DNA from: a candidate division WOR-3 bacterium
GTDB lineage: Bacteria; Hydrothermota; Tepidihabitantia; B3-TA06
Reading direction: 5' to 3'
NCBI GenBank assembly: GCA_023128825.1
Contig: JAGMDF010000082.1
Coordinates: 8,626-72,625, forward strand
DNA: 64,000 nt
Notes under the pieces: generated by a model
Told to the model about the DNA's origin: nothing
The model's database searches: none
Seen by the model: the letters and a program-made list of their open reading frames with translations, nothing else
Made by a program: the position numbers and the translations under genes
Shown here: piece by piece, positions 1 to 64,000 of the stretch
Position numbering within the stretch: position 1 is the stretch's first letter
How the letters are laid out: each line of letters starts with the position of its first letter

Positions 1-1
1 G

Positions 2-463
2 CATCTTGTAAAAGCGGAGGACGTACCGCAGGTTATCCGCAAGACTCTGGGGACAAACAACGGGCGGATAATCGGGACGCTTGTGGAGGATCTGATCGAA
101 AGCAACCGGGAGCATCTGCGCTCGATAGGGTTCAGCCCCAAGATCAACACGGCGGTGCGTGCGCTTTACGGGTTCAACTACGACCGTGTCTACCTGCACC
201 CTCGTGTGAGGCGCTACAGCGAGAACGCGCACCGGATACTCAAGCTTTTGTTCGAGCGGCTTTACGAGTACCTGGTGGGGGGTGGGGAGACCCAGGAGCC
301 TAAGCCGGACGTTTTCACGCAGCTGGATTACTTCGTTCGCTACACCTCCTGCGAGCAGGGTGCTGACCCGGCACAGGTGGTGATGGACTTTGTTGCCGGC
401 ATGACCGACAACTACGCGGTCCGCTGTTTCGAAGAGCTTTATATTCCCAGAGGAATTAGGTAG
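2..463 (+). CDS. dGTP triphosphohydrolase-like HD-domain phosphohydrolase, C-terminal part (5' end lies outside window)
   Basis: Frame is open from window edge to TAG at 461-463; C-terminal 'VMDFVAGMTDNYAVRCFEEL' matches the HD-associated C-terminal motif of dGTPase-family proteins. Confidence 0.6.
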   Translation, partial: HLVKAEDVPQVIRKTLGTNNGRIIGTLVEDLIESNREHLRSIGFSPKINTAVRALYGFNYDRVYLHPRVRRYSENAHRILKLLFERLYEYLVGGGETQEPKPDVFTQLDYFVRYTSCEQGADPAQVVMDFVAGMTDNYAVRCFEELYIPRGIR

Positions 464-802
464 AAGGAAAATCCTTTTCCTTAAACCTCCCTGTTGCGAA
501 TCAGGAGAGCCGAATCCCAATCAAGCGCCGAAGATTGCTTCGCGGAACACGAAAAACACCAGGATGGCGAAGAAGATAAGCACCACGCTCACCACCACAG
601 CTATGATGCCTATGCGGAAACTGCGGGCGTGACTGACCCTTGGAACCTTTTTAATCATCGTATAAGTATAACGACTCTGACCCGGTCGTCAAGGGAACGA
701 TGCTCCTTTTCTCATGCGGAGACACTTGTGAACCGATAGGTTAAGAGATCGCAGCGCGATTCAATCACAGGACAGTTTACTCCGTGGTTCACGTGGGGTG
801 CA

Positions 803-1243
803 TCATCTCTCCACGATGGTGACCGGGAAACTCATTGTACCCAAGGGCGTGTCGAAGTAGACAGTGCCCACTATCTTGTATTTCGCTCCAAGGTTCTTGA
901 TCGTGGAGATGATTGCGGTACCCACCTGGGCGTAGTCAAGGGTTACCACCGGCGATATCTTGACCGACCCCCCAGAAGGGATGCGAGTCTTAAGGTTGGA
1001 AACACCGTTGGCCACATGCTCGTCGTTGACGTAGAGGTCGAAGCGCATCCGGTCAAGCACAACGTCTATCCTGTTCGGGTTGGTGACGTCTATGTTGATA
1101 GCGAGCCGCAGGTAGGTGAGGGCGATCTCCTTGATTGAGGTTCCTGCCAGCCGGAACTCACAGTTTTGAAGCTGGGTGCGCCGGAGTATAAAGCAGCCCC
1201 CAAGTACTGAGGCCAGCAAGGCCGCAAGGAGAAACTTCTTCAT
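803..1243 (-). CDS. LEA_2 / NDR1-HIN1-like (late embryogenesis abundant type 2) lipoprotein
   Basis: Signal peptide with lipobox 'LGGC'; 'DVTNPNRIDVVLDRMRFDLYVN...GTVYFDTPLG' beta-sandwich LEA_2 signature; 146 aa. Confidence 0.65.
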   Translation of the reverse strand: MKKFLLAALLASVLGGCFILRRTQLQNCEFRLAGTSIKEIALTYLRLAINIDVTNPNRIDVVLDRMRFDLYVNDEHVANGVSNLKTRIPSGGSVKISPVVTLDYAQVGTAIISTIKNLGAKYKIVGTVYFDTPLGTMSFPVTIVER

Positions 1244-1708
1244 CTATAAGAGCGGCAGGTAAAGGCTGGAGATGGTCGTCCAGGAGTGGTATGCGCCGAG
1301 CGGGGTCTCGTAGTAAACCTTGGCCCTGATGCTGTAGGAAGCGGAATGCGATTTGATCATATTGAATATGGCCAAGCCTGCGCTGAGGTAGTCGAGAGCA
1401 ATATTGGCCTTGAATTTTACCGACTCGCCGGGCGGGATGGGCTTATCCTTAAAGCTTGCCGCCCCACCGCCTATCTCCTGGCCGTTGGCGTAGACACTGA
1501 ATTGCATGCGGTCGACTATTACCCCAACCCCGTTCGGGTTGGTAACGTCCATCTCAAGCTCGAGCTTGGCGTAGGTGAGGGCCTTTTCAACGGTCTCTAC
1601 GTCGGCCAGCCGGAACTCGCAGTCCTTGATACCCTTGGGCCGCATGCCCACGCAGCCTGCAAGAAAGATCGATGTCAAGACTGCAATCACGGATAATGTC
1701 TTTCTCAT
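1244..1708 (-). CDS. LEA_2 / NDR1-HIN1-like lipoprotein (paralog of the downstream gene)
   Basis: ATG at 1708 preceded by GGAGG SD; 'MRKTLSVIAVLTSIFLAGC' lipoprotein signal; 'DVTNPNGVGVIVDRMQFSVYAN...AKVYYETPLG' parallels the neighbouring gene. The rest of the 338-aa track ORF is antisense to the nitroreductase gene. Confidence 0.65.
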   Translation of the reverse strand: MRKTLSVIAVLTSIFLAGCVGMRPKGIKDCEFRLADVETVEKALTYAKLELEMDVTNPNGVGVIVDRMQFSVYANGQEIGGGAASFKDKPIPPGESVKFKANIALDYLSAGLAIFNMIKSHSASYSIRAKVYYETPLGAYHSWTTISSLYLPLL

Positions 1709-1820
1709 AACTCCTCCATGTGAAAGACTACGTTCTAAAACCTGCTTGTCAAGTAGTTCCTTCAATCGAAGGAAGGGACGGGTGGTGTTGACTTGAGGTT
1801 CGAGGGAGGTATTCTTAGTC

Positions 1821-2396
1821 ATGGATAGATGGAGCGCATTTTTTGAATTGGTTGAAACCAGACGAAGCATCCGCCGCTTCGAGGATAAGGAGGTCGAGGA
1901 AGAAAAGATCCGAAAGATACTTGAGGCTCTCAGGCTTGCTCCCTCGTCATCCAACTCCCAGCCCTGGCACGTGGTAGTGGTGAGAGACAAGGAGGTAATC
2001 TCAGCACTCTCAAAGGCCGCACCTGTGGGTTCGCGATTCGTGATCTCGTGGATGTCCGGGGCTCCGCTGGTGTTCGTGCTCACCGTCCGACGCAAGCTGA
2101 CCCACCGTGTGGCGCGGGCCTTCGGACATGCAAACCTCTGGCTTGACGCGGGGATAGCTGGTGAGCATCTTGTACTGGCAGCACAAGCCCTTGGTTTTGG
2201 AACCTGCTGGATAGGCTGGTTCAGTGAAAGGAAGGTTCGCAAGCTTGTTGGACTTACCAAGGCGCATGAGGTGGTCGCCTTGATACCGTGCGGTTATCCG
2301 GCTGAGGAACCCGAACCCCGGCCAAGGAAGAGCCTGGAAGAGATATTCTCCGTGGAGCGATTCGGCGGCTCAGGGGGCATGGATGAGATATCCTAA
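1821..2396 (+). CDS. nitroreductase family protein (NAD(P)H:FMN oxidoreductase)
   Basis: 'RRSIRRF' N-terminal nitroreductase motif, 'SSNSQPWHVVVV'; 191 aa. Confidence 0.8.
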   Translation: MDRWSAFFELVETRRSIRRFEDKEVEEEKIRKILEALRLAPSSSNSQPWHVVVVRDKEVISALSKAAPVGSRFVISWMSGAPLVFVLTVRRKLTHRVARAFGHANLWLDAGIAGEHLVLAAQALGFGTCWIGWFSERKVRKLVGLTKAHEVVALIPCGYPAEEPEPRPRKSLEEIFSVERFGGSGGMDEIS

Positions 2397-2693
2397 GGAA
2401 CTTATCCTGGGGTATTGACAAGTGGCGTTACTTCCTTATTATTGTGATAGTGAAAACTGCATGTGGGAGTACAGGTGATTTTGAGTATTTACGATCGTGC
2501 TGAGGATTATCTCGGCACGCGGGTCGAGGATCACAGCGATAGGGCTAATGGACAGTTTGAGCCATGCAATGATCTTAACCCTCAAACCGATCAGGCAGGC
2601 GGTTATGCCTTATAGCTTTAAGTGCATCCCCGACAGTTATGGACGTAAACCAAGAAACTTAGTTAAAAAAGCACTCTGTCAAGGAGGGAATTT

Positions 2694-4544
2694 ATGAAGA
2701 AAGCCCTTCTCGTTTTCTTGCTTGTGGCAGTAGCGGCGCCTGCTCAGTTCAGCGACGCCGTAGGAACTACTGCACACCCCCTTTTGAAGATAGGATTCGG
2801 GCCGCGTGCGGCGGCGATGGGTAACGCCTATGTAGGACTTGCACCGGACATCACCGCCCTCTGGTGGAATCCCGCAGGTCTCAACCAGCTCAACACCTAC
2901 GAAGCCCTGATCTCGCATCACGAATGGCTGCGGGGCATAAGAGACGAGTTTGCGGCCCTCATATGGCCGCAATCGGCCAACAACACCTTCGGTTTCGCCA
3001 TGAACTTTACAAGTGCTTCAGGCATCGAACGCTGGGATGCAGATAACAATCCGGGAACCGGGGCAGATTCCCTGGTCATGGCCTACGAGGCTATGCTTGT
3101 GGGCTCATACACTCGTCTCTTGGGTGAAAGATTCGGCGTAGGGGCGAGCTTTAAGGGTCTTTATGAGAATCTCGCCGGTCCTGCAGGCTACGGCGGAGCG
3201 GTTGATCTCTCGCTCCACTGGAAGGCTTCCCCGGTCTTCGCTCTGGGCCTTGCCCTGCAGAATCTTGGTCCCGGGATGTTCTATACAGGCGGCATGTATC
3301 TGTTTCCAATGCAGGCTCAGTTAGGTGCGGCACTTACGTTCGAGAATGTCCTCTACGGGTTGAACTTGTTAACCGACGTCCGGGTGCCCTTTGACAACAA
3401 TGTGAGCGTGCATGCCGGTGCCGAGGTTTGGCCGCTTGAGATCCTGGCCGCGCGCGTAGGGTTCCAGTCAGGTCCTCAGACATTGGGAGAGCTCAACTTC
3501 CTTGCCGGTCTGACCGGAGGCGTAGGACTTGTGTTGAACAACTATCGTGTTGATTACGCGATTGCCCCCTACGCCCACCTTGGATTGACTCATCGACTGG
3601 CTCTTATCGCGGCCTTCGGCGAGAGGCCGCGTTACGGCGGCGTCATAGTTCGCGTGATCGATGCGGAGACGAAGAAATCCCTTGCGGCCCATCTTAAGGT
3701 CGAGGGGGTTACCAGGGCAGAGAATGATCTGGTCGAGAATGAAACCTGGGAGCGCAAAGGACTCGCTCCAGGAAGGGTCTCTGCAACCGCCAGCAAGGAA
3801 GACTACTACCCATCCTCCGGTCAGGCCCAGATCAAAGCCGGCCAGACAGCCCAACTCGTCATCGCCCTCTCAAAGATCCCGCCTGGAGGAATAACAGGTC
3901 GTGTCTTCGACGTGAAGACTAACGATCCCCTTGTGGCCACGATTACCTACGAAGGACCCGAAGGGATCAAGGGCGAGGTCAAAACCGACGAAGAGGGCAA
4001 CTACACCATACCTGGACTCTACAGAGGCGACTATGCACTGTTTGCCGAGCCACAGCATCCCAAGTACTTCCCACAGGATGCCGAGGTTAAGGTAGAGGCG
4101 GCAAAAGGCGCCAGGAAGGACTTTGCGCTGCTGCGTGAGAAAGAGCTAATCGTCTTCTACAACGTGAACTTCGAGACCGGCGAGGCCAGGGTCCTTCCCG
4201 ATTTCTACGACGTGCTAGATGAGATCGGCCAGATATTTGCGGATAACCCCACGATCGTGGTGGAGCTGGGTGGACACACCGATTCACGTCCCATAAAGAC
4301 CCCGGAGTTCGCAGACAACGTGGAGCTCTCCCAGGCGCGTGTAGAAGCGGTCCGTGAGTATCTCATAGACAAGTTCCAAATCGATGAAGAACGACTCTCA
4401 GCCAAAGGATACGGCGACACACAACCTATTGCCTCCAATGAGACCGAAGAAGGTATGGCGAAGAACCGCCGCGTGGAGTTCAAGGTACTAACCGGTATTG
4501 AATACTTCCACGAGATCCGCAACATCAGACCAGAGGAAGACTAG
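2694..4544 (+). CDS. outer-membrane protein: N-terminal PorV/FadL-like beta-barrel fused to two carboxypeptidase-regulatory-like domains and a C-terminal OmpA peptidoglycan-binding domain
   Basis: Signal peptide; N-terminal 'RAAAMGNAYVGLAPDITALWWNPAGL' motif shared with ORF 52574..53656; 'GGVIVRVIDAETKK' / 'GITGRVFDVKTNDPLV...EGNYTIPGLYRGDY' CarboxypepD_reg-like; 'ELGGHTDSRP...NRRVEFKV' OmpA_C. Confidence 0.6.
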   Translation: MKKALLVFLLVAVAAPAQFSDAVGTTAHPLLKIGFGPRAAAMGNAYVGLAPDITALWWNPAGLNQLNTYEALISHHEWLRGIRDEFAALIWPQSANNTFGFAMNFTSASGIERWDADNNPGTGADSLVMAYEAMLVGSYTRLLGERFGVGASFKGLYENLAGPAGYGGAVDLSLHWKASPVFALGLALQNLGPGMFYTGGMYLFPMQAQLGAALTFENVLYGLNLLTDVRVPFDNNVSVHAGAEVWPLEILAARVGFQSGPQTLGELNFLAGLTGGVGLVLNNYRVDYAIAPYAHLGLTHRLALIAAFGERPRYGGVIVRVIDAETKKSLAAHLKVEGVTRAENDLVENETWERKGLAPGRVSATASKEDYYPSSGQAQIKAGQTAQLVIALSKIPPGGITGRVFDVKTNDPLVATITYEGPEGIKGEVKTDEEGNYTIPGLYRGDYALFAEPQHPKYFPQDAEVKVEAAKGARKDFALLREKELIVFYNVNFETGEARVLPDFYDVLDEIGQIFADNPTIVVELGGHTDSRPIKTPEFADNVELSQARVEAVREYLIDKFQIDEERLSAKGYGDTQPIASNETEEGMAKNRRVEFKVLTGIEYFHEIRNIRPEED

Positions 4545-4576
4545 AAGAAACCCTATAAGCAACACAGAACTTTCGA

Positions 4577-4610
4577 CCCCCGTGAGGAGAACCTCACGGG
4601 GGTTGTTATT
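4577..4610 (+). terminator. rho-independent terminator (11-bp stem CCCCCGTGAGG/CCTCACGGGGG, then TTGTTATT)
   Basis: Perfect hairpin plus T-run directly after the 2694..4544 stop; a second hairpin (AAGCCCC/GGGGCTT at about 4630-4650) serves the convergent minus-strand gene. Confidence 0.7.
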
Positions 4611-4678
4611 AGACCCCCCAAGCATCAAAAGCAAGCCCCGGTTAGGGGGCTTTGGCTTTTAAACGATGGATCTTTCAG

Positions 4679-4918
4679 TTAATCAGCGCCCAGATAATCG
4701 TCAATATCGTCAACATGTGCCCATATCTCATAATCAACGTCTGGGATAACGCAGCCGCATAACTGCTCAAGGACAGAGATAAGTGCGGGGGCATCCTCGG
4801 GCCAAGACTTGCCTCCCAACCCGTTAAGGGGCGTTTGTGCACTCACCTGATCTATCCCTACACCTGCCCATGCAGCCACCGCCTGATGAACCTGTTCTTT
4901 AGAACAAGAGCTACGCAT
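4679..4918 (-). CDS. small acidic hypothetical protein (79 aa) co-directional with the upstream TPR gene
   Basis: ATG preceded by AAGGAG SD (rc of 4919-4935); no recognisable family. Confidence 0.35.
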   Translation of the reverse strand: MRSSCSKEQVHQAVAAWAGVGIDQVSAQTPLNGLGGKSWPEDAPALISVLEQLCGCVIPDVDYEIWAHVDDIDDYLGAD

Positions 4919-4947
4919 AATTTGCTCCTTAACTATATGTTTTTATC

Positions 4948-6114
4948 CTACTCAACATCTGAGCTGGGCACTTGCTTAAGCCACTCGTCCAGCTTGACGA
5001 GCTCATTCTTCAACCCCACAGAGTGATACCCCCGACGAGCTTGCTTAAGAAGCTGCTCCAAACCAGTGACCTTAAACCCTAGTTCCTTCACCATTTCACC
5101 AAGCCTTCCGTGAAGCGACAGAAATCGCTCCACATCATCCGCTTTCTCAGCATAGGACAAAGCCTCGGTAAAGTAACGTATCGCCCTATCCACGGCCCCC
5201 TCGTAGACGGCCATCTCACCACGAACCATCTGAATATTACTCATCAGCGAAGCCGAGTCAACCCCTTTTGCCAGTCCTATAGCCTCCCTCAGGAAAGGAC
5301 CAACCTTATCGAGTTGCTCCAACCCTATGTGAACACGGGCAAGATTGCACAAAATAATGGCCAGGTTCTTGCGATCCCCTAACCCCTTAAAAAGTCCATA
5401 TGCCCCTTTCAGAGGTTCCAACGCCTCGGTAAACTCGTCTTGCTTAAGGTGCAGGGCACCACGCCGGAAGTGGGTGATTGCATCGAGTCTCTTATCGTCA
5501 AGTTGTCGAGCGAGTTCCTCAAGTTTCTCGAAACTCTGTATGGCGAGCTTCGGTTCATCCTTTTCCATATAGGAGGAAGCGATGCAGCCATAGCACCCGG
5601 CAAGCCCGCGCAGATCGCCAACATTCTCCAATCGCTTCTTCGCGTCTTCAAGAATCACAATGGCTTGACCGTGATCCCCGTAACGTTGACTGAGGACTGC
5701 CCTGTTTACGAGGATACGTCCCTGAAGACGCACATCCCCGGTGATGTTTGCAAGTGTCAAAGCCTCGCTCCACGCCTTATCAGCCAGGGCGTATCGGTTC
5801 ATGCGCGCGTACACATTCCCTAAGGCCAAAATACTCTTGCAGAGGACCTCAGAATCGCCACAGGTAAGGGCATACCTGCGTGCAATTGTAACGTAATCGA
5901 AGGCCTCGTTCAGTTGACCACGGTTAAGAAGCGCCTCTCCGGCTATCCGATTCAACTCTGCGCTCTCTACAGCCGTAGGGGTATGTTTAAGCCCCTGGAC
6001 AGCACAACGCAATGCATCCTCCGATTTGTCCTTCTTGATACACTCACGAGCCTCGGCAAGGAGCTTCGCGCTTTTACTCCTTCCCTCAGCTAATTCACTT
6101 GTGTTGTTGTTCAA
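4948..6114 (-). CDS. tetratricopeptide-repeat (TPR) protein
   Basis: 388 aa of repeated 34-residue TPR-like helices (for example 'ALGNVYARMNRYALADKAWSEAL'). Confidence 0.6.
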   Translation of the reverse strand: MNNNTSELAEGRSKSAKLLAEARECIKKDKSEDALRCAVQGLKHTPTAVESAELNRIAGEALLNRGQLNEAFDYVTIARRYALTCGDSEVLCKSILALGNVYARMNRYALADKAWSEALTLANITGDVRLQGRILVNRAVLSQRYGDHGQAIVILEDAKKRLENVGDLRGLAGCYGCIASSYMEKDEPKLAIQSFEKLEELARQLDDKRLDAITHFRRGALHLKQDEFTEALEPLKGAYGLFKGLGDRKNLAIILCNLARVHIGLEQLDKVGPFLREAIGLAKGVDSASLMSNIQMVRGEMAVYEGAVDRAIRYFTEALSYAEKADDVERFLSLHGRLGEMVKELGFKVTGLEQLLKQARRGYHSVGLKNELVKLDEWLKQVPSSDVE

Positions 6115-6291
6115 CCTATCCTCTTCTCCATACCTGATTTGAGATTCATCCCATTATTTATATACTCAAAGTCTACTGAAAACGAGCCCCTTGTCAAGCC
6201 TCGCCCGCTAATTGGAGAAAATAGATACTGATTTTTTTTTAAATATTTATATCATTATGCTCAAATCCGTACCCTTGCTACACTCTTCCTC

Positions 6292-6319
6292 TTGACAGAC
6301 CCGCTTTCTGGCCTATACT
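6292..6319 (+). promoter_or_regulatory. sigma70-type promoter of tRNA-Gly (TTGACA-16-TATACT)
   Basis: -35 at 6292-6297, -10 at 6314-6319, tRNA 5' end at 6333. Confidence 0.65.
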
Positions 6320-6332
6320 TTTCTTACTAGAT

Positions 6333-6405
6333 GCGGATGTAGCTCAGTTGGTAGAGCACAGGCTTCCCAAGCCTGTGGTCGCGGGTTCGAGTCCCGTCGT
6401 CCGCT
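6333..6405 (+). tRNA. tRNA-Gly (anticodon CCC)
   Basis: Cloverleaf: acceptor GCGGATG/CGTCCGC, D-arm GCTC..GAGC, anticodon stem CAGGC/GCCTG with loop TTCCCAA, T-arm GCGGG-TTCGAGT-CCCGT; no encoded CCA. Confidence 0.9.
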
Positions 6406-6430
6406 TAAGGCGTATTATACTGGAGGCTGA

Positions 6431-7198
6431 ATGGTTCAGTTCGTGTTAGCAGTTCTCTTGATGACAGGTGTGGAGTTGGAGGTGGATTGGAGTGAACTCT
6501 CGGTTCACTTCTATGGACCGGTTGATCTCGCTGGCGACACGCTATATAAGGGGGAGCTCAAGGCGAGTCTCGATTCACTGCTTGCAACCATACCACTCTA
6601 CGCGGAGTTGAGTCTAGGGGATGCAGTGGCTCGTTCACAAGACGCTCAGAATTACTTCCAAACCGTGCTCTCATATCCACAAGTCGTTTCTACTCGCTAC
6701 TCTACCGCGGGAGAGGTTCAGAACGAGTATGTAATAAGTCTGGTTGGACCCTTTCTCGATGAACTCATCCCACGCCTCACGCAACCTGCTTCTTTGCATG
6801 AGCAAGAATCGGATGCCTCAGCCGACGCCGGAGAGAACAACCTGAGCTTCATCCCCAGCACCGGCTTCATTATAGATACGCGAGGAACAGGTTTTCAGCC
6901 GGGTATCTTTCCGCGATTCCTTGATCCACAAGGTAACGTAATCCTTGATGCGGGTAACGTGGATAGGAACGTTTTGTTGGAACGTGGTTATGTGCATTAC
7001 GCATACTCGCCGCGGGCCGCGCTCCAGACACGGGAGCTTGGACTCAACCCCTTGAGGTTGATAGCCGAACGTGCCGCAGGGCGTGATCGCTGCGACATCG
7101 TTCTTTCCGATGCAGATGCAGAACGTATTCTGAGTTCACCGCTTAACCTGCGTTTGCTCTCCGAGTGCCGGGTAACCATCATCATCGACCGGCAATAG
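6431..7198 (+). CDS. hypothetical protein (255 aa), first gene of a low-GC islet
   Basis: Long ORF directly after tRNA-Gly; no recognisable motif; start position uncertain. Confidence 0.4.
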   Translation: MVQFVLAVLLMTGVELEVDWSELSVHFYGPVDLAGDTLYKGELKASLDSLLATIPLYAELSLGDAVARSQDAQNYFQTVLSYPQVVSTRYSTAGEVQNEYVISLVGPFLDELIPRLTQPASLHEQESDASADAGENNLSFIPSTGFIIDTRGTGFQPGIFPRFLDPQGNVILDAGNVDRNVLLERGYVHYAYSPRAALQTRELGLNPLRLIAERAAGRDRCDIVLSDADAERILSSPLNLRLLSECRVTIIIDRQ

Positions 7199-7320
7199 AA
7201 CGCCGAGCGCTGGAGGGAAAAGGGTATGGGAAAGGCAGGATGGGGATTTGGTGAGATCTAGTTAAGCATTTTCCAGTTTTTCCTATTTGTATCTATGTAA
7301 GAACAACAAGGAGGAACAAA

Positions 7321-7953
7321 ATGAAAAAAGCTCTAACAATCATAGCCTTAATGGCACTAGGGGTGTCAACAGCATTCGGAGGCTCCATCCTATACGAGAC
7401 CCATATTGAGGATAGCCTCGATTTCGCTGGGGAGGGAATCGTAACGGTACTGGAACTAGAATTCACAACAGACCAGCCCAGCATCGTTTCTATTACATAC
7501 GGCGTGTCCAATGGGCATGGGTCAACTTATGGGCTTTCCTATTGGCTAACATGCAATGGAGATTCATTAGGAATGTCGACTTCGTGGAACCGGGGCACAA
7601 GCACTTACATGACCGAACTAGAATCGGGCACTTATACTTTAGGACTAGTGGGTAAGTTTTCCTCTGCAGGAGCTTACGTAGCCAACCCAAGGCTACAAGT
7701 GCTCGTATTTTACAACGACGCTCCCAGTGTCTCAGAAACTCCGCCTAACATCACTCTAACTGAAACCCATTCTATAATATCCTGCGGCCCTTCTGTAACT
7801 GTTCCAGGATGCAGTGAGGTTGTAGACATCTCAGGAAGAAAGGTTGATTGCGAAATCAACGGAGACCGAATCATGGTAAACAGTCTTTCAAGCGGGACCT
7901 ACATTGCAAGAGGTAGTGAAGGAAGAACCACCAAGATAGTGAAGCTGCAGTAG
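7321..7953 (+). CDS. secreted protein with T9SS (Por) C-terminal sorting domain
   Basis: Signal peptide 'MKKALTIIALMALGVSTAFG'; C-terminus 'VDISGRKVDCEINGDRIMVNSLSSGTYIARGSEGRTTKIVKLQ' matches the Por_Secre_tail pattern; AGGAGG SD; AT-rich codon usage unlike neighbours. Confidence 0.7.
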   Translation: MKKALTIIALMALGVSTAFGGSILYETHIEDSLDFAGEGIVTVLELEFTTDQPSIVSITYGVSNGHGSTYGLSYWLTCNGDSLGMSTSWNRGTSTYMTELESGTYTLGLVGKFSSAGAYVANPRLQVLVFYNDAPSVSETPPNITLTETHSIISCGPSVTVPGCSEVVDISGRKVDCEINGDRIMVNSLSSGTYIARGSEGRTTKIVKLQ

Positions 7954-8083
7954 TAAGGCTTTCTAGCTTTCAAGAATTTACCCCGTGTAATCAACGTAAA
8001 GTGGCCTGGATTGGGTTTGATAGCCCAGTCGGCTACTCTTTTTTACCTAAGTATTGAGTTGTAATTATTCGTAGGAGGATCAG

Positions 8084-8284
8084 ATGGGTGTTACTCCAGA
8101 TAGACCCAAAAAGTTTGTTCACATAGTAAGAATAGGGCAGGAGGTATGGAATCTGACAGGACAGGTAAGAAATGTTTACCGTGTATATAGAAGTTCAGGG
8201 AGGTGGGTACAGACTCAGATTGACCCTGATCCTGAGTTGCCCTATAAGTATAAGGGGCTTGTGGTACGTAAAGACATGGCTTAA
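8084..8284 (+). CDS. small hypothetical protein (66 aa)
   Basis: GGAGGA SD before ATG; followed by a hairpin terminator at 8322..8355. Confidence 0.3.
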   Translation: MGVTPDRPKKFVHIVRIGQEVWNLTGQVRNVYRVYRSSGRWVQTQIDPDPELPYKYKGLVVRKDMA

Positions 8285-8321
8285 TCCGAGGTTGCGCTCC
8301 TGAACCAACCACAGATAGATC

Positions 8322-8355
8322 TAGCGAGTTCTCTTCCCTCGCTAAGAGCATTTTT
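8322..8355 (+). terminator. hairpin terminator TAGCGAG...CTCGCTA followed by AGAGCATTTTT
   Basis: 7-bp stem, 9-nt loop, T-run; tail shares 'GAGCATTTTT' with the family-1 repeat elements. Confidence 0.5.
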
Positions 8356-8364
8356 GGTTAAAGG

Positions 8365-8604
8365 TTAGGAGGACTTGTTTGTTTTGGAGTTCTTCGTTCT
8401 AGACAACTCGGATGCAGAATCCTTACGTTTATAGTCGGTTTCGTAAAAACCACTCCCCTTGAAGATAACCCCTATACCTGTACCTATGAGGCGTTTAACA
8501 GGACTGCCGCACTTCGGACAGCGGCGCAAAGGCTCAGCTGAGATCGGCTGCAGGCGCTCAAAGGCGTATCCGCATACCTTGCAACGGTACTCGTAGATCG
8601 GCAT
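8365..8604 (-). CDS. FmdB-family zinc-ribbon regulatory protein
   Basis: 'MPIYEYRCKVCGYAFE...CPKCGSP' is the canonical FmdB CxxC...CxxC signature; ATG at 8604. Confidence 0.8.
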   Translation of the reverse strand: MPIYEYRCKVCGYAFERLQPISAEPLRRCPKCGSPVKRLIGTGIGVIFKGSGFYETDYKRKDSASELSRTKNSKTNKSS

Positions 8605-8635
8605 ACAACTAAAATTATAGTCCGCACTCACCCCC

Positions 8636-8671
8636 TTGTCAAGTTGACAAATTCACATGATCGTGTAGAAT
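8636..8671 (+). promoter_or_regulatory. promoter of the HEAT-repeat gene (TTGACA-16-TAGAAT) overlapping the inverted repeat TTGTCAAGTTGACAA
   Basis: -35 at 8644-8649 embedded in a 7+1+7 palindrome at 8636-8650; -10 at 8666-8671. Confidence 0.55.
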
Positions 8672-8702
8672 ATATTAGATTAAAGGCAACTGGAGGAGTG
8701 TG

Positions 8703-10280
8703 ATGTTTGTCTGGCTTCTACTTTTCAGTGCCCCGCTTGACTGCGGAGCTTTTGATGTAATGGCGTTTCGTTCCATAGAAGAGCGTCACGAGTACATAGA
8801 CTCCCTTGCCGGGGAGGATCTTTATGGGACGATAAGTCTGTTGAGTGAAGTCTTGAACTGCCCCTCGGAGCAGACGCGTATGTTTGCTGCCGAAGCTCTT
8901 GGGTATCTGAGTGACCCTGGAGCCACACCTGCCCTTAGTGCTGCGCTAAAGTCGCCCTCTACCGGGGTTCGCTACGAGGCCGCATGGTCATTGGGATTGT
9001 TGGGTGATACCTCAGCGGTGACGTCTTTGATTGAGGCGCTTTCTGATCGTGCGGCACCGGTGCGAACCAACGCCGCCTGGGCGCTGGGGGAGATCGCAGA
9101 CGCGCGGGCGATCGGCGCGTTACTGAAGGCCCTTGACGATACCGACCATCGCGTCCGCAAGAACGCAACCGAGGCCTTGGGTAAGCTCGAATCCAAGGAG
9201 GCGGTTCCTATTTTCCTTGAGCGCCTTTCTTCCCTTTCAGGTCCAGAACGCAACAGTACACTCGCCGCACTGACGAAGATCGCCGACCCCCGAGCCACCG
9301 AGGTTCTCGCCCAAGCCGCCACTAACCCCTCCGTTCCTGACCGCCACCTCATAGCACAGGCACTCGGTCGAATGGGCGACACCACCGCTGTAGAGACCTT
9401 GATAAAGCTCTTGGATGATCCCCGGTGGGCCGTTCGTGCGAAGGCGGCGTGGTCGTTGGGAATGCTTAAAGATAAACGCGCGGTAAAACCACTCCAGACA
9501 AAAGCTACAGACAAGAAATCCGAGGTAAGACAGGCGGTGTTCGAGGCGCTCGGACGCTTAGGCGAGATCTCGGCTGAGGACGTCCTGATCGAAGGTCTTG
9601 CGGATGAGAGCGACCTTTGCGTGATGGCCTCAGCACACGCCCTCGGGCTTCTGGGAAGCAGGAAGGCGCTAGAGCCTCTGATCGAGTTAATGTCCAACCC
9701 GGAACCACCGGTGAGGGAGCAGGTGGCCTTTGCCCTGGGCGCGATTGGAGATCCAGCCGCGGCTGCCTCACTGCGCGCGCGACTCAACGACGCCTCATGG
9801 GAGGTCCAACAGGCCTCCGTGACCGCTATCGGAAGGCTCAAGGACGCATCATCCCTCGAATCGCTGCGTCCGGTTTTGTTCCACAAGTTCTGGAGCATTC
9901 GCCTTGCAGGGGTACAGGCTCTGGGCGCAATCGGTGCTTCGGAAGGACTGCCCCTGCTCCAACAGCGCTTCAAGGACGAGCACCCGGACGTGCGGCGCTG
10001 GTCACATCTGGTGGCCTTGAAGCTGGGAGCCGATCCGGGGAAAGCCCTTACCGGTCTCAAAGAAGAAAACCCTTCCTCTGAGATGCTGGAGGCCGCAACC
10101 TACATGGCAGGAGAGGAGGAGTCGTTAGGACCATGGCAAGGAGAGCTGACAGAGGAACGCTTAAAGCTTCTTGAACTGGTTCATACCGATGAAGCCCGAG
10201 CATTACTTGAGTCGCTCTCCATCCCAGCGGACAACCCGGAGCTCGGCGAGCTGCGCTTGATTATCCTAAGGAGCTGGTAG
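8703..10280 (+). CDS. HEAT-repeat (PBS-lyase-type) protein
   Basis: Many tandem repeats of the type 'VRxxAAWALGxIGDxRAIxxLxxAL'; GTG at 8700 or ATG at 8703. Confidence 0.75.
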   Translation: MFVWLLLFSAPLDCGAFDVMAFRSIEERHEYIDSLAGEDLYGTISLLSEVLNCPSEQTRMFAAEALGYLSDPGATPALSAALKSPSTGVRYEAAWSLGLLGDTSAVTSLIEALSDRAAPVRTNAAWALGEIADARAIGALLKALDDTDHRVRKNATEALGKLESKEAVPIFLERLSSLSGPERNSTLAALTKIADPRATEVLAQAATNPSVPDRHLIAQALGRMGDTTAVETLIKLLDDPRWAVRAKAAWSLGMLKDKRAVKPLQTKATDKKSEVRQAVFEALGRLGEISAEDVLIEGLADESDLCVMASAHALGLLGSRKALEPLIELMSNPEPPVREQVAFALGAIGDPAAAASLRARLNDASWEVQQASVTAIGRLKDASSLESLRPVLFHKFWSIRLAGVQALGAIGASEGLPLLQQRFKDEHPDVRRWSHLVALKLGADPGKALTGLKEENPSSEMLEAATYMAGEEESLGPWQGELTEERLKLLELVHTDEARALLESLSIPADNPELGELRLIILRSW

Positions 10281-10478
10281 AAGGACACCAGGATAAGAGC
10301 CGCAGGGTTAACCGTCAATGCCGAAAGTAGGGGGGACAGCGATGATGACTCTCGCAGGTCGCCATCCTTATGGTGCAGCTCCCTTACGGTCGCTACCCTT
10401 CGGACGAACCGCCGATTAGCTTTTTTAAGGAAGACTCTGGATCAGCTAGGAACGCCAATCCACTCTTAAGTGTAAAAT

Positions 10479-10566
10479 GGGGTCCCCGCGAGAATGCGAA
10501 GCAGGCTTGCGGGGTAAAAAAACGGGGTCCCCGCAAGGAGGCGAAGCATCCTTGTGGGGTAAAAAA
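10479..10566 (+). repeat. tandem pair of family-2 structured repeats (GGGGTCCCCGC - hairpin with CGAAGCA loop - GYGGGGTAAAAAA)
   Basis: Units at 10479..10522 and 10524..10566 are about 80% identical; inner stems differ but stay complementary (AAGGA/TCCTT in unit 2); abuts the 3' end of tRNA-Gln. Confidence 0.7.
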
Positions 10567-10637
10567 CTGGGGGACAGGGACTCGAACCCCGATTAACTGA
10601 TCCAGAGTCAGCCGTCCTGCCATTAGACGATCCCCCA
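10567..10637 (-). tRNA. tRNA-Gln (anticodon CTG)
   Basis: rc reads TGGGGGA...anticodon stem GCTGA/TCAGT with loop CTCTGGA...T-arm CGGGG-TTCGAGT-CCCTG...TCCCCCA-G. Confidence 0.85.
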
Positions 10638-10650
10638 ATAGTCAAGATTG

Positions 10651-10678
10651 ATTATAAGGGCCAGGCTAATAATGTCAA
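10651..10678 (-). promoter_or_regulatory. promoter of tRNA-Gln (TTGACA-16-TATAAT on the minus strand)
   Basis: rc -35 at 10673-10678 and -10 at 10651-10656; -10 ends 13 nt upstream of the tRNA 5' end. Confidence 0.6.
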
Positions 10679-10684
10679 GCAGGC

Positions 10685-11956
10685 GTGGCTTTTCTTGATC
10701 TATACAATTCCCAGCGGTTGACTTCCGATCATCACACGATAGAATTCCGTGTGAAGCAAGGTCTAAGGCTTGGAATCTATCTTCATGATCGCTACCGCGG
10801 CGGCGGAAACTTTACTGTTTCCAACTCCGAATCGTTGAACTTCATCAAAAGGTTAAAACTCGCCGAGCAAATCTCCTTGGCCGTCTCGGTCACCCCCATT
10901 CAAGATATAGATCGTGGCAACTATCGAGTCGTTGCAGAAGAACTCGGTATAAACCTGCTGCCTTTGCCTGGCTGGCGTAGCCTTGCAGAGAGCTTAACTT
11001 CAATACCCTTTTCCTTGAGTCGAATTCTGAAGACTGCCCGTAACCTGCTGGCAAAAAGCGACATCCTTTGGTTACGTCTGCCTTCCGGGGTTGCTTTTTT
11101 CTTCTGGTGGCTTGCCAAAAAGCAAAACAAGCCGGTAATCATGCACGTATCGGGCAACGTATTAATCGTAGCCCGGTCACAGAAGTATAAAGGCCTGCGT
11201 CGTCTCACGGCTCGATTGGCTTCCTTTACGCTACACCTGTTGACTCGGTGGATGAGTCGTTATGGAATAACTTTGGTAAGCGGAGGAGAGCTGGAGAAGC
11301 TTTTCTCGACCCCATTACACCCTGTATACCAGCTTGACGATATATTACTTTCTGAAAAGAAGCTACTACCCCCCAAGAGAACCAAGGGAGAGGCAAAGGA
11401 TCTACTCTTCGTCGGGCGATTTGACCACGGCAAGGGCATAGAATTGCTGATTCAAGCTATCGAGGATTTGCGAGTTGATTTCCCAGGGATCAGGTTAAGG
11501 ATGGCGGGTGACGGTCCGCTACTTGAGCCTATGCAAAGATTCGTTGCGGAGCGCAACCTTGAAAAGAACGTAAGGATTCTAGGGTTCGTCCCCGCAACCG
11601 GGCCGCTCGAGCGGCTTTACAAGGAGGCGGATATATTTGTATTACCCTCCGACAAAGGTGAGGGTTTCCCAAGGGTTATTCTTGAGGCATGGGGGTCAGG
11701 ATTGCCTGTTCTGGCAACTCGCTTGGGCGGAATCCCTTACAAGATACACCACGACAAAAACGGCCTGCTTGTCACACCGGGCTCCCGCAAGGAATTATTC
11801 AACGCCCTGCACAGGCTTATTCAGGACGGCAACCTGCGCTATCGTTTGGCTAAAGGTGGATACGAGACGATACGTTCCTTGACCTTTGAACATCAGGCTC
11901 GGCGCATCAGAGAGCTGTTGCATCGGTATTACCCCCACCTTGGGGTCCATCCCTGA
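10685..11956 (+). CDS. glycosyltransferase family 4 (GT-B, group 1)
   Basis: 'EGFPRVILEAWGSGLPVLATRLGGIPYKIHHDKNGLLV' is the GT1/GT4 EX7E-type motif; GTG start, true start uncertain. Confidence 0.7.
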   Translation: MAFLDLYNSQRLTSDHHTIEFRVKQGLRLGIYLHDRYRGGGNFTVSNSESLNFIKRLKLAEQISLAVSVTPIQDIDRGNYRVVAEELGINLLPLPGWRSLAESLTSIPFSLSRILKTARNLLAKSDILWLRLPSGVAFFFWWLAKKQNKPVIMHVSGNVLIVARSQKYKGLRRLTARLASFTLHLLTRWMSRYGITLVSGGELEKLFSTPLHPVYQLDDILLSEKKLLPPKRTKGEAKDLLFVGRFDHGKGIELLIQAIEDLRVDFPGIRLRMAGDGPLLEPMQRFVAERNLEKNVRILGFVPATGPLERLYKEADIFVLPSDKGEGFPRVILEAWGSGLPVLATRLGGIPYKIHHDKNGLLVTPGSRKELFNALHRLIQDGNLRYRLAKGGYETIRSLTFEHQARRIRELLHRYYPHLGVHP

Positions 11957-12014
11957 TCTGAACCTTGTGATTGCTGTCCCATTGATGAGGGGAATCGCAG
12001 CAGGCCCTCATGTA

Positions 12015-12042
12015 TTGACAGTTGCACGGCAATCAATAGACT
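12015..12042 (+). promoter_or_regulatory. promoter TTGACA-16-TAGACT, putting the TSS at about the ATG of the 12048 gene (leaderless)
   Basis: -35 at 12015-12020, -10 at 12037-12042, ATG at 12048. Confidence 0.5.
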
Positions 12043-12047
12043 AGCGG

Positions 12048-12722
12048 ATGAGGAAAATCCCGTCATATCTTAAAGAAACCGACGCCTGGAGCACGGTTCT
12101 CTTTGCCGATCCCCTGGGCATCCCTCTGGCAAGGCTGCTTTCGCATACATCCATCCATCCCAATGTGGTCACGATAGCAAGCCTGGTGCCTGCCTTGGCT
12201 TGTACCTATTTCTTCTGGCGCGGCGATTCCCTCTCGCTTCTATGGGGAGCACTTTTGTTCCAGCTCGCGTGGATTCTCGATTGTACCGACGGCAAGCTTG
12301 CCAAGATGACGGGCAAACAGACGGAGTTTGGAACAAAGCTTGATCCTAAAGTCGACTTCGTGCGCAAACTTCTTACACTGGCAGCCCTGACGTGGGGTAT
12401 ATACCGTCAATTCGGAATCATATGGCTTTTTGTCACCCTGGGTGGCGTTATGTTCCACTACGGTATCCACTTTGTTATTCATCACACTCCGCCACGCATC
12501 AGACAGAAGGAGATACCTCAGGCTCCGGCTGAGGTGAGACTGATCCGCCGGGTAGGACAGCTCTACACAGCCTACGACGAGCAGTTCTTTATCCTTTTCC
12601 TGGGTCCGGCATTGGCCTGGCTTACGCCCCATCTGCCCACCTACGTGATATGGGGTGCAAGCCTCCTTTATGCAATAACCATCCTGATTATCAAGATTCA
12701 GATGAAGCAGAGGGGAAGATGA
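12048..12722 (+). CDS. CDP-alcohol phosphatidyltransferase family membrane protein
   Basis: 'DCTDGKLAKMTGKQTEFGTKLDPKVD' fits D(x)2DG(x)2A[RK](x)8G(x)3D(x)3D; multiple TM helices; 224 aa (the size of DIPPS-like enzymes). Confidence 0.75.
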   Translation: MRKIPSYLKETDAWSTVLFADPLGIPLARLLSHTSIHPNVVTIASLVPALACTYFFWRGDSLSLLWGALLFQLAWILDCTDGKLAKMTGKQTEFGTKLDPKVDFVRKLLTLAALTWGIYRQFGIIWLFVTLGGVMFHYGIHFVIHHTPPRIRQKEIPQAPAEVRLIRRVGQLYTAYDEQFFILFLGPALAWLTPHLPTYVIWGASLLYAITILIIKIQMKQRGR

Positions 12723-13444
12723 AGGCCATCATCCTGGCCGCAGGCGAAGGTCGCAGGCTTCATCCCCTTACCATCGACCGTCCCAAGGCAATACTCGAGG
12801 TTGGTGGAAGGATGTTGATCGAAAGAGCGCTGTCTGCATTGCGGGGCGCGGGGATTGAAAGATCAGAGGTGATCATCCTGTCCGGACACAAGGTCGAGAA
12901 GTTGAAAGAGGCAGCGCCGGATTGCCGGTTCATTCACAACGAAATCTATGATACAACCAACAACATCTACTCCCTGTGGCTGGCCAGGGGTGAGCTTGTC
13001 GGTCAAGAGTTTTTCCTGCTCAACAGCGACGTCCTTTTTGCTTCGCAGATGGTCAAGGACATACTCCAGGATGCCAGAAGTAGCCTGATGATGGTGGATG
13101 ACGTAAATCCTCTGGTTAAGGAAGAGATGAGGGTGATGGTGAACGGGGAGCAAAGAATCACCGCTATCGCTAAGATCCTTGATCGGGAGCAAAGCGCGGG
13201 CGAATACATCGGACTTGCAAGATTCGGAAAAGACTTCTCTAAAGCGTTCTTTGATAAGATGGACGAGATGATTAAAGCAGGTGAAACCGGTGTGTGGTAC
13301 GAGAACGCCATCGCCGAGATCCTTGGTGAATACCCGATTTATTCCCTCAGTACACGGGGACTGCCCTGGATAGAGGTAGACACCCACGAGGATCTGGCAA
13401 AGGCTCAGGTTATTGCAAAAAAAATTGACAACCTGGAGGCCTAG
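12719..13444 (+). CDS. sugar/alcohol-phosphate nucleotidyltransferase (LicC / IPCT-like cytidylyltransferase)
   Basis: 'MKAIILAAGEGRRLHPLTIDRPKAILEVGG' NTP_transferase N-terminus; ATG 12719 overlaps the upstream stop (ATGA). Confidence 0.7.
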   Translation: MKAIILAAGEGRRLHPLTIDRPKAILEVGGRMLIERALSALRGAGIERSEVIILSGHKVEKLKEAAPDCRFIHNEIYDTTNNIYSLWLARGELVGQEFFLLNSDVLFASQMVKDILQDARSSLMMVDDVNPLVKEEMRVMVNGEQRITAIAKILDREQSAGEYIGLARFGKDFSKAFFDKMDEMIKAGETGVWYENAIAEILGEYPIYSLSTRGLPWIEVDTHEDLAKAQVIAKKIDNLEA

Positions 13445-14482
13445 ATGCCCATATTCGGAAGCAGCGTATCACTGCCCATACTGGTGAGGATCGAGGGTAA
13501 CCTGCTGGATAGGGTGAACGAACTCCTTCGCGAGTCCAACCTGCTCTTCACCAAGCCTTTGATAGTTACCATGAAAGAAATTCGATCTATGGCGGATGAG
13601 GTGTCGGCTGGATTCAAAGAACCGCACATCCACGAGATCACCGACAACTCCTACCCTCAGGTGGAGGAGATAGAGGAGGTCATTGATGAGGTCAGACCTG
13701 ACGTGCTCTTAGGTGTAGGAGGCGGCCGGGTGATAGACGTAGCCAAGTTCGCCGGCTCGCGGCGGATTCTTCCTGTGGTCAGCATCCCTACCTCGCTCTC
13801 CAACGATGGCATCTCATCGCCGGTAGCGGTGATTCGTTTCCGCAAAGGCACCCGCAGCGTGGGGGTAAACATGCCTACCGCGGTGCTCGTGGACCTGGGG
13901 GCGATTACCTCCGCGCCCCTCAAAAATCTCAAGGCAGGGGTGGGGGATCTTGTGTCCAACATCTCCGCAACCAACGACTGGCTGATCGCTTATCGCAAGA
14001 CCCACGAACACTACGATACGGTGGCCGCGCTCCTGGCTCGCAAATCAGCGTTCGAGATGCTTGATGCCAGGCGGATCAATCTTACAGACACCTCGTTTTT
14101 AAAGATCCTGGCCGAGGGGCTTATGCTCTCCGGCATCGCCATGGGTATTGCTGGAACCAGCAGGCCCTGCAGTGGTTCGGAGCATCTTTTGAGCCATGCC
14201 TATGACGAGCTTTATCCGGATAAAGTAACGTTGCACGGCGAGCAGGTGGCGATGTTTGCGGTATTTACATCCTATCTTCAGGACGAGCCCTCCGCCTCGG
14301 CCCAAGCCGAGTTCCTTAAGCGAAACGAGTTGATTGCCACCCCCAAGGATATCGGATTAGGGTTCGAGGATTTCAAGAGGATTGTCAAACACGCCCCTTC
14401 CACCCGCCCAGGACGCTACACTATCCTGGAAGAGGTTGACGAGGTGGATAGCGAGAAGGCCTTTCGCAAGGCTTACGGATAA
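13445..14482 (+). CDS. Fe-ADH/DHQS-superfamily dehydrogenase, best match sn-glycerol-1-phosphate dehydrogenase (EgsA/AraM-like)
   Basis: 'LLGVGGGRVIDVAKFAG' glycine-rich NAD(P) loop and 'CSGSEHLLSHA' metal-binding His motif; 345 aa; start abuts the upstream stop. Confidence 0.5.
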   Translation: MPIFGSSVSLPILVRIEGNLLDRVNELLRESNLLFTKPLIVTMKEIRSMADEVSAGFKEPHIHEITDNSYPQVEEIEEVIDEVRPDVLLGVGGGRVIDVAKFAGSRRILPVVSIPTSLSNDGISSPVAVIRFRKGTRSVGVNMPTAVLVDLGAITSAPLKNLKAGVGDLVSNISATNDWLIAYRKTHEHYDTVAALLARKSAFEMLDARRINLTDTSFLKILAEGLMLSGIAMGIAGTSRPCSGSEHLLSHAYDELYPDKVTLHGEQVAMFAVFTSYLQDEPSASAQAEFLKRNELIATPKDIGLGFEDFKRIVKHAPSTRPGRYTILEEVDEVDSEKAFRKAYG

Positions 14483-14645
14483 TCTTCTTTTCGCAACCCC
14501 TGGGGTAAAGGCTCTAATAAGTTACGTACAATGAGGAACTTATTAACAACATGCGGCAGGGTCCCGTTCTTTGATCTGTTATTCTGCAATCTTTTGTCCC
14601 CTGGACAAAAAGGAGCATTCGATTTTTTTGGGGGCTTCGGGGGGG

Positions 14646-14673
14646 TTGACATCAAGATTTTGCGTCCTAATAT
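14646..14673 (+). promoter_or_regulatory. promoter TTGACA-16-TAATAT of the FBP aldolase/phosphatase gene
   Basis: -35 at 14646-14651, -10 at 14668-14673. Confidence 0.55.
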
Positions 14674-14725
14674 TCATAGAAATAGTCAAAATCTATCGTT
14701 CTCTTTGAATGATTAAGGAGGATTC

Positions 14726-15814
14726 ATGAGTAAGATAACGCTTTCCGTCATCAAGGCCGACGTCGGCGGTTACGTGGGACACTCGGCCTCGCATCCTGAG
14801 GTGATGGCCAAGGCAGAGGTGATGCTTGACGCAGCCAAGAGGGAGGGAAAGCTCATAGACTTCGAGGTCCTCGCCTGCGGTGACGATCTTGAATTGATCA
14901 TGACCCACACCCACGGCACCGACGCCGAGGTTATTCACAAGCTGGCCTGGGATACCTTTGTTGAAGGCACAGAGGTTGCCAAGAAATTAAAGCTGTACGG
15001 AGCCGGTCAGGATCTTTTAGCCGATGCCTTCTCGGGCAACGTGAAGGGCATGGGTCCGGGTTGTGCGGAGATGGAGTTCGAAGAGCGCAAGAGCGAACCG
15101 GTAATAATCTTCATGGCCGACAAGACCTCGCCCGGCGCGTGGAACTACCCGCTGTACAAGATATTCGCCGATCCGTTCAACACCGCCGGCCTGGTTATCG
15201 ATTCTTCAATGCATGAGGGCTTCACCTTCTTGATCAACGACCCGATGAAGAACAAACGGGTCAAGCTCAATACACCTGAAGAGATGTATGATCTGCTGGC
15301 GCTGATCGGCAGCCACGAGCAGTACGTGGTGGATACGGTGTACCGCAAGGACGGCCTCGTCGCGGCCAAGGCGTCCACACAGAAGCTGGCGCTGATTGCG
15401 GGCAAGTACGTGGGCAAGGACGACCCGGTGATGATCGTTCGCGCCCAGGCGGGCCTGCCAGCTGTGGGCGAGGTGCTGGAGCCGTTCAGCTTCCCCCACG
15501 TGGTCTCAGGCTGGATGCGCGGCTCTCACAACGGGCCCCTGATGCCGGTAAGCTTCAAACAGGCCACTCCGACCCGGTTTGACGGCCCTCCGCGCGTAAT
15601 CGCTGCCGGATTCCAGCTGGCAGACGGAAAACTGATCGGTCCGAGGGACATGTTCGACGATCCGTCGTATGACAGATCGCGAGCCATAGCTAATGAGGTA
15701 GCCGACTACCTGCGCCGCCACGGACCGTTCGAGCCGGGCAGGCTGCCCCACGGTGATATGGAGTACACCACCCTCCCGCAGGTGCTTGAGAAACTTGAAG
15801 ACAGGTTCTCCTAG
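14726..15814 (+). CDS. fbp: bifunctional fructose-1,6-bisphosphate aldolase/phosphatase (archaeal-type class V FBPase)
   Basis: Near-collinear conservation with characterised FBPA/P: 'SVIKADVGG...HS', 'GDDLELIMTHTHG', 'AGQDLLADAFSGNVKGMGPGCAEMEFEER', 'IFMADKTSPGAWNYPLYKIFADPFNTAGLVID', 'LIAGKYVGKDDPVMIVR', 'GWMRGSHNGPLMPVS', 'TRFDGPPR', 'MEYTTLPQVLEKLEDRF'. Confidence 0.9.
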   Translation: MSKITLSVIKADVGGYVGHSASHPEVMAKAEVMLDAAKREGKLIDFEVLACGDDLELIMTHTHGTDAEVIHKLAWDTFVEGTEVAKKLKLYGAGQDLLADAFSGNVKGMGPGCAEMEFEERKSEPVIIFMADKTSPGAWNYPLYKIFADPFNTAGLVIDSSMHEGFTFLINDPMKNKRVKLNTPEEMYDLLALIGSHEQYVVDTVYRKDGLVAAKASTQKLALIAGKYVGKDDPVMIVRAQAGLPAVGEVLEPFSFPHVVSGWMRGSHNGPLMPVSFKQATPTRFDGPPRVIAAGFQLADGKLIGPRDMFDDPSYDRSRAIANEVADYLRRHGPFEPGRLPHGDMEYTTLPQVLEKLEDRFS

Positions 15815-16674
15815 TGTTCTTGCGCAAGAATCTGCGCCCCGCCCGCGAAGCGCGCAAGAAGCTCGACCTTAAAGACGGATTGTGGCTTAAATGCGAAAGC
15901 TGCGGCGAGATCCTCTACCGCCGCGAGCTCGATCAATCATGCTGGATCTGCCCCAAGTGCGGTTTCCACTTCCGTGTAGGTCACAAAACCTACATCAAGC
16001 TGCTTCTGGATGAGGGCAAACTGGAAGAGATAGACAGGGGACTCGTGTCTGTTGATCCTTTGCGTTTTCCCAAGTACAAGGAGAAGTACAAAACCTCACG
16101 CAAGAAGACCGGAATGGAAGAGGGGATAGTCTCGGGCAGAGCCGAGATCAATGGTATGCCGGTTATTTTTGCGGCTACGGACTTCGCGTTCATGGGCGGA
16201 AGCATGGGTTCTGTGGTGGGCGAGAAGGTGGCTCGTGCGGCTCGATTGGCTCTGGCCGAACGCAAACCGTTCGTGATGCTTACCGCCTCAGGCGGAGGGG
16301 CACGAATGCAGGAAGGAATCTTCTCCCTCATGCAGATGGCCAAGACCTCAGCCGAGGTTGGCCTGCTCAAACAGGCTCAGATTCCATACATCAACATCCT
16401 GACTCACCCGACGATGGCCGGGGTAATGGCCTCCTTCGCCTCCCTGGGCGACGTGATCATCGCCGAGCCTGGAGCGCTTCTGGGATTTACCGGCCCACGG
16501 GTCATAGAGCAGACCATAGGCGAGAAGCTTCCGCCCGGATTCCAGCGCTCCGAGTTCCTCCTGGAGCACGGCTTCGTGGATATCGTGTGCTCCCGCCGCG
16601 AGCTCAGGGAGACCGTGGCCAGGATACTGAGCATCCTTACCGAACCTCATAAGGAGCCGTCATCTCAGACATAG
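15814..16674 (+). CDS. accD: acetyl-CoA carboxylase carboxyltransferase beta subunit
   Basis: N-terminal zinc ribbon 'CESCGEILYRRELDQSCWICPKCGFHFR' plus carboxyltransferase domain 'GGSMGSVVGEKV...ASGGARMQEG'. Confidence 0.9.
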   Translation: MFLRKNLRPAREARKKLDLKDGLWLKCESCGEILYRRELDQSCWICPKCGFHFRVGHKTYIKLLLDEGKLEEIDRGLVSVDPLRFPKYKEKYKTSRKKTGMEEGIVSGRAEINGMPVIFAATDFAFMGGSMGSVVGEKVARAARLALAERKPFVMLTASGGGARMQEGIFSLMQMAKTSAEVGLLKQAQIPYINILTHPTMAGVMASFASLGDVIIAEPGALLGFTGPRVIEQTIGEKLPPGFQRSEFLLEHGFVDIVCSRRELRETVARILSILTEPHKEPSSQT

Positions 16675-16758
16675 CCTATACAAAAGAAATCATTAAAGGC
16701 GACCCAAAAGGGTTACCCTTTTGCTCGCCTCGCACCGATCTACCTAAGCAGAGGTAAT

Positions 16759-17400
16759 ATGAAGAGCAAAGCTTTGATTGCGACCCTTTTGGCGGGACTC
16801 ATTATTGCGTCCCCCCTTTTCGGTCTTTCACTCAAGTTCGCCCCGGGCTGGGGTGCAGTATGGGCAATCGGTGATGAGATCGAGGAATCGGACATCGGAT
16901 ACAACTTCTCCGGTGCCGTCGAGATCGAGGTCTGGAAAGGATTCGACTACGGCTTTAAATACTACTACTCGGATGTCTCCGCCACGGTTCCCAACACCTT
17001 CAATACCGACACCACCATCACCTCCTATGACGCGGAGTTCGTCCATCACGCGTTTGCGCTCACCAACACCTGGTCTCCAGGCTGGAAATGGGTTGACCCT
17101 TACGTGCGCGGCGCGGTAGGACTATACTCATGGCAGCAGTTGGACGAGGACGGTAATATCTTTGAGGTTATAAATCCTCAGGACACTGCTAAGACAGTAG
17201 AGCTCGCGGCCACCTCTTTCGGAATAAGCGTTGGCGGCGGTATCAAGATATGGCCCATCAAGTACGTGGGGTTCCGGCTCGGAGCAGATTACGACTTTAT
17301 ATTCTCCGAGAACCGGGAACGCTTCGGCTCACAGGACGCAAATGAGAATCTGTTACGGATTGGCGTAGAGGCGATTTTCCGATTGCCAATAAAGGAGTAA
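16759..17400 (+). CDS. outer-membrane beta-barrel protein (OmpW/Omp-beta-barrel-like)
   Basis: Signal peptide, alternating amphipathic strands, C-terminal aromatic-rich end. Confidence 0.5.
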   Translation: MKSKALIATLLAGLIIASPLFGLSLKFAPGWGAVWAIGDEIEESDIGYNFSGAVEIEVWKGFDYGFKYYYSDVSATVPNTFNTDTTITSYDAEFVHHAFALTNTWSPGWKWVDPYVRGAVGLYSWQQLDEDGNIFEVINPQDTAKTVELAATSFGISVGGGIKIWPIKYVGFRLGADYDFIFSENRERFGSQDANENLLRIGVEAIFRLPIKE

Positions 17401-17458
17401 TGTTCTATCGGGGTTCCCGCTCAGCAGAATGTAAAGGTGAGAAACACAATACGCTCCC

Positions 17459-17493
17459 TGTAGGGGTACGGCATGCCGTGCCCCTAGATTTTT
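17459..17493 (+). terminator. palindromic terminator element, copy 1 (TGTAGGGGTACGGCATGCCGTGCCCCTA then GATTTTTAT)
   Basis: 26-nt near-perfect palindrome (one G.U) followed by a T-run; identical 28-mer recurs at 19967..19994. Confidence 0.7.
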
Positions 17494-17672
17494 ATGCGGC
17501 TTTACCGGGAAGGAATCGTGTCTTGTCCAATTTGTGGGCGACCGAGTCGGTGTTCATAAAGAGCGCCGCTTATCACTCACTATGACTACGATGGTGGAAA
17601 CCACCTTGCTCGCCATGAGTCAGGGCATCGAGTATGGGTAATCGAAAGGCCGTCTGTTTTTATTAACTCATC

Positions 17673-17735
17673 TTGACATCACACATTTTTCTCCTATAAT
17701 TGAGTTATGTAATTAACTGACTAGTCAGTTAATTA
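17673..17735 (+). promoter_or_regulatory. consensus promoter (TTGACA-16-TATAAT) of the radical-SAM gene with a downstream perfect 26-bp palindromic operator TAATTAACTGACTAGTCAGTTAATTA
   Basis: -35 at 17673-17678, -10 at 17695-17700, palindrome at 17710-17735 covers the predicted TSS; TetR gene lies downstream. Confidence 0.65.
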
Positions 17736-17789
17736 TCGAAAAACGTTGCGGAGCTTTTATCTAAAGGAACTAAGGAAAGGAGACAAAAG

Positions 17790-19235
17790 ATGAATCCTCT
17801 TCAAAAAAGGTTGACCGCTCAAGCAATCAAGGCGGCAGTAAAAAACCCCGGCCTCGCCAGTACACTTCTAAAACCACTCAGGGCAAGAATCAAAAAGGGA
17901 ATTATGGATGCCCAACCCACGAACATACCCTACCTCACTGAAATAAAAACACAGTTTCTTGTGAATCTACTTGAGCAGTCTTTCAAAAACATCCAAAAGG
18001 GGTACTTTTCCACTGAGTATGCTGAAAGGGTACGCGAGACCTTTGTAATGAATGGGTTCCTCGACGAAAGGCGACCCAAAGTCCAGAAAAAGTACAAGGA
18101 TAAGTACGGAATAGAACCCCCCAGCTTCTGTTTGATCTCTCCCACCAAGCACTGCAACCTTAGATGCATAGGATGTTACGCGGCCTCGGAAGCAACTAGC
18201 GCAGCCACACTGGACTATGAGGTGTTCACCAAGCTGCTCCATGAGATGCGCGATCTGATCGGGTCGAACTTCATCGTGATCTCCGGCGGCGAGCCCTTTA
18301 TGTACAACTCCCAGGGCAAGACCCTGCTTGACGCCGTGGAAGAATTCTCCGACATGGTTTTCCTTGTTTACACCAACGGGACACTACTCACCGACGAAAC
18401 GGTGGAAAGGATGGCCGGACTGGGAAACATAACCCCGGCGATATCCGTTGAAGGCTACGAGAAAGAAACCGACGCAAGACGGGGAAAAGGCGTCTATGCG
18501 AAGATTATGGATTCAATGGAGAGGCTTAGACACCGCGGGGTTCCCTTCGGGACATCCGTTACCGCAACCAAGAACAACGTTGAAATCCTGCTGACCGACG
18601 AATTCTACGAGCACTACTTCGAGGAGCTGGGTGCGGTGTATATGTGGATGTTCCACCTGATGCCTATCGGAAGGGCCAGGGACACCATGGATCTGATGAT
18701 TTCTCCTGAGCAGCGCGTTGCGCTTTACAACCAGTGGGAAAGGATGCTCTTCGATAAGAAATACTTTGTCGGAGACTTCTGGAATAGTGGTGCGGCATCG
18801 GATGGCTGCATTGCCTATGGCAGAGAGAGGGGATACTTCTACGTCGACTGGAACGGGAACATCATGCCTTGCGGGTTCGTGCCATACTACAAAGACAATC
18901 TCTACGATCTTTACAGGGATGGTAAGTCAATCGCAGACGGGCTGATGTCGGATCTGTTTGTAAAGGGAAGGAACTGGCAGCACGAATACGGATACGGTCA
19001 ACTGAAGTTCTGTAATAATATACTTACCCCTTGCTCTATCCGCGACCACCACAAATACTTCAGGGAGAATATCCTGGACAACAGCGCGAAGCCTGAGGAT
19101 GAAAATGCAAAGGCAGCGCTCGAAGATCCTGAGTACTACGAGAGACTGGTGGAGTTCGATGAAGAACTTGAGAAGCTCACCCAACCCATCTGGCAGGAGC
19201 GCTACCTTAAAGACCTGAAACGAACCTCACGATGA
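17790..19235 (+). CDS. radical SAM / SPASM-domain protein with about 120-aa N-terminal extension
   Basis: 'CNLRCIGCYA' CxxxCxxC at residues about 122-129; C-terminal Cys-rich 'GCIAYG...NIMPCGFVP...KFCNNILTPCSIRD' SPASM-like auxiliary cluster region; AAGGAG SD. Confidence 0.8.
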   Translation: MNPLQKRLTAQAIKAAVKNPGLASTLLKPLRARIKKGIMDAQPTNIPYLTEIKTQFLVNLLEQSFKNIQKGYFSTEYAERVRETFVMNGFLDERRPKVQKKYKDKYGIEPPSFCLISPTKHCNLRCIGCYAASEATSAATLDYEVFTKLLHEMRDLIGSNFIVISGGEPFMYNSQGKTLLDAVEEFSDMVFLVYTNGTLLTDETVERMAGLGNITPAISVEGYEKETDARRGKGVYAKIMDSMERLRHRGVPFGTSVTATKNNVEILLTDEFYEHYFEELGAVYMWMFHLMPIGRARDTMDLMISPEQRVALYNQWERMLFDKKYFVGDFWNSGAASDGCIAYGRERGYFYVDWNGNIMPCGFVPYYKDNLYDLYRDGKSIADGLMSDLFVKGRNWQHEYGYGQLKFCNNILTPCSIRDHHKYFRENILDNSAKPEDENAKAALEDPEYYERLVEFDEELEKLTQPIWQERYLKDLKRTSR

Positions 19236-19271
19236 TGCCGCACCTCTATACAGTACAACCCGGGGGGCAGC

Positions 19272-19299
19272 TTGACAGAACTGCCTTTTCTACTATAAT
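19272..19299 (+). promoter_or_regulatory. consensus promoter (TTGACA-16-TATAAT) of the TetR gene, -35 flanked by inverted repeat GGCAG...CTGCC
   Basis: -35 at 19272-19277, -10 at 19294-19299, ATG at 19311. Confidence 0.6.
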
Positions 19300-19310
19300 G
19301 GCAGGTTATT

Positions 19311-19913
19311 ATGTCTGAACGTTCGCCAAGAAAACCAGGAGAGATGCGCCGCCGTGAGATCCTTTCCGCGGCAAGAGAACTCTTTTGCGAATACGGCTTC
19401 GATCAAGTCGGTATGGAGGATGTGGCGAAGAAGGTAGGAATCTCAAAAGCGGCAATCTACTTCTACTACAAGAGTAAGCTTGAGCTTTTCATAGCGATGA
19501 TTAAATCATCACTTGACCAACTAGTGTCGGATCTCAAGGCTGACCTTAAGGATGAATCGAAAAAAGGCATTAAAAACCGCCTTGATGCGGTACTCCACTC
19601 GCTCAGCCGGTATGTCCCTCTGATTTCAAGCATGCGCAGGCTTTTCGAAACCGGAGGAATTCCAGTCGTTCCTGCACGCCACATGACGCTCTTTACGAAA
19701 CGCATCACTCCCAGCATCGAGGAGGTAAAAGAGGTGCTGGCATCTGTTTTCTTCAGTGCACAGAAGACAGGTGAGGTAAGAAAAAATCTAACTCCCCAAA
19801 CGCTGGCAAATGTTTTTCTGGGGCTTGCGTCTTCGCTGGCTGGAATCGAGACGGGCTTCGCGACAGTGAGAGAGATTTTCCTTAAAGGAATCCTCGTAGA
19901 GGAGGCAGGGTAA
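19311..19913 (+). CDS. TetR/AcrR-family transcriptional regulator
   Basis: 'ILSAARELFCEYGFDQVGMEDVAKKVGISKAAIYFYYKSKLELF' TetR HTH. Confidence 0.85.
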   Translation: MSERSPRKPGEMRRREILSAARELFCEYGFDQVGMEDVAKKVGISKAAIYFYYKSKLELFIAMIKSSLDQLVSDLKADLKDESKKGIKNRLDAVLHSLSRYVPLISSMRRLFETGGIPVVPARHMTLFTKRITPSIEEVKEVLASVFFSAQKTGEVRKNLTPQTLANVFLGLASSLAGIETGFATVREIFLKGILVEEAG

Positions 19914-19966
19914 GAAAAAACCCAGGTGGGCGTTGCCGTCGTGAGCTTTGCGAAACCTTAAGATAT

Positions 19967-20000
19967 TGTAGGGGTACGGCATGCCGTGCCCCTACTTTTA
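19967..20000 (+). terminator. palindromic terminator element, copy 2 (identical 28-mer TGTAGGGGTACGGCATGCCGTGCCCCTA then CTTTTA)
   Basis: Identical to 17459..17486. Confidence 0.7.
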
Positions 20001-20051
20001 TTGCAACCACGCATCTTTAATCCAAGGGATCTTCCCATATAACGAGCAAGA

Positions 20052-20080
20052 TTGACTCGCCAAAGGATACTCATTATAAT
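20052..20080 (+). promoter_or_regulatory. promoter TTGACT-17-TATAAT, 8 nt before the ATG of the 20089 gene (near-leaderless)
   Basis: -35 at 20052-20057, -10 at 20075-20080. Confidence 0.55.
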
Positions 20081-20088
20081 GTACGTCC

Positions 20089-21720
20089 ATGGTCAAGATC
20101 AAGCTGGGACGAAGTGCGGTGCGTGAAGTAAAAGAAGGCACCCCTATATCGAAGCTGATCCCTGCGGGTCAGCCCATCATCGCGGCCAAGCTGGAGGGTG
20201 AGCTGGTCGGACTCAACACCTCGCTTACCAAGGACGCGAAGATCGAGTTCGTTCTCGCCACCGATCCCGAAGGCCTGAAGATTCATCAGGAGAGTCTTAT
20301 CTTTGTCCTCACCATGGCCGCCAAACGCGCCTTTCCCGAAGCGAGGCTGGTGGTTGAACATTCAACCTCTAAGGGCTTCTACTGCACCCTAAGAATGGAG
20401 CGTATCATGGAGAAGCGCGACGTTGAGCTTCTTGAGGCTGAGATGCTCGGGCTTCTGGCCGACGATCTGCCCGTCACCATGCGGGAGGTGGATCGGAAGG
20501 AGGCAACCGCCATCTGTAAACGCAACAACAACACCTCAAAGCTGGCGTTATTGGAGTACGCGGATAAGGACGAGTACATTATCCACCGGTGCGGCGATTT
20601 CGCCGACTGGGCAAGAGGGCCGTTGGTTCCTTCAACCGGCTCCTTGTGCGCGTTTGAGCTTCTGCACTATCCACCCGGCTTTATTCTGCGCTACCCCACA
20701 CCTGAATCGTTCCCTGAGCTTCCCACCTTCGTGGAGCAGCCAAAACTCTTCCTTATCTTCCATCACTACGAGCGGTGGAGTGAAGCCTTGGGTATCTCCG
20801 ATATCGGCCACCTCAACCGTCTCATAAGGGAAGATAAAGGCCTTGAATTGGTCAACGTTGCCGAGGCTTTGCACGAGAAGGCCATCGCCCGAATTGCAGA
20901 CCGCATCGCCGCCACCACCATACTCCCCCGCATCGTGCTCATCGCCGGCCCCTCATCTGCCGGGAAAACAACCTTTTCCAAACGACTGGCGGTGCATCTG
21001 CGGGTTAACGGTCTGCGACCCCTGCCGTTGTCGGTGGACGACTACTTCTTCGACCGCTCCAGTACCCCGCTTGACGAGGAGGAAAAGCCCGATTTCGAGG
21101 GAATCGACGCCATTGATTTGGAGTTCTTCAACCAGCAGTTGGTGCTCCTTCTGGAAGGCAAAAGGGTGGATAGACCCCGCTTCGATTTCGAGAGAGGCAG
21201 GCGCTGTTTCGACGGCACCACCATGATCCTGAAGCCAAACGAGATACTTATCGTGGAGGGAATCCACGCGCTCAACCCGCGCCTGACTTCTGCCGTACCC
21301 AAACATCTCAAGTTCAAGATATACGTATCCGCGCTGACCCAGCTCAACTACCACGACCAGCGCATCGTTTCCACCTCTGACACCAGGATGCTGAGACGAA
21401 TGCTGCGCGACTACTCCTACCGCGCTCATACACCCACCAGAACCATGAAGCGGTGGGCTAAGGTGCGCAGGGGCGAGGAGCGCAACGTCTTCCCTTACCA
21501 GGAGTCGGCGGATGAGATGTTTAACTCGGCTCTTATCTATGAACTTGCAGTGATGCGCAACAGGGCAATGAAACTTCTGCGCACTGTCCGAAGCAAGGGC
21601 CTGCGCTCGGAGGCCGAACGCATGATCTCCCTCTTGGAACTGGTCACCCCTATGGACGACGGCGCGGTACCACCTGCATCCATCCTCCGCGAGTTCATCG
21701 GAGGAAGCGTCTTCCGGTAG
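20089..21720 (+). CDS. uridine kinase / phosphoribulokinase-family P-loop kinase with N-terminal TGS domain
   Basis: N-terminal 'MVKIKLGRSAVREVKEGTPISKL' TGS-like; 'LIAGPSSAGKTTFSKRLAVHL' Walker A with PRK/UDK-type downstream motifs. Confidence 0.6.
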   Translation: MVKIKLGRSAVREVKEGTPISKLIPAGQPIIAAKLEGELVGLNTSLTKDAKIEFVLATDPEGLKIHQESLIFVLTMAAKRAFPEARLVVEHSTSKGFYCTLRMERIMEKRDVELLEAEMLGLLADDLPVTMREVDRKEATAICKRNNNTSKLALLEYADKDEYIIHRCGDFADWARGPLVPSTGSLCAFELLHYPPGFILRYPTPESFPELPTFVEQPKLFLIFHHYERWSEALGISDIGHLNRLIREDKGLELVNVAEALHEKAIARIADRIAATTILPRIVLIAGPSSAGKTTFSKRLAVHLRVNGLRPLPLSVDDYFFDRSSTPLDEEEKPDFEGIDAIDLEFFNQQLVLLLEGKRVDRPRFDFERGRRCFDGTTMILKPNEILIVEGIHALNPRLTSAVPKHLKFKIYVSALTQLNYHDQRIVSTSDTRMLRRMLRDYSYRAHTPTRTMKRWAKVRRGEERNVFPYQESADEMFNSALIYELAVMRNRAMKLLRTVRSKGLRSEAERMISLLELVTPMDDGAVPPASILREFIGGSVFR

Positions 21721-21866
21721 GAAAACAAAAACAAATCCTCCCGCTCTAAGAGCAACTCGAAGACAAAGCACACCCATTAACTAATTGATCCCCCCTCCTG
21801 GGAAGCGAAAAATCGAAAACTAAGATATGCAGCTCAGCTGAAAGGGTGATCTTGCATTCTACTCCC

Positions 21867-21906
21867 CTGCGATCCTTTGCCCGTGGGGCAAGGAGCATTT
21901 ATTTCG
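21867..21906 (+). repeat. family-1 hairpin repeat, copy 1 (CTGCGATC-CTTTGCCC-GTG-GGGCAAGG-AGCATTTATTT), acts as terminator
   Basis: Conserved flanks CTGCGAYC / GGAGCAT with a variable complementary stem; T-rich tail; see the family-1 finding. Confidence 0.65.
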
Positions 21907-21929
21907 GAGCCATCGACTGAGGTGGATGT

Positions 21930-21957
21930 TTGACTTCCAATTGTTTCGCACTATAAT
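21930..21957 (+). promoter_or_regulatory. rpmH promoter (TTGACT-16-TATAAT)
   Basis: -35 at 21930-21935, -10 at 21952-21957. Confidence 0.6.
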
Positions 21958-21989
21958 CTTAATCGCAGTCTGGCGAAAGGAGAATGTTC

Positions 21990-22127
21990 ATGCCGAAAAG
22001 AACTTATCAACCAAGCAACCTCAAGCGTAAACGCACACATGGCTTTCGTAAACGTAACTCAACCCCTACAGGTAGAGCAATACTGAAGCGTCGCCGTGCC
22101 AAGGGGCGCAAACGCTTATCGGCATAG
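21990..22127 (+). CDS. rpmH: 50S ribosomal protein L34
   Basis: '[45 protein letters not shown]'; GGAG SD. Confidence 0.9.
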
Positions 22128-22129
22128 GG

Positions 22130-22477
22130 TTGAAGTTGAATACCGTTCGCTCTGAAAATCTGCCGCGCTCTGAGATTCTTCGTGGTGATAGAAATATAAG
22201 GGCCGTATTGGCCGCCCCGCCGGTATCCAGCGGAGCCCTCATGGCTCATTTCATTGAGGAACCACGCCGCAGGGTGGCGTTCTTTGTCCCGAGAACTATC
22301 GGAAAGGCGGTGGTTCGAAATCGTTGTAAGCGGCGCATGCGTGAAATATACAGACGAATGAAGAGAAAATTCCCGGAGGGCAAAATCATTTTCAGGTTAA
22401 AAAATGAGGTTAATCAAGTTGAGCTTGGTCGGTCCTTTTCTCTATGCGCCCAAAAACTGAGAGGCATGGGTGCGTAA
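22130..22477 (+). CDS. rnpA: ribonuclease P protein component
   Basis: '[18 protein letters not shown]' RnpA signature; TTG start directly after rpmH. Confidence 0.8.
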
Positions 22478-22676
22478 GTTATTTATCTGGATCATTCGTG
22501 CGTATCAGATCGTATTTGCAGGAGCACCGCGTAGTTGCCGCTTCGAGCCCACATGTTCGCAGTACGCGGTCGAAGCGATCGAGCGCTACGGTGTGTTGAG
22601 AGGAATTGTTAAAGCCGCCTGGAGGGTTTTGCGCTGCAATCCCTGGAATCCGGGTGGATACGATCCTGTGAGGTAA
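22470..22676 (+). CDS. yidD: membrane protein insertion efficiency factor YidD
   Basis: '[37 protein letters not shown]' YidD signature; GTG start overlaps the rnpA end. Confidence 0.85.
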
Positions 22677-22678
22677 AT

Positions 22679-24403
22679 GTGAGCGACGGACAACAGCAAA
22701 GAGGAGGTATCTGGTCAACGATCCTGGTGGTGGTGCTGGTCGCGGGAATGCTGCTTATATTTAACTTTTTAAGGAAAGACTCCGGTGGCGGATGTATGGG
22801 TGAGCCGGCAGCTGAAAAATCAACGTCTGCTGCGGTTGGGATGCCCACCAAAGAACCTACCACTGGCAGGGGATCGGAGGAGCGAGCACAGGAGGGACCT
22901 GAAGCGGATTCAATAACCCTTGAGAACGAATATCTCAAGCTCTCATTCCTGGCCTGGCCGTATCATCCCGGCTTTAGAATCACGATGGCGGAACTCAAAG
23001 ATTTCACCCGGAAGAAAGAAGCCACAAGCACTGAACGAATACCGGTCAATCTGCTTGAAGAGTCGGGTTTTGAGATTCTCGGCAAGATGGACTCAAGCCT
23101 TTCGGCCCTCAAACTCGCCGATCGCAGCGACACCTCGGTGACCTTCGTATGGGAAGATACACTGGGTGAGGAGAGATACATTGCAGTGGTTTTGACTGGT
23201 TACGAGCTGCACATTCTCCACTCCGATTCTCTTGAGCCGCTCCTTTTCCACTGCGCAGCAGGGCTTGTGCCTACCGAGCCGGGCGATAAAACTGAACTTA
23301 CCCTTTATCAGCTTTACTATCGTGACGGGGAGAAGAAGGTTCAATACCTTAACGCCAAGCGGATCGGCCAACTAAAGAAAGGCAACCGCGAGATCGAGCC
23401 CGGCCCTTACGAATGGGTGGCGCTTCGTTCCAAGTACTTTACCGCAATCATATTGCCATCAGAACCTGTGGTTGGAAAGATAATCCCCAGCGCAACCAAG
23501 AAGCAACGTATCGGTCTCTCATTCGACATTGAAGGAGGCCGCGAGTTCAGGCTTTACTTCGGTCCCCAGGATTACGAGATCCTGGCAAAGATGGGGCACA
23601 AACTGAGCCGGATTGTTGAACTGGGGGGGTCTGCATTTCGCTGGCTGGGTGTCATCATGCTCAAGATATTCCAGTTCTTTTACCGCATCATCGGCAACTA
23701 TGGAATAGCAATAATTGTATTCTCGATACTTATCAAGCTCGTCTTCCTGCCGCTTTCCCAGGTTCAGCAGCGTTCGATGCAGAAGATGCAGATGCTGCAG
23801 CCCAAGCTCAAGGAACTGCAGGAGCGCTTCAAGGACGATAAGCAACGCCTGAACGAGGAAACCATGAAGCTGTACAAACTTCATGGGGCATCACCGTTCA
23901 AGGGCTGCCTGCCCATGCTTATCCAGCTGCCTGTATTCTTCGGGCTTTACGCGGTGCTGCGCAACGCCATTAGCTTGCGCGGCGCACCGTTTGTCAAGCT
24001 GTTCACGGTAACTATTGTCAAGAACCCCGAAAAGGCCATCAACATCTTTAACTTCATTAGAATCCCCGCCGGCGAATTAACCTGGCTGGCGGATCTGTCC
24101 CAGCACGACCCATTCTACATACTCCCCATTCTCATGGGCGTAGCCTCTGTATTCCAGAGTCTGATGACCAACCCCAATCCACAGCAACGCCTGATGACCT
24201 TCATGATGCCGATTTTTATTACTGTAATCTTCCTTAACTTCCCTTCAGGATTACAGCTATACTGGTTTCTTTTCAATCTCCTCTCCATACTGGAGTTTGC
24301 GATTTTCAGGAGAGGAATGAAAGCTGGAGGAGATCAATGGCAGAGCAAGAGGCCCAAAGAGATAGCTTCGGCGAGGAGCTTGCCGAAATCCTCTCGCAGA
24401 TAG
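22679..24403 (+). CDS. yidC: membrane protein insertase YidC
   Basis: 'QMLQPKLKELQERFKDDKQRLNEETMKLYKLHGASPFKGCLPMLIQLPVFFGLY' 60-kDa inner-membrane protein core. Confidence 0.9.
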   Translation: MSDGQQQRGGIWSTILVVVLVAGMLLIFNFLRKDSGGGCMGEPAAEKSTSAAVGMPTKEPTTGRGSEERAQEGPEADSITLENEYLKLSFLAWPYHPGFRITMAELKDFTRKKEATSTERIPVNLLEESGFEILGKMDSSLSALKLADRSDTSVTFVWEDTLGEERYIAVVLTGYELHILHSDSLEPLLFHCAAGLVPTEPGDKTELTLYQLYYRDGEKKVQYLNAKRIGQLKKGNREIEPGPYEWVALRSKYFTAIILPSEPVVGKIIPSATKKQRIGLSFDIEGGREFRLYFGPQDYEILAKMGHKLSRIVELGGSAFRWLGVIMLKIFQFFYRIIGNYGIAIIVFSILIKLVFLPLSQVQQRSMQKMQMLQPKLKELQERFKDDKQRLNEETMKLYKLHGASPFKGCLPMLIQLPVFFGLYAVLRNAISLRGAPFVKLFTVTIVKNPEKAINIFNFIRIPAGELTWLADLSQHDPFYILPILMGVASVFQSLMTNPNPQQRLMTFMMPIFITVIFLNFPSGLQLYWFLFNLLSILEFAIFRRGMKAGGDQWQSKRPKEIASARSLPKSSRR

Positions 24404-24822
24404 TCTCGCTTGCCGGTTTCCGCGCGCGCATAGAATGGCGTAAGCGCGACGATAGCGAATACTACGTCAACGCCCGTACGCGACGCTGGGATGGTCTGCT
24501 CATAGGCCGGGCGGGGGAAAACCTGAGAGCGCTTCAGCTCCTGGTGCACTCGATACTGCAGCACCGTCACGCGAAGATGCCCGCTGTTATAGTTGATGTG
24601 GGTAACTACAAGCAGCGACGCGAAAACTTCCTTCGAAAGAAATCCATGGCCATAGCCAAGGTAGTAAAGGAAACAGGCCGTGAGATGATGCTTGATCCAT
24701 TGACCGACAAGGAACGCAAACTGGTGGAGCAGACCCTGGCCGGTATAGACGGTGTGCGTTCCTATACCATAGGCACCGGCTACCGAAAGAACGTAATCAT
24801 AGCACTTATTGATGTTTCTTGA
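24337..24822 (+). CDS. jag: Jag/KhpB-like RNA-binding protein (KH + R3H domains)
   Basis: Position after yidC; 'DVGNYKQRREN...' and R3H-like 'DPLTDKERKLVEQTLAGIDGVRSYTIGTGYRKNVII'. Confidence 0.7.
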   Translation: MAEQEAQRDSFGEELAEILSQIVSLAGFRARIEWRKRDDSEYYVNARTRRWDGLLIGRAGENLRALQLLVHSILQHRHAKMPAVIVDVGNYKQRRENFLRKKSMAIAKVVKETGREMMLDPLTDKERKLVEQTLAGIDGVRSYTIGTGYRKNVIIALIDVS

Positions 24823-26146
24823 ACGCCTCCAGGATGTTATAGTTGCCCCAGCTACCCCTGGTGGCCGCAGCGCTTTGGCATTAGTGCGGGTCTCAGGCCC
24901 TCAGACGTTAAGGATGTGTGATCAGGTTTTCAGGGGGCGTAAGCCTTTGAGCGGGGCACGTGGGCATCAGGTGCTCACGGGATTCATAGTCGAGGGAGAA
25001 GAGATTATAGATGAGGCCCTGGCTGCTGTTTACCGATCGCCTCACAGCTACACTACCGAGGATCTGGTCGAGTTTTCGGTTCACGGCAACCCGCTTATAG
25101 TGGATCGTGTGACCGATCTTTTGATTGGGATAGGCGCCCGTCTGGCTCGTCCCGGGGAGTTCACCGAGCGGGCTTTTCTTCACGGCAGGCTGGATGTAAC
25201 CCAGGCTGAAGCGGTGCTTGCTACAATCCAGGCCCGAACCATGAAAGGTGTCAAGGCCGCACTGGCGCAACTGCGTGGGGGTCTTACAAAGGAACTGAAG
25301 GGTCTTTCAGACCGGGTGCGCTGGCTTGTAGCCCTTATTGAAGCTCAACTTGAGTTCCCTGAAGAAGACATCCCCGAGGAATCCCTTGCACCCATGTTGG
25401 AGGGAGCTATCGCGGACACCGAGAAGTTAAGGCAGGCGTTTCGCCGCGGGCGCAGCCAGCGCAAGGGCCTGGCGGTCATGATTCTCGGACGCCCCAATGT
25501 CGGCAAATCCACCCTCTTCAATGCCCTCTTGGACGAGGAACGTTCCATCGTAACACCCGTACCTGGAACAACGAGGGATCTGGTAACCGGAATCCTGCGT
25601 TTCTCAACAGGTCAGGTTCGCCTCTTCGACGGCGCAGGAATCGGAATTGCAGAATCGCTTCCCGACCGGATCGCAGTCAGGCGGGCAGTGGGAGCGGCCA
25701 ATCGTGCGGATTTTCTTCTGGTTATGCTTGATGCAACCTCAGGATTTGTCCCGGCCGACACCGAACTCCTAAAGCTCTTGAGGGAAAAACCCGGCATGAT
25801 CGTATGGAACAAGATAGACGCCGTGAAGGAGATCCCTTCCTTAGAAAACGTCGCCGGCGAGCCTGTAGCGGTCTCGGCATTGAAGAGAAAGAATCTCTCC
25901 CCTCTCCTGGATCGGTTAAAAGAAGAAGCCTCAAGCCAGGGAGAGACGTTCTTTGCCAACCGCTTTCAGGAAGAGTGCCTGGAGCGCCTGGCCGTGCATC
26001 TGCGGGCCGCTTTGGACGCGCAGTATCTGGATATGAGGGCAAAGGAACTGCGCGAGGCCATTGCCGATTTCGCAGGAACGGGCCGCCCGGCTCTTAACCA
26101 AAGCATACTTGAAGAGATCTTTTCGCGCTTCTGCGTAGGAAAGTAG
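24809..26146 (+). CDS. mnmE: tRNA modification GTPase MnmE (TrmE)
   Basis: N-terminal 'IVAPATPGGRSALALVRVSG', G-domain 'GRPNVGKSTLFNALL', C-terminal 'CVGK' motif. Confidence 0.9.
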   Translation: MMFLERLQDVIVAPATPGGRSALALVRVSGPQTLRMCDQVFRGRKPLSGARGHQVLTGFIVEGEEIIDEALAAVYRSPHSYTTEDLVEFSVHGNPLIVDRVTDLLIGIGARLARPGEFTERAFLHGRLDVTQAEAVLATIQARTMKGVKAALAQLRGGLTKELKGLSDRVRWLVALIEAQLEFPEEDIPEESLAPMLEGAIADTEKLRQAFRRGRSQRKGLAVMILGRPNVGKSTLFNALLDEERSIVTPVPGTTRDLVTGILRFSTGQVRLFDGAGIGIAESLPDRIAVRRAVGAANRADFLLVMLDATSGFVPADTELLKLLREKPGMIVWNKIDAVKEIPSLENVAGEPVAVSALKRKNLSPLLDRLKEEASSQGETFFANRFQEECLERLAVHLRAALDAQYLDMRAKELREAIADFAGTGRPALNQSILEEIFSRFCVGK

Positions 26147-26159
26147 GAGGTTATCTAAA

Positions 26160-26564
26160 GTGTATAGACGTTTGCTTTGCTATGTCGAGGCAGGCGAAAC
26201 CCGCCTCGAAGAACTGGAGGGGGTGTTGGATCTGGCTTCCCAACTGCAAAGCCGATTAATAGTATTGGCGGTCTTGCCCGAAGAATCGCCAGATCCATCG
26301 AAGGAAGAGAAGCAAGAACGGGATATTCTCGAAGACAGAACATGGAATTTCCTCTACGAGATCGAGGACGTGGCGTTCGGAAGGGAACTTAAGATCTCAC
26401 TGATGCTCGAGGAAGGCAAACCGGAAGAAACCATCGCCTCGGTGGTCAAGAGCTACGAGGTGGACCTATGCGCCACCTTCCTTTATAAAGGACTTGATGC
26501 CGAGCTTCTTTTGCAAAAACTTGGCTCAACTCCCCTGCTTTTTTTCAACCAGGAGGGACGATGA
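26160..26564 (+). CDS. hypothetical protein (134 aa), possibly universal-stress-like alpha/beta fold
   Basis: Translationally coupled to downstream ptsN-like gene; weak 'RLIVLAVLPEE' resemblance only. Confidence 0.4.
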   Translation: MYRRLLCYVEAGETRLEELEGVLDLASQLQSRLIVLAVLPEESPDPSKEEKQERDILEDRTWNFLYEIEDVAFGRELKISLMLEEGKPEETIASVVKSYEVDLCATFLYKGLDAELLLQKLGSTPLLFFNQEGR

Positions 26565-27016
26565 TTCGTATATCAGAGGCTATCCGCGAAGAAGGGATTG
26601 TGCTTAACCTTAAGGCACAGGAAAAGGTTGCCGTAATCAAGGAACTGGTCTCGGTCATGGTAGATCTGGGGTTAATTCAGGACGAAAAAACATTCCTTGC
26701 CGACATCCTTAAGCGGGAGAACCTGGAAAGCACAGGTATTGGTCTTGGTGTAGCAATACCCCATGCCAGAACAACCGCGACCAATGAACTTCTTCTCGCC
26801 TTTGGCCGCTCCGCCAAGGGGGTTGATTTCAACTCGCTCGACGGCAAACCCTCCCACCTTATCTTCCTCATAGCTGCACCCGAGGAGAAGAAATCCCACT
26901 ACATCATGGCGCTTGCCAGGCTCTCAAAGATGCTGCACAAGGAAGAGATGCGCACCAGGTTGTCAAAAGCGGCCACTCCGGCAGAGGTCATGGAAATCTT
27001 GAAAGAAGCAGAGTAA
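26561..27016 (+). CDS. ptsN: PTS EIIA type-2 domain protein (nitrogen-regulatory IIA-Ntr / PtsN-like)
   Basis: 'TGIGLGVAIPHARTTATNELLLAFGRS...SHLIFLIAAPEE' with phospho-acceptor His in 'AIPHAR'. Confidence 0.75.
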   Translation: MIRISEAIREEGIVLNLKAQEKVAVIKELVSVMVDLGLIQDEKTFLADILKRENLESTGIGLGVAIPHARTTATNELLLAFGRSAKGVDFNSLDGKPSHLIFLIAAPEEKKSHYIMALARLSKMLHKEEMRTRLSKAATPAEVMEILKEAE

Positions 27017-27076
27017 GACAATCACAACTCACGTGCTGAAAAGGAACGGTCTCTGGTGACCGTTTCTTTTTACAGC

Positions 27077-27664
27077 TCAGGGCTGAGGGCGAACGTCAAG
27101 CAGGACGCGCTTGGCAAGGACAGCTTCGGAACCGAATATCTCCTCGGCCTTGTCGTAGAGTGAAATGAACAACTGAAGAAAATACTCGCGAATCTCTTCC
27201 GGAGCAGGGAATGGCTCTGAGATATGAGGGATGATCCCTTCCCAGCTAAGTCCAGGCAAGGCATCCTTAAGCTCGTCAGCCTCTTGCAGGATGGAATCGA
27301 TCTCGTTCTCCCAAAACTCGGCGTCATGCTCGACGTCGCTGAAAAGATCCACAAAAAGCGCCAGGCGATCCGCCTGATGCTCTACGTACCTTTGCAGACT
27401 CTCGCCGCTGTATAAAAAACCGGTCTGCACAAGCCAGGCTATGGAGTGAAGTCCGACCTCGTAGTCCAGACCCGAGGCCAGGATCGCCTCGCGAGCACTA
27501 CGTTCGCCGTCAACCGCCTCAAGGATCAGTCTATCTTGCTCACGCAGAGCCTTGGGAGTCAGCTCGGTCTCCTGGCTGCTCCTGAATAACTTGGCCTCCA
27601 GGGAGCCTATGACAGCTAAAGCTTTCCGAGCACCGAAGGTCAACCTTCGTTTATCCATCCACAA
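27077..27664 (-). CDS. hypothetical protein (195 aa)
   Basis: Overlaps the end of the yceD-like gene; no recognisable family. Confidence 0.4.
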   Translation of the reverse strand: MWMDKRRLTFGARKALAVIGSLEAKLFRSSQETELTPKALREQDRLILEAVDGERSAREAILASGLDYEVGLHSIAWLVQTGFLYSGESLQRYVEHQADRLALFVDLFSDVEHDAEFWENEIDSILQEADELKDALPGLSWEGIIPHISEPFPAPEEIREYFLQLFISLYDKAEEIFGSEAVLAKRVLLDVRPQP

Positions 27665-28169
27665 GCCTCCTTAGCTTTTCAAAAGGAGAGGGTTTTAGGC
27701 GGGTGTTGCACTTGCAACTTTCACGATTCAGATTGGCACCGCACGAGGGACAAAGCCCCCGGCAATCCTCGCGGCACAGCGCAGCAACCGGCAAGGAGAG
27801 AAGAAACGTATCCCTGACCACGTCCCTGAGATCGACCTCGCCGGTGTAAAACTCCAGATCGGTCGCCTCCGCTTCCAAGTCCTCACCTTGCCCTTTAGCT
27901 TCAGGAAGGAAGGTCACGTTCGCTGAGGTGCCTACACTGTAATCGGTCGGTTCACCGCATCTTGAGCATTCAAGTTCGATACCCGTCTTAAGATCAAGGT
28001 GCAGATCTATCCGATCGCCGGTGCGGACGAGAACAATCGAGCAGTGCAATGGCTCACGGAAGTTGTATGCATCCAGATCGAGTTCCTCTACATTCGCCTC
28101 GATCTCAAAGCGGTTGGAGCCTTCTGCAAGCTGGCTGGGCAGGAATACAAGCGAGGAGTCGCGGCTCAT
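27651..28169 (-). CDS. yceD: YceD/DUF177-family protein (large-subunit rRNA accumulation protein)
   Basis: 'CREDCRGLCPSCGANLNRESCKC' DUF177 Cys motif; ATG 28169 overlaps the upstream stop (ATGA). The longer track ORF upstream has no SD. Confidence 0.75.
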   Translation of the reverse strand: MSRDSSLVFLPSQLAEGSNRFEIEANVEELDLDAYNFREPLHCSIVLVRTGDRIDLHLDLKTGIELECSRCGEPTDYSVGTSANVTFLPEAKGQGEDLEAEATDLEFYTGEVDLRDVVRDTFLLSLPVAALCREDCRGLCPSCGANLNRESCKCNTRLKPSPFEKLRRLVDG

Positions 28170-28576
28170 GAGTCCAGAGCCTCCATCATCCCGAGTACCA
28201 AAAGCTCCCTTGCGCGCTTGAAGTGCTCGAAGCCCTCCGGGCTGGAACCGCCAAGAAGCTTCTCGTAGGAGGCTTGTCCCAGATCGGAGATTTCCTCGCG
28301 ATCCTTGCCTGCCGCAAGACGACAGAGTATATCCGCTGCCACGAACATGTGCGGGTCGCACAGCGCACACATGAACTTAAGCAGAGAAAGACGGGAATCC
28401 TTGAGCCTGCCGTAAAGGAAAACCTGATCCTTGTTCCCCTTGCGAGGACAAAGCTCTCCCTTGATTTCCACCTCCGCACCATCTATCTTCCCCATAAGAC
28501 TCTCAGCCGGATTCGAAAACAGACCCTTAAAATAACGAATGATTACAGGCTCTTCCGCCAATTCAGCCTCCTGCAA
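28166..28576 (-). CDS. Cys-containing small protein co-transcribed with cysteine desulfurase (possible sulfur carrier/scaffold)
   Basis: 136 aa; 'ELCPRK', 'FMCALCDPH', 'ILCRL' cysteines; no clean IscU/SufU/TusA signature. Confidence 0.35.
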   Translation of the reverse strand: MQEAELAEEPVIIRYFKGLFSNPAESLMGKIDGAEVEIKGELCPRKGNKDQVFLYGRLKDSRLSLLKFMCALCDPHMFVAADILCRLAAGKDREEISDLGQASYEKLLGGSSPEGFEHFKRARELLVLGMMEALDS

Positions 28577-29891
28577 AGGTAGGCAGGTCGGCGATCTCTT
28601 CGAGTATCCGACTCATCGTAGAAGCAAAGAGCTCAACCTCTTCAAGCGTATTGTAGAGATAGAAGGAGGCGCGGAAGAGTGTGGGACGAAAACCTCCCCA
28701 GAACGCATCGAACTGCTCCTCGTGTGCGTGATACCAGGAGTGGACGCAGAAGGTTCCCTTGCGGATCATGATGTTTGCTCTCCCGTCAAGCTTCTCGTCA
28801 ATGTCAGGCTCGGAATCCGAGAACCGGGTCGCGGGCTTGAGGAGATAGAAGGTGCATATCCCTGAGCGTTCGTCCGGATCGCGCGGCCCCAGTATCTTAA
28901 TCTCAGGGAACCCCTGGAGTCTCTCGGTGAGTGCACGGTTCAGCACCCGTTCATGCTCGGCGATACGTTCAGGCCCGACCTCGGCAAGGAACCGCGCGGC
29001 CGCACCTGCGCCGATGATGCCCGCATAGTTCTGCAAGCCGGCCTCGAACTTGTACGGAGCCTTGAAGTAGCGAGGATGCCCAAAAAGATGGGTATCCTCC
29101 ACCGTGCCACCGCCAACGATAAAAGGCTGGATCACCGACTCGTCGTTTAGAAACTCCTTTCGTCCGTAAAGCACCCCTACCCCAGTGGGACCGCACATCT
29201 TGTGGATAGAGAAGGCGATAAAGTCAACACCCAGTCCCTGCACGTTCACCTGTTTGTGCGGCACGCTCTGTGCAGCATCAAGGAAAACAAAAGCGTCAGG
29301 GTTTTGAGCCCTGGTAAGCCTCACTACCTCCCTTATCACCTCATCAGGGATCGACGTACCGTCAAGATTCGATGAGTGGCACAAACTCACCATCCGCACC
29401 TTGCCCCCCTCTTCCTCCAGGACCTTACGGAACGCCTCCAGGTGGAATCTGTTTTGCTCATCTGCAGGTATGGCACGGTGCTTTGATACGATACCCCGTT
29501 CCACAAGCTCCTGCCATGGGCAGAGATTGGAGTTGTGCTCCTTGTCGGTGGTTAAAACAACGTCTTCAGGATTCCATCGCAGCGACTGGGCCACCAGATT
29601 GATCGCCTCGGTGGTGTTCTTGGTGAATACGATCTCCTTGATGCTCGATGCCCCGATAAGCTGTCTTATGGCTTCTCTGGACTCCTCAACCCCTTTATCC
29701 ACCTGGGCAGCGAACCAGTGGGTGCTGCGCTCGCCGCAAGCCGGATATCGGTTGTAGTAATCAAGGATAGCATCAATAACCGGCTGCGGCTTAAGCGTCA
29801 TGCATGCGTTGTCGAAATAGATCGGCGGGCGGCCTCCTCGCTCCTGATTTAAGGATGGGAACAAATTCCGATAATCTTTGAGTTCAGTCAT
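28563..29891 (-). CDS. cysteine desulfurase-family aminotransferase class V (SufS/CsdA-like)
   Basis: PLP lysine context 'FSIHKMCGPTGVGVLYG'; catalytic Cys loop 'RKGTFCVHSWYHA'; 442 aa. Confidence 0.75.
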   Translation of the reverse strand: MTELKDYRNLFPSLNQERGGRPPIYFDNACMTLKPQPVIDAILDYYNRYPACGERSTHWFAAQVDKGVEESREAIRQLIGASSIKEIVFTKNTTEAINLVAQSLRWNPEDVVLTTDKEHNSNLCPWQELVERGIVSKHRAIPADEQNRFHLEAFRKVLEEEGGKVRMVSLCHSSNLDGTSIPDEVIREVVRLTRAQNPDAFVFLDAAQSVPHKQVNVQGLGVDFIAFSIHKMCGPTGVGVLYGRKEFLNDESVIQPFIVGGGTVEDTHLFGHPRYFKAPYKFEAGLQNYAGIIGAGAAARFLAEVGPERIAEHERVLNRALTERLQGFPEIKILGPRDPDERSGICTFYLLKPATRFSDSEPDIDEKLDGRANIMIRKGTFCVHSWYHAHEEQFDAFWGGFRPTLFRASFYLYNTLEEVELFASTMSRILEEIADLPTFAGG

Positions 29892-29982
29892 TCCCTAATC
29901 ATAATAAAGATTAGCCGCCTGTCAATTGAGGAGACTTGACATCTTAGTGGGTTGAGTTAGGATAGAGCAAAGGAGGCGACTG

Positions 29983-31671
29983 ATGAAAAAAGTGGTGTTG
30001 ATTATGGGAGGGCTGATTTTATGCGGCTCACTTTGGGCTACCGCTCCGATGAGGGAAGGTCCATACCCCAGGGAAGCAATTCCCTCTCCTCTGATGCCGG
30101 ACACCATGAATCCATTGAAACTGCGCTTCAACTATCTTTACGAGTTTGCACAGATTGCCCAGTTCTGCGCCGAATGGCAGCTGGACGAGGCGGATTCTGC
30201 AGATCACGGCGGGATGATAGAGGCGGAAACAGGCCCTCTGCGCCCGGTAATCCAGACCGACAACACCCTGGAGGCGATCTGGGTGTGGGCGCGCTACGGG
30301 GAATTTACCGGAGATACGGCCAGGTTCCGGGAGAATATCGACAAAGCATGGTTTTACTGCAACAACTTCCCCGCCTGGCAGGAGGAGGGTGAGCCGGGTG
30401 CCCATTATTACCGCAACCACAACTGCGCGTGGGGCGTGGCGGCGGAGCAGCGCTACCGCGCGGTGTATGCTGACGACGCCTACAGGTGGTATGCCGATTC
30501 CTGTGCGGAGTTCATGAAGTTCCATCCCATGAACATCTGGAACATGGTCAACCGCTTCGTCACCGGCTGGTGCGCGGGTTGGCTGTACTCCTACGGGGTG
30601 GAGCGAGAAGACGGCGAGGCCCGGGACAGTGCGTGCTCGTTCGCCGACAGCCTGCTCAGCTTCATCGAACCCCAGATCGAGGCAAAGCTCGGGGACGAAA
30701 GGTGGGCGATGTCTGCAGGAACCATGGTGTGGGGCATCTGTAACTCCGCCTTTCAGCGAGATAGTCTCAGAGGCAAGGAATGGATCGAGGCAAACGGCCC
30801 CTACCTTGATACCTTCCAGACCTGGTATGCCAACGATTATTTCTCCTGGGATAACGCCTGGAACGTGGGGTTTGCCAACGGCCACGGCGCGATGTACGAT
30901 ATATCGCATGATCCTACTTATGCCCGCCACCACCGCTGGCTCACCCACAAGCTTCTTTCCTACGATACCGACTCGGACGGCGGGATAATGGCCACCACCC
31001 AGGACGTGGATACCACGGACATGACCTGGGTGTCATTATATCTCTGCATGATGGGTCTTGACCGGTTGATCGGAGAAGTTTATGACTACGACGCGGGCGC
31101 GCTGGAGATTGTGGGACTCCACGACGGTGATCAGATAGAGGAGGGAACCCGGATGGACCTGGTGGCGGTGGTTTCGAATTACGGTCGAGAGCCGCTCAGC
31201 AACGTAAAGGTGACACTTTCTGGCGACGCATCGGGTTCGGCTGAATCAGACCTTGCCTTCCTTGGGATGGACACGATAACGCTCGTATTTGATTGGCTTG
31301 TACCTGATTCGGCTGTGCTTACCCTGACGACATCACATCCACAGGACGAAGATCACGCTAACGACACATTGATCGTGCGGCTGAACAAAGCGGCAGGCAT
31401 AAATGAGGGGTCGAAAAAACCGTCGAGATTACATCTGGAGGTCGCCTCCCTGACAAAATCGATCTGCCGCATTACTTATGCCCTTCCTGAGGGGAATCAC
31501 GGTGAGCTTTCGCTCTACAACATCCTCGGCGCCAAAGTCAAAAGAGAAAACCTGAGGACTTCTGATGGAGTAGTGGATTGGGATCTTTCCGGGCTACCCG
31601 GCGGGGTTTACTTCGTCCGGCTCAACTCAGGAGATCATCACATCACAAGGCGGCTTACCTTGTTGCGTTAA
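29983..31671 (+). CDS. secreted protein with T9SS C-terminal sorting domain (N-terminal Trp-rich, possibly glycosidase-like alpha/alpha-toroid)
   Basis: Signal peptide; C-terminus 'ELSLYNILGAKVKRENLRTSDGVVDWDLSGLPGGVYFVRLNSGDHHITRRLTLLR' is a canonical Por_Secre_tail. Confidence 0.75.
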   Translation: MKKVVLIMGGLILCGSLWATAPMREGPYPREAIPSPLMPDTMNPLKLRFNYLYEFAQIAQFCAEWQLDEADSADHGGMIEAETGPLRPVIQTDNTLEAIWVWARYGEFTGDTARFRENIDKAWFYCNNFPAWQEEGEPGAHYYRNHNCAWGVAAEQRYRAVYADDAYRWYADSCAEFMKFHPMNIWNMVNRFVTGWCAGWLYSYGVEREDGEARDSACSFADSLLSFIEPQIEAKLGDERWAMSAGTMVWGICNSAFQRDSLRGKEWIEANGPYLDTFQTWYANDYFSWDNAWNVGFANGHGAMYDISHDPTYARHHRWLTHKLLSYDTDSDGGIMATTQDVDTTDMTWVSLYLCMMGLDRLIGEVYDYDAGALEIVGLHDGDQIEEGTRMDLVAVVSNYGREPLSNVKVTLSGDASGSAESDLAFLGMDTITLVFDWLVPDSAVLTLTTSHPQDEDHANDTLIVRLNKAAGINEGSKKPSRLHLEVASLTKSICRITYALPEGNHGELSLYNILGAKVKRENLRTSDGVVDWDLSGLPGGVYFVRLNSGDHHITRRLTLLR

Positions 31672-32851
31672 ACTCCTTCCAAGCGGGAAGTATAACCTTA
31701 TAGTAGTACTCCTCGGCAAGACGCTTGCGGTCGAAACGTTCGCCTACTTTTCTTGCTCGCTTTGACATCTTGCGTAATCGAGCGGGGTCCTTAAGTAATG
31801 CTGCGGTTTGTTCTGCCAAGAGCTGGGGGGATGAATCAAGGATACCTGCTTTGTTGTCTGTAATCAACCGCTTTGTCTCTATGTAGAAGTCAGGGTCAAG
31901 CAATCCGATAACCGGTAGACCAGCCGCCAGGTACTCATATTCTTTCGCGCCTATCGCTCCCCGGTAAGCGGGGCAGTTACCCAAAAGAGCGTTTAACCCT
32001 AAGCGAGCGCGACCCAAGAGTCCTGGGAGTTTCTCAGGAGGGTGAGGGAACTCAATGAACACATTCTTCCATAAACCGAGACGGTCTATTCCCTCAAGGA
32101 ATTCCCTGCCAATCGGATTATCCAGGTTTGAAATAAAAAGGGCGCGCAATGATGGGTAAAGGCCTGCAAGAAACCGTAGGTATTTCAATAGACCTGCCGG
32201 GTTTCTGATTGCTATGAAGGTGCCAGAGTAAACGATATCGAATTCCTTCTTTACAGAAAGTCCTCCCGCAGAGATGCTCGTTTCGCTGCCATTACGCACC
32301 ACGAATAGTCGATGAGATGGGTAGTCGAGAAACTCCACCAGCTCTTTCTTGAGCCAATCGGTAACCGTGGTTATCCGGGAGGCCCTTACCCCCAGACGTT
32401 TCAATGAATTGATCTGAAAGGTCTTAAATGCCGTATGTATCAGCGTTGTTTTAGCCCGGATACCTCCCTGAGGCAAATCCCTCACATCAAGTATAAAAGG
32501 AACCCCAAGTCGCTTAGCCAACAAGTAACCCTCCCACATAGGCCATGCCGGAGGAATACTTGCCACTACAGCATCAGGATTGAGAGTTTTAACCTTCCGT
32601 AACAATCTGGAGAATGTCCAAGGAAGGTGTAGGAAATCGAGACGCAACCTGGCGAGGGGGAAGACAAGCCTGTTATAGCCCGTTGGTTTGTTAACATGTT
32701 CGGGTGCCACCACAGTAACTTGAGTCAACGCGCTCCAGTATTTGGCAAATGAATGAAGCCGCGAAGCGGCTGCCCCTCTAAAGGGAGGAAAAAGTGGTGC
32801 AAGTATCAAAATGTGAGGTCTTGGGGTATCCATATCCTGATAATGCTTCAT
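31655..32851 (-). CDS. glycosyltransferase family 4-like (GT-B)
   Basis: 'ILILAPLFPP' N-terminal GT-B start, C-terminal 'EYLAAGLPVIGL' donor-binding motif. Confidence 0.6.
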   Translation of the reverse strand: MKHYQDMDTPRPHILILAPLFPPFRGAAASRLHSFAKYWSALTQVTVVAPEHVNKPTGYNRLVFPLARLRLDFLHLPWTFSRLLRKVKTLNPDAVVASIPPAWPMWEGYLLAKRLGVPFILDVRDLPQGGIRAKTTLIHTAFKTFQINSLKRLGVRASRITTVTDWLKKELVEFLDYPSHRLFVVRNGSETSISAGGLSVKKEFDIVYSGTFIAIRNPAGLLKYLRFLAGLYPSLRALFISNLDNPIGREFLEGIDRLGLWKNVFIEFPHPPEKLPGLLGRARLGLNALLGNCPAYRGAIGAKEYEYLAAGLPVIGLLDPDFYIETKRLITDNKAGILDSSPQLLAEQTAALLKDPARLRKMSKRARKVGERFDRKRLAEEYYYKVILPAWKEFNATR

Positions 32852-32873
32852 CTTTTTAACGCTTCAAATCGCA

Positions 32874-34346
32874 TCAATCTTGTTCTCTTCGCAGAAATAT
32901 CTTTCTGAGAAACTTACGTTCAGAGGGAAGGAGAAATCCTGAAAATGTCAAGCCGGCAAAATAAAGGGCACTGCCCCCACCCAGCTTGATCAGGGAACCC
33001 AGCAGCGGGGTAAGTGGATGCCAGAAGAAACTTCCGGCAGTAATACTCAAACTTACCAAGGCGATGAGCAGGATGCGCTTGATCTCGTAGGGTATCTTCA
33101 TAAGTCGGCGGCTAAAAAAGATCATTGCCAAAAGCATCGCAGTGTAAGAAACGAGTGAGGCAAGCGCAGCCGCCCAAAGTCCGATCTTAGGTAATAAGAT
33201 TACATTAATTAACACGACAACTGCCGCTCCAATTAACGAGGTCCACGTGAAGAATCCTGTTCTTCTCTTTATGTAGCAAGGGGTAGATATAATGCTGTAG
33301 GCGCCGTAAAGACAAATCCCTAGAAGGAGAACGGGAATAAGGGGGTAACCCTCCCAGTATTCCGGTTTTTTGGCGATAATCTGCACAAGCTCTTTTGCGC
33401 ACCCCCCGATCACAATTAGCGCCCAGCCGCCGATGAACAGCATGTAAGTAAGTACACGAGAGGTTATCCTGGGAAGATCATCTCTTTCCTTAATAGAAAA
33501 AGCGTAGGGGATCCAGGCCAGGTTAACCGTCGCAACCAAAAGAAAAGAAACCAGGTTAGCAATATTCACAGCGAACCCATACACCCCCACCGCAGCTTCG
33601 CCAAGAACAGGCTTTATGAGCCAGCGATCAAGCATGTTTCTGATCCAGAAAAAGGCCATATTGGGAACCAAAGGCAGTGCATACCGGAACATGCTGCCCA
33701 AACTCTTAAAAGAAAACTTGATTCCTCGAGTATAAACATATACGATTGCTGTCACTGGTAAGAAGAACACCAGCGCCATAATCACATCTACCTGGTATAG
33801 CCCCACAAGGTCTCTTTTCAAAACCACGAGGAAGATAACCATCAATCCCACTTTGACCAGAGACTTGGCTATTGTAAAGATAGTGTAGACGCCCGGACGT
33901 CTCTCGCAGCGCAGGAAGGAAAGGAAAATAAAGCTGGGTGGTGTCAGCGTAGTAAAGATTGCAAACAACCGAAGTATAGCTACTGCATCCGGGGTGTCCA
34001 AAGCCATGAGTCGTGCCAGTTGTGGGGCAAAGAGGAAAGTCAACCCACCTATTAAGAAGGAGGTTATAACACTGAAGGTGAACCCGGTGGAGATGACGGT
34101 TCGGCGTTCTTCAGGGGTCTTGACTTTGTAGAAATCGGCTATAACTGCCTGTTCGATTGAAAGCAGAATAATAATTTTAAGAATTTCGTAAAGGGGTATA
34201 GTCAAGTTGCGGATCCCGTAACTCGCGATGGGAAGATAGGCGGAGTAGAGGGGAAGCAACACAAATCGAATAAGACGGTCGCTGGCGTTGCCGATCCCGT
34301 ATATCAACGTATCTTTAGTAAGGCTCTTGAAATCCTTTAAGGCCAT
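32874..34346 (-). CDS. polysaccharide biosynthesis flippase (Wzx / MOP superfamily)
   Basis: 490 aa, about 12-14 TM helices, 'polysacc_synt'-type topology. Confidence 0.7.
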   Translation of the reverse strand: MALKDFKSLTKDTLIYGIGNASDRLIRFVLLPLYSAYLPIASYGIRNLTIPLYEILKIIILLSIEQAVIADFYKVKTPEERRTVISTGFTFSVITSFLIGGLTFLFAPQLARLMALDTPDAVAILRLFAIFTTLTPPSFIFLSFLRCERRPGVYTIFTIAKSLVKVGLMVIFLVVLKRDLVGLYQVDVIMALVFFLPVTAIVYVYTRGIKFSFKSLGSMFRYALPLVPNMAFFWIRNMLDRWLIKPVLGEAAVGVYGFAVNIANLVSFLLVATVNLAWIPYAFSIKERDDLPRITSRVLTYMLFIGGWALIVIGGCAKELVQIIAKKPEYWEGYPLIPVLLLGICLYGAYSIISTPCYIKRRTGFFTWTSLIGAAVVVLINVILLPKIGLWAAALASLVSYTAMLLAMIFFSRRLMKIPYEIKRILLIALVSLSITAGSFFWHPLTPLLGSLIKLGGGSALYFAGLTFSGFLLPSERKFLRKIFLRREQD

Positions 34347-34352
34347 AAGGTC

Positions 34353-35456
34353 TTATAAGCCCAGGGCCTTAAGTATCTCCTGCTGCATCCGCTCGACCGC
34401 CTTGCCGTTGCCAAACGCCTCTAGATCGGGCGGTTGATCCGGAAGCGTTAGTTGCGCGATTCCCTCCAGTATAGCTTTGGGATCTGTACCTACAATATGG
34501 TTCCATCCTTCCTCAAGCGTTTCCGGCCACTCGGTCTCCTCCCGAAGCGTAAGACAGGGACGGGAAAGGAAGTATGCTTCGCGCTGCACGCCGCCAGAAT
34601 CCGTAAGGATCAAGGAAGCATGTTCCTCCAGCACAAGCATGTCGAGATAAGATACCGGAGGGATTACGTCGATGTTATCCAGATCGTGAGAGGAAAGCTT
34701 ATCCAGTGTCTTGGCGGTTCGCGGATGACACGGAAAAATGATACGGGGGCGATCTTCGCGGATAAATGCTTTGATGATCATTCCAAGCTTGCTTTCGTCG
34801 TCAACGTTGGAAGGTCGATGCATGGTTAAAAGCCAGAAGGGCTGATCATTCAACGCCAAACGATCGAGCACATCCGAGGTTTCGTGAGCCCGCGGCAGGA
34901 AGTAATGAAGGGTATCCAAAAGAATGTCCCCGGTGTGAATCACTCCATCTTTGCGTCCTTCCTTTTTGAGGTTGTTAACCGAGGTCGGTGTAGGGCAAAA
35001 CAAAATTTCCGAAACCGCATCGGTTACTATACGATTTATTTCTTCCGGCATCCTGCGGTTGCCGCTGCGTAGCCCTGCCTCAACGTGAGCAACCGGGATG
35101 TGGAGCTTTACCGCGGCTAAGGCTCCGGCGAGCGTTGAGTTGGTGTCGCCGTAAACTATGACCAGATCAGGCTTCTCATCCATAAGCACCTTCTCGATCC
35201 CAATCATCGCATCGCCGGTCTGACGGGCGTGGGTTCCTGAACCTACACCAAGATCGAAGTCAGGACGGTAGTTGAGTTCGTCGAAAAAGACCTGTGCCAT
35301 GTCAGGGCTGTAGTGCTGACCGGTATGAAGATGAAGGTGGGTCAATCCCGGAGCTTCTCTGGCTAAAGTCCTAGAAAGCATCGCCGCCTTGATGAACTGG
35401 GGACGGGCACCGACTACTGAGAGGAGCTTTCTCTGCGCTCCAGGAACATCAAACAT
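34353..35456 (-). CDS. wecB: UDP-N-acetylglucosamine 2-epimerase (non-hydrolysing)
   Basis: 'VHVEAGLRSGNRRMPEEINRIVTDAVSEILFCPT' and 'HRPSN' epimerase_2 motifs. Confidence 0.85.
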   Translation of the reverse strand: MFDVPGAQRKLLSVVGARPQFIKAAMLSRTLAREAPGLTHLHLHTGQHYSPDMAQVFFDELNYRPDFDLGVGSGTHARQTGDAMIGIEKVLMDEKPDLVIVYGDTNSTLAGALAAVKLHIPVAHVEAGLRSGNRRMPEEINRIVTDAVSEILFCPTPTSVNNLKKEGRKDGVIHTGDILLDTLHYFLPRAHETSDVLDRLALNDQPFWLLTMHRPSNVDDESKLGMIIKAFIREDRPRIIFPCHPRTAKTLDKLSSHDLDNIDVIPPVSYLDMLVLEEHASLILTDSGGVQREAYFLSRPCLTLREETEWPETLEEGWNHIVGTDPKAILEGIAQLTLPDQPPDLEAFGNGKAVERMQQEILKALGL

Positions 35457-35546
35457 GCTGAATCATAAATGAGATTTTCCCTATGTCAATAAGCACAACC
35501 AGAGTGCCCTCATTGACAGAAGCCAGCAAGCGAGGTATTATTTGGT

Positions 35547-36752
35547 ATGTGGAGATTCCCGCGCTACGTTCTGCGGCAGTACCTCGTCCCTCTCGTTCTT
35601 GCATGGGCGGTGCTTACCGGCGTATTCCTTATGGACAGGCTCTTTCTGCTTGTAGATCTCATCGTCCGCAAAGGCCTGGCACTACAGCACGTTTTGGAGA
35701 TACTCCTCTACACCTTGCCATTTGTCATGGCCATGTCGGTTCCACTCGCATCACTTGCAGGTGCGATGATGACCTTCGGCAGGCTGGCTCAGGACAACGA
35801 GATACTTGCCTTGCGTTCTGCAGGAGTGAGACTCTTTTCGGTTTTTGTACCCATGCTTTGGTTTACCGCATTGCTTGCAGGAGTCATGGTCTACTTCAAT
35901 CTCTACGTGCTGCCTGAGGCCAACCACCGCGTAAGGAACATGCTCGCGGACGTCTCGAGCAAGAAGCCTACGGCGCGTATTGAGGAGGGACTCTTTAACG
36001 AAGATTTCCCAGGCTACACCATATACATCGCCCGAAAGGACGAGCGCCGCTCCAGGATCTACGATGTGATGGTATATGTAAAGAAGAGCACGGTTCCCAC
36101 GATGATCACGGCACCCGAGGGCAAACTTGAGGTCACCGCGGATGAACGCTACATGATAATGACTCTCTACGGGAGCGAGATCCACGAACAGGTGGGGGAT
36201 AACTACCGGCGCATCCAGTCGGACACGCAGGTAATCAACCTTGAGATGAACACCGAACTTATAAGGCGGGAACGCAGCAGGCGTTCGGAAAGGGAGATGA
36301 CCCTCCCAATGCTTGCGGCGGATATAGAGAAAAACAGAGAGAAGACAGGGGAATATGAAGCAGAACTCACAGAAGTGGGGAGCAACAAGATTAAACGTGA
36401 GGAGCTCGGTCGTCGCATCGAGAGCCTGGGGCGAAGGATCAACAGCCTGCGGGCCGAGATACACAAGTCTATTGCCTTTGCGATTGCTGGGATTATCTTC
36501 CTGTGTTTCGGAGCTGCCCTTGGAGGCAAGCTTCGTCGAGGTGGAATCGGGCTTGCGATTGTACTGAGCCTTATCTTCTTTGCGTTCTACTACATCCTTC
36601 TCATTGGCGGAGAGAACCTTGCCAAGTCAGGCAAATTGGTCGCATGGATCGCGATGTGGATGCCAAACCTCATCTTTCTCCCGTTCACAGTGGAGATCTT
36701 TGGGGAGGTATTTTTCGAGAACTCCCTCTTCCTGTGGAGACTGCGCCGATGA
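35547..36752 (+). CDS. LptF/LptG-family LPS export permease (YjgP/YjgQ)
   Basis: N-terminal TM triplet, large periplasmic beta-jellyroll insert, C-terminal TM triplet. Confidence 0.75.
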   Translation: MWRFPRYVLRQYLVPLVLAWAVLTGVFLMDRLFLLVDLIVRKGLALQHVLEILLYTLPFVMAMSVPLASLAGAMMTFGRLAQDNEILALRSAGVRLFSVFVPMLWFTALLAGVMVYFNLYVLPEANHRVRNMLADVSSKKPTARIEEGLFNEDFPGYTIYIARKDERRSRIYDVMVYVKKSTVPTMITAPEGKLEVTADERYMIMTLYGSEIHEQVGDNYRRIQSDTQVINLEMNTELIRRERSRRSEREMTLPMLAADIEKNREKTGEYEAELTEVGSNKIKREELGRRIESLGRRINSLRAEIHKSIAFAIAGIIFLCFGAALGGKLRRGGIGLAIVLSLIFFAFYYILLIGGENLAKSGKLVAWIAMWMPNLIFLPFTVEIFGEVFFENSLFLWRLRR

Positions 36753-37831
36753 GCCGCATCGATCGTTTCCTCGCACGTGAGTTCATCCTTTTTGCCCTGC
36801 TGGGGCTGGTGACGGTGGTGGTTATCTATGATCTGATCAACCTTATTGAACGAATGGGCTACTTCCTGCGCTATAAGGCCGCGGCAGTGGAGATATTGCT
36901 TTACTACGTCTACGATCTTCCAGCGACGGTTGAACTGCTCCTGCCGGTGGGTTTTGCATTGGGTGTGTTCATGGTGATCGGACGTCTTATTCGGTCGAAC
37001 GAGCTTGTACCCCTTTTCGCCTCCGGGGTAAATCTTTATCGCTTGTTTGCGGTGTTCCTTGCCGTATCTCTCTTCGTAGCCGCTCTTGCGTTCCTTGGAG
37101 GCGAGTTCCTCGCTCCCCGCGTAAAGACCCGTTTTGTGGAATACAAGACTGAAGCCATAGAAAAACGCAAAACGAAACGAATGAAAACAAAGAACCGGGT
37201 TTTCTATCTTTCGGAGAGTGGACGTGTTTACTACATCCGCCAGCTTCGCATCTCAGACAGCCTTGCCTTGGACCTCGTGATATGGGAACTTGACCCTGAA
37301 AGAAAGATCCAACGCAGTATTCGCGTAAAAAGCGCAAGATACTCATCAAAGCGGGGCTGGAATGGAGAGCGGGTTGAGATTCACGATTTCAGTAAGGAGG
37401 AAACAGGGTTCAAAAGTTACCCCAGCCGTTCGCTGCCTGAGATTACGGAGACCCCTGAAGAGCTTGGGGTTCGCACCAAGGGAACCGACGAGATGGGGGT
37501 TGGTGAACTCGGAGACTACATACAACGCATGAGAGCTGCAGGGTCAAACGTGGCGGTTGAGCTCGTCGAGCAGCACTTCCGCTTCTCATCCCCTCTGGTT
37601 GTTGTAATCGTAACGGTAATCTCGCTGGCTGCAGCTACCCTGCTCAGAAAGGGCAACATAGCCCTGGGGATCGGTCTGGGGCTTTTATTGAGTTTCCTTT
37701 ACTGGGGTGCGATCCAGGCGTCGCGAGCCTTCGGGTACGCAGGCGTTTTGCCGCCATGGCTTGCCGCCTGGCTCCCGAATGTCTTGTTTTTTGGTCTTTC
37801 AGGAGTATTATTGGCAAAAGTCAAACGTTAA
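36749..37831 (+). CDS. LptF/LptG-family LPS export permease (second subunit)
   Basis: ATG 36749 overlaps the upstream stop (ATGA); 'MSRIDRFLAREFILFALLGLVTVVV' start typical of YjgP/YjgQ. Confidence 0.75.
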   Translation: MSRIDRFLAREFILFALLGLVTVVVIYDLINLIERMGYFLRYKAAAVEILLYYVYDLPATVELLLPVGFALGVFMVIGRLIRSNELVPLFASGVNLYRLFAVFLAVSLFVAALAFLGGEFLAPRVKTRFVEYKTEAIEKRKTKRMKTKNRVFYLSESGRVYYIRQLRISDSLALDLVIWELDPERKIQRSIRVKSARYSSKRGWNGERVEIHDFSKEETGFKSYPSRSLPEITETPEELGVRTKGTDEMGVGELGDYIQRMRAAGSNVAVELVEQHFRFSSPLVVVIVTVISLAAATLLRKGNIALGIGLGLLLSFLYWGAIQASRAFGYAGVLPPWLAAWLPNVLFFGLSGVLLAKVKR

Positions 37832-37844
37832 GTTGGAGGTTTGT

Positions 37845-38906
37845 ATGAAGAGGTTACTGGTTTGCCTCACATTTGTCTTGGCCATTGCAGGCTGCGGCAA
37901 GAAACCGGTGCACATAATCTATGAAGGCGACCCTATTGTCACCGATACCTTCCCAGGCCGCATATTTATAATAGCCTCTGATCCTTCAAGCACGAATCTG
38001 GCCATAGGATTCTCAGACAGCCTTGTTATGATATGGGATCCGGTTGAGCGCGAACCCATAAAGAAGATTCGCCGACACCGCCACATCATCAACGACCTCG
38101 CCTTCTCACCCGACGGCATTCTCCTCGCGGTGGCCAGCGCAGACGAGGTGTTGACAGTCAACGACTTGCGCAGGGACCAACTCGTCGACTCGATAGTGCT
38201 CTTCAACGGTGCGGTCACCAGCGTAGACTTTTCCTCCGACGGACGCTTCATGGCCGCGGGTTTCACTGGCAGCGAGGTAGAAGTCTGGGACGTGGCTAAA
38301 CGCGAACGGTTCGGCAAGTTCAGTGGACACACCGGGGTGGTCACCGATCTGAAGTTCAGACCCGGAACGTCCGAGCTTTACACCACAGGACGCGACAGCC
38401 TGTTCTATATCGCGGATGTGGAGGACACCGTATCCTTCAAATCCAAACAGAGCTACGGCTACCTGACGGTGATAGCCTTTTCACCCGACGGGGAATACTT
38501 CGCCACCGGAGGCACCGATAAACTCGTTAAGGGATGGAGATGGGTAGGGGAAGAACTCCACTCCGTAGGCTGGTACCAGAGCGATCTTGGAAACGTGCTC
38601 GACCTTGTGTTCCTGCCGGACGGCTCAAGGATGGTGGCCGTGGACCAGGAGGGACAGGTTGTCTTCTTGAAGCGTACCGAGCCGGTTGATACAACCAAGG
38701 AGAAAGGTCTTGAAAGCGGCGGGGTATTCAGGCTGGGAATCGTTGAAGTCGGACGATTCAAGGCGCATGATGGAGCCATCCGTGCCTGTGCAATCTCAGC
38801 TGACGGCACCAGGCTTTATACAGGCGGAGATGACCGCACGCTCAAGGTGTGGGATACAGAAGCCATCCTTGCCCAACTGAAAGCCAAGGCACCCGAGGAG
38901 AAGTAA
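37845..38906 (+). CDS. WD40-repeat lipoprotein
   Basis: GGAGG SD; 'MKRLLVCLTFVLAIAGC' lipoprotein signal; repeated WD-like blades ('EVEVWDVA', 'LKVWDTEA'). Confidence 0.6.
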   Translation: MKRLLVCLTFVLAIAGCGKKPVHIIYEGDPIVTDTFPGRIFIIASDPSSTNLAIGFSDSLVMIWDPVEREPIKKIRRHRHIINDLAFSPDGILLAVASADEVLTVNDLRRDQLVDSIVLFNGAVTSVDFSSDGRFMAAGFTGSEVEVWDVAKRERFGKFSGHTGVVTDLKFRPGTSELYTTGRDSLFYIADVEDTVSFKSKQSYGYLTVIAFSPDGEYFATGGTDKLVKGWRWVGEELHSVGWYQSDLGNVLDLVFLPDGSRMVAVDQEGQVVFLKRTEPVDTTKEKGLESGGVFRLGIVEVGRFKAHDGAIRACAISADGTRLYTGGDDRTLKVWDTEAILAQLKAKAPEEK

Positions 38907-39044
38907 GCTCTTAAACTCACGAACCTAAAGACTGCAGGGAGCATCACAGATGGTTAGTGGTTGGCCGCTATCCAAGCAAAGAAAGAAAATACCCTAACCA
39001 GATTGAACTCCCCTCAAAAAGGCCCTGGATACGGCTGGTTTGAT

Positions 39045-39605
39045 CTAGCCTTTCTTCCCTTCGATCCGGCGCGCCAGGGAGCCAAGCTCATCTATTGTCG
39101 GTTTAATATTCTCTATCTCTTCACGAGGGATACCCTTTACTTCAAAATCCTTCACCGCACGCTTCAGGCTCCAGAGCTTCATCAGGAAAACATTAAGCGT
39201 CCGTTTGCGTTCAGCAGCGGCCTTTTCTACCTCCTTATCCCCCTCTTCGTCGCCACTGGCCGCCTCGATCTCCTCAAGCTCGGCGGTAACCGCATCCCCT
39301 AACGCCTCTATGTGACGCAGTAAGCGCTTGGCATCCCCACGGGAAAGATCGTGCTCCAACAGCACCACAGCCCCTGTAAGGCTCATGGTGCGAACGCCGC
39401 CCTCGCGCTTTAATAGGGTATCCGGAACGGCCACAGTATCCACCACAACCACCGTGTCTACTATAGTATCTACCGCGTGCTGCGCGGTGGTATCTTTCGA
39501 GGTCTCATCCTGGATTATGACCACTATCTTTTCTTCCTTCGCTTTCCGGCAAAAAATCGCTCCCCCAAGCACACATAAAGCAAGAAGCACCAATAACTTC
39601 CTCAT
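39045..39605 (-). CDS. secreted hypothetical protein (186 aa)
   Basis: Signal peptide 'MRKLLVLLALCVLGGAIFC'; charged coiled C-terminal half. Confidence 0.45.
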   Translation of the reverse strand: MRKLLVLLALCVLGGAIFCRKAKEEKIVVIIQDETSKDTTAQHAVDTIVDTVVVVDTVAVPDTLLKREGGVRTMSLTGAVVLLEHDLSRGDAKRLLRHIEALGDAVTAELEEIEAASGDEEGDKEVEKAAAERKRTLNVFLMKLWSLKRAVKDFEVKGIPREEIENIKPTIDELGSLARRIEGKKG

Positions 39606-40927
39606 GTCTTAACCTCCTTGGGTTGAAGTAGTTCAAATACCTCTATCTCGGCATCCCCGTAATCTTCTATCTTTAGACGCCGCTGGGCAAACATCAAACG
39701 CTCGCCCACAAGCTCACGAGTACGAACGGATACAAGTATCTCGCCCTGCATAGCCGCCTCCTGCAACCGCTCGGCGAAGTTAACGCTCTCCCCTATGATT
39801 GTATACTCCATCCTACGGGAAGAGCCGATGTTGCCTGCAATGGCCGTGCCCGTATGTATCCCCATCCCCATCTGTATCTGGACCTTGCCTTCGTTCTCAC
39901 GCTGGAAATTCAATCTGGCGATCACACGCTGTATACCAAGGGCTGCCTGGCATGTCCGCAAAGCGTAGTCCTTCTGCGACAGAGGCGCATTCCAAAAAGC
40001 GAGGAAGCCGTCGCCCATGAACTTATCCAGCACCCCTTCATTCTCGATTATTACGTCAATTACGGGAGCGAAGTAGTGGTTAAGCAAGGCGATGATCTCC
40101 TCGGGTGCCATGTGCTGGGAGAACTTAGTGAAGCCCCGGATGTCTGCAAAGAGAATCGAGACCTCACGCCGATCACCCTTAAGATTAACGAATTCCTTCT
40201 CGGAGAGTATCTTCTCAGCAACCTGGCGGGTGACGTAGCGTTTGAAGATGCGCTTAACGAATTCGCCTTCTTCCAGCCCGCGCATCATCCAGTTGAACGC
40301 CTCCCCCAGAACACCCACCTCGTCTCTTGATTTAACGGTGACGCGGGCAGCCAGATTCCCTTTACCAACCTCCTGCATCGCCGAGGCAAGTGTACGCAGT
40401 GGTTTTGTGCTTCTGCGTGCGAAGAGAAGAATCAGCACTATCCCTACCACGAACGCGGCTGCACCTACAACAACAATCCGCCAGACAAAATCCCATATCC
40501 CCCGCTCAAGATTGGCCAACGAGTAGACGAGATCTATGGTATAAGCCGCCTCCTCCGCTTGTGCGTTTCGTATCTCCGCATGGTAGCGCTGTCTGCGGCC
40601 GCCTTCCGGCGTCTGGCGCTTCTCGCTTAAAACCGTATCAGCTGAAGCTATTGTAATTTCAACAAGATCAAGATCGTAGCCCGCGGCACGAAAACGACTG
40701 GAGAAGATCTCGGAAAGATATGCACCAAATTCCGCATCAGGCATCTGGTTACGGGCAATACGGAGGGTATTGATAACATCAACCACCCTGTATTTAGCGT
40801 CACGTTCCTTGGCCTTGATAAAGAAGTTAGCCGACATCACCAGAACCCCCGCTAACAGCAGACCGTAGAGCGCACTAAAGATTATAACCAGCTTACCCGC
40901 AAGCCCCATACCCTGTCTTTTCATCAT
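39602..40927 (-). CDS. membrane-anchored adenylate/guanylate cyclase (HAMP + class III cyclase domain)
   Basis: Two TM helices, HAMP 'LASAMQEVGKGNLAARV', catalytic 'ILFADIRGFTKFSQ...GDGFLAFWNAP'. Confidence 0.8.
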   Translation of the reverse strand: MMKRQGMGLAGKLVIIFSALYGLLLAGVLVMSANFFIKAKERDAKYRVVDVINTLRIARNQMPDAEFGAYLSEIFSSRFRAAGYDLDLVEITIASADTVLSEKRQTPEGGRRQRYHAEIRNAQAEEAAYTIDLVYSLANLERGIWDFVWRIVVVGAAAFVVGIVLILLFARRSTKPLRTLASAMQEVGKGNLAARVTVKSRDEVGVLGEAFNWMMRGLEEGEFVKRIFKRYVTRQVAEKILSEKEFVNLKGDRREVSILFADIRGFTKFSQHMAPEEIIALLNHYFAPVIDVIIENEGVLDKFMGDGFLAFWNAPLSQKDYALRTCQAALGIQRVIARLNFQRENEGKVQIQMGMGIHTGTAIAGNIGSSRRMEYTIIGESVNFAERLQEAAMQGEILVSVRTRELVGERLMFAQRRLKIEDYGDAEIEVFELLQPKEVKT

Positions 40928-41046
40928 GATAGCATACTCCGCATTAAGAACTTGTCAAGGGTGCGCAACGAGCTAAAACTCATAAGTAAAACAATTGACA
41001 AATCCCCAGGTTGGATTATCCTTCAGGTATAAACGACGGAGGCAAG

Positions 41047-41520
41047 ATGAAGCATGTGCTTTTAGTGGTGTTGGTGTGTTCAACTGTCTTCTCAGGAGCA
41101 GCATTAGCCGCCCATTCAGGCCACGGGAATATAGGGGTAGGCGTTGCGTTGGGGGCGCCGATAGGGCTCTCCGGCAAATTCTGGATCTTTAACAGAAGCG
41201 CTATTGATGCCGTACTTGGTTGGGATTTTCAATACCAACGGTTCGCCTTTCAAGGGGGATACCTGTATCATTTCCCCATCGAGAACGTTTCAAAAGGTTA
41301 TCTGGCGGGCTATGCAGGAGTTGGTGGATTGCTCAAGCTCAGCCCCCCTTCTGATGAACGACCCGATGCATCAATTATCTTCTCTGGTCGACTTCCCATA
41401 GGACTGGAGTATATCTACAAGCCGATAAGTTTCTTTGCCGAAATCGATCCCCTTCTGGATTTCCACCCTAACCTGTACTTTGATTTCGCAGGCGGGGTGG
41501 GCTTCAGGTTCTATTTCTAA
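41047..41520 (+). CDS. small outer-membrane beta-barrel protein
   Basis: GGAGG SD; signal peptide; Gly/Tyr-rich amphipathic strands, C-terminal 'GFRFYF'. Confidence 0.5.
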   Translation: MKHVLLVVLVCSTVFSGAALAAHSGHGNIGVGVALGAPIGLSGKFWIFNRSAIDAVLGWDFQYQRFAFQGGYLYHFPIENVSKGYLAGYAGVGGLLKLSPPSDERPDASIIFSGRLPIGLEYIYKPISFFAEIDPLLDFHPNLYFDFAGGVGFRFYF

Positions 41521-41531
41521 CTCAAAAGGTG

Positions 41532-41557
41532 AAGGAGCGGCCCTCAGGCCGCTCCTT
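41532..41557. terminator. bidirectional hairpin (AAGGAGCGGCC-CTCA-GGCCGCTCCTT) between convergent genes
   Basis: Perfect 11-bp stem; weak T-run on both sides. Confidence 0.5.
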
Positions 41558-41634
41558 ACTTGTCTTGAATTCTCTATACGGAGAGTGTGGATTCCCTTTG
41601 ACTACCAGTGAAGCTACTTTCCACTGGAAGGAAA

Positions 41635-42723
41635 CTACTCTTCGCTGACGACAAAGCGCCAGGGCTTTAAGCCCGTCGTGTCTTTAGTTGCTCCCCATAA
41701 ATCCGTGGGAACCGGGTACCAGTAGTAGGTAACACCCGCCGATACCTCTACCGAATACTCCGCGGTCTCCAAACTATCTGCCACCGGGGCTCCCAGATCC
41801 GAAACGAAGACTGTATCCTTTTCCGGATCGGGCGCGAAGTAGAGATCGTAGATAAGTGGGTCACCGTCCAAATCATTGGGGCGCCAGAGCAGCTTTACAA
41901 AACCGCTGGCTGGAGGATCTATAGGAACGAAAGTGTCAGGGGGAGTTGGCGAATAGGCTGCCGGGACCCTGTTCTCGCCTCGCTCAAAGTGAAAGACCTC
42001 GCTTTCGGACTCCTGACCGTAGGGATCCCTTGTTAGAATCATCCAATAGTAATGCGTTTCAGGACGTAGATACGGAGGATCTTTGTCCCACTGAGAGGTT
42101 CCCCACGAGCCCGTATCAGGGACGGTGCCCTTATTAGTCTCGTATACCAACTTTATGTTGCCGGGACTCCCCTCGCCGAACCAAACCTCAAAGGTCAGTT
42201 CTTGTTTCGGGTACTTGTCAGGGTCACTACCCTGCCACTTCATAATCAGGGAAGCCAGTTGAAGTGTTTTATCGTTTTCTGGAGCCATCAAATTGGCCTT
42301 GTTGGGGGGATCGTTTGGGATCCTGATGAGGTAGGAAAGGGACTCCGAGACCCCTTCGTTTACAGCCGCATCGTATGCTTTCGCGCTGATGATGTATACC
42401 ACGCTGTCTTCAAGTTCCTGGGTTTGCCACTCGTAGACGTACTCGTTTTCACTTCCACCGGTGGGTTCGGTTAAGTATGATCCCACGTATTCATCGTTTA
42501 CAAAGAACTTGACCGTATCAACACCAACGTCGTCAGTAGCTGTTGCGATTACCTTCGCCACTCCTTTGATGACATCACCGTCTATCTCCGACCTGTAGTT
42601 ATCGGTTGACTGAACGACAATGCTTATCTCAGGGGGTTCGGTGTCTTCCGGTTTGCAGCCTACGAACGCTCCCATACCCACAACCAACACCAGTACAATC
42701 ACAGCCACAGAGACTTTCTTCAT
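41635..42723 (-). CDS. lipoprotein with Ig-like/fibronectin-III-like beta-sandwich domains
   Basis: 'MKKVSVAVIVLVLVVGMGAFVGC' lipobox; repeated beta-sandwich segments. Confidence 0.45.
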   Translation of the reverse strand: MKKVSVAVIVLVLVVGMGAFVGCKPEDTEPPEISIVVQSTDNYRSEIDGDVIKGVAKVIATATDDVGVDTVKFFVNDEYVGSYLTEPTGGSENEYVYEWQTQELEDSVVYIISAKAYDAAVNEGVSESLSYLIRIPNDPPNKANLMAPENDKTLQLASLIMKWQGSDPDKYPKQELTFEVWFGEGSPGNIKLVYETNKGTVPDTGSWGTSQWDKDPPYLRPETHYYWMILTRDPYGQESESEVFHFERGENRVPAAYSPTPPDTFVPIDPPASGFVKLLWRPNDLDGDPLIYDLYFAPDPEKDTVFVSDLGAPVADSLETAEYSVEVSAGVTYYWYPVPTDLWGATKDTTGLKPWRFVVSEE

Positions 42724-42840
42724 TGTGCACCTCCTAACGTGCTTTATTTCATCCTAATACAGAAGAATACCCCTGGAGTGAAGCTTGTCAAGACCTGCTG
42801 GCTTGACTTCCAGCTTTAATCAGTTATATTTATGATCGTT

Positions 42841-42922
42841 GCCGGGGTGGTGAAATTGGCAGACACGTACGTTTGAGGGGCGTATGGGTAACTCCGTGCG
42901 GGTTCAAGTCCCGCCCCCGGCA
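42841..42922 (+). tRNA. tRNA-Leu (anticodon GAG), type II with long variable arm
   Basis: Acceptor GCCGGGG/CCCCGGC, anticodon stem TACGT/GCGTA with loop TTGAGGG, 12-nt variable arm, T-arm GCGGG-TTCAAGT-CCCGC, discriminator A. Confidence 0.85.
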
Positions 42923-42971
42923 TTAAATCCTCCTTTCGTCCTGCGGACAAAAGATCGGAAAAAGATTTATT

Positions 42972-43000
42972 GAAGAGCTGGTAACGTCAGCTCTTTCGTT
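42972..43000 (+). terminator. rho-independent terminator after tRNA-Leu (GAAGAGCTG...CAGCTCTT then TCGTTTTT)
   Basis: 9-bp stem, 7-nt loop, T-run. Confidence 0.6.
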
Positions 43001-43003
43001 TTT

Positions 43004-43037
43004 CTGCGATCTTTCCTGCGTGGCAGGAAAGGAGCAT
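43004..43037 (+). repeat. family-1 hairpin repeat, copy 2 (CTGCGATC-CTTTCCTGC-GTG-GCAGGAAAG-GAGCAT)
   Basis: Perfect 9-bp stem with invariant flanks. Confidence 0.7.
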
Positions 43038-43041
43038 AAAT

Positions 43042-43413
43042 TTAGTAACCGAGGCGGCGCAGCTCGGCATCGGACAGCCCGAAGAAGTGGCCTATCTCGT
43101 GAAGAACCACACGGCGCAGGAGCGTCTTGATCTCGGAAGGTGCACTGGCGTAGCGCTCAATCAGAGATTTGTAGATAACGATCCGATCCGGCCAAAGACC
43201 GTAACCCGTTGCCCCTCTCCGACGAAGCGGAACGCCGTGGTAGAAACCCAGAACCCGACCACCCATAAACGAGGGCGGATCCGCGGCATCAGGGTAATCC
43301 TTGACCGCGATAACGATGTTGCGCTCGTCTAAAGCCTGCTTGAATTTTGCCGGCAGTCCCTCAATCGTCTCCCTCACGATCCGCTCGAACTCCTCGCGAC
43401 CAAGCTTGCTCAT
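43042..43413 (-). CDS. zincin-like metallopeptidase family protein (DUF1025-type, HEIGH motif)
   Basis: 'PDRIVIYKSLIERYASAPSEIKTLLRRVVLHEIGHFFGLSDAELRRLGY'; ATG 43413 overlaps the Xer stop (ATGA). Confidence 0.65.
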   Translation of the reverse strand: MSKLGREEFERIVRETIEGLPAKFKQALDERNIVIAVKDYPDAADPPSFMGGRVLGFYHGVPLRRRGATGYGLWPDRIVIYKSLIERYASAPSEIKTLLRRVVLHEIGHFFGLSDAELRRLGY

Positions 43414-44378
43414 GCGCGCGGGTGGAAGGTTTTGTAGACCTCGCGCAGGTAGGAACGGTCTACGTGGGTGTATATCTCGGTTGTGGAGATGTCCGCATGC
43501 CCCAGCATCTCCTGCACCGCACGCAGGTCGGCTCCGCCTTCCAGAAGATGCGTGGCAAAGGAGTGCCGGAAGGTGTGAGGGGTAACGTGGCCCTTGATGC
43601 CGGCGGCCTGGACGTAGGAATGAATGATCCTCCATGCGCCCATGCGAGAGAGCGGCCCCCCGCGAACGTTCAGGAACAAGACGTTCTTTGCCTGACCGCT
43701 TGTCCTAAGGAGGGTGGAGCGCCCCGGGACACCATCTCGGTAACGTCTCACCGCGTTTATCGCCGGTTCTCCCAGAGGAACTATTCGCTCCTTATCCCCT
43801 TTACCGATAATTCTCAAAAATTCCTCTTCCAGATATAGATCGCCCATCTTCAAGTTGATCAATTCCGATATCCTGAGGCCAGCTCCATATAGCACTTCAA
43901 GCATAGCATGATCTCGTAGGGCTAAAGCAATAGCACGTCTTATCTCTGTATCAGAACGCGGGGATTTCACCTTATCCATAGATGAGTGGGCTGCTTCCAG
44001 AACCCTCTCGACCTCCTCCACGGAAAGCACCTCGGGCAGCTTGCGAGGCAGCTTCGGTCCGGAGATATTCTCGCCAGGATCACCGGAGAGCCTGCCTGTA
44101 TCGTTGAGATAGCGCAAAAACATACGGATGGCGGAGAGTTTTCGTGCCCCCGAGCGGGGGGCAAGGCCCGCCTCGGCAAGTCTCGCAAGATAACCACGCA
44201 GTAGTCTGGAGGTCACATCCAATATCTCTTTGCCTCTCTCGCTGAGATAGGATACGAACTGATCGAGGTCACGCCCGTAAGCCTCTACCGAGTTTGCAGA
44301 AAGCCCCCGTTCTGCAACCAGGTAGTTCAAAAACTCCTCAAGCAGAGGGTCCTTTTGCTTCTCCTCAGCGTATATCAA
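43410..44378 (-). CDS. site-specific tyrosine recombinase, XerC/XerD family
   Basis: N-terminal SAM-like 'LEEFLNYLVAERGLSANSVEAYGRDLDQF'; catalytic 'HTFRHSFATHLLEGGADLRAVQEMLGHADISTTEIYTHV'. Confidence 0.9.
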   Translation of the reverse strand: MIYAEEKQKDPLLEEFLNYLVAERGLSANSVEAYGRDLDQFVSYLSERGKEILDVTSRLLRGYLARLAEAGLAPRSGARKLSAIRMFLRYLNDTGRLSGDPGENISGPKLPRKLPEVLSVEEVERVLEAAHSSMDKVKSPRSDTEIRRAIALALRDHAMLEVLYGAGLRISELINLKMGDLYLEEEFLRIIGKGDKERIVPLGEPAINAVRRYRDGVPGRSTLLRTSGQAKNVLFLNVRGGPLSRMGAWRIIHSYVQAAGIKGHVTPHTFRHSFATHLLEGGADLRAVQEMLGHADISTTEIYTHVDRSYLREVYKTFHPRA

Positions 44379-45756
44379 AGGTTTCTCCTACCTCCGGAAT
44401 CTGGACGTTCTCATAGCCCAACTCTGAAACAGCCTCGGCAAGCGCTTTAGATTGATCCTCATCGCCGTGCACAAGGAATACCTCTCTTACCTTCTTTGGG
44501 TTATAGCCGCGGAAGAAATCCAGAAGATCGTTTTTATCCGCATGTGCGGAGTACTCGTTGAGCACCTGGACCTGACAGTTTAAAGGATACTCCTCGCCGT
44601 AAAGTCTCACAACCTTGGCTCCTTCAACTATGCGCCGACCAAGGGTTCCTTGAGCCTGAAAGCCGGTGATCAAAACCAGGTTCTTCTCGTCAGGGACGAT
44701 GTTCTTTAGATGGTGGACAACACGTCCGCCTTCGCACATTCCGGAGGCGGCGATTATCATGCACGGACCCTTGACGGCGTTAAGCGCCTTAGACTCCTCA
44801 ACGGTCTTCACGTAGCGCAGGCGGAAGAAACCGAAGGGGTCTTTATCCTGCTCGAGATACTCGCGTGTCTCGGCATCAAAGCACTCAGGATGCTTGCGGA
44901 ATACCTGGGTAGCCTCAAGGGAGAGGGGGGAGTCGATCCAGATGGGCATCTGGGGCAGACGCCCCTCGTCCATAAGCTGATGCATGACGAAGACCAGAGC
45001 TTGTGTGCGTCCTACCGAGAAGGCGGGAACCAACATCTTGGCACTCCTATCGTATGCTTCTTGCAGGATCTTCTGCAGATGCTCCTTGCCTTCCTCAAGG
45101 GGAGGATGCACCCTGCCTCCGTAGGTTGATTCCGAGATGATGACGTCAGGATCAGGAATACGCTCAGGGTCACGTACCACAGGCAGATCAGGCTGCCCCA
45201 GATCGCCGGTAAAGAGTATGCGCCTGCCATCGATCTCATGGAGCACCTGGGCCGACCCCAGGATGTGCCCTGCGTCATACAGGGTAACGCTCAGCCTCCG
45301 GGCAAGCTCCTTGCGTTCATGATAGGGCAGTTTACGGAAATGCTGGGCCGCCGCCTGGGCCTCCTCTACAGTATAGAGAGGCTCTACCGCAGGCTCTCCT
45401 CGTTTTGCGTGCTTCTTGTTGACGTACTCCACGTCGCGCTCCTGAATCTCAGCCGAGTCAAGAAGAAGTATCTTGGTAAGATCAACCGTGGCAGGGGTGG
45501 CGTATATGGGTCTTGCGTAGCCTGCGGCCACGAGCCTTGGGATGTTGCCCGAATGATCGATATGGGCGTGTGAAAAAACCATAGCGTCTGCATTAAGGGC
45601 CGCCTGAGGCACTCGACTGTTGATCTCGAAGGCCTTTTTGCGATGGCCCTGGAACATTCCGAACTCGGTAAGAACTGAAGTTTTGCGCGTGTGCAGAACG
45701 AACTTGGAGCCGGTTACCGTCCTCACCGCACCGAAAAAGGTCAATTTTAAGGACAT
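44365..45756 (-). CDS. MBL-fold metallo-hydrolase of the beta-CASP family (CPSF/RNase J-like RNA-processing nuclease)
   Basis: 'SHAHIDHSGNIP' HxHxDH motif, beta-CASP and RNA-specificity segments; 463 aa. Confidence 0.75.
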   Translation of the reverse strand: MSLKLTFFGAVRTVTGSKFVLHTRKTSVLTEFGMFQGHRKKAFEINSRVPQAALNADAMVFSHAHIDHSGNIPRLVAAGYARPIYATPATVDLTKILLLDSAEIQERDVEYVNKKHAKRGEPAVEPLYTVEEAQAAAQHFRKLPYHERKELARRLSVTLYDAGHILGSAQVLHEIDGRRILFTGDLGQPDLPVVRDPERIPDPDVIISESTYGGRVHPPLEEGKEHLQKILQEAYDRSAKMLVPAFSVGRTQALVFVMHQLMDEGRLPQMPIWIDSPLSLEATQVFRKHPECFDAETREYLEQDKDPFGFFRLRYVKTVEESKALNAVKGPCMIIAASGMCEGGRVVHHLKNIVPDEKNLVLITGFQAQGTLGRRIVEGAKVVRLYGEEYPLNCQVQVLNEYSAHADKNDLLDFFRGYNPKKVREVFLVHGDEDQSKALAEAVSELGYENVQIPEVGETFDIR

Positions 45757-45830
45757 TGGCTAGTTTACAGAAAACCAGATCGGATGCAAGGTCCCCCTCC
45801 CGATAAAGATAACTGGAGCTGGCCGGTTCC

Positions 45831-46436
45831 TTAAATTCCCCTAAGCCTTTTCCCGGTAAACCCGAAAGACACAGTAACTCTGGGGGCAACTACCACAGTC
45901 CCGTCCGAGCGTACCTCTCCCGTCAACGAACCCTCCTCAAGATATTTCTTCATAACAGCCTTAACGTCGGTCTTGGTCATCCCTTCGAAATGCACCTCGA
46001 ATTTGGTCGCATACCAGAGTCTCTGCGCCAGAAAACAGTTCTTGAATTCCTCGCCTTCCTTTGTCTTGAGGAAATTCCTGATCGCCTGACGCTTCTTGGA
46101 CAGGATATTGGGGTCGTTAAACTCCTTTACCCTAACGTCTTCAACTTCGTAAGTGACTGAGCTAGCGTGCTGCAAACCTCCTGAGATGTTCAAACCGAAG
46201 TTCTTTGCGCTCACTTTACCCTTAAGACTTAATTTACGAGTGAAGGTACCCACTACGATGCTGGCGTCGTCCGAGGAAGCTGACCACTTCGTCTTCTCCA
46301 GCAGGTCATCCAACCTGCCCTCCTCAAAGAATCCCTTTTTACGTCTGCAGAGAATAGAAGCCGGGTGCAGCCTTCTGGTCGCCACCGGCAAGGAACGTAT
46401 CCCGTTGCGCTTCAAATATTGGACGTAGGTTGCCAT
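45831..46436 (-). CDS. hypothetical protein with gasdermin-N-like motifs (candidate bacterial gasdermin homolog)
   Basis: ATG 46436 with AGGAGG SD and consensus promoter; 'SLPVATRRLHPASILCRRKKGFFEEG' resembles the gasdermin N-terminal 'HPxCLVxRKRKxxxFW' region; Gly/Ser-rich strand segment 'KGKVSAKNFGLNISGGLQHASSVTYEV'. Confidence 0.4.
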   Translation of the reverse strand: MATYVQYLKRNGIRSLPVATRRLHPASILCRRKKGFFEEGRLDDLLEKTKWSASSDDASIVVGTFTRKLSLKGKVSAKNFGLNISGGLQHASSVTYEVEDVRVKEFNDPNILSKKRQAIRNFLKTKEGEEFKNCFLAQRLWYATKFEVHFEGMTKTDVKAVMKKYLEEGSLTGEVRSDGTVVVAPRVTVSFGFTGKRLRGI

Positions 46437-46458
46437 TATCTCCTCCTTTGTGGATAAA

Positions 46459-46486
46459 ATTATAAATAAATTTGTGCTTGTGTCAA
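46459..46486 (-). promoter_or_regulatory. consensus promoter (TTGACA-16-TATAAT, minus strand) of the gasdermin-like gene
   Basis: rc -35 at 46481-46486, -10 at 46459-46464; a TGTGGATAA (DnaA-box-like) 9-mer at 46449-46457 lies between -10 and SD. Confidence 0.6.
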
Positions 46487-56600: not shown

Positions 56601-57349
56601 TCGTTGGCCGGAATCCAGTCCCCGCCGCAGGCGTAGCTATCCTGCTCGGAGATGATGTCTCCGTTTCCAAAGGGACCAGGGCTGACCTCAGGCATCTGTA
56701 TTGCACGGCGATACTTGTTGATCGTGGTATCCGTAAACGGCCAGAGCACCTGGTAGTCAAGAGGGGTAGTTCCGGGAGTGGCAAAGAGCCTTCCGCCTTC
56801 ACCGTCATACCCGTAGCCTTGAGGGATGGTCATATCACTGAAGTAAAGCCCGAGGTTGCTGATGTCGCGCATGCCGCCTGCGATTTTCATCTCCGGAGCG
56901 GCCATAGCTCCAATGTCCGAGTTAAAGGCACCCTTGGAGACGTTATAGACCATCTCGTCTCCAACCGGGTAGTGGCTGCCGACCCACAGACCCCACGCAT
57001 AGGTGTAGAACTGCTCTGAGCCTTTGGGATACTCGGCGTTCCTGCCTCTCGTGTTAGGATAAAGCCTGCTAGACTCTATGGGGAATTCCCCTCTGTATTC
57101 GTGTTCGTCTGCCGGGTGGCGGGCGAATGTGCCGCCCTGAAGGGTATTGCTGACCAGGAAGTCTGAGATGTTTCCTGCGTCTACCCACCATATCATCCAC
57201 CAGGAGGCCGCCTCGTTTGTCGCCACGGTCAAGAGACGGTTTTGATTTTGGGGTGCAAGCTGAACGTCGCTATCCATTCTGGCAAGAACGGGTAAAGCCA
57301 GAAACACGAGGCTCGCTAAAACAAGGATTGTTTTTCTTTTCATCGTCAT
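53666..57349 (-). CDS. very large secreted protein (1227 aa) with T9SS C-terminal sorting domain
   Basis: Signal peptide; C-terminus 'VVPNPYYV...HVIFQRLPLKCSIRIFNSAGLLIRTIEHDG...EWDLLTEAGMDCTSGLYIWQVEAETSDGKKKTKVGKFAIIR' is a canonical Por_Secre_tail. Confidence 0.75.
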   Translation of the reverse strand: MTMKRKTILVLASLVFLALPVLARMDSDVQLAPQNQNRLLTVATNEAASWWMIWWVDAGNISDFLVSNTLQGGTFARHPADEHEYRGEFPIESSRLYPNTRGRNAEYPKGSEQFYTYAWGLWVGSHYPVGDEMVYNVSKGAFNSDIGAMAAPEMKIAGGMRDISNLGLYFSDMTIPQGYGYDGEGGRLFATPGTTPLDYQVLWPFTDTTINKYRRAIQMPEVSPGPFGNGDIISEQDSYACGGDWIPANDATCIWILSTGAYDLRGQGLRIEQRTYAWNYEYNNSYIFINYKIRNMNDFPLDSVYFSFFMDNDIGEGGTSAGDDGFWDDLIGFDQELNMGYTYDANGSEEGWVTPAGYIGAVFLDTPLDIGLTGFETWPNGYEIDNLGQDSLKYAYMAHTEFWTYDKPNDVRMLMNCGPYPHLKPDEEVELTIAVIVAYSFDELKEKAKSAKIQFENGYFGYAPPPNPSLSVIPGDSVVYLTWGSESEHYIDPMSGQPTFEGYRIYKSLSGLSETWQLLGDYDLKDSKNPDTAVVEHTSGPSKASIEFLEVYYNEFTRKEPAEYGFEPNTYTLTFQQDKKDTSYKYYIVYDVATQNILTYNPDALEESGYCVLDKLNGTPKAFPAAVKAKGKVTFTPGPGDTLIPKGTIVATDADNPVFGYVEFETTQNGTIDPPGTPVDVNIEARVAGTVGNVTAGQITTIVKPVLPGVTVTNADPITGGVDGPHYYPYESGDIIFIDGGQYCISDADSGATGDILEPIHGEVFTINTYTETQLGGQVGVRHYYVDEDVRNGQIYYYSVTSYSKPQPTEGVESLEGGKTGKTYWAVSRSNPMGWQDAMVGPVIRVAGDGSALVRDSLISPDEITGHEYEVGFRAVTRIDTIIEGSDVTIDTLDIIKYAYFKDVDADSLVLDSFLTHAGELSGPIIDGVLVQVASVPIDTLDVEELIDTLYTGWLERPSKTDMYWNMDWTNAIRGRPVPYTIDYLVTVVDSAQDGKDRWGPVVVNRYDNNEPVESFLWNKDGDPNIDRLDITGNTSVSIYWEEIKPGKEVFKLSFVDTATTRRPIVDTVTNDTIGWDTTRYVIPPEPGDKFLIKTLKATSEEDRFRYTTFAARLDEDDTTQTLDDVRVVPNPYYVRAPWDRSQYDRHVIFQRLPLKCSIRIFNSAGLLIRTIEHDGEGLYGAAGSEEWDLLTEAGMDCTSGLYIWQVEAETSDGKKKTKVGKFAIIR

Positions 57350-57361
57350 TTCTCCTCTGGC

Positions 57362-60300
57362 CTAAAAGCTCACACGGATGCCGAAGCGCAGCTCACGCGG
57401 AGCACCAAACATCGCCGGACTCTGAGCGTAGTAATGCTCCCAGTCAGCAACATCGGCCTGCCAGTTTTCGTATTCGTCTGCAAAGCCGTTGCTTGCGTAG
57501 TTGCGGTAGTTGGCCTCTTCGTAGACAGGGCGTCCACCGTTGTCGTCAGGGAGACCCGTATTGCTGTAAACATTCACCACGTTACGCCAGTCAAAGATGT
57601 TGCGAACATCGAAGTACGCTCCCAGCCTGAGTCTCTCTCCCAGAGGGAACCACTTCTCCAGCTTGGCATCCAGGGTCTTGGTGCCCGGCATACGCCGGGT
57701 GCCCATGGGTATTATGTTGCCGCGGGAGTCGGTTCCCCAGTAAGGCTGCCCGGAAGCGTAGTTGAACTGAACGTTCAGATTGGTCAGTCTCAAAGCTTTG
57801 ACTGAGAAGTCCGGGGCAAGATAGAAGTTCAAGTTGGCCTTGAGCGAGTGTGTAACGTCGAACTCCAACGGGTACTCGTGCTTCGGGGGCTCAAGAGCGG
57901 TGCCGCGATAGCGGTAGTAGAACTCACGCCCTGAAGAACCGGTACCCTTGGCATCCATGAAGGAGTAGGTTATATTCCAGGAAAGAAAGCGGGCTGCCCG
58001 ACGAACCAAACCCACATCGAAACCCGTGACCTTGGCAAAATCCTCGATTACGTACACGGTGTAGGTCGAAAGTTTACCCTTGTAGATTGTGTTTACGCTA
58101 CGGGTAGCCAGAAGATTCTCCTGATCCTTGTAGTAACCCTTAAGCTCAAACGCCATGTCATTGGATATGGCGTACTTGTATCCCGCCTGGTAGAAGATCG
58201 TCTTAAGAGGCGGCAGATTGGGGTTACCCAGCAGAGGTACGCCCACGGTGATGTCGGCTTCCAGATTCTCATAAAGATCCTGCAGGTTGACCGGCTGGAA
58301 GAAGTGACCGTAGGAAGCATACATCATGGATTTTTCAGACACCGCGAAGGAGATCGAAAGACGAGGGCTGAACTGGAATTTAGGCTTTGCAACTACCTTG
58401 CCGGAGTCGATGTTCTCAGGGTCAACAAAGTAGTCGGATGCAGGATGGAAGAAATCGAAGCGAACGCCCGCGTTAAGCTCCAAATCCTCGTACTTGATCT
58501 TGTCCTGAACGTAGGCCGCAGCGATGATCGGTTCCTTGTGGTAGGTATCGTTGTAGGGGTTCTCGTTGACAAACTGGATACTCTTGTAGTCGAGGAAATG
58601 ATAGTTTCCGCTCATGCCTGCCTTGAACCAGTGGACCTCGTTGGGGTTCCAGTCGAAGGAAGCGTCAGCTATGTACTTGGTGGTGTTGCGCTCCGCCCAG
58701 TAGGGGAAGAAGTAGTAACGGAAACGACGGAACAAGGGGTCGGTGTTGTAACGAACGTAATAGAGATTCCCTGAACTCTCAAGGCTGTCCTCGTAGGGAT
58801 TATCAACGGTGGTATCCTTCCAGTTCTGCCAGAGGTCGTAGTAGTGTTTGTAGAGGTCAAAATCGAAGAGGTGGTAGTGCACGCCTACGGTGTCAATTAT
58901 TGTATCCGTTCCTTCAATCCTGGTTTCAACCGTGGGCCGCCACTCGTTGACCTCGTACCAGCGCCAGTTGAGGGACTCAAGCTGCTCCTTACAGCCTACC
59001 CATCGGAATACGCTGTCGCCGTCTATAAGGTAGCCGTTCTTTTTGACGTACTCGTTGTGGAAGAACCAGACCGCGGAGTCCGGATCCTCAGTGATGGCTG
59101 AGTAGCGCTCAAGGATGTTGAAGTAAATAGAGTCCTGGGTGTTGTTGTCAACGTAGGCAAAGGTTGACTCTGGGATATAAAAGCTCATGGAGTCCGCGTT
59201 GTAGATGCGCTGTAAGGTCGAGTCTATTATGGTGTCTCCTTCTTCGGAGATGGTGGTATCATGTTCCCACCAGGTCCGACCGTAGGCCCAGGTTACCCAA
59301 TCCATCAGCATACGACCCACCATGCGGAAATCGTTGTAATGCGCGCCGTCCATGTAGGAGGTCTTGCTATGGGTGTTGAATGTACCTACGTTGACCGTGT
59401 ACGCTATCTTGTCAATACGCTGATTGACCTTGAGATTCAACTGATAGTTGTCCTGGTTAACCATAGGTCCATTCTGTAACCAGATGCCTTTCGAGTAGGC
59501 GTGGCTGTAGCCATGACGCCAGGTGTTGGAGTAGTTGCCTGAAAGGGTAAACTTAGCTCCACCCTCTGTCGGTCGCCAGGCAAGCTTAAGCGTTCCGTTC
59601 TTGCGGTGCTGATCGTTGAATGGGAGTCTGTTTTCGTGTTCGAGGATGTTCCCGGAGATGAAGAAGGAGGAACGCGGCAGACCCAGCGGCCCGCCAAAGG
59701 ACAAGGATCCCTTGTTATGCCACATATCCTTGTTCGGATATTTGATCGGATCCTTACTCAGCCTCAGGTGAGCGTCGGTTTCATACTCGGCTGTGCCCTC
59801 GAATCTCTGGCTACTGCCTTCACGGGTGACGATGTTGACCACCGCGGACATCGCATCGCCGTACTCGGCATTGAAGGTGCCGGTGTTAATGGTTATCTCC
59901 TGAATAGCCGTGTTGTCTATGTAGACGCCCGATTGACCGGTCACTGGATCGTTGGCGTTGATACCGTCAACCACGTAGACCACCTCGTTGGTTCGGCCGC
60001 CCTGGATGTGCAGACCTGACGAGTAGCCACTCGCAGTCTCGGTAGCTCCAGCTACAAGCCTTACAACGTCCTGGTAGTTATCCACCGGCATACGTATGAT
60101 CTCCCCACGCTCTATGGGATGTGGCTCCGTTGTGAGAAGCGGGCGGGTGGCCGTAATTATTTGCACCGGCATATCGATGCTTCCGGGCTTTAACCTTGCA
60201 TCCTGTTTGGTAACCTGGTCGGCCGTAACCTTGACACCGCTCACCACAACAACCTGGTAGCCAATCATCGAGAACTCAAGGGTGTATTCGCCGGCACGAA

Positions 60301-60514
60301 GGTTAGAGATCACGTAGGTTCCATCCATGCCGGTTGCAGCACCAGTGACGGACTCACCATTCTGTCGCACGATGACGTTTACAGAGGGCAGTGGATCTCC
60401 TGTTCCGGCGTCTCTTACCCGCCCGGTGATCTTCCCCATGATACCGGCCATTAAAAGACCTGGAATGAGAAGTAACACCATGGCGAGAAAGACGCCCCTT
60501 ACTTTTACTCTCAC
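57362..60514 (-). CDS. TonB-dependent outer-membrane receptor, SusC/RagA-like (N-terminal CarboxypepD_reg domain + plug + 22-strand barrel)
   Basis: 'GKITGRVRDAGTGDPLPSVNVIV...GTYVISNLRAGEYTLEFSMIGY' CarbopepD_reg; plug 'YVVDGINANDP'; C-terminal 'RELRFGIRVSF'. Confidence 0.75.
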   Translation of the reverse strand: MRVKVRGVFLAMVLLLIPGLLMAGIMGKITGRVRDAGTGDPLPSVNVIVRQNGESVTGAATGMDGTYVISNLRAGEYTLEFSMIGYQVVVVSGVKVTADQVTKQDARLKPGSIDMPVQIITATRPLLTTEPHPIERGEIIRMPVDNYQDVVRLVAGATETASGYSSGLHIQGGRTNEVVYVVDGINANDPVTGQSGVYIDNTAIQEITINTGTFNAEYGDAMSAVVNIVTREGSSQRFEGTAEYETDAHLRLSKDPIKYPNKDMWHNKGSLSFGGPLGLPRSSFFISGNILEHENRLPFNDQHRKNGTLKLAWRPTEGGAKFTLSGNYSNTWRHGYSHAYSKGIWLQNGPMVNQDNYQLNLKVNQRIDKIAYTVNVGTFNTHSKTSYMDGAHYNDFRMVGRMLMDWVTWAYGRTWWEHDTTISEEGDTIIDSTLQRIYNADSMSFYIPESTFAYVDNNTQDSIYFNILERYSAITEDPDSAVWFFHNEYVKKNGYLIDGDSVFRWVGCKEQLESLNWRWYEVNEWRPTVETRIEGTDTIIDTVGVHYHLFDFDLYKHYYDLWQNWKDTTVDNPYEDSLESSGNLYYVRYNTDPLFRRFRYYFFPYWAERNTTKYIADASFDWNPNEVHWFKAGMSGNYHFLDYKSIQFVNENPYNDTYHKEPIIAAAYVQDKIKYEDLELNAGVRFDFFHPASDYFVDPENIDSGKVVAKPKFQFSPRLSISFAVSEKSMMYASYGHFFQPVNLQDLYENLEADITVGVPLLGNPNLPPLKTIFYQAGYKYAISNDMAFELKGYYKDQENLLATRSVNTIYKGKLSTYTVYVIEDFAKVTGFDVGLVRRAARFLSWNITYSFMDAKGTGSSGREFYYRYRGTALEPPKHEYPLEFDVTHSLKANLNFYLAPDFSVKALRLTNLNVQFNYASGQPYWGTDSRGNIIPMGTRRMPGTKTLDAKLEKWFPLGERLRLGAYFDVRNIFDWRNVVNVYSNTGLPDDNGGRPVYEEANYRNYASNGFADEYENWQADVADWEHYYAQSPAMFGAPRELRFGIRVSF

Positions 60515-60850
60515 GTTAAACCTCCTAGCTCTAGCTGGATGGGTTTTTCAACATAACTCTATGTGAACTGGGGTCGGAATACTCCGATTACAAAGAATTG
60601 ACGCACCTCCTTTTCTTTCGTGGGAATTCACACTTTGACATTCACTCATAATAACCGTCCGTTTTTGCAGGCCGCCCTAGAAAGCCCAACATTAACTCAT
60701 CTGCTCAAGAGGGTTACACGGGGAGACAATCCAACTCCTTCGTGTATACCTTCGTATTTGAGTATAGGTTTCTTTCCTGACTTGTCAAGTGGTAGGAAAT
60801 CTGTGCGCCAGGAGATCATTGCCAGGGGGTGGGCCTACATTTAACAAACC

Positions 60851-60883
60851 GTGTGGAACGGGCTCTCTAGCCCGTTCTTTTAT
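60851..60883 (+). repeat. repeat A, copy 1: GTGTGGAACGGGCTCTCTAGCCCGTTCTTTTAT (9-bp stem, CTCT loop, U-run; terminator-like)
   Basis: Identical 33-mer at 61441..61473; followed by conserved ATTATGCACAGGCTGGAG. Confidence 0.7.
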
Positions 60884-60960
60884 ATTATGCACAGGCTGGA
60901 GCACCCGACGGGGGTACACTGGTATGGAGTGCGACAACGCGGTTGTCGCACTCCAAAGTT

Positions 60961-60997
60961 ATATGCTCCTTTTTACCTGGCGGTAAAAAGATCGCAG
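60961..60997 (-). repeat. family-1 hairpin repeat, copy 4 (inverted orientation: ATATGCTC-CTTTTTACC-TGGC-GGTAAAAAG-ATCGCAG)
   Basis: rc gives CTGCGAT...GAGCAT flanks; perfect 9-bp stem. Confidence 0.7.
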
Positions 60998-61012
60998 TAT
61001 AGAACTGTCCTA

Positions 61013-61052
61013 GGGGTCCCCGCGGCGTTACGAAGTAACGGCGTGGGGTAAA
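61013..61052 (+). repeat. family-2 structured repeat, copy 3 (GGGGTCCCCGCG-GCGTTAC-GAAG-GTAACGGC-GTGGGGTAAAG)
   Basis: Same conserved ends and GAAG loop as the 10479..10566 units, with a different complementary inner stem. Confidence 0.65.
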
Positions 61053-61359
61053 GTTACACCTCCCCCTTGACGGGGGAGAGTAGGGAGGGGGATTGTCATT
61101 GCGAGCGAACGAAGTGAGCGAAGCAATCTCGTAAAGATGACAAAGGCGTCTCAGTCATTATGAGGAGCGAGTGTTCGTGACGAGCGACATGACACCGAAG
61201 GACGACGCTTGCGGAGTAATCTCATTCTGCAAGGCGGTGCTATGAGATCGCCACACTTCCCCGCCTCTTACGAGGCGGACGGTCGGTCGCGATGACATTT
61301 AATCTTCCCCTCCCCTGGTGGGAGGGGTCGGAGACGAAGTCGACGGGGGAAGGGGAAAC

Positions 61360-61395
61360 ATATGCTCCTTTTCGCCTGTGGCGAAAAGATCGCAG
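61360..61395 (-). repeat. family-1 hairpin repeat, copy 5 (inverted orientation: ATATGCTC-CTTTTCGCC-TGT-GGCGAAAAG-ATCGCAG)
   Basis: Stem differs from copy 4 by compensatory TA>CG changes in both arms. Confidence 0.7.
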
Positions 61396-61440
61396 AGAAA
61401 GAATCGGTACATTCCCTTCGGGAATAGCTAGCGGCCCCGC

Positions 61441-61473
61441 GTGTGGAACGGGCTCTCTAGCCCGTTCTTTTAT
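61441..61473 (+). repeat. repeat A, copy 2 (identical 33-mer, followed by hairpin CACAGGC-TGGAGA-GCCTGTG)
   Basis: See 60851..60883. Confidence 0.7.
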
Positions 61474-61600
61474 GATTATCCACAGGCTGGAGAGCCTGTG
61501 CTACATTAAAGATATCCAATCTGTGTAAGTATTTTGAGGTTGAGTGCATAGATTTACTGGAATTCTTCCGTAGACAAAAGTGGGTTTTCAGGCATCAGGG

Positions 61601-62089
61601 TTAGAAATCTATTATCCTCCGTGCCCCTGCATATCTATGTTCGTAGTAGGGGTTGCCGACCCAGCGGACTACGATCACCCCATAGGTCGAAGATGCGTGC
61701 GCCATCTTGCCGTCCCAAAGATAGATGCCCACGTGGTTCACCTTGCCATGTCTGCCTTTACGAAAGAATACCAGATCGCCCATCTTCAGGGTGCACCTCG
61801 AAACCGACTTGCCCATTTTGAACTGTTTGCTTGCCGAGTGCGGCAGCTTTACCCCGAATCCCTTGAAAACCGTCATTGTAAATCCCGAGCAATCCGTACC
61901 TTTTGGGGTCGAGCCGCCGTAGACGTAGGGCGTTCCCTTGAAGCGGCGTATCTCCTCCACCAGGGCATCGCGCTGGGGTGTGCGCGTGGTCGCCCTCGGC
62001 ACACATCCTGCTACCGTAACACACCCCATCAAAATCAACACTACCCCCCCGATCCCAAGCACGCCCCGGATAAGGACACGTCTATTCAT
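61601..62089 (-). CDS. NlpC/P60 (C40) family peptidoglycan endopeptidase lipoprotein
   Basis: 'GGSTPKGTDCSGFTMTVFKGFGVKLPHSASKQ...KMGDLVFF...HVGIYL' Cys-His-His catalytic arrangement; lipobox 'LMGC'. Confidence 0.8.
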   Translation of the reverse strand: MNRRVLIRGVLGIGGVVLILMGCVTVAGCVPRATTRTPQRDALVEEIRRFKGTPYVYGGSTPKGTDCSGFTMTVFKGFGVKLPHSASKQFKMGKSVSRCTLKMGDLVFFRKGRHGKVNHVGIYLWDGKMAHASSTYGVIVVRWVGNPYYEHRYAGARRIIDF

Positions 62090-63998
62090 TAAGAAGGGAG
62101 TTGATCTCCATGGTCAGTAGCTTATCTATGTTGGGGATGGCCCCGACGTGGTGGAATTGAAGCACGCCCGTGGGGTCGATTACCGTGTGTGCGGGGACGG
62201 CCGAGACCTCAAACAGGCTGGAGAGCATGCCTGACGGGTCGATGTAAGCCTCGTAGAGGAAGGTGTTGGCGTCCAGGAAGCTATCTACCGTCTGCGGCTC
62301 CTCGCTGGAGATACCGATGAAGACCACATCGTCTCGGTCCTGATATGAGCGCACGAGCTGATTGAGTCTGGGTATCTCCTCCTTACACGGACCGCACCAG
62401 GTTGCCCAGAAGTTGATAACGACGACCTTCCCTGCAAATTCACTGGCGTATACGGTATCACCGGCAAGGGTGAGAAGCGGGAAGTTCGGCACCGGGACGT
62501 TCATCCTGCGCCGCAGCGCGATCTCGAGTTCTTCAGCCTGCAGCCACTCCTCGAAACCCTCGATGCTACCGTGATCCAGAAGATAGATATCCTGGAGGGC
62601 CTTCTGTATGGTGCGATCCTCAGGCTCAACGAGCATGATGTTCAGGAGCGCAATCTTGTGTGCGGCAAGATCTCCGGCCTTCTCGCTTACCGCGAGTAGA
62701 CGTCTGTAGACTTCTTCTTCGTAATCCGGGATGCTGGTGAGCAGAGAGTCCGCCAGTAGAAGTTCGCGGACTGCATCTTCGTATTTGCCGTATTTGAACG
62801 AGAGCCAGCCAAGGGTGGTGTAGAGGGTTGCCTGTGTTTCGAGGAGCATGGCGCGTCGTTCGCTGAGGTCGCGCCACCAGAAGAGCTCACGGTAACGGTC
62901 GGCGGTGATCCCCTTGATTGTCTGTTTCAGGTATTTTGAGGCTTCCGCGAAGTTTTTGCCCTTGACTGAAGCTGCTTCTGCAAAGCGCGCCGCGGCCATG
63001 GGGTCATCGGAGTTCTTTACGGCGCTGCGATAGTAGCCAAGTGCGGTTTTCCAGCTGCGGTCCCTGTAGTATTCGGCCAACTGGATGTTGAGTTCCAGGT
63101 CATCGGGATACTTTTCGAGCCACTTAATCATCTCTGCGGTCCAAAGGTCTGTCGGCTGTTCGTACTTAACCTGAAGCATGGTGATTATGAAGGCAGAGGC
63201 TAGCTCTGAAGACGGAAACTCGTTAAGGAAATCGGCGGCTATGTCCTCGATGCGTTGTTTGCGACGTCCGGCAAGCGCGTAGCTCATAAGTAGAAAGTAA
63301 GCGGTTTCCCTTGCATCTCCTTTAAGTAATGGGAATACCGCCCTTTCAAACTCACCCAGACGCTGTGGTGTCTCTGAAATGAAAGCGTAGATGCTATTCT
63401 GATAGTCTGTCCAGCTGGAACCCTCAGGATAGTTCTCAGCGCAGAGCGCCATAAGTGCCTCGCCCTTGTCCTTGAAGCCTTGCGATGCGATAAAGAACTC
63501 CATTGCGGCAAAGCGCAGGGCCTCCAGGGAGTCAGGTTCTGCGGCAAGGAGGGAGTCAAGCTCGGCTGCTATGGCGGCTTCAGTTGTCTCGCCCGCCTGG
63601 AGCTCTAACCTGTGCAAGAGCACAAGCGCTTGCCAGTTCATGGGGTAATACTCGAGCTCCAGCTTGACAAGCTCGCGCGCACGGTCCCAGCGATCCGCAA
63701 GAGGGTCAAGGTAAAGCGTTGCATAACTTCGGTTCGCGTCGTAGCGCGGCTTGCCACTCTCCTCGTACACCGGTGTGGCGAAGAACACTCCGTCATCGTC
63801 GGCAAGCGGTTTTTCGTCGTCCTCTATCTTATAGGTGAGGATGGTTGCTTCTCGAGGCACGGTATATGAGAAGTACCACTCGTCCTGGGAGGGCCTGCAG
63901 GGTATTATCTGGACCAATACCGTATCCGGCGTGTAGGCGGCCAGGAGCATGCGAGGGTTACTGGATTCGTAGGCGAACCCTTTAATCTTCCACGACAC
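62082..63998 (-). CDS. TPR-repeat protein with C-terminal TlpA-like thioredoxin domain (5' end outside window)
   Basis: C-terminal 'VVVINFWATWCGPCKEEIP' CGPC thioredoxin motif; upstream TPR helices; frame still open at window edge. Confidence 0.75.
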   Translation of the reverse strand: MSWKIKGFAYESSNPRMLLAAYTPDTVLVQIIPCRPSQDEWYFSYTVPREATILTYKIEDDEKPLADDDGVFFATPVYEESGKPRYDANRSYATLYLDPLADRWDRARELVKLELEYYPMNWQALVLLHRLELQAGETTEAAIAAELDSLLAAEPDSLEALRFAAMEFFIASQGFKDKGEALMALCAENYPEGSSWTDYQNSIYAFISETPQRLGEFERAVFPLLKGDARETAYFLLMSYALAGRRKQRIEDIAADFLNEFPSSELASAFIITMLQVKYEQPTDLWTAEMIKWLEKYPDDLELNIQLAEYYRDRSWKTALGYYRSAVKNSDDPMAAARFAEAASVKGKNFAEASKYLKQTIKGITADRYRELFWWRDLSERRAMLLETQATLYTTLGWLSFKYGKYEDAVRELLLADSLLTSIPDYEEEVYRRLLAVSEKAGDLAAHKIALLNIMLVEPEDRTIQKALQDIYLLDHGSIEGFEEWLQAEELEIALRRRMNVPVPNFPLLTLAGDTVYASEFAGKVVVINFWATWCGPCKEEIPRLNQLVRSYQDRDDVVFIGISSEEPQTVDSFLDANTFLYEAYIDPSGMLSSLFEVSAVPAHTVIDPTGVLQFHHVGAIPNIDKLLTMEINSLLNE

Positions 63999-64000
63999 CT

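Follow-up and report, generated by a model that had tools for sequence, protein, structure and literature searches.

A family of GGGGT-tagged hairpin repeats in candidate division WOR-3 and other bacteria, probably a REP-like miniature mobile DNA element

Introduction

Small palindromic repeats shape bacterial genomes. Among those of bacteria, the mobilising enzyme is known, to our knowledge, for the GTAG class only. In a contig of a candidate division WOR-3 bacterium, two short hairpin units stand in tandem between a HEAT-repeat gene and a tRNA-Gln gene, and the question arises as to what they are. The original prediction, made from the letters of the sequence, described these two units and a distant third copy as candidate small RNAs, protein-binding sites or miniature mobile elements targeting tRNA-adjacent sites. 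In the present study, the whole 64,000-nucleotide stretch of the contig (the window) was analysed together with genome, metagenome and viral loci carrying similar units.

Copies of the repeat in the window

As was found with a covariance model of 94 family members, run with filters off, the window contains exactly six copies of the repeat, with E-values from 4.5e-13 to 4e-5. The next-best match (E = 0.21) falls on one of these six copies, read from the opposite strand. The copies and the adjoining tRNA gene are as follows.

10475..10519, plus strand: tandem unit 1, downstream of the HEAT-repeat gene (44.1 bits, E = 1.2e-8; fold predicted)
10520..10565, plus strand: tandem unit 2, directly adjoined by the 3′ end of tRNA-Gln (62.8 bits, E = 4.5e-13)
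10566..10638, minus strand: tRNA-Gln(CTG) from the Rfam scan, context outside the element
47444..47489, minus strand: diverged unit in direct tandem with the following one, overlapping the stop region of the plus-strand ORF 46560-47447 (48.0 bits, E = 1.4e-9; fold predicted)
47492..47538, minus strand: diverged unit downstream of a MacB/FtsX-type permease gene (29.3 bits, E = 4e-5; fold predicted)
52335..52380, minus strand: unit absent from the original prediction, found by the model and by the box search (exact boxes, 52376-52337), in sense orientation between two co-directional minus-strand genes (51.5 bits, E = 2.1e-10; fold predicted)
61009..61054, plus strand: unit of the repeat nest, antisense to the flanking minus-strand genes (58.6 bits, E = 4.5e-12; fold predicted)

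The two tandem units (10479-10566) and the third copy (61013..61052) of the original prediction are all real, with boxes and coordinates as described there, but their count falls short of six. The region 47486..47540, where inverted partial boxes had been seen, does hold boxes on the minus strand, but these belong to two complete, diverged tandem units. The pattern CCCCGC-N10-30-GYGGGG occurs seven times in the window against 0.63 expected, a count reached in none of 100 shuffles. Tandem Repeats Finder reported the array at 10474-10566 (period 45, 2.1 copies) and no other in the window. Five of the six copies lie in sense orientation downstream of a gene, and the genes flanking the copies are ordinary, encoding a HEAT-repeat protein, a glycosyltransferase, a MacB/FtsX permease, an outer-membrane efflux protein, a TonB-dependent receptor-like protein and an NlpC/P60 protein.

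Structure of the unit

The unit is about 45 nt long. It opens with a leader of some 7 nt whose last letters are (T)C; then come the GGGGT tag, which is unpaired, an imperfect hairpin of 31 nt and a terminal TA. The hairpin consists of 14 bp and a triloop, with the foot CCCCGC/GYGGGG, an 8-bp variable stem and a C-GNA-G apex. The consensus reads (T)C, GGGG, T, CCCC, two bases (mostly GC), eight variable bases and a three-base loop, followed by eight variable bases, two bases (mostly GT), GGGG, T and A; the flank profile gives (T)TC-GGGGT on the 5′ side and TAAA on the 3′ side.

In unit 1, the tag (10479-10483) is followed by the hairpin (10484-10514) with the inner stem GAGAATGC/GCAGGCTT and the loop GAA, and then by TA. 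Unit 2 has the tag at 10524-10528 and the hairpin at 10529-10559, with the inner stem AAGGAGGC/GCATCCTT, the same loop GAA, a G·T pair in the foot and TAAAAAAC after the hairpin. The unit of the repeat nest (tag 61013-61017, hairpin 61018-61048) also has the loop GAA, on the inner stem GGCGTTAC/GTAACGGC; the unit near 52.3 kb (tag 52376-52372, hairpin 52371-52341) has the inner stem GGCGTCAT/GTGACGGC and the loop GTA, and a compensatory T-A to C-G change is seen between these two copies. The diverged unit 47444..47489 retains the tag GGGGT (47485-47481) and the apex GCGAAGC on the foot CCCCTG/TTGGGG. Its neighbour 47492..47538 has one extra base in the tag (GGGGAT, 47534-47529) and a degenerate apex in the hairpin 47528-47498, with GGGGATCCCC present.

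All six window copies are predicted to fold, the GGGGT strand always more stably than its complement. With DNA parameters the values for the six copies are -11.0 to -15.2 kcal/mol for the GGGGT strand versus -7.7 to -9.5 kcal/mol for the complement; with RNA parameters, calculated for four copies, they are -21.8 to -24.4 versus -16.1 to -19.0 kcal/mol.

Pairing is maintained by covariation. In the alignment of 94 sequences, 94.7% of cells are paired, compared with 81.8% in column shuffles and 40-51% with slid partners; double changes occupy 169 cells versus 46 in shuffles, and nine of the ten variable pairs covary, with changes on both sides. This alignment was pre-filtered for pairing, and copies picked by their boxes alone served as a control for circularity. 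Among such copies from genomes, 52 of 64 inner 19-mers form at least seven of the eight pairs (1.3% in composition-matched shuffles); among those from metagenomes, at least seven pairs form in 68 and at least six in 87 of the 92 inner 19-mers. The predicted pairing of the outer arms and the complementarity of the variable inner stems are borne out both by the folds of the six copies and by this covariation. The inner stems do not appear to be copied from the flanking DNA, since 2 of 50 match it, the same as in the control.

Several features other than Watson-Crick pairs are also conserved. Of the 92 copies in the metagenome set, 83 have G·T as the second pair of the foot from its inner end, 76 have a GNA loop and 78 have a C-G pair closing the loop. 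The stem usually contains one mismatch, at position 4 or 5, mostly G·A or A·G, and its 5′ arm is purine-rich while the 3′ arm is pyrimidine-rich. Inner-stem G·T pairs outnumber A·C by 54 to 8 in the Clostridia-dominated set; the excess is weak (36 to 25) in the WOR-3-like set. As for the tag, GGGG is invariant in the 94-copy alignment by construction, and the following T is present in at least 90% of these copies. Among about 75 extra copies outside the fetch pattern, 61 have an unpaired tag, which reads GGGGT in 57; most of the untagged ones, whose number was read by eye from a list inflated with opposite-strand duplicates of fetched copies, have a tag degenerate by one base.

Distribution of the family

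In line with the original prediction, under which further copies should occur elsewhere in this or related genomes, the family proved abundant in relatives and in other phyla, more than 400 copies having been collected across the fetched genome and metagenome loci. The scan of GTDB species genomes yielded at least 109 loci, and the covariance model gave 191 matches in 100 genome loci among the matches listed. The metagenomes contributed at least 120 loci, with 216 copies in 120 loci among the matches listed; these are mostly long sediment-type contigs, some of them 84-95% identical to the window.

The carriers of several loci revealed by the GTDB scan are the following.

WOR-3 MAGs: JAYELY01 (MAG095, at least 9 loci), JAFGSK01 (at least 3) and WJJO01 (at least 2)
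Stahlbacteria: SOJW01 (at least 7 loci) and DAOVCF01 (at least 8)
Clostridia MAGs from rabbit gut ('Lapin'): between 3 and 13 loci per MAG among the matches listed
Candidatus Limadaptatus: a 40-nt variant

Convincing single copies among the matches listed were found in one Thermotogaceae, one Bipolaricaulota and one Zetaproteobacteria MAG. About 15 matches in high-GC genomes look like chance, their number being near a rough estimate for a pattern of this size. Carriage by viruses was considered and rejected, as IMG/VR gave only two matches, one of them a convincing copy. The patchy occurrence across phyla fits horizontal spread.

Turnover of units at the tRNA-Gln locus

The tRNA-Gln locus could be compared in six related contigs, including the window, and contains zero, one, two or three units (U1 and U2 being units 1 and 2 of the window).

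Window: U1 and U2
L030 (MAG095): U1 and U2′
L169: one unit, the 5′ half of U1 joined exactly to the 3′ half of U2 inside the common GCGAAGCA apex
L173: U1, U3 and U2, where U3 is a copy of U2 with a compensatory G-C to A-T change
L157: a U2′-like unit and a duplicated module
L147: no unit adjoining the tRNA

The window and the MAG095 contig are 89-96% identical over about 5 kb. Unit 1 is identical in sequence in the window, L030 and L173. At the position of unit 2, the flanks in the window and in L030 are near-identical, yet 14 of the 19 inner bases differ and still form a hairpin. The chimera in L169 and the duplication in L173 indicate that arrays change by recombination through the conserved parts of the units and that duplicates diverge by compensatory change.

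Units inside hypF

Three metagenome contigs related to one another, L197, L221 and L225, also carry family units within an ORF that is about 810 residues long (in L225 the ORF is incomplete at the contig end). By its Pfam domains (acylphosphatase, zf-HYPF, YrdC-like and Kae1-like) the product is HypF. Compared with E. coli HypF, it has two extra segments, both in frame, one after the conserved DDSV motif in a linker (site 1) and the other after DGTGYG(P) in the Kae1-like domain (site 2). The site-2 segment of 15 residues (YPTDLLRESAGTPDD) is encoded by an antisense unit and is absent from E. coli HypF and from all other homologues aligned across this site. In MAG095 (P0001, JAYELY010000171), HypF is 86% identical and its gene is exactly 45 nt shorter at site 2. 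Site 1 is occupied by a sense unit in L197, and the unit found there in L221 and in MAG095 is antisense; L225 has the apparent outer ends of both a sense and an antisense unit.

Judging by these sequences, the hypF units appear to be DNA insertions that can enter in either orientation and are kept where the frame holds in a loop. The comparison of the filled and empty site 2, the sole such pair and one between genes diverged by 14%, is only suggestive of a unit that ends right after TA and has a leader of about 7 nt; flank comparison does not define the exact ends of the element. Of the possibilities named originally, the miniature mobile element is the one that gained ground, through the variation from zero to three units at the orthologous tRNA-Gln locus, the unit swap relative to MAG095 and the in-frame hypF units with their 45-nt empty site.

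Genomic context and orientation of the copies

Nearly all copies lie outside real ORFs, and most of the apparent intragenic cases are spurious ORFs made by the arrays themselves. Neighbouring copies are arranged as direct pairs in 88 cases versus inverted pairs in 6; the gap from hairpin to hairpin is most often 14 nt, which gives the 45-nt period. No excess of flanking direct repeats, as expected from target-site duplication, was found beyond the effects of the arrays. Mapping of presence and absence by flanks among the genome loci gave too few orthologous pairs.

The proposal that the repeats target tRNA-adjacent sites did not hold. About 7 of some 138 clusters have a tRNA or tmRNA no more than 300 nt away, which by a rough estimate is about chance for intergenic DNA, and the other two tRNAs of the window have no adjoining copy.

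Between co-directional genes, 24 copies are sense and 28 antisense in the genome set, and 25 and 35, respectively, in the metagenome set; summed, 49 versus 63, there is no orientation bias. Local GC skew revealed no replication-strand preference of the copies either. Convergent regions hold 30 copies and divergent ones 12 in the genome set, 23 and 23 in the metagenome set, and since the ORF calls are crude this preference was not relied on.

The orientation counts bear on the idea that the unit is a host-functional RNA hairpin, in which a transcribed GGGGU-hairpin-UA would serve as a protein-binding or as a 3′-end protecting or processing element of mRNA, its spread being secondary. The strong covariation, the wobble (G·U-type in RNA) and the purine·purine mismatch conserved on one strand, the greater stability of the tag strand with RNA parameters and the sense position of most window copies downstream of genes are all what such an RNA would display, and conservation of a G·T wobble is no less typical of RNA than of single-stranded DNA. 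Moreover, classical REPs stabilise upstream mRNA. This effect, also summarised in PMC3733652, gives the RNA reading a known counterpart. However, the sense bias seen in the window disappears across the loci, both orientations occur in hypF coding sequence, and copy number at the tRNA-Gln locus varies between close relatives. No promoter at the window copies and no Rfam family were found, and the apex, a C-GNA-G triloop, differs from GNRA and UNCG, the usual tetraloops of selected RNA hairpins (PMC13037366). It is thus unlikely that a host RNA function underlies the family. An independent small RNA, as suggested originally, runs against the same lack of sigma-70-like promoters in the window, the same orientation counts and the same occurrence in both orientations of coding sequence.

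Search for an associated enzyme, RNA family or transcription signal

RAYT genes were looked for in six-frame translations of all loci, both with E. coli RayT as a phmmer query and with a Y1 profile of seven members. No Y1 or RAYT gene was found in the window or in 111 loci from genomes and viruses; the sequence covered around the genome copies amounts to about 750 kb. The 120 metagenome loci contain a single Y1_Tnp gene, in the contig L161; its detection by the same profile provides a positive control for the search. This gene is flanked by a canonical GTAG REP, GTAGGGGCCGACC...GGTCGGCCC, and this REP, (C)GTAGGGGCCGACCTTNAGGTCGGCCCG, is present in about 19 copies in 15 loci, none of them in the window. 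The L161 RAYT was rejected as the mover of the GGGGT family, as it belongs to a different, GTAG-REP REPtron. Clustering of the proteins encoded near the copies showed no enriched family, only housekeeping or paralogous groups (ABC transporters, EF-G, Xer-like integrases with 27% identity, subtilases, TPR proteins, amidases and methyltransferases).

The absence of a transposase in the searched genome and viral loci would be natural if the unit were a DNA site for a structural or topological protein of the chromosome (a nucleoid protein, gyrase or recombinase), kept by selection, with local duplication and gene conversion instead of transposition as the main means of multiplication. The invariant tag and foot and the independence of orientation agree with this, and the array dynamics, such as the L169 chimera and the L173 duplication, are explained by unequal recombination. 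Against it stands the conservation of the G·T wobble and the mismatch, which are meaningless in duplex DNA; furthermore, the isolated copies at unrelated loci and the copies in hypF need de novo insertion, and the family is patchy across phyla and not clade-wide. We regard a chromosomal protein site of this kind as a rather improbable source of the family.

In the Rfam scan of the whole window, three tRNAs alone reach the gathering threshold, and a permissive scan of 10400-10650 gave only noise; a known annotated family does not, as far as Rfam goes, account for the repeat. Nor was a description of the element boxes found in the searchable literature, apart from a yeast mitochondrial GC cluster whose match is very probably coincidental. 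The family is apparently undescribed. For the co-occurring repeat, the full-text literature held nothing relevant. No sigma-70-like promoter was found upstream of any of the six window copies by a scan that recovers the perfect one of tRNA-Gln itself, at 10678-10651.

A GC-rich hairpin that often lies downstream of genes also calls to mind intrinsic transcription terminators, possibly bidirectional ones. The original prediction had set these aside for lack of a U-run on either strand, and this applies to the GGGGT strand, where the hairpin is followed by T, A and an A-rich run rather than a U-run. On the opposite strand, though, the junction of the tandem units (GCGGGGACCCCG and T7), just downstream of tRNA-Gln, and this junction alone, is a weak terminator-like site. 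In the terminator scan, the tag and foot led to a flag in only one of the six window copies; one further copy was flagged on account of a partial alternative hairpin (47514-47495). Genuine U-tailed terminators exist near the copies, for example at 60855-60878, and copies also occur inside an ORF and between divergent genes. The conclusion that these are not canonical terminators stands, and a role in intrinsic termination is highly improbable.

Type I-E CRISPR repeats have a similar CCCCRC/GYGGGG stem followed by AU, and the units might be imagined as relics or solitary derivatives of such repeats recognised by a Cas6e-like protein. The resemblance is between GTTCCCCGCGCCAGCGGGGATAAACCG of E. 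coli or GTAGTCCCCACGCGTGTGGGGATGGACCG of Thermus and GGGGT-CCCCRC...GYGGGG-TA. The hairpin here, however, has a 14-bp stem and a triloop instead of 6-7 bp and a tetraloop, copies are dispersed singly, the hairpin gap is mostly 14 nt with no array of unique spacers, and no cas-like family is present among the annotated neighbour proteins. Such an origin is hardly credible.

Nature of the element

The tag, the irregularities of the imperfect hairpin, the copy number, the indifference to orientation, the gain, loss and replacement of units and the in-frame intragenic copies are together best accommodated by a REP-like mobile element. We consider the copies probably to be a non-autonomous REP-like miniature mobile DNA element. 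New units land in intergenic DNA or beside existing units, in the same orientation and mostly at a gap of 14 nt, which builds the 45-nt arrays; occasionally they land in frame in gene loops or linkers. The arrays expand, contract and swap units by recombination through the common boxes.

The unit has several invariant parts, namely the tag, the CCCC/GGGG foot with its G·T wobble, the C-GNA-G apex and, 3-4 bp beneath it, the purine·purine mismatch. These imply a structure-specific partner, and the conserved non-Watson-Crick features among them point to a specific reader protein. A protein-binding site, also among the original proposals, is plausible in this sense from the tag, wobble and mismatch. 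The partner would be indifferent to the 8-bp inner stem, whose sequence could then drift provided that pairing is kept. If REP/RAYT and IS200/IS605 are taken as a guide, the folded form may be single-stranded DNA of the GGGGT strand. The C-GNA-G apex is a DNA mini-hairpin motif whose stability is much greater in DNA than in RNA (PMC13037366), and the GCGNAGC apex is found among classical enterobacterial REPs (PMC2817692, Table 1); this stability and recurrence, taken as an analogy, mildly favour a single-stranded DNA intermediate as the folded species. The element would be moved in trans by an enzyme other than the RAYT of the related contig. Effects on neighbouring transcripts, such as 3′-end protection, would be side effects, as with classical REPs.

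A more far-reaching proposal, which we consider doubtful but worth stating, is that the family is a third superfamily of tagged palindromes, GGGGT-tagged, moved by an unrecognised non-RAYT enzyme that reads a single strand in its folded form, recognising it by the tag, the GNA triloop, the G·T wobble and the purine·purine mismatch. This enzyme would insert the 45-nt unit either in naive sites, coding DNA included, or beside an existing unit at a fixed spacing, and the element-enzyme pair would have crossed between WOR-3/Stahlbacteria, Clostridia, Thermotogota and others. If this were true, the enzyme would be a new compact structure-guided DNA insertion system.

The family is sharply defined and occurs both in poorly studied candidate phyla and in gut Clostridia, and close relatives differ by exactly one unit in a conserved gene, though the precise ends are unreadable. 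It offers a tractable route to the spread of transposase-less REP-like repeats and to their tolerance inside proteins. In practical terms, the units create spurious ORFs and can split gene calls, as may have happened to MAG095 hypF, and they may complicate MAG assembly and annotation.

Comparison with known systems

Several classes of short repeats can be set apart from the GGGGT family by their architecture. MITEs have terminal inverted repeats and a target-site duplication, and here a single hairpin with asymmetric ends is present. CRISPR arrays consist of constant repeats and unique spacers of about 26-72 nt; the arrays of the GGGGT family have a period of 45, a constant 14-nt linker and a self-complementary variable part. 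The attC sites of integrons resemble the units in their conserved outer boxes and variable but paired centre, in irregularities specific to one strand and in the way units are exchanged among relatives, but the consensus contains no RYYYAAC/GTTRRRY boxes, the units abut without cassettes, and they measure 38-45 nt versus 57-141 nt. The GC clusters of yeast mitochondria (PMC4478555) are likewise short mobile GC-rich hairpins, and an abundant 32-nt cluster shares with the units the arrangement GGGGTCCCCGC...GCGGGG; they differ in belonging to a eukaryotic organelle and in having a much shorter, loop-only hairpin and other flanks.

Elements of the IS200/IS605 group and the terminal inverted repeats (TIRs) of Y1 transposases also follow the logic of a hairpin accompanied by a short guide or tag, with reading confined to one strand, and for IS200/IS605 a target-site duplication is not expected; none was detected here. 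The TIRs of TIR-associated Y1 transposases contain the motif GGGGWSAS (PMC3733652), which GGGGTCCC matches at seven of eight positions, with a difference at position 7, and which serves as a lead only. The GGGGT units differ from both in the absence of a linked Y1 gene and of a left-end/right-end pair.

The CGTC-tagged REPs (Di Nocera et al. 2013, PMC3733652) are, like the present family, tagged palindromes for which no dedicated transposase has been identified, and they are distributed over several phyla, including Thermotogae. Their tag and stem sequences are different, the unpaired CGTC end motif being absent from the flank profile of the GGGGT family, and they are described mostly as inverted dimers (PMC3733652).

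With REPs the family shares an imperfect palindrome of 20-40 nt with an unpaired conserved short tag at its 5′ foot, many mostly extragenic and clustered copies, and stems covarying between copies. The GCGNAGC-type apex is shared with enterobacterial REPs (PMC2817692), and REPs within genes are documented (PMC3733652, PMC6006769), comparable to the occasional in-frame copies found here. RAYT-associated REPs, however, carry a GT[AG]G tetranucleotide at the 5′ foot of the hairpin (PMC6006769), whereas the tag here is GGGG and T. Neighbouring units form direct tandems at fixed spacing and not the inverted pairs of BIMEs or REPINs, no flanking tnpA-REP was found in the searched loci (the RAYT of the related contig flanks another REP family), and the same boxes recur in different phyla, whereas a given REP family is as a rule confined to one species or genus. 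Since the GT[AG]G tag, the REPtron linkage and the inverted pairing, three features that define REPs, are all missing in the loci analysed, we describe the family as behaving like a REP and do not count it as a member of the REPs.

Repeat nest at 61 kb

In the repeat nest of the window, the family unit (the GGGGT-tagged hairpin element) is directly followed by a hairpin of another type, and two terminators stand at either side:

60855-60878, canonical terminator hairpin (GGAACGGGCTCTCTAGCCCGTTCT followed by a T-run)
61056-61095, hairpin of the CCCCCTCCC...GGGAGGGGG type
61096-61135, example of a second structured repeat family (gtcATTGCgagcga...cgaaGCAATc)
61445-61468, canonical terminator hairpin, identical to the first

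The pairing of a family unit with a CCCCCTCCC...GGGAGGGGG-type hairpin, with the 5′ flank aagatcgcagtatagaactgtcct in common, was found again in loci of MAG095, a closely related WOR-3 genome, and of Stahlbacteria (L008, L045, L099 and L103). This recurrence suggests that the repeats are assembled as composite mosaic modules. The two identical terminators are separated by 590 nt and enclose the nest, which implies a local duplication.

The second structured repeat family is common to WOR-3 and gut Clostridia (Clostridia example, tgtcATTCCgagcg..gtcgaGGAATcccc), and a literature search returned no match for it. In its layout, TGTC is followed by a variable stem of 5 nt, GAGCG and a loop, then by (GT)CGA, the complementary arm of the stem and C(CCC); further copies are located in L034 (2380-2940) and L035 (2800-3100). 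In Clostridia, the loop houses GGGGT-tagged units, and ‘empty’ repeats devoid of such a unit are found close by.

tRNA-Gln locus

The 3′ end of tRNA-Gln (10566-10587 in the gene) recurs in degenerate form (GGGGGGACAGCGATG...) at 10330-10349, upstream of the tandem family units. Clearer partial tRNA 3′ ends (tgggggacagggaa... and tgggacaggga...) lie in L157 and L147 between duplicated copies of a module of about 230 nt, which carries family units at its end. The partial tRNA 3′ ends at the tRNA-Gln locus resemble a scar left where a small element has integrated next to or into the tRNA gene. The 16-nt motif CCTTAYGGTGCAGCTC is absent from the orthologous MAG095 contig (L030), occurs once in the window (10366-10400 region) and is present in three copies in L169.

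Genes and arrays associated with the units

Family units lie in frame within hypF, at two positions of the gene; the hypF loci concerned are:

L197, 3521-5950
L221, 5662-8109
L225, 1-2121
L241, 965-3627

The MAG095 hypF was called as two ORFs of 479 and 374 aa. Since the split lies a short distance downstream of the site of the linker insertion, it may be an annotation casualty of the variable linker region.

Other genes are located between family units. A type II restriction-modification pair (L103, 3436-5415), consisting of an N6/N4 methylase and a BglII-like endonuclease, has one unit on each side, the two being in inverted orientation; one PIN-domain, one ArsR-type and one XRE-type gene are likewise placed between units in other loci. 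All these placements may be due to chance.

Outside the window, the element also forms longer direct arrays, in which spurious ORFs exceeding 150 aa arise:

L047, 400-770, at least seven units (Candidatus Limadaptatus contig)
L171, 1497-1624, three or more units (metagenome contig)

Comparison with known systems

A canonical REPtron was found in one contig:

L161, 3300-3970, 154-aa Y1_Tnp (RAYT-like) gene with inverted GTAGGGGCCGACCTTTAGGTCGGCCC repeats on either side

Its GTAG REP is dispersed over at least 15 loci among the matches listed; a search of the window for this REP found none.

The 32-nt yeast mitochondrial GC cluster ACTCCTTCGGGGTCCCCGCCGGGGCGGGGACT (PMC4478555, Table 1) has the same GGGG-T-CCCCGC...GCGGGG layout as the GGGGT-tagged element. 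This match is probably a coincidence.

Follow-up and report, generated by a model that had tools for sequence, protein, structure and literature searches.

A predicted bacterial module for placing sn-1 glycerophosphate on cell-envelope molecules in a candidate division WOR-3 bacterium

Here we describe a gene module in a 64,000-nt stretch of DNA (the window) from a candidate division WOR-3 bacterium, in which three genes (12048-14482), judged from their junctions to be translationally coupled, encode a CDP-alcohol phosphotransferase, a nucleotidyltransferase and a glycerol-1-phosphate dehydrogenase (G1PDH)-like enzyme (Table 1). The reading we prefer, held with slightly better than even confidence, is that the unit constitutes a three-step pathway putting sn-1 ("archaeal") glycerophosphate on a cell-envelope molecule. 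The module is a predicted bacterial use of the "archaeal" glycerol phosphate enantiomer in the envelope, and its nucleotidyltransferase-dehydrogenase pair recurs in the surface-polymer clusters of many phyla. CDP-1-glycerol was considered likely absent from bacteria in a 2021 paper, and the literature searched contained no experimental study characterizing this module.

In the first step, the dehydrogenase would use NAD(P)H to reduce dihydroxyacetone phosphate (DHAP) to sn-glycerol-1-phosphate (G1P), as its homology indicates. In the second, suggested by enzyme family, by the coupling of the genes and by their natural fusion elsewhere, the nucleotidyltransferase would convert G1P and CTP to CDP-glycerol, taking the role that TagD has for glycerol-3-phosphate (G3P), yet with an enzyme of the LicC/IPCT family. 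In the third, for which family, fold and context argue, the six-helix phosphotransferase would act on the cytoplasmic side of the membrane, releasing CMP from CDP-glycerol and joining the glycerophosphate to a hydroxyl group of a membrane-bound acceptor. A lipid-linked glycan or glycolipid is the most likely acceptor; it would be flipped outward afterwards, and the neighboring GT4 glycosyltransferase, possibly together with a GT4/flippase block at 31.6-35.5 kb, would build it.

Table 1. Features of the module and of the distal glycan block in the window
Feature	Position	Strand	Basis
GT4 (GT-B) glycosyltransferase	10685..11956	+	Pfam Glycos_transf_1 130 bits, Glyco_trans_1_4 119 bits
Promoter-like TTGACA-16-TAGACT	12015..12042	+	Consensus scan, 10/12 positions matching; pattern match only
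Integral-membrane CDP-alcohol phosphotransferase, 224 aa	12048..12722	+	Pfam PF01066 (CDP-OH_P_transf) 52.8 bits
Soluble LicC/IPCT/PntC-type nucleotidyltransferase, 241 aa	12719..13444	+	Pfam NTP_transf_3, NTP_transferase
G1PDH-like NAD(P)H dehydrogenase, 345 aa	13445..14482	+	Pfam Fe-ADH_2; NCBIfam NF002022
Second GT4	31655-32851	-	Pfam annotation via L092
Wzx-type flippase	32874-34346	-	Pfam annotation via L092
UDP-GlcNAc 2-epimerase-like gene	34353-35456	-	Pfam annotation via L092; LptF/G follows

Organization of the gene unit

The four ORFs from GT4 to dehydrogenase, all on the plus strand, were verified at the coordinates of the first-pass annotation and are also given by public gene callers on the 170-kb parent scaffold. 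Pfam and NCBIfam searches bear out the enzyme families assigned there to all four products. That annotation had described all four as tightly coupled, which holds for the last three, with both junctions as it reported: the ATG at 12719, preceded by GAGGGG, overlaps the phosphotransferase TGA stop (12720-12722) in an ATGA at 12719-12722, and the ATG at 13445, with GGAGG 7 nt upstream, directly follows the TAG stop at 13442-13444. The GT4 gene is set apart from the phosphotransferase gene by a 91-nt spacer containing a promoter-like site, which leaves only the last three genes as a tightly coupled unit. This site ends 5 nt 5' of the phosphotransferase ATG and suggests that the trio has its own, possibly leaderless, transcription unit; the consensus scan found 8 promoter-like sites in the region (3.1 ± 1.9 in shuffles). 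A separate promoter-like site and an AAGGAGG lie in the 243-nt gap between 14482 and an FBP aldolase/phosphatase gene, indicating that the unit ends at 14482.

The GT4 product has only generic GT4 matches in NCBIfam, all far under cut-off. Its true start is probably the GTG at 10751 (401 aa) and not 10685, since an ortholog directly upstream of the trio in a related locus (L095, 52% identity) has 401 aa and the 10685 extension contains a promoter-like site. An ortholog is absent in L011 and L012, and L008 has a different GT4 at this place. By this distribution, the GT4 gene is an accessory whose association with the module is limited to the close lineage, and it looks separately transcribed; its earlier family assignment stands, but its grouping with the cluster is weakened.

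Enzymes of the module

The dehydrogenase is predicted from its sequence to turn DHAP into G1P. It scores 249.7 bits with the NCBIfam G1PDH model NF002022, against 66.9 for glycerol dehydrogenase (GldA) and 28.3 for AroB, though being below the NF002022 equivalog cut-off of 413 the score does not establish orthology to archaeal EgsA. In PDB sequence searches the best matches are 3ce9 (159 bits), Methanocaldococcus (M.) jannaschii G1PDH (144 bits), the G1PDH 5fb3 (136 bits; source presumably Pyrobaculum) and Bacillus subtilis AraM (90 bits), with GldA at 53 bits or less, and a fold search with the AF2 model (pLDDT 92.7) repeats this order. By sequence and by fold, the three entries titled G1PDH or AraM outrank every glycerol dehydrogenase, which agrees with the first-pass view of a G1PDH-like enzyme rather than GldA or DHQS. 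The motifs GGGR, SNDGIxSP, GDxxSN (D168), SGSEH (H247) and HGEQ (H264) are common to M. jannaschii G1PDH, the structure of which was solved with DHAP, and are invariant in 11 bacterial homologs. Fold, cofactor motif and three metal-ligand positions are shared with archaeal EgsA and B. subtilis AraM, scores being higher with archaeal G1PDH structures than with AraM.

EgsA and AraM serve the synthesis of prenyl-ether lipids (GGGPS, PcrB), whereas the partner of the window enzyme is a cytidylyltransferase. A role in archaeal-type ether lipids, with GGGPS/DGGGPS encoded elsewhere in the genome and the neighboring genes unrelated, is very improbable. Stand-alone G1PDH genes do occur in T9SS-bearing organisms (L016, L018), and published surveys count bacterial G1PDH as a lipid gene and give GGGPS/DGGGPS homologs in sampled FCB-group phyla (PMC6431249). 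However, the dehydrogenase gene is translationally coupled to the nucleotidyltransferase gene and fused to it in one lineage, and GGGPS/UbiA is absent from every related locus and, in keeping with the earlier observation, from those parts of the window that carry Pfam annotation. The earlier suggestion of a tie to the archaeal-type lipid genes of FCB bacteria thus finds no support, and current NCBI taxonomy places WOR-3 as phylum Caldifarciminota, outside the FCB group.

The nucleotidyltransferase is a predicted CTP:glycerol-1-phosphate cytidylyltransferase. Among NCBIfam models it matches the IPCT half of IPCT/DIPPS best (73.7 bits, residues 1-231), it does not match the TagD-type family, and it shares 37% identity with the N-terminal half of a fusion protein (P0307). 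The best PDB matches are LicC (1jyk, 61.5 bits) and PntC (6pd1, 59.4 bits), which activate phosphocholine and aminoethylphosphonate, respectively. Clustering of the nucleotidyltransferase and phosphotransferase with choline-phosphate enzymes had been named as the competing affiliation, and the separation is not clean: LicC and PntC lead the PDB matches, but IPCT leads in NCBIfam, and the stretches of the window with Pfam annotation lack choline kinase, choline transporter, LicD and PEP-mutase domains. LicC/LicD phosphocholine and PntC phosphonate tailoring share with the module the cytidylyltransferase family and the idea of a small phospho-alcohol decorating envelope glycans (PMC6697681), whereas the gene coupled in the module encodes a G1PDH-like dehydrogenase.

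The phosphotransferase, a predicted glycerophosphate transferase, matches the NCBIfam models for archaetidylinositol-P synthase (AIPS; 55 bits), PIPS (47 bits) and DIPPS (31 bits), all under cut-off. The signature D78xxD81G82xxA85[K86]x8G95x3D99x3D103 is intact (K86 is replaced by R in most orthologs), and a P38-N-V-V-T42 motif is present. The closest solved structure is Archaeoglobus fulgidus AF2299 (36.8 bits by sequence, 19-20% identity), which has an extra N-terminal cytosolic domain and for which, to our knowledge, the physiological acceptor is not established. AF2299 is also the best fold for the AF2 model (pLDDT 91.9; TMq 0.64), followed by DIPPS (0.61) and PIPS, and this grouping by sequence and fold agrees with the DIPPS-type affiliation suggested by the first-pass annotation. 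AF2299 was crystallized with CDP-glycerol, the glycerol of which is held in a small hydrophilic donor pocket (PMC4634129). A conserved loop (R164..R168) before the last helices could bind a phosphate, by analogy with two conserved PIPS arginines.

Genomic contexts and alternative products

In 77/80 genome loci (a count dominated by 71 loci from Streptomyces or Streptacidiphilus and representing about nine independent lineages), the genes for the nucleotidyltransferase and the dehydrogenase lie side by side, often with an overlap, and they are likewise neighbors in every metagenomic relative examined. The pair is found in WOR-3, two low-GC uncultured lineages, a CPR bacterium, Streptomyces, Streptacidiphilus and other Actinomycetota, Carboxydothermus and a MAG labelled Sarcina, and as a single 579-aa protein (P0307) on contigs from two samples. 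By these comparisons the pair is the conserved core of the module, and the transferase that accompanies it is a CDP-alcohol phosphotransferase in some lineages and a TagF-like enzyme in others. Identity levels of the trio match across the three genes in relatives (L095 68/71/73%, L008 66/62/66% and, more distantly, L096 47/42/48% and L012 46/38/44%), suggesting inheritance as a unit. Adjacency, natural fusion and TagF-like partners strongly back the earlier proposal of a route from G1P via CDP-glycerol to a phosphodiester.

The genes around the pair mostly form Wzx/Wzy polysaccharide or teichoic-acid-type clusters. An orthologous trio is flanked by a Wzx flippase gene on one side and by GT2, Wzy, GT4, GT2 and Bac_transf genes on the other (L096), the fusion gene is followed by CDP-OH, GT4, GT2 and flippase genes (L097), and GT4 and flippase genes precede the module in L013. 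In L008, the trio plus a second CDP-alcohol transferase is inserted in a GT4/flippase/epimerase/LptFG block in which the GT4 is orthologous to the second GT4 of the window (49% identity); since orthologous genes flank the trio there, the 31655..35456 block is a candidate partner of the window trio. In Streptomyces the module is coupled to genes for a GT2 and for an ABC exporter of the TagG/H type, as likewise noted in PMC13118837.

In Carboxydothermus the pair lies within a LytR/TagO-like/TagF-like/TagA-like cluster with no TagD-type cytidylyltransferase domain among its listed genes, and a gene of the TagF-like CDP-glycerol glycerophosphotransferase family adjoins the pair both in small-genome Actinomycetota and in the Sarcina-labelled MAG. 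These contexts indicate that the product is a CDP-polyol, most simply CDP-glycerol, although the TagF-like partnership alone does not fix the polyol because the family includes CDP-ribitol users.

Another CDP-polyol, either CDP-2-glycerol as in pneumococcal Gtp1-Gtp3 or the derivative of another reduced ketose-phosphate, by analogy with CDP-ribitol from TarI/TarJ, is accordingly conceivable, and the dehydrogenase score under the G1PDH cut-off would allow it. In L059 the pair is followed by a NagD-type HAD hydrolase gene, with a TagF-like gene and a flippase adjoining, a three-gene form that seems to resemble gtp1-gtp2-gtp3. However, the HAD gene required for the 2-phosphate route is missing from the window and every locus but L059, the window has no linked kinase or mutase, and the active-site loops are those of the DHAP-binding M. 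jannaschii enzyme; we regard this product as distinctly improbable.

A compatible solute was an earlier option, in which CDP-glycerol and soluble glycerol phosphate or inositol phosphate would give, after dephosphorylation, a diglycerol-phosphate or glycerophosphoinositol-type solute, as with IPCT/DIPPS. The nearest characterized relatives of the phosphotransferase (DIPPS, PIPS, AIPS) take soluble polyol phosphates as acceptors, its top matches as a whole use soluble donors and/or such acceptors, the loop arginines are conserved, and in L012 and L011 the trio stands alone among housekeeping genes, with no glycan genes beside it. Against this, four independent lineages carry the module within polysaccharide-assembly clusters (with flippases, Wzy, GTs or an initiating transferase), and Gram-positives carry it in teichoic-acid-type clusters or beside an ABC exporter; it has neither a phosphatase nor an inositol-phosphate synthase domain linked to it, and DIPPS and AIPS model scores are all far under cut-off. 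A solute is therefore disfavored and, in our estimate, unlikely.

The self-sufficient trio of L012 and L011 would also suit a one-step, Kennedy-type synthesis of phosphatidylglycerol (PG) from CDP-sn-1-glycerol and diacylglycerol, like that of CDP-choline:DAG cholinephosphotransferase. The natural PG head group is sn-1-linked glycerol, so the stereochemistry would fit, and JGI automatic annotation labels orthologs PGP synthase. The fold likeness to cholinephosphotransferases is nevertheless weak (E 0.38-0.96, against 4e-6 for AF2299), the TagF-like partners elsewhere are polymer enzymes rather than lipid synthases, and the polysaccharide and teichoic-acid contexts would be left unexplained, making direct PG synthesis rather improbable.

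Comparison with known CDP-polyol systems

Like the module, the IPCT/DIPPS system of hyperthermophiles combines a LicC/IPCT-family cytidylyltransferase with a small CDP-alcohol phosphotransferase using a soluble CDP-polyol donor, and it provides the best NCBIfam match of the nucleotidyltransferase and one of the top folds for the phosphotransferase. In contrast, the module genes are separate and in reversed order, a G1PDH-like gene is coupled in place of a linked inositol-phosphate synthase, the scores (74 and 31 bits) fall far short of the family cut-off of 580 bits, and the context is surface glycan rather than solute.

The TagD/TagF (TagB) wall-teichoic-acid pathway and TagF-like capsule polymerases follow the same logic, from glycerol phosphate via CDP-glycerol to a lipid-linked envelope polymer, and TagF-like genes accompany the pair in the three groups named above. 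The module differs in its LicC/IPCT-type cytidylyltransferase, in its precursor, which would not be G3P but G1P supplied by a dedicated dehydrogenase, and, in the window, in a transferase of the CDP-alcohol phosphotransferase type. Adjoining dehydrogenase and nucleotidyltransferase genes that supply a CDP-polyol for a surface polymer are also seen in TarI/TarJ (CDP-ribitol), in which TarJ is a zinc medium-chain dehydrogenase, and in pneumococcal Gtp1-Gtp3 (CDP-2-glycerol).

Gene layout and the enzymes of the trio

The four plus-strand ORFs described in the first-pass annotation are real, and identical calls exist for the 170-kb parent metagenome scaffold. The CDP-alcohol phosphotransferase gene is joined to the nucleotidyltransferase gene by an ATGA overlap, the dehydrogenase gene begins on the base that follows the TAG ending the nucleotidyltransferase gene, and Shine-Dalgarno-like sequences precede both downstream starts. 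The upstream GT4 glycosyltransferase gene is set apart from the genes before it by an opposite-strand tRNA-Gln, and its true start is probably GTG 10751, giving a protein of 401 aa, the same length as its ortholog in the WOR-3 relative L095. The 91-nt gap 5' of the phosphotransferase gene holds a promoter-like TTGACA-16-TAGACT ending 5 nt before the ATG. A separate promoter-like site, together with a strong ribosome-binding site ahead of the FBP aldolase/phosphatase gene, lies in the 243-nt spacer 3' of the dehydrogenase gene. Because GT4 is loosely attached and a spacer follows the dehydrogenase gene, the coupled unit is taken to be the trio (12048-14482), with GT4 as a neighbour. The nearest named relatives of the dehydrogenase are from candidate division WOR-3 (71-72% identity; phylum Caldifarciminota in the current NCBI taxonomy), and the window points to a diderm cell by its LptF/G genes and T9SS sorting domains.

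Coordinates of the features discussed, in the window and in related loci
Feature	Locus	Position	Strand
HEAT-repeat protein gene	window	8700-10280	
tRNA-segment copies	window	10331-10342; 10433-10448	
Tandem GC-hairpin copies	window	10474-10563	
tRNA-Gln(CTG)	window	10566-10638	-
GT4 glycosyltransferase gene	window	10685-11956	+
Promoter-like site and probable start, GT4	window	10718-10751	
Promoter-like site and probable start, CDP-alcohol phosphotransferase	window	12015-12048	
CDP-alcohol phosphotransferase gene	window	12048-12722	+
Nucleotidyltransferase gene	window	12719-13444	+
Dehydrogenase gene	window	13445-14482	+
FBP aldolase/phosphatase and accD genes	window	14726-16674	
Radical SAM enzyme and TetR regulator genes	window	17790-19913	
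Second envelope-glycan block	window	31655-38000	
Baseplate_J and TonB-receptor-like genes	window	53666-60514	-
Second CDP-alcohol phosphotransferase paralog	L008	9041-9811	
Second CDP-alcohol phosphotransferase paralog	L009	9040-9825	
Second CDP-alcohol phosphotransferase paralog	L017	12476-13261	
Stand-alone G1PDH-like gene	L016	1351-2397	
Stand-alone G1PDH-like gene	L018	~9470-10519	
Dehydrogenase, nucleotidyltransferase and NagD-type HAD genes	L059 (Sarcina-labelled MAG)	9998-12569	
P0307 fusion gene	L097 (contig of one JGI sample)	8001-9740	
P0307 fusion gene	L098 (contig of a second JGI sample)	1124-2863	

The dehydrogenase had been called a sn-glycerol-1-phosphate (G1P) dehydrogenase (G1PDH). 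That family is by far the best match (NCBIfam NF002022, 249.7 bits over residues 7-333, against 66.9 for GldA and 28.3 for AroB), though the score stays below the equivalog cut-off of 413 bits, so that the call holds in its ranking over GldA and AroB by HMM, sequence and fold but not at equivalog level. Against PDB sequences, 3ce9 from Clostridium acetobutylicum scores 159 bits, M. jannaschii G1PDH 144, the G1PDH 5fb3 136, B. subtilis AraM 90 and any glycerol dehydrogenase at most 53. Foldseek with the AF2 model (pLDDT 92.7) gives the order 3ce9, M. jannaschii G1PDH (TMq 0.81-0.83, 29-30% identity), 5fb3, AraM and then all GldA structures (19-21% identity). The fold and sequence rankings agree in placing this DHQS-like/Fe-ADH_2 fold nearer to solved G1PDHs than to glycerol dehydrogenases, the placement relative to EgsA, AraM, GldA and DHQS being one of relative HMM, phmmer and Foldseek rankings. 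In a motif-level comparison, the glycine-rich NAD(P)H motif GGGR (G92-G93-G94-R), SNDGIxSP, GDxxSN (GDLVSN, with D168), SGSEH (with H247) and HGEQ (LHGEQ, with H264) have aligned counterparts in M. jannaschii G1PDH and do not vary among 11 diverse bacterial homologs. By analogy with the superfamily, D168, H247 and H264 would be the Asp/His/His metal ligands, and DHAP is the presumed substrate.

The nucleotidyltransferase is, as judged from profile matches, of the LicC/IPCT/PntC kind. Among NCBIfam models the IPCT half of IPCT/DIPPS ranks first, with 73.7 bits, and among solved structures LicC (61.5 bits) and PntC (59.4 bits) score highest. The Trp of the LicC EWF segment aligns with a non-aromatic residue, on a loose pairwise alignment, and the stretches of the window with Pfam annotation contain none of the lic partner domains (choline kinase, choline transporter, LicD). 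A TagD-type (HxGH cytidylyltransferase-like) identity was rejected: Pfam returns only NTP_transf_3, NTP_transferase and IspD-type matches, and no TagD-type model is found among the best 25 of 34 NCBIfam matches.

The third enzyme, a membrane protein, carries the complete PF01066 signature (D78, D81, G82, A85, K86, G95, D99, D103) and P38-N-V-V-T42, corresponding to the D1xxD2GxxAR...GxxxD3xxxD4 signature on TM2-TM3 and the P(D/N)xx(T/S) motif defined for the family (PMC4634129). Because K86 occupies the position of the signature Arg, an inactive enzyme was considered and dismissed, since orthologs alternate between K and R and most have Arg. The AF2 model (pLDDT 91.9) is nearest to AF2299, followed by PIPS and DIPPS, and is far from cholinephosphotransferases; AF2299, the closest solved structure, has a hydrophilic donor pocket in which the glycerol of CDP-glycerol was shown to sit (PMC4634129). 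Matches to all named subfamilies fall well below the NCBIfam cut-offs: PIPS (NF045883) 47.5 bits against 170, AIPS (NF040950) 55.3 against 180, and PgsA (TIGR00560) 28.7 against 109. IPCT/DIPPS (NF041135) gives 73.7 bits with the nucleotidyltransferase and 31.3 bits with the transferase against a cut-off of 580, the genes here being separate rather than fused, and neither the Pfam-annotated stretches of the window nor the related loci showed a MIPS (inositol-1-phosphate synthase) domain. The JGI label "phosphatidylglycerophosphate synthase" carried by orthologs is an automatic annotation. A word-index search recovered only 28 relatives, and the transferase thus belongs to a distinct small clade. 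The enzymology of the first-pass annotation was largely right, the family matches being G1PDH-like, LicC/IPCT-type and CDP-alcohol phosphotransferase.

Three related loci hold, beside the module, a second CDP-alcohol phosphotransferase paralog with His where the signature has its fourth Asp, the proposed catalytic base (DxxDGxxAR..G...D...H). This paralog is conserved from a WOR-3 relative to Actinomycetota (84 bits).

Spread of the pair, its partners and predicted product

The decisive evidence is comparative genomics. The WOR-3 relatives L008, L011 and L095 carry the trio at 62-73% identity and two low-GC uncultured lineages (L096, L012) at 38-48%, and the identity levels match across the three proteins, so the trio travels together. 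The nucleotidyltransferase and dehydrogenase genes are adjacent, and mostly overlapping, at 77 of the 80 genome loci among the matches listed in a dehydrogenase-profile search, a set dominated by 70 Streptomyces and 1 Streptacidiphilus and therefore containing few independent lineages. It also takes in other Actinomycetota, a CPR bacterium (Kerfeldbacteria) and the Sarcina-labelled MAG, while Carboxydothermus and small-genome Actinomycetota came from metagenomic contig look-ups. Among 1.84 billion representatives, searched exhaustively, was P0307, a natural 579-aa nucleotidyltransferase-dehydrogenase fusion, the N-terminal half of which is 37% identical to the window nucleotidyltransferase and the C-terminal half 37% (BLASTP) or 40% (phmmer table) identical to the window dehydrogenase. 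The natural fusion and the conserved translational coupling are strong evidence that the two enzymes catalyze consecutive steps.

True exceptions to adjacency among the loci listed number two (L016 and L018), with stand-alone G1PDH-like genes (38-41% identity) without a nucleotidyltransferase. Each lies directly downstream of a GH57/glucodextranase-like gene in a T9SS-bearing organism (in L018, a T9SS sorting domain), a setting for bacterial G1PDH that differs from that of the pair.

The transferase partners of the pair vary with lineage and are of two kinds. In WOR-3, L096 and L012 the partner is a small CDP-alcohol phosphotransferase, and in Streptomyces there are two CDP-alcohol phosphotransferases with a GT2 and a TagG/H-type ABC exporter, a synteny that appears, without experiments, in PMC13118837 (2026). 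A full-text literature search that covered few subscription journals turned up only this synteny note on the pair, and neither biochemical nor genetic work. A TagF-like partner (CDP-glycerol glycerophosphotransferase family) is present in Carboxydothermus, small-genome Actinomycetota and the Sarcina-labelled MAG. The Carboxydothermus cluster is of LytR/TagO-like/TagF-like/TagA-like make-up with the pair at its end, and no TagD-type domain is found among the genes listed for it. Both kinds of partner consume CDP-alcohols and, with a coupled G1PDH-like enzyme, the simplest predicted product is CDP-glycerol made from G1P.

The rival identity for the product is a polyol other than 1-glycerol, as CDP-ribitol or CDP-2-glycerol. 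TagF-like enzymes include CDP-ribitol users, and the pneumococcal Gtp1-Gtp3 route to CDP-2-glycerol employs a similar dehydrogenase-nucleotidyltransferase pair together with a HAD-type enzyme. In the Sarcina-labelled MAG, the dehydrogenase and nucleotidyltransferase genes, in reversed order, are followed by a gene for a NagD-type HAD hydrolase, with a TagF-like gene and a flippase gene adjoining, and this arrangement may be a gtp1-3-like variant producing CDP-2-glycerol. Against this identity for the pair at large, neither the window nor any other locus has the NagD-type HAD gene, and the parsimonious reading is that the HAD-less form of the pair makes CDP-1-glycerol. The MAG contig is titled Sarcina sp., while NCBI names an identical protein Cetobacterium sp.; no Streptococcus proteins occur among the best 120 homologs of its dehydrogenase.

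Probable destination of the glycerophosphate and possible wider implications

In L096 the trio lies between a Wzx-type flippase gene and genes for GT2, Wzy, GT4, GT2 and Bac_transf. The fusion gene in L097 is followed by a divergent CDP-alcohol transferase gene and by GT4, radical SAM, GT2 and flippase genes, and in the CPR locus GT4 and flippase genes lie upstream of the pair. In L008, the trio and the second CDP-alcohol transferase are inserted between GT4 and a flippase/epimerase/LptFG block, the orthologs of which occupy 31.6-38 kb of the window. Taken with the teichoic-acid-type clusters, these arrangements make a lipid-linked envelope glycan or glycolipid the more probable acceptor. The locus is best explained by a G1P-fed CDP-glycerol pathway that would lead to glycerophosphate decoration or polymerization on the cell envelope, a variant of the well-known CDP-polyol surface-tailoring systems.

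Two other destinations were considered, namely a soluble product of the diglycerol-phosphate type and direct PG synthesis from diacylglycerol. The trio sits among housekeeping genes in L011 and L012, characterized relatives of the transferase take polyol-phosphate acceptors, and its conserved Arg-rich loop could bind phosphate; on these grounds either destination may apply, with lower probability than an envelope acceptor, which the glycan-cluster and teichoic-acid-type contexts favour. The contexts in relatives likewise speak against the earlier compatible-solute framing. The suggestion of an archaeal-type lipid also found little to sustain it, as no GGGPS or UbiA was seen across the window in the Pfam annotation of the parent scaffold and extra scans.

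By the textbook, Bacteria and Archaea differ in the chirality of their glycerol phosphate. The G1PDH homologs of bacteria form a deep clan, mostly from Firmicutes and Actinobacteria, which has been discussed within the lipid divide and viewed mainly as a possible marker of archaeal-type lipids (PMC6431249, PMC13400652), while the sn-1 glycerophosphate of bacterial surface structures has been ascribed to other donors, e.g. phosphatidylglycerol (PMC8262930). The gene neighbourhoods point to most bacterial G1PDH homologs feeding a putative cytidylyltransferase that would supply activated glycerophosphate to surface-polymer machinery. We tentatively suggest, with somewhat less than even confidence, that bacteria of many phyla (WOR-3, CPR, Actinomycetota including most sampled Streptomyces, and Firmicutes) use the G1PDH and LicC-type pair to make CDP-sn-1-glycerol and, from it, envelope polymers with the "archaeal" enantiomer by a direct nucleotide-activated route. 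If true, the deep bacterial clan would gain a function unrelated to archaeal-type lipids, metagenomic G1PDH would no longer be evidence for mixed membranes, and the view of CDP-1-glycerol as absent from bacteria would be overturned. CDP-alcohol phosphotransferases would gain a role beyond phospholipid and solute synthesis, and the route could be a missing LtaS-independent one to lipoteichoic-acid-like polymers in actinomycetes, in which enzymes of this family, including the Asp-to-His paralog, would be glycerophosphate transferases or polymerases. Many bacterial envelope polymers made from CDP donors would then be opposite in stereochemistry to classical wall teichoic acid, affecting recognition by stereospecific hydrolases (GlpQ), antibodies and phages. 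The breadth of this conserved, unstudied pair matters more than the single locus.

Other features near the module

The promoter-like sites at the GT4 and CDP-alcohol transferase genes share the form TTGAC(T/A)-16-TAGA(A/C)T, each ending 5 nt before the probable start (GTG 10751 and ATG 12048). Both starts lack a Shine-Dalgarno sequence, which looks like a leaderless-mRNA arrangement, twice over. The tRNA-Gln(CTG) gene lies behind a perfect TTGACA-16-TATAAT promoter and followed downstream by two tandem 45-nt GC-hairpin copies; segments of the tRNA recur nearby as short direct and inverted copies, which may be an old integration scar. Before it lies a gene for a 526-aa protein consisting almost entirely of HEAT/PBS-lyase-type repeats (HEAT_2, 284 bits), over which the long antisense ORFs are probably artefacts of repeat composition.

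After the module, the archaeal-type bifunctional FBP aldolase/phosphatase gene (594 bits, above cut-off) overlaps accD; the two also follow the module in L095 and lie nearby in L094. DHAP is used by this enzyme and presumably also by the dehydrogenase, yet the aldolase/phosphatase gene has its own promoter-like site. Further downstream are genes for a radical SAM enzyme (481 aa, matching SPASM-type maturase models) and a TetR regulator, and a second envelope-glycan block encoding a GT4, a Wzx-type flippase, a UDP-GlcNAc 2-epimerase-like protein and LptF/LptG. Finally, a 1227-aa Baseplate_J-domain protein is encoded next to a 1050-aa CarboxypepD_reg/Plug (TonB-receptor-like) protein, an odd pairing in a non-phage context.

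Follow-up and report, generated by a model that had tools for sequence, protein, structure and literature searches.

The locus lies on the + strand of the window, by which we mean the whole 64-kb stretch of DNA analysed, and opens with the gene of a 213-aa OMP beta-barrel protein (16759..17400, +), which matches the Pfam model OMP_b-brl just under its cutoff and whose homologues come from TA06/WOR-3-type metagenome bins alone. The OMP gene block ends with the first of two copies of a 28-mer, REP copy 1 (17459..17486, +; hairpin at 17461-17486), which is followed by the T-run GATTTTTAT and is the probable terminator of the OMP gene. After it come a non-coding spacer of 159 bp (17487..17645), which holds a 19-aa ORF, and the relic 3' half and T-run of an ancestral accD terminator (17646..17665, +). 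The gene of a 481-aa radical-SAM (rSAM) enzyme occupies 17790..19235 (+), with the Shine-Dalgarno sequence AGGAG at 17778-17782, and that of a 200-aa TetR-family regulator (Pfam TetR_N, PF00440, 3e-17) occupies 19311..19913 (+). Behind the TetR gene, a relic of the accD 3' end (a pseudo-tail, 19926..19966, +) is cut off by REP copy 2 (19967..19994, +; palindrome at 19968-19995), which precedes TTTTATT and is the probable terminator of the rSAM-TetR unit. Mapping of the features between the copies agreed with the first-pass annotation that the 28-mer pair brackets the rSAM gene, its promoter and operator, and the TetR gene.

The rSAM gene is preceded by a sigma-70-type promoter (17673..17700, +; TTGACA, 16 nt, TATAAT, with 12 of 12 matches), which is conserved in the related locus L001. 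A perfect 26-nt palindrome, TAATTAACTGAC TA GTCAGTTAATTA (17710..17735), starts 10 nt past the -10 hexamer and is the predicted TetR operator; no second site was found elsewhere in the 64-kb window. The operator arms are conserved and the centre is variable (CG in L001, CA in L131), and in other phyla related AACTTACCG-NN-CGGTAAGTT palindromes precede TetR or rSAM genes. A second consensus promoter (19272..19299, +; TTGACA, 16 nt, TATAAT), also conserved in L001, stands before the TetR gene. Among 85 related loci, a related TetR gene lies less than 1 kb from the rSAM gene in 16, or in 18 if two calls overlapping rSAM are included, and all TetR genes near rSAM are on its strand. The regulator has the N-terminal HTH of a TetR-family repressor and a palindrome at the regulated promoter, the operator role of which is predicted; its closest solved relatives include FasR and FadR, with the similarity mostly in the DNA-binding domain. 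Judged from its sequence, the rSAM-TetR pair appears to be a self-contained unit composed of promoter, predicted operator, rSAM, second promoter, TetR and REP terminator.

The 28-mer hairpins and the GTAG class of REPs

A search of the window confirmed that TGTAGGGGTACGGCATGCCGTGCCCCTA occurs twice without mismatch, at 17459-17486 and 19967-19994, and gave no further copy with up to 3 mismatches in the 64 kb; the chance expectation from shuffled sequences was 0. Both copies are extragenic. Each is a palindrome with one T/G position and a T-run behind it, so the one G.U pair noted earlier stands, and the hairpin folds in the + strand RNA (copy 1, -23.8 kcal/mol, z -3.1; copy 2, -26.5 kcal/mol, z -5.2); in the - strand RNA the T gives an A-C mismatch and both copies fold more weakly. 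Copy 2 is the full 28-nt GTAG...CTAC palindrome at 19968-19995 (GTAGGGGTACGGCATGCCGTGCCCCTAC), but copy 1 has GTAG at its 5' end and CTAG at its 3' end, where the CTAC foot has been lost. The sequence identity between the two sites ends with the 28-mer itself, which led us to reject a segmental duplication of the downstream region as the source of the upstream copy. On the + strand between 14 and 24 kb the two copies are the best two terminator-like sites by score, and in both a stable GC-rich hairpin stands directly before a U-run, as in intrinsic terminators. The Rfam scan of 16.6-20.2 kb returned chance-level matches alone, with no known RNA family over the hairpins or the leader, and a full-text literature search found no paper with the palindrome or its peptide translations. 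The REPs of the window most likely act as intrinsic terminators or 3'-end stabilisers.

The window 28-mer differs by one base (C-to-T) from GTAGGGGCACGGCATGCCGTGCCCCTAC, a sequence found letter for letter at 60 or more sampled loci that span many phyla. The core GGGGYRCGGCATGCCGYRCCCC matches at least 120 stretches of GTDB genomes, and in 60 of these the flanks, which were not part of the search, extend it to the perfect GTAGGGGCACGGCATGCCGTGCCCCTAC palindrome. In other genomes, about 69% of the sites are outside, or just at the end of, called ORFs, as compared to 12% of random positions, and the gaps that hold them are tandem (30) or convergent (24) far more often than divergent (5). Most cross-phylum copies have no T-run after them, so that termination would be a local use of the element. 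L057 has a Y1-transposase gene with a palindrome copy on either side, at 4402 and 5064, and another inside it, in frame, at 4708; in L014, L029, L050, L072 and L102 the palindrome is found in frame past the HUH motif. The best NCBIfam match of the L014, L057 and L050 proteins was the REP-associated tyrosine transposase, with scores of 58-61 bits where the curated cutoff is 80; Pfam Y1_Tnp was matched by the L057, L014 and L072 proteins and not by that of L050, and homologues of the L014 protein are named RayT at JGI. A phage-borne element was also considered and was rejected, as the palindrome was matched just 3 times in viral contigs.

Di Nocera et al. (2013, PMC3733652) described the GTAG class of REPs, and Quentin et al. 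(2018, PMC6006769) described exactly such double-foot REPs and in-gene insertions for TnpA_REP subclass 2.4. The GTAG/CTAC double foot of their definition is complete in copy 2 and present at the 5' end alone in copy 1, and the REP flanks or lies inside RayT genes in other genomes; no RayT gene was found in the 64-kb window. Through their identity with REPs elsewhere, the 28-mers can be assigned to the GTAG-tagged double-foot REPs of RayT/TnpA_REP subclass 2.4, and the REP-like element family suggested by the first-pass annotation is supported as a class tied to RayT transposases in other genomes. It could be argued that the hairpins are plain intrinsic terminators, which arose or were duplicated locally and have no relation to REP/RayT, since they have the hairpin and T-run anatomy, lie on the coding strand where genes end, and number just two in a 64-kb window that has no RayT gene. 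We regard this as quite unlikely, because dozens of unrelated genomes have the 28-nt palindrome letter for letter, with its GTA/TAC feet and mostly without a T-run, because it flanks and sits inside RayT genes, and because other GTAGGGGC...GCCCCTAC variants are found at the same site in relatives. The hairpins need no new concept, and the published REP class extends to the TA06 group.

Gene order and REP turnover in relatives

The comparison of related loci showed that the two REP copies are identical only in the window lineage. The order in L001 and L211 is accD, accD terminator, rSAM and TetR, with no REP upstream, and the accD terminator hairpin (AACAGGCGGCCACAAGACCGCCTGTTTTT) is complete in both. 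In the window, homology with L001 and L211 resumes at 17646, and the left breakpoint of the rSAM-TetR block is thus placed inside the accD terminator, 160 bp from the REP. The 159-bp spacer between them belongs to the window lineage alone (L212, L131), with no coding signal and no match in L001, L211 or other loci. Behind TetR, the accD relic of L211 runs on for about 105 bp as a near-perfect match to the accD tail of the window and is followed by the OMP gene. The site orthologous to REP copy 2 carries GTAGAGGCACGGCATGCCGTGCCCCTAC in L001 and a T-variant in L212, L131 has yet another REP variant there, and GTAGGGGC...GCCCCTAC variants other than that of the window occupy this site in relatives. 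The left flank of copy 1, AAGGTGAGAAACACAATACGC, accompanies the same REP type in L211 and L212. The OMP gene precedes rSAM here, and among L211, L212, L213 and L001 it is found before rSAM, after TetR (in one relative) or elsewhere, or is absent (in another). The rearrangement breakpoints among close relatives lie at REPs or no more than about 160 bp from them. The window and L001 share an accD-relic/REP junction, which is at odds with the simplest tree, and the comparison yielded no single unambiguous order of events for the OMP/rSAM-TetR rearrangement.

In L212, the closest collinear relative, the two REP copies differ from each other; therefore the identity in the window indicates recent homogenisation and is not the mark of a recently duplicated cassette end, as had been proposed. 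The exact identity, including the shared derived C-to-T change, would reflect recent copying or gene conversion between the sites. The idea of a cassette boundary holds in part, in that gene order varies among close relatives and the breaks fall on REPs or no further than about 160 bp from them, but it fails where the rSAM-TetR pair is not delimited by REPs, as in L001 and L211. A stronger form of the same idea is that rSAM-TetR is a mobile cassette, moved as a unit when the flanking REPs recombined or were acted on by RayT, with the identical ends as the footprint of that event. Compared with L213 (OMP-REP-PRK), the window does resemble an insertion of spacer, rSAM, TetR and REP beside a REP, and L211 has the OMP and rSAM-TetR blocks in the reverse order to the window, REPs being present at the junctions or close to them. 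We nevertheless consider such a cassette improbable, as the left bound in L001 and L211 is the intact accD terminator and not a REP, the breakpoint of the window at 17646 falls in that terminator 160 bp off the REP, the accD-tail relic behind TetR points to entry through recombination in accD, the REPs of L212 are not identical to each other, and the rSAM-TetR pair is found in many unrelated contexts across phyla. Probably the REPs have been reused as terminators and lie at or near the breakpoints of small rearrangements in the TA06 group. For annotators, the case is a caution that identical "cassette ends" can be ordinary, recently homogenised REPs.

The radical-SAM enzyme and its substrate

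The rSAM protein is composed of a helical N-domain (residues 1-106), a core with C122/C126/C129, a twitch-like region with C340, C361 and C415, and a helical tail. The CxxxCxxC motif begins at C122 and its three cysteines are invariant in the family, so the extension of about 120 aa reported before it is real; the extra tail is shorter than the stated 100 aa or so, with about 65 helical residues past the last conserved cysteine. Pfam matched Radical_SAM (PF04055, 2e-20) and Fer4_12 on the protein, and neither SPASM (PF13186) nor PqqD. The CX3CX2C motif and the (beta/alpha)6 core are those of the radical-SAM superfamily, and the fold matches rSAM structures. The SPASM-like C-terminal cysteine cluster of the first-pass annotation is partly borne out: of the four C-terminal cysteines, C340, C361 and C415 are invariant in the family comparison, but C408 is specific to the window and the Pfam SPASM match is missing, so that three auxiliary cysteines stand against the seven-cysteine motif and two auxiliary [4Fe-4S] clusters of SPASM enzymes. 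The auxiliary site is presumably twitch-like rather than a full SPASM site and would hold no more than one cluster, which may have an open site. Between phyla, orthologues share 50-67% identity, and the family counts 351 clusters at 50% identity (E <= 1e-30). The HMM classification proposed earlier placed the enzyme in no named family, since NCBIfam gave 65 weak matches, the best at 80 bits against a cutoff of 500, and no model at cutoff.

The first-pass annotation compared the enzyme to RRE-containing, sactisynthase-like RiPP maturases. The AlphaFold2 model (pLDDT 91; about 80-95 along the region) has five helices and no beta-sheet in residues 1-106, and an all-helical extension is predicted not to be an RRE. 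Neither the PqqD-like RRE nor the adjacent precursor gene of an RRE-dependent maturase was found: there is no conserved small precursor ORF at the rSAM locus or in the neighbourhoods of related loci, in line with the earlier remark that no convincing candidate exists. The 19-aa ORF was rejected as a precursor, because it sits in the lineage-specific 159-bp segment, which is absent from L001 and L211 and has no homologue. A maturase with a precursor encoded elsewhere and a divergent peptide-recognition domain as its N-terminal extension could account for the closest solved structures, which are SuiB, SkfB, ChlB, TigE and the sactisynthase chains 5why and 5wgg, and for weak NCBIfam matches to peptide maturases. 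Those matches, however, are far under the family cutoffs and cover the generic core alone, the modelled N-domain lacks the RRE beta-sheet, there is no PqqD or SPASM match in Pfam, three auxiliary cysteines alone are invariant, and no small ORF is conserved at these loci. The 50-67% identity across phyla also speaks against it, as such conservation is unusual for RiPP enzymes. We find this reading very hard to sustain, and the enzyme is better described as a conserved single-function protein than as a RiPP maturase.

The recurrent neighbours of rSAM are MMPL transporters, patatin phospholipases, ABC1/UbiB kinases and B12-rSAM enzymes; a pgpA/bacA ... uppS-cdsA block is near it in one lineage, and accD adjoins the rSAM-TetR neighbourhood in the window. 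The neighbours vary by lineage, and many loci have no informative one. The sampled homologues are largely from sediment, groundwater and other low-oxygen metagenomes. Our best guess from these neighbours, and the weakest step of the argument, is that the substrate is a membrane lipid, a polyprenyl compound or another hydrophobic metabolite, which agrees with the lipid or small molecule that the first-pass annotation fairly kept as a fallback. The enzyme might even be an Mss-type membrane-spanning-lipid synthase, or another enzyme that joins lipid tails by C-C coupling or modifies them, induced when TetR senses acyl chains. Mss homologues have been reported to occur widely across the FCB superphylum and the candidate phyla and to be remote relatives of Tes; this spread, the lipid-related neighbours and the low-oxygen origin of the homologues all fit such a role. 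Mss has been described with the architecture of Tes, and Tes in turn as an enzyme with a SPASM domain, a type of domain that binds two auxiliary clusters; the confirmed Mss proteins are Tmari_0825 and WP_129545148.1, and their authors screened at E <= 1e-50 and >= 30% identity. Compared with Mss by description only, the present family keeps three extra cysteines alone as against the Tes-like SPASM architecture. It shows neither the full-length homology nor the three-cluster architecture of Tes/GDGT-MAS, Tes ranks under generic SPASM enzymes in the structure matches, and the rSAM C-terminus is charged and not hydrophobic. An Mss-type role is thus unlikely in our judgement.

Proposed explanation and comparison with known systems

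We consider it likely that the locus is made of two loosely connected layers, REP terminators and an ordinary repressor-controlled rSAM-TetR unit. Each REP stands at the 3' end of a + strand transcription unit, one behind the OMP gene and the other behind the rSAM-TetR unit, and the C-to-T change keeps its pairing, as G-U, in the + strand RNA alone; REPs turn over in this neighbourhood and are found at the breakpoints of small gene-order changes or no more than about 160 bp away. A TetR dimer would bind the predicted operator and block rSAM transcription, and a small hydrophobic ligand would free TetR from the operator and allow rSAM to be transcribed. The enzyme itself is predicted, from alignment and model, to be of the twitch type, with a single auxiliary Fe-S site made of three cysteines and a helical N-domain particular to the family. 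A more far-reaching claim, which is possible though rather doubtful as a whole, is that rSAM and its cognate TetR form an uncharacterised phylum-spanning family (about 350 clusters at 50% identity, with the helical N-domain and three-cysteine twitch site), which modifies a membrane lipid or polyprenyl compound by a new radical reaction, in bacteria sampled largely from low-oxygen habitats, with a lipid-sensing repressor as the switch. The enzyme is the more useful lead: its radical-SAM family is highly conserved and has been assigned no function, and the predicted repressor and operator offer a clean genetic handle on it. If the lipid reading is true, the enzyme could be a missing step in the biosynthesis of bacterial branched or membrane-spanning lipids. 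The bacteria that carry it are candidate sources of sedimentary lipid biomarkers, several biosynthetic steps of which remain unassigned.

As compared to Rho-independent terminators, the hairpins of the window have the same 11-12-bp GC-rich stem and 4-nt loop and the same 3' T-run on the coding strand directly past the stop codon region, but their stem is not idiosyncratic and is a shared mobile-repeat sequence. They are like the double-foot GTAG REPs (subclass 2.4, RAYT group 4) as GC-rich 28-nt palindromes with 5' GTAG and 3' CTAC, extragenic and at the 3' ends of genes, and, as published for subclass 2.4, the identical sequence in other genomes borders RayT genes and also lies in frame within them, between the HUH motif and the Tyr motif. 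Unlike typical double-foot REPs, they number 2 in 64 kb with no RayT, both carry the C-to-T change, copy 1 lacks the 3' CTAC foot, and the T-run after each gives them terminator anatomy. Quentin et al. (PMC6006769) found the gene distribution of the TnpA_REP classes to be mostly taxon-confined, except for 2.1 and, less so, 2.4, and the letter-for-letter identity of the REP across many phyla exceeds this.

The regulator resembles the TetR units of FadR/YsiA, FasR and AcrR in its N-terminal HTH (PF00440), its length of about 200 aa, the adjacent target gene and the predicted palindromic operator that overlaps the transcript start; the order here is rSAM and then TetR with its own promoter, whereas TetR comes first in other phyla. 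With Tes/GDGT-MAS, the likeness of the enzyme is limited to the core, with Foldseek TM-scores of 0.35-0.38 to Tes (7tol/7tom), and its cysteine content is lower. With the SPASM/twitch enzymes (SkfB, SuiB, anSME, BtrN, MoaA) it shares the CX3CX2C core and a C-terminal beta-hairpin region with Cys...GX4C (C340...G356-x4-C361) and a further cysteine. It differs from them in having three invariant auxiliary cysteines alone, in reaching no named-family model and having no peptide partner, and in its family-specific helical parts, the 106-aa N-domain and the 65-aa tail.

The 28-nt palindrome and its REP class

Exact copies of the 28-mer TGTAGGGGTACGGCATGCCGTGCCCCTA lie at 17459-17486 and at 19967-19994, and no further copy with up to three mismatches was found in the 64-kb window, where shuffled sequences predict none. 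Both copies are palindromic except at one T/G position, the downstream one reaches the full GTAG...CTAC 28-mer at 19968-19995, and a T-run lies directly 3' of each. They are the top two terminator-like sites of the + strand between 14 and 24 kb, with RNA folding energies of -23.8 (17459-17486) and -26.5 kcal/mol (19967-19994); the - strand RNA, in which the T becomes part of an A-C mismatch, folds more weakly. The first-pass annotation had described identical palindromes with T-runs bracketing a radical-SAM (rSAM) gene and a TetR gene, which our window search confirmed.

The 22-nt core was the only query of the cross-genome scan, in which each GTDB species was represented by one genome. At least 120 stretches matched, from Acidobacteriota, Chloroflexota, Planctomycetota, Omnitrophota, Cyanobacteria, Gemmatimonadota, Desulfobacterota, Nitrospirota, Chlorobiaceae and others. 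The flanks, which lay outside the search pattern, completed the perfect palindrome GTAGGGGCACGGCATGCCGTGCCCCTAC in 60 of about 126 sites, and sister palindromes share a common GTAGGGGC...GCCCCTAC frame. At least 60 sampled loci of many phyla (L004-L123) share GTAGGGGCACGGCATGCCGTGCCCCTAC letter for letter, an identity that seems to exceed that in published REP descriptions (Di Nocera 2013, Quentin 2018). When genes were called crudely, 69% of the palindrome sites were outside, or merely at the end of, called ORFs, as compared to 12% of random positions, and by gap type 30 sites were tandem, 24 convergent and 5 divergent.

At six loci the palindrome lies in frame within a Y1-transposase gene, immediately 3' of the HUH motif, and is translated as RGTACRAPT or VGARHAVPL. 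Examples are L057 (4402-5091), whose gene has an additional copy on either side, and L014 (1895-2590). Pfam Y1_Tnp was matched by the L057, L014 and L072 proteins and not by that of L050, and the top NCBIfam model for L014, L057 and L050 was 'REP-associated tyrosine transposase' (58-61 bits, where the cutoff is 80). JGI gives the name 'REP element-mobilizing transposase RayT' to homologues of the L014 protein, many of which contain the same loop peptide. The GTAG-tagged REPs that Di Nocera et al. (2013) defined come from more than 80 species, belonging to 8 phyla. For TnpA_REP subclass 2.4 (RAYT group 4), Quentin et al. (2018) described REPs of a 'double-foot' form, GT[AG]G at the 5' end and C[TC]AC at the 3' end, as well as REPs inserted in frame into the transposase gene itself, where they lie between the HUH motif and the Tyr motif. 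The in-gene palindrome of the L014- and L057-type genes is this published insertion type. No RayT gene was found in the 64-kb window. The link to RayT genes and to the published GTAG, double-foot class argues that the 28-mer is very probably a REP, assigned in this genome by sequence identity and not by copy number, and the window hairpins are members of that described class occupying the terminator position. The earlier alternative of a REP-like element family was right.

Gene order in relatives and history of the two copies

The organism is related to candidate division TA06, and its rSAM protein is 88% identical to the B3_TA06 counterpart. Five related contigs (L001, L131, L211, L212 and L213) were compared block by block. 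The window and L212 share the order accD, outer-membrane-protein (OMP) gene, REP, 159 bp, rSAM, TetR, a relic of the accD tail, REP and a PRK-like gene. L001 (86% nucleotide identity) has accD with an intact terminator, rSAM, TetR, the relic, REP and PRK, with neither the OMP gene nor the upstream REP. In L211 (94%), accD, its intact terminator, rSAM and TetR are followed by an accD-tail relic of 105 bp that continues into the OMP gene, then by two REPs of unlike type and PRK. L213 lacks rSAM and carries an RND pump, the OMP gene, a REP of another variant and PRK. L131 (95%) has a third REP variant at the TetR-PRK junction, and its first position corresponds to window 17517, about 30 bp past the position of REP copy 1, as could be expected of an assembly interrupted by a repeated element.

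The PRK-like gene (20089-21720), which every examined relative retains 3' of the locus, encodes a 543-aa fusion of a threonyl-tRNA-synthetase-N-terminus-like part (residues 72-192) and a uridine-kinase/PRK domain. Immediately 5' of accD is a bifunctional fructose-1,6-bisphosphate aldolase/phosphatase gene (14726-15814; 594 bits, above the cutoff). Farther upstream, a four-gene run (10685-14482) encodes a GT4 glycosyltransferase, a CDP-alcohol phosphatidyltransferase resembling archaetidyl/phosphatidyl-inositol-phosphate synthases, a nucleotidyltransferase and a glycerol-1-phosphate dehydrogenase-like protein (250 bits against a cutoff of 413), which may give this TA06-group bacterium a glycerol-1-phosphate-based pathway to a polar lipid or a solute. 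A 526-aa HEAT-repeat protein (8700-10280) shows likeness to NblB and CpcE-type lyases well below the cutoffs, and the lineage is non-photosynthetic.

The rSAM-TetR pair adjoins accD in all examined TA06-type relatives that have it. A pseudo-copy of the 3' end of accD follows TetR (window 19926-19966; L211 3335-3420, 105 bp in L211), and because of this tail behind TetR the pair appears to have entered by an event at the accD 3' end that duplicated the accD tail. In recent history the OMP and rSAM-TetR blocks have swapped order; their breakpoints lie at REPs or at most about 160 bp away, and at fixed junctions one REP variant is replaced by another. The five contigs gave no single unambiguous order of the OMP and rSAM-TetR events. 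The upstream copy of L212 is degenerate, with C instead of T (GTAGGGGCACGGCATGTCGTGCCACTAG), and its downstream copy has the T. The identity of the window copies, which extends to the derived T that both have, reflects recent homogenisation, for which gene conversion or re-copying could be the route. In L211, a local hot spot of REP insertion (4135-4300) 3' of the OMP gene holds two tandem REPs of unlike type, one with a 35-bp loop insertion, the two separated by a duplicate of part of the region upstream of PRK.

The pair of palindromes had also been read as a recently duplicated cassette boundary. This reading is partly right, in that REPs do stand at or near the rearrangement junctions, but the pair does not form the ends of a transposable cassette. 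The left breakpoint of the rSAM block, at 17646, falls within the former accD terminator, 160 bp away from the REP.

The regulatory unit and the radical-SAM enzyme

REP copy 1 is followed by a 159-bp non-coding spacer, the 3' half of an older terminator, the rSAM promoter (17673-17700, perfect TTGACA-16-TATAAT), a perfect 26-nt palindrome (17710-17735), the radical-SAM gene (17790-19235), a second perfect promoter (19272-19299) and the TetR gene (19311-19913). Four promoters within 4.3 kb (17673, 19272, 20052 and 21930) agree with the sigma-70 consensus at 11-12 of 12 positions with 16-17-nt spacers, which is unusually clean for a candidate-phylum genome. The 26-nt palindrome, TAATTAACTGAC-TA-GTCAGTTAATTA, occurs once in the window and starts 10 nt past the -10 hexamer. 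Its arms are kept in relatives and its central dinucleotide varies (CG in L001, CA in L131), so it fits the pattern expected of a dimer-binding operator. Among 85 related loci drawn from metagenomes and genomes, 16 have a TetR of the same subfamily within 1 kb of rSAM (18 with two calls that overlap the rSAM gene), always on the same strand and mostly upstream, and several have AACTTACCG-NN-CGGTAAGTT palindromes 5' of the first gene, whose half-site resembles the window half-site AACTGAC. The closest solved TetR structures include FasR and FadR/YsiA, the likeness being mostly in the DNA-binding domain. As a unit, rSAM-TetR is a repressor-controlled gene pair of a conventional type. From the locus anatomy and general knowledge of the TetR family, TetR would repress the rSAM gene at the 26-nt operator, and a small ligand would relieve repression.

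The enzyme matched only Radical_SAM and Fer4_12 in Pfam, and no NCBIfam model came near its cutoff. Full-length orthologues with 50-67% identity were found in TA06, Dependentiae, Aminicenantes/Acidobacteriota, Goldbacteria and Bacteroidota, and an exhaustive search (E <= 1e-30) gave 351 clusters at 50% identity. Some genomes carry two tandem paralogues (L216 7001-10105; also L173, L184 and L169). In a 36-member alignment the invariant cysteines were C122/C126/C129 and C340, C361 and C415, and C408 was peculiar to the window protein. The pattern fits a single auxiliary site of twitch-like type, with three ligands from the protein, and a seven-cysteine SPASM domain is disfavoured, C340, C361 and C415 being the only auxiliary invariants. 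Within the radical-SAM proteins, the enzyme falls in the SPASM/twitch branch and in no named family, in a comparison that left aside Mss, the bacterial membrane-spanning lipid synthase.

A RiPP maturase with a peptide-recognition domain (RRE) had been proposed from the N-terminal extension. In the AlphaFold2 model (mean pLDDT 91), residues 1-106 form five helices and no strand, so the extension is predicted not to be an RRE. No conserved small ORF was found to accompany the rSAM gene, and the 19-aa ORF offered earlier lies in the lineage-specific 159-bp spacer; the RiPP reading is not supported. Neighbours that recur across lineages are the cognate TetR, MMPL transporters with a sterol-sensing domain, patatin-like phospholipases, ABC1/UbiB kinases (one beginning at the rSAM stop codon) and B12-binding rSAM enzymes, and a single lineage has a block of pgpA/bacA, rSAM, two unknowns, purA, uppS and cdsA. 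This circumstantial evidence leans towards a lipid or polyprenyl substrate. The interest of the locus lies in the uncharacterised but tractable rSAM enzyme family more than in the palindromes.

Follow-up and report, generated by a model that had tools for sequence, protein, structure and literature searches.

A REP/BIME-like structured repeat of new design in WOR-3/Stahlbacteria, possibly a polar transcription barrier

Several bacteria carry repeated hairpins of conserved sequence behind genes, for example the inverted DUS pairs of Neisseria or USS pairs of Haemophilus and the mycobacterial TRIT terminators. attC sites, too, combine a conserved hairpin base with a variable center; they are 55 to 140 nt long, carry complementary R''/R' and L''/L' boxes (GTTRRRY core) with extrahelical bases, are recognized as folded single strands, and bound gene cassettes near an integrase. 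The closest parallel to the repeat described here (family 1) is found in the REP/BIME and REPIN-RAYT systems of Proteobacteria, which are short extragenic imperfect palindromes with hundreds of copies and inverted doublets (PMC3116915, PMC3337134). Family 1 likewise consists of short extragenic imperfect palindromes that favor gene 3' ends and the regions between convergent genes, and it also forms inverted doublets, occurs in mosaic clusters with other motifs, and is gained and lost between related genomes. Its size (REPs are 20 to 40 nt long) and copy number (112 copies in 481 kb) are those of a REP, and its palindromes mix with further short motifs, whose order changes from cluster to cluster, as in BIMEs. 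However, REPs conserve the stem, whereas family 1 conserves the hairpin base and the flanks and has a different stem in nearly every copy. In addition, family 1 lacks the 5' GTAG/GTGG tetranucleotide of REPs, and the members of its doublets are not copies of each other, in contrast to the near-identical REP arms of REPINs. The REP/BIME likeness drawn in the original prediction thus holds for behavior (extragenic position, 3'-end bias, mosaic clusters, inverted pairs, and presence/absence polymorphism) but not for strict REP membership (no GTAG/GTGG head and no shared stem).

The analyzed stretch of DNA (the window) is 64,000 nt long and comes from a candidate division WOR-3 bacterium. It contains nine family-1 copies of 33 to 55 bases each, with near-invariant ends and a middle that is variable but always pairs. 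The two orientations are interleaved, and a replication-strand bias was rejected for this reason. The five copies listed in the original prediction were all found, with the same sequences and positions, and four further copies had been missed (700-754, 14584-14618, 42927-42959, and 52383-52415). The copies and two associated features are as follows.

700..754, minus strand: family-1 copy, long-insert variant, CTGCGATC-TCTTAACCTATCGGTTCACAAGTGTCTCCGCATGAGA-AAAGGAGCAT, with an insert longer by 21 nt
8322..8355, plus strand: doubtful degenerate relative, with GATC, a 7-bp hairpin, AGAGCAT, and TTTTT
14584..14618, plus strand: family-1 copy, CTGCAATC variant, 45.5 bits, between an Fe-ADH-like gene and an FBPase gene
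21867..21898, plus strand: family-1 copy with a CCTTT/AAGG base, 43.9 bits
42927..42959, minus strand: family-1 copy, TCCGATC...GGAGGAT, 32.9 bits, fold z = -4.25, outer helix compensated (UCC/GGA)
42972..43003, no strand: hairpin of a bidirectional terminator, GAAGAGCTGgtaacgtCAGCTCTT, flanked by a T-run (plus strand) and, on the opposite side, an A/T-rich run
43004..43037, plus strand: family-1 copy, 57.8 bits, fold z = -3.86
52383..52415, minus strand: family-1 copy, TCGCGATC...GGAGCGT, 29 bits, fold z = -3.71, outer helix compensated (CGC/GCG)
52538..52571, plus strand: family-1 copy, CTGCGACC, with C-G instead of U·G, 56.5 bits
60963..60997, minus strand: family-1 copy, 56.6 bits, in a mosaic repeat cluster upstream of a TonB-receptor-like gene
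61362..61395, minus strand: family-1 copy, 58.6 bits, sharing the mosaic cluster with the 60963..60997 copy

The sequence at 8322..8355 had been called a degenerate copy, which is doubtful, as it gave no covariance-model match at an E value of ≤10 and its fold z-score was -1.2. The bulge ascribed to the 21867 copy is an error: CCTTT/AAGG merely replaces CTTTT/AAAAG. The covariance-model match of the 700..754 copy is weak (9.2 bits; E = 2.6), and its fold is no better than those of shuffles; a related long variant (L090:4080-4132) scored 37.8 bits.

On the strand written in the original prediction (forward), the 5' end of the element is CTGCGAT, and the reverse strand begins with ATGCTCC. The forward fold starts with a pyrimidine-rich lead-in, followed by a 3-bp outer helix (UGC/GCA), a 2x1 internal loop (GA/A), a U·G pair, and an inner helix (C-UUUU-NNNN) that usually ends in a C(GNA)G triloop; an A/U-rich tail (T-W-A-W-T) completes the element. 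The top 4 to 5 bp of the inner helix are free to vary provided that pairing is kept. With the triloop, the stem is usually 9 to 10 bp long, and the core measures 32 to 38 nt. The compensatory variation of the inner stem, already noted in the original prediction, was confirmed in 61 sequences: 94.9% of cells pair, and 102 cells carry double changes versus 27.7 in shuffles (0/500). With 110 distinct sequences, the values were 96.3% and 181 versus 47.9. The invariant flanks are indeed conserved, a pattern that holds in about 110 further copies from at least seven species-level metagenome-assembled genomes (MAGs), but they are largely paired rather than single stranded, with the 3-bp outer helix and the U·G pair enclosing the small GA/A loop. 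Of 110 copies, 100 have U·G as the conserved pair, and 7 have C-G. The compensated outer-helix variants (UCC/GGA and CGC/GCG) represent few independent events, and four copies carry an uncompensated change. Among 101 distinct copies there are about 80 distinct stems, and the flanks alone are constant.

Several features favor the forward strand. The RNA fold is more stable forward than reverse in 88 of 101 copies (mean difference, 2.4 kcal/mol), GNA triloops (26/59) outnumber TNC triloops (about 6), and T·G pairs (13) outnumber A·C pairs (8). Other readings of the conserved parts were considered and rejected. A kink-turn requires tandem sheared G·A/A·G pairs after a 3-nt bulge, beside a canonical stem; inspection of the consensus in both orientations showed a GA/A (or GAU/GA) loop with C and U where a kink-turn needs G and A. 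A loop-E motif does not fit the sequence of the internal loop either. The conserved blocks are not promoter elements (-35/-10 or sigma54), because their spacing (9 to 17 nt) changes along with stem length. A small open reading frame on the reverse strand, with an ATG directly after the stop codon, conserves neither frame nor length.

The number of copies is far above chance. Within the window, a strict pattern matched 4 times versus 0 times in 100 shuffles, and the pattern AAGGAGCAT matched 8 times versus 0.53 expected. The covariance model detected 112 copies in 481 kb of WOR-3/Stahlbacteria MAG sequence. Family 1 has a density of about 1 per 7 kb. Among the matches listed in the pattern search, about 70 of 100 loci came from seven WOR-3/Stahlbacteria MAGs. 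The 72 matches among those listed that fold all belong to these MAGs or the window, and the 42 that fold poorly comprise 8 weaker WOR-3 copies and all 34 matches from other taxa. The only match on a viral contig has the same kind of mosaic context, and we therefore rejected a phage-borne origin. In a search with Rfam 15, only three tRNAs reached the gathering threshold and no family covered the element; in two regions rich in the element, E-value scans yielded nothing beyond chance hairpin matches that scored far below threshold. The Stahlbacteria literature, as far as searchable, describes neither repeats nor a system of this kind in WOR-3. We tentatively regard family 1 as a repeat specific to the WOR-3/Stahlbacteria lineage, REP/BIME-like in behavior and different in build; taken jointly with the barrier function proposed below, we hold this reading with somewhat less than even confidence.

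Family 1 has a polar arrangement in the genome. The 3' tail directly adjoins the next functional unit, be it a convergent gene or tRNA at its 3' end or a promoter at its -35 box, and transcription of the preceding unit comes in at the 5' side. Essentially all copies are intergenic, at points where transcription units end (gene calls for the loci come from a crude open reading frame heuristic). In 21 of 110 copies, the 3' tail is -1 to +4 nt away from where a convergent gene has its stop codon, and tRNA 3' ends are placed likewise. A co-oriented sigma70 promoter follows within 120 nt in 19 of 107 copies (background, 3%), and in 11 of the 107 the -35 box is 6 to 10 nt from the tail. The 5' side adjoins almost nothing, the nearest gene end being typically 35 to 130 nt away, and often lies just behind the canonical terminator of the incoming unit. 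Two copies (L066 and L037) are located directly before a start codon with no intervening promoter. Doublets are mostly head to head (12 versus 2 tail to tail and 3 in tandem), often spaced by 43 to 53 nt, with mutually unrelated stems, and such pairs bracket bidirectional terminators.

These arrangements recur in the window. The copies at 42927..42959 (left member) and 43004..43037 form a head-to-head pair around the bidirectional terminator at 42972..43003; 4 nt separate the 3' tail of the left copy from the 3' end of a tRNA-Leu gene, and the tail of the right copy is 4 nt from the stop codon of a convergent zincin-like gene (43042-43635, minus strand). The 52383..52415 copy is the left member of another head-to-head pair and is followed by a family-2 hairpin. 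The tail of the 52538..52571 copy, which is preceded by a GC-rich hairpin (52501-52530), is 2 nt from the stop codon of the gene at 52574-53656 (minus strand). Promoters begin 27 nt downstream of the 14584..14618 copy (TTGACA...TAATAT, 14646-14673) and 31 nt downstream of the 21867..21898 copy (TTGACT...TATAAT, 21930-21959). On the 3' side of the 700..754 copy, TTGACG-16-TATACT starts after 7 nt, and an ATG follows 6 nt past the -10 box.

Family 1 is not an ordinary terminator. The original prediction had taken the plus-oriented copies to be terminators followed by U-runs, but the consensus tail contains no U-run, whereas canonical terminators in the same loci have 5 to 7 U. Ordinary intrinsic terminators that share sequence only through descent from one duplicated terminator would match the bias to gene 3' ends and convergent regions, the stable hairpin (about -14 kcal/mol), and the U and A/U-rich tail after it; one of the eight scanned window copies (52538) also passed a hairpin-plus-T-run terminator scan. 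However, a separate canonical terminator of this type immediately precedes no fewer than 20 of the 108 copies (versus 6 in the mirrored control), and a co-oriented upstream gene is absent in 33 of 78 classified copies (24 "--" and 9 "-+"; about 40%). The U-richness of the tail does not differ among context classes. Invariant flanks with drifting stems are, moreover, the opposite of what ordinary terminators show, and we consider descent from a duplicated terminator unlikely. In the DUS, USS, and TRIT hairpins, the conserved sequence forms the stem, which is the variable part of family 1; family 1 also has no U-tract, and many of its copies lie beyond a separate terminator.

The adjacency to stop codons (21/110 copies) could also mean that the reverse strand is the functional one, as a 3'-untranslated region element directly behind the stop codon. 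Its 5' end, UGCUCCUU, would then be a BoxA-like NusB/NusE site beside a boxB-like hairpin (nut-like) or an anti-Shine-Dalgarno mimic. The octamer matches the E. coli rrn BoxA at the five leading bases. Seven of its eight positions also agree with the BoxA of A. aeolicus, GGCUCCUU (PMC3177189). After checking it against that source, we judged the similarity coincidental because the octamer is base-paired, being sequestered in two helices supported by covariation. On the reverse strand, moreover, the U·G pair turns into a C·A mismatch, and both fold stability and loops favor the opposite strand. Copies that hug promoters and the 21 "++" copies without a reverse-direction gene would be left unexplained. 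Known BoxA sites occur at operon 5' ends, few per genome, whereas family 1 occurs at gene 3' ends and in hundreds of copies. A functional reverse strand is thus very unlikely in our assessment.

Nor is family 1 a recombination site. A structured site acting at the DNA level, either of the attC type or as an UP-like or activator site upstream of promoters, would be consistent with the conserved base and variable middle of the hairpin and with a dyad center near -60 in 11 promoters. The attC comparison made in the original prediction fails, since the element is too short (33 to 38 nt) and has no complementary R/L boxes, and no integrase was found among the 20 window proteins scanned; the extrahelical bases and cassettes of attC were not seen either. 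The genes flanking family 1 are housekeeping genes. Both the spacing and the sequence of the arms vary, which excludes a binding site for a dimeric double-stranded-DNA-binding protein, and most copies are away from promoters. We regard a DNA-level site of either kind as extremely unlikely.

Comparison with related genomes showed both stability and turnover. Orthologs of the 14584..14618 copy are present in L098 and L032, and the copies at 42927, 43004, and 52383 correspond to L100:1081, L100:1159 (with one compensatory C-G to U-A change), and L016:4349, respectively. In L069, the ortholog of the 21867 copy has kept the flanks while the inner stem has diverged, and the intergenic region is unalignable except for the element flanks and the promoter. 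Orthologous copies are kept between genomes of about 80% identity, with fewer changes than in the terminator between them, and positions were stable in seven of the eight comparisons with the window. At the same time, copies are gained and lost along with mosaic clusters of other hairpin repeats: element-containing clusters are wholly present or absent at three orthologous sites, and one insertion fuses the TAA stop of a gene to the element, altering the last two codons. Mosaic clusters with family 1 were found in the window (60515-61580), in L004 (4200-5500), in L100 (6000-6230), and in L020. Their other components are GGGGTCCCC hairpins, CCTCCCCC...GGGGGAGG hairpins, and GTCATTGCGAG...GCAATC units, in variable order. 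The same stem also appears in nonorthologous contexts and different species (TTTTGCCCGTAGGGCAAAA in L034/L046 and L041; CTCGCTTGCGAG in L036, L006, and L035). Between the near-identical repeat clusters L033 and L091 the stem-loop has been swapped wholesale, which could reflect an enzyme-mediated exchange of hairpin "cassettes" between copies.

For the presence/absence polymorphism and for the recurrence of one stem in unrelated contexts, a selfish mobile element is at least as good an explanation as a barrier. Family 1 may be a selfish or domesticated REP/REPIN-like DNA element whose forward hairpin forms in single-stranded DNA and whose constant base is recognized by a trans-acting nuclease or transposase (a RAYT-like HUH enzyme or another) encoded elsewhere in the genome. 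The enzyme would copy the hairpin beside AT-rich TWA sites at gene ends, and termination or insulation would be at most a secondary effect. Such a role is in keeping with the C(GNA)G triloops, which in DNA are the classic extra-stable mini-hairpin loops. Mobility would also fit the breaks of MAG contigs within mosaic clusters, an orientation that is independent of the direction of transcription (in tandem gene contexts, codirectional in 21 and opposed in 24), and the moderate conservation of the flanking consensus (pyrimidine run/TWAWT), which resembles a target preference. Head-to-head doublets about 45 nt apart recall REPINs (PMC3116915). On the other hand, the GTAG/GTGG head is absent, neither solo copies nor doublets showed evident target-site duplications, and a weak tblastn test with an IS200 TnpA query detected no Y1/RAYT gene in 540 kb; in REPIN-RAYT systems, this HUH gene is single copy and flanked by the repeats. 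Spreading REPINs cluster around a master sequence, whereas family 1 has about 80 stems among 101 distinct copies, unrelated even within a doublet. The near-invariance of the flanks over at least seven species despite drifted stems implies that every copy is under constraint, and orthologous positions are mostly stable. A mobile element is possible, but we do not consider it probable.

Our preferred reading is that family 1, a REP/BIME-like structured repeat of new design, possibly acts as a polar transcription barrier. The element would be present in the nascent RNA of polymerases that have read past the primary terminator or arrive in antisense. Its constant hairpin base (outer helix, GA/A loop, and U·G pair) may be recognized by a putative conserved host factor, and the element would then protect the unit downstream, either as a last polar barrier or as a hairpin at which 3' ends form. 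A more specific version, which we find doubtful, is that the base docks a dedicated Stahlbacteria protein, making the barrier factor dependent and strictly polar, with genes fenced on both sides by inward-pointing copies. Some observations argue against a barrier. About 40% of the contexts have no annotated gene transcribed in the forward direction of the element, where the barrier would have to act on putative antisense or read-through transcription. The tail lacks a U-tract, and a single scanned window copy is terminator-like; an internal loop near the hairpin base weakens intrinsic termination. The promoterless start-codon contexts of L066 and L037 also do not fit, and the polar adjacency could reflect an insertion preference for an AT-rich TWA target instead of function.

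WOR-3/Stahlbacteria are almost entirely uncultured, and to our knowledge, how their transcription units are delimited has not been described. A repeat with a protein-like recognition surface and a steady polarity toward gene ends and promoters could offer a handle on a lineage-specific RNA- or single-stranded-DNA-binding factor. Family 1 could also serve in annotating operon boundaries in MAGs and in assigning contigs to this lineage. MAG assemblies break at the mosaic clusters, which also seem to mediate rearrangements. As a repeat that conserves the base of the hairpin and not the stem, it is a counterexample to the REP paradigm and bears on how repeats are recognized and maintained. If a docking protein does exist, family 1 would constitute a genome-wide, sequence-coded insulator system distinct from both intrinsic and Rho termination.

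All five hairpin copies listed in the original prediction were present exactly as described. A strict family-1 pattern recovered four of them in the window (0 in 100 shuffles), and the 3' block of the element, AAGGAGCAT, occurred eight times against 0.53 expected. A covariance model identified eight family-1 copies and a long variant in the 64-kb window, without support for the degenerate copy proposed at 8322-8355. The additional copies were:

14584-14618, plus strand, family-1 copy carrying CTGCAATC
700-754, minus strand, family-1 copy with a longer insert than usual
42927-42959, minus strand, diverged family-1 copy found by the covariance model
52383-52415, minus strand, diverged family-1 copy found by the covariance model

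The genome-wide pattern search suggested in the original prediction, run on one genome per species with 100 loci listed, showed that the motif recurs. Among the matches listed, at least about 70 of the 100 loci came from seven metagenome-assembled genomes (MAGs) labelled candidate division WOR-3 or Candidatus Stahlbacteria, whose contigs are 80 to 96% identical to parts of the window; this identity places the window in a Stahlbacteria-type genome. All 72 listed matches with the hairpin fold belonged to these MAGs or to the window, and the 42 poor folders comprised every one of the 34 single matches from other taxa plus eight weaker copies from WOR-3. The covariance model found 112 copies in 481 kb of motif-enriched WOR-3/Stahlbacteria sequence. 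Family-1 density is about one copy per 7 kb. One IMG/VR contig carried a copy in a similar repeat mosaic, and no family in Rfam matched. Family-1 is a genuine, abundant structured repeat, lineage-specific among the matches listed.

The inner helix has the form C-UUUU-N4-5/N4-5-AAAA-G, usually with 9 to 10 bp and most commonly a triloop. The compensatory stem variation noticed originally was borne out by strong covariation. Across 110 distinct copies, 96.3% of cells paired and 181 cells had double changes, compared to 47.9 in shuffles (0/500); pairing collapsed in every slid register. The flanks, described originally as invariant, are indeed conserved, though not simply single stranded: U2-G3-C4 forms base pairs with the G-C-A of GAGCAU, the leading G of GGAG is the partner of T7 (U·G in 100 of the 110 copies, C-G in 7), and the unpaired remainder forms a 2x1 internal loop, GA/A. 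Diverged copies with double changes had compensated outer helices, either UCC/GGA (window 42927 and the MAG loci L100:1081 and L062:4899, written as locus:position) or CGC/GCG (window 52383 and L016:4349). As these variants are few and four copies carried uncompensated changes, the support for the outer helix is real but thin. A pyrimidine-rich stretch (about 7 nt) extends the element at its 5' side, and an A/T-rich tail, T-W-A-W-T, extends it at its 3' side.

The fold belongs to the strand reading CTGCGAYC ... GGAGCAT. In 88 of 101 copies the forward RNA folded more stably than the reverse, C(GNA)G triloops outnumbered the complementary type (26/59 versus about 6), U·G pairs numbered 13 against 8 A·C mismatches, and the 5' arm was pyrimidine-rich.

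The genes flanking the elements are ordinary housekeeping genes. By crude ORF-based gene calls, 24 of 78 classifiable copies lay between convergent genes, 21 between tandem genes pointing along with them, 24 between tandem genes pointing opposite, and 9 between divergent genes. Family-1 therefore favors gene 3' ends, and its orientation with respect to transcription is not fixed. Its own polarity, by contrast, is consistent. In 21 of 110 copies, an opposite-strand gene had its stop codon at -1 to +4 nt from the tail, and tRNA 3' ends similarly lay 4 nt from it. Of 107 copies, 19 had a co-oriented promoter (TTGACN-15..18-TAnnnT) no more than 120 nt downstream (3% background), and in 11 of these 19 the -35 box started 6 to 10 nt past the tail. 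At the 5' side, the distance to the nearest gene end was typically 35 to 130 nt, and this interval contained a canonical hairpin with a T-run in at least 20 copies out of 108, compared with 6 in the mirrored control. Several strong TTGACA/TAnnnT promoters with an ATG merely 5 to 7 nt past the -10 box were also seen, at window 656-692 (minus strand) and downstream of elements at L082, L010, L006, and L093; these suggest that leaderless mRNAs are frequent in this lineage.

Neighboring copies were arranged head to head 12 times, tail to tail twice, and in tandem three times. Head-to-head pairs enclose a bidirectional terminator:

42927/43004, window, head-to-head pair around the hairpin at 42972-42996
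52383/52538, window, second head-to-head pair

These terminators often share a stem, GGCCAGCC-loop-GGCTGGCC (spacers between or upstream of copies at L005, L096, L046, L001, and L053), and the unit of doublet plus terminator, with a length of about 115 nt, may be repeated as a module.

The elements are not ordinary terminators, and the original terminator reading was not supported. The tail is not a U-tract, just one of eight window copies in the scanned region passed a simple terminator scan, many copies are located past a genuine terminator, and 42% lack an upstream gene in the same orientation. The attC-like reading likewise found no support, and no recombinase was seen among the 20 window proteins scanned. 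The BoxA of A. aeolicus is GGCUCCUU (PMC3177189); the likeness of the family-1 reverse strand to it is probably coincidental, because the octamer is base paired in the supported structure.

Orthologous copies are kept between genomes of about 80% identity and vary less than the terminator between them; one change was a compensatory C-G to U-A. Between window 21867 and L069, the intergenic DNA was unalignable except for the element flanks and the downstream promoter, and the inner stem had diverged but still paired. Just upstream of its copy, L069 (reverse strand) carries a fourfold tandem repeat, cacccgtaa, where the window sequence is unrelated. Turnover was also evident. Clusters were present or absent at orthologous sites (L100:6092 versus window 47.7 kb, L020:1526 versus L012, and L090:4080 versus L061); in L090, the TAA stop of a gene is fused to the element and its last two codons are unlike the empty allele. 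Identical stems reappeared in unrelated contexts, and MAG contigs terminate within such clusters. In one MAG, two repeat clusters (L033 5568-5602 and L091 5550-5583) differed by wholesale replacement of the family-1 stem-loop (ACCGCCAGGT versus TGCGAAGCA), with about 98% identity over more than 200 nt on either side. The second difference was a 21-nt insertion at the tip of a neighboring family-2 hairpin (a second repeat), and hairpin tips look like hotspots of change.

Family-2 (GGGGTCCCC(G/A)C, variable stem, G(Y)GGGG(T)) has the same design: its base is constant, its stem varies and covaries, and a G·T wobble is conserved. It is often found immediately downstream of family-1 copies. Within the window, GGGGTCCCC was counted five times (0.9 expected), and the family recurs in MAG loci:

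10479-10487, 10524-10532, and 61013-61021, window, family-2
47477-47485 and 52368-52376, minus strand, window, family-2
L004 4268-4305, family-2, an example among many loci

Both families contribute to long noncoding mosaics (window 60515-61580, L004 4200-5500, and L100 6000-6230), whose other components are hairpins of two kinds, CCTCCCCCTTGAnGGGGGAGG and GTAGGGGCCGAC...GTCGGCCC, and units of the form GTCATTGCGAG...GCAATC. The window cluster contains two exact copies of a 34-nt hairpin unit (60850-60883 and 61440-61473). Two identical copies of the palindrome GTAGGGGTACGGCATGCCGTGCCCCTA (17460-17486 and 19968-19994) flank a 2.5-kb segment with genes for a radical-SAM and a TetR protein; in L032, a syntenic contig, the segment is missing and the palindrome occurs once, which looks like a repeat-mediated deletion or insertion.

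Our inferred reading, which covers most of the data, is that family-1 acts as a polar barrier or as a 3'-end-forming hairpin. The barrier would be placed as the final feature ahead of the next unit. This reading accounts for the forward-strand fold with its conserved U·G, for the position of the tail right against a stop codon, the end of a tRNA, or a -35 box, and for the inward-pointing copies flanking a bidirectional terminator. The main rival, a selfish or domesticated single-stranded DNA hairpin element preferring AT-rich insertion sites, accounts just as well for the turnover and for the lack of a fixed orientation. The window also encodes a 463-amino-acid beta-CASP/RMMBL metallo-beta-lactamase ribonuclease (CPSF/RNase J-like; 44365-45756, minus strand), conceivably a 3'-end processing enzyme, with nothing tying it to family-1. 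At 52574-57349 (minus strand), a 1,227-amino-acid protein with a Baseplate_J-like domain lies beside a 360-amino-acid protein without a Pfam match; the two may belong to a phage-tail-like or contractile-injection locus.

The analogy to REP/BIME elements held for behavior (distribution, clustering, pairing, and turnover) but not for membership, as family-1 has neither the GTAG head nor the conserved stem that define REPs. Its design is the reverse of theirs: the base is constant and the stem is free. This suggests that a trans-acting factor, conserved across the lineage, recognizes the hairpin base. We regard family-1 as a novel form within the REP/BIME kind, not as a separate category.
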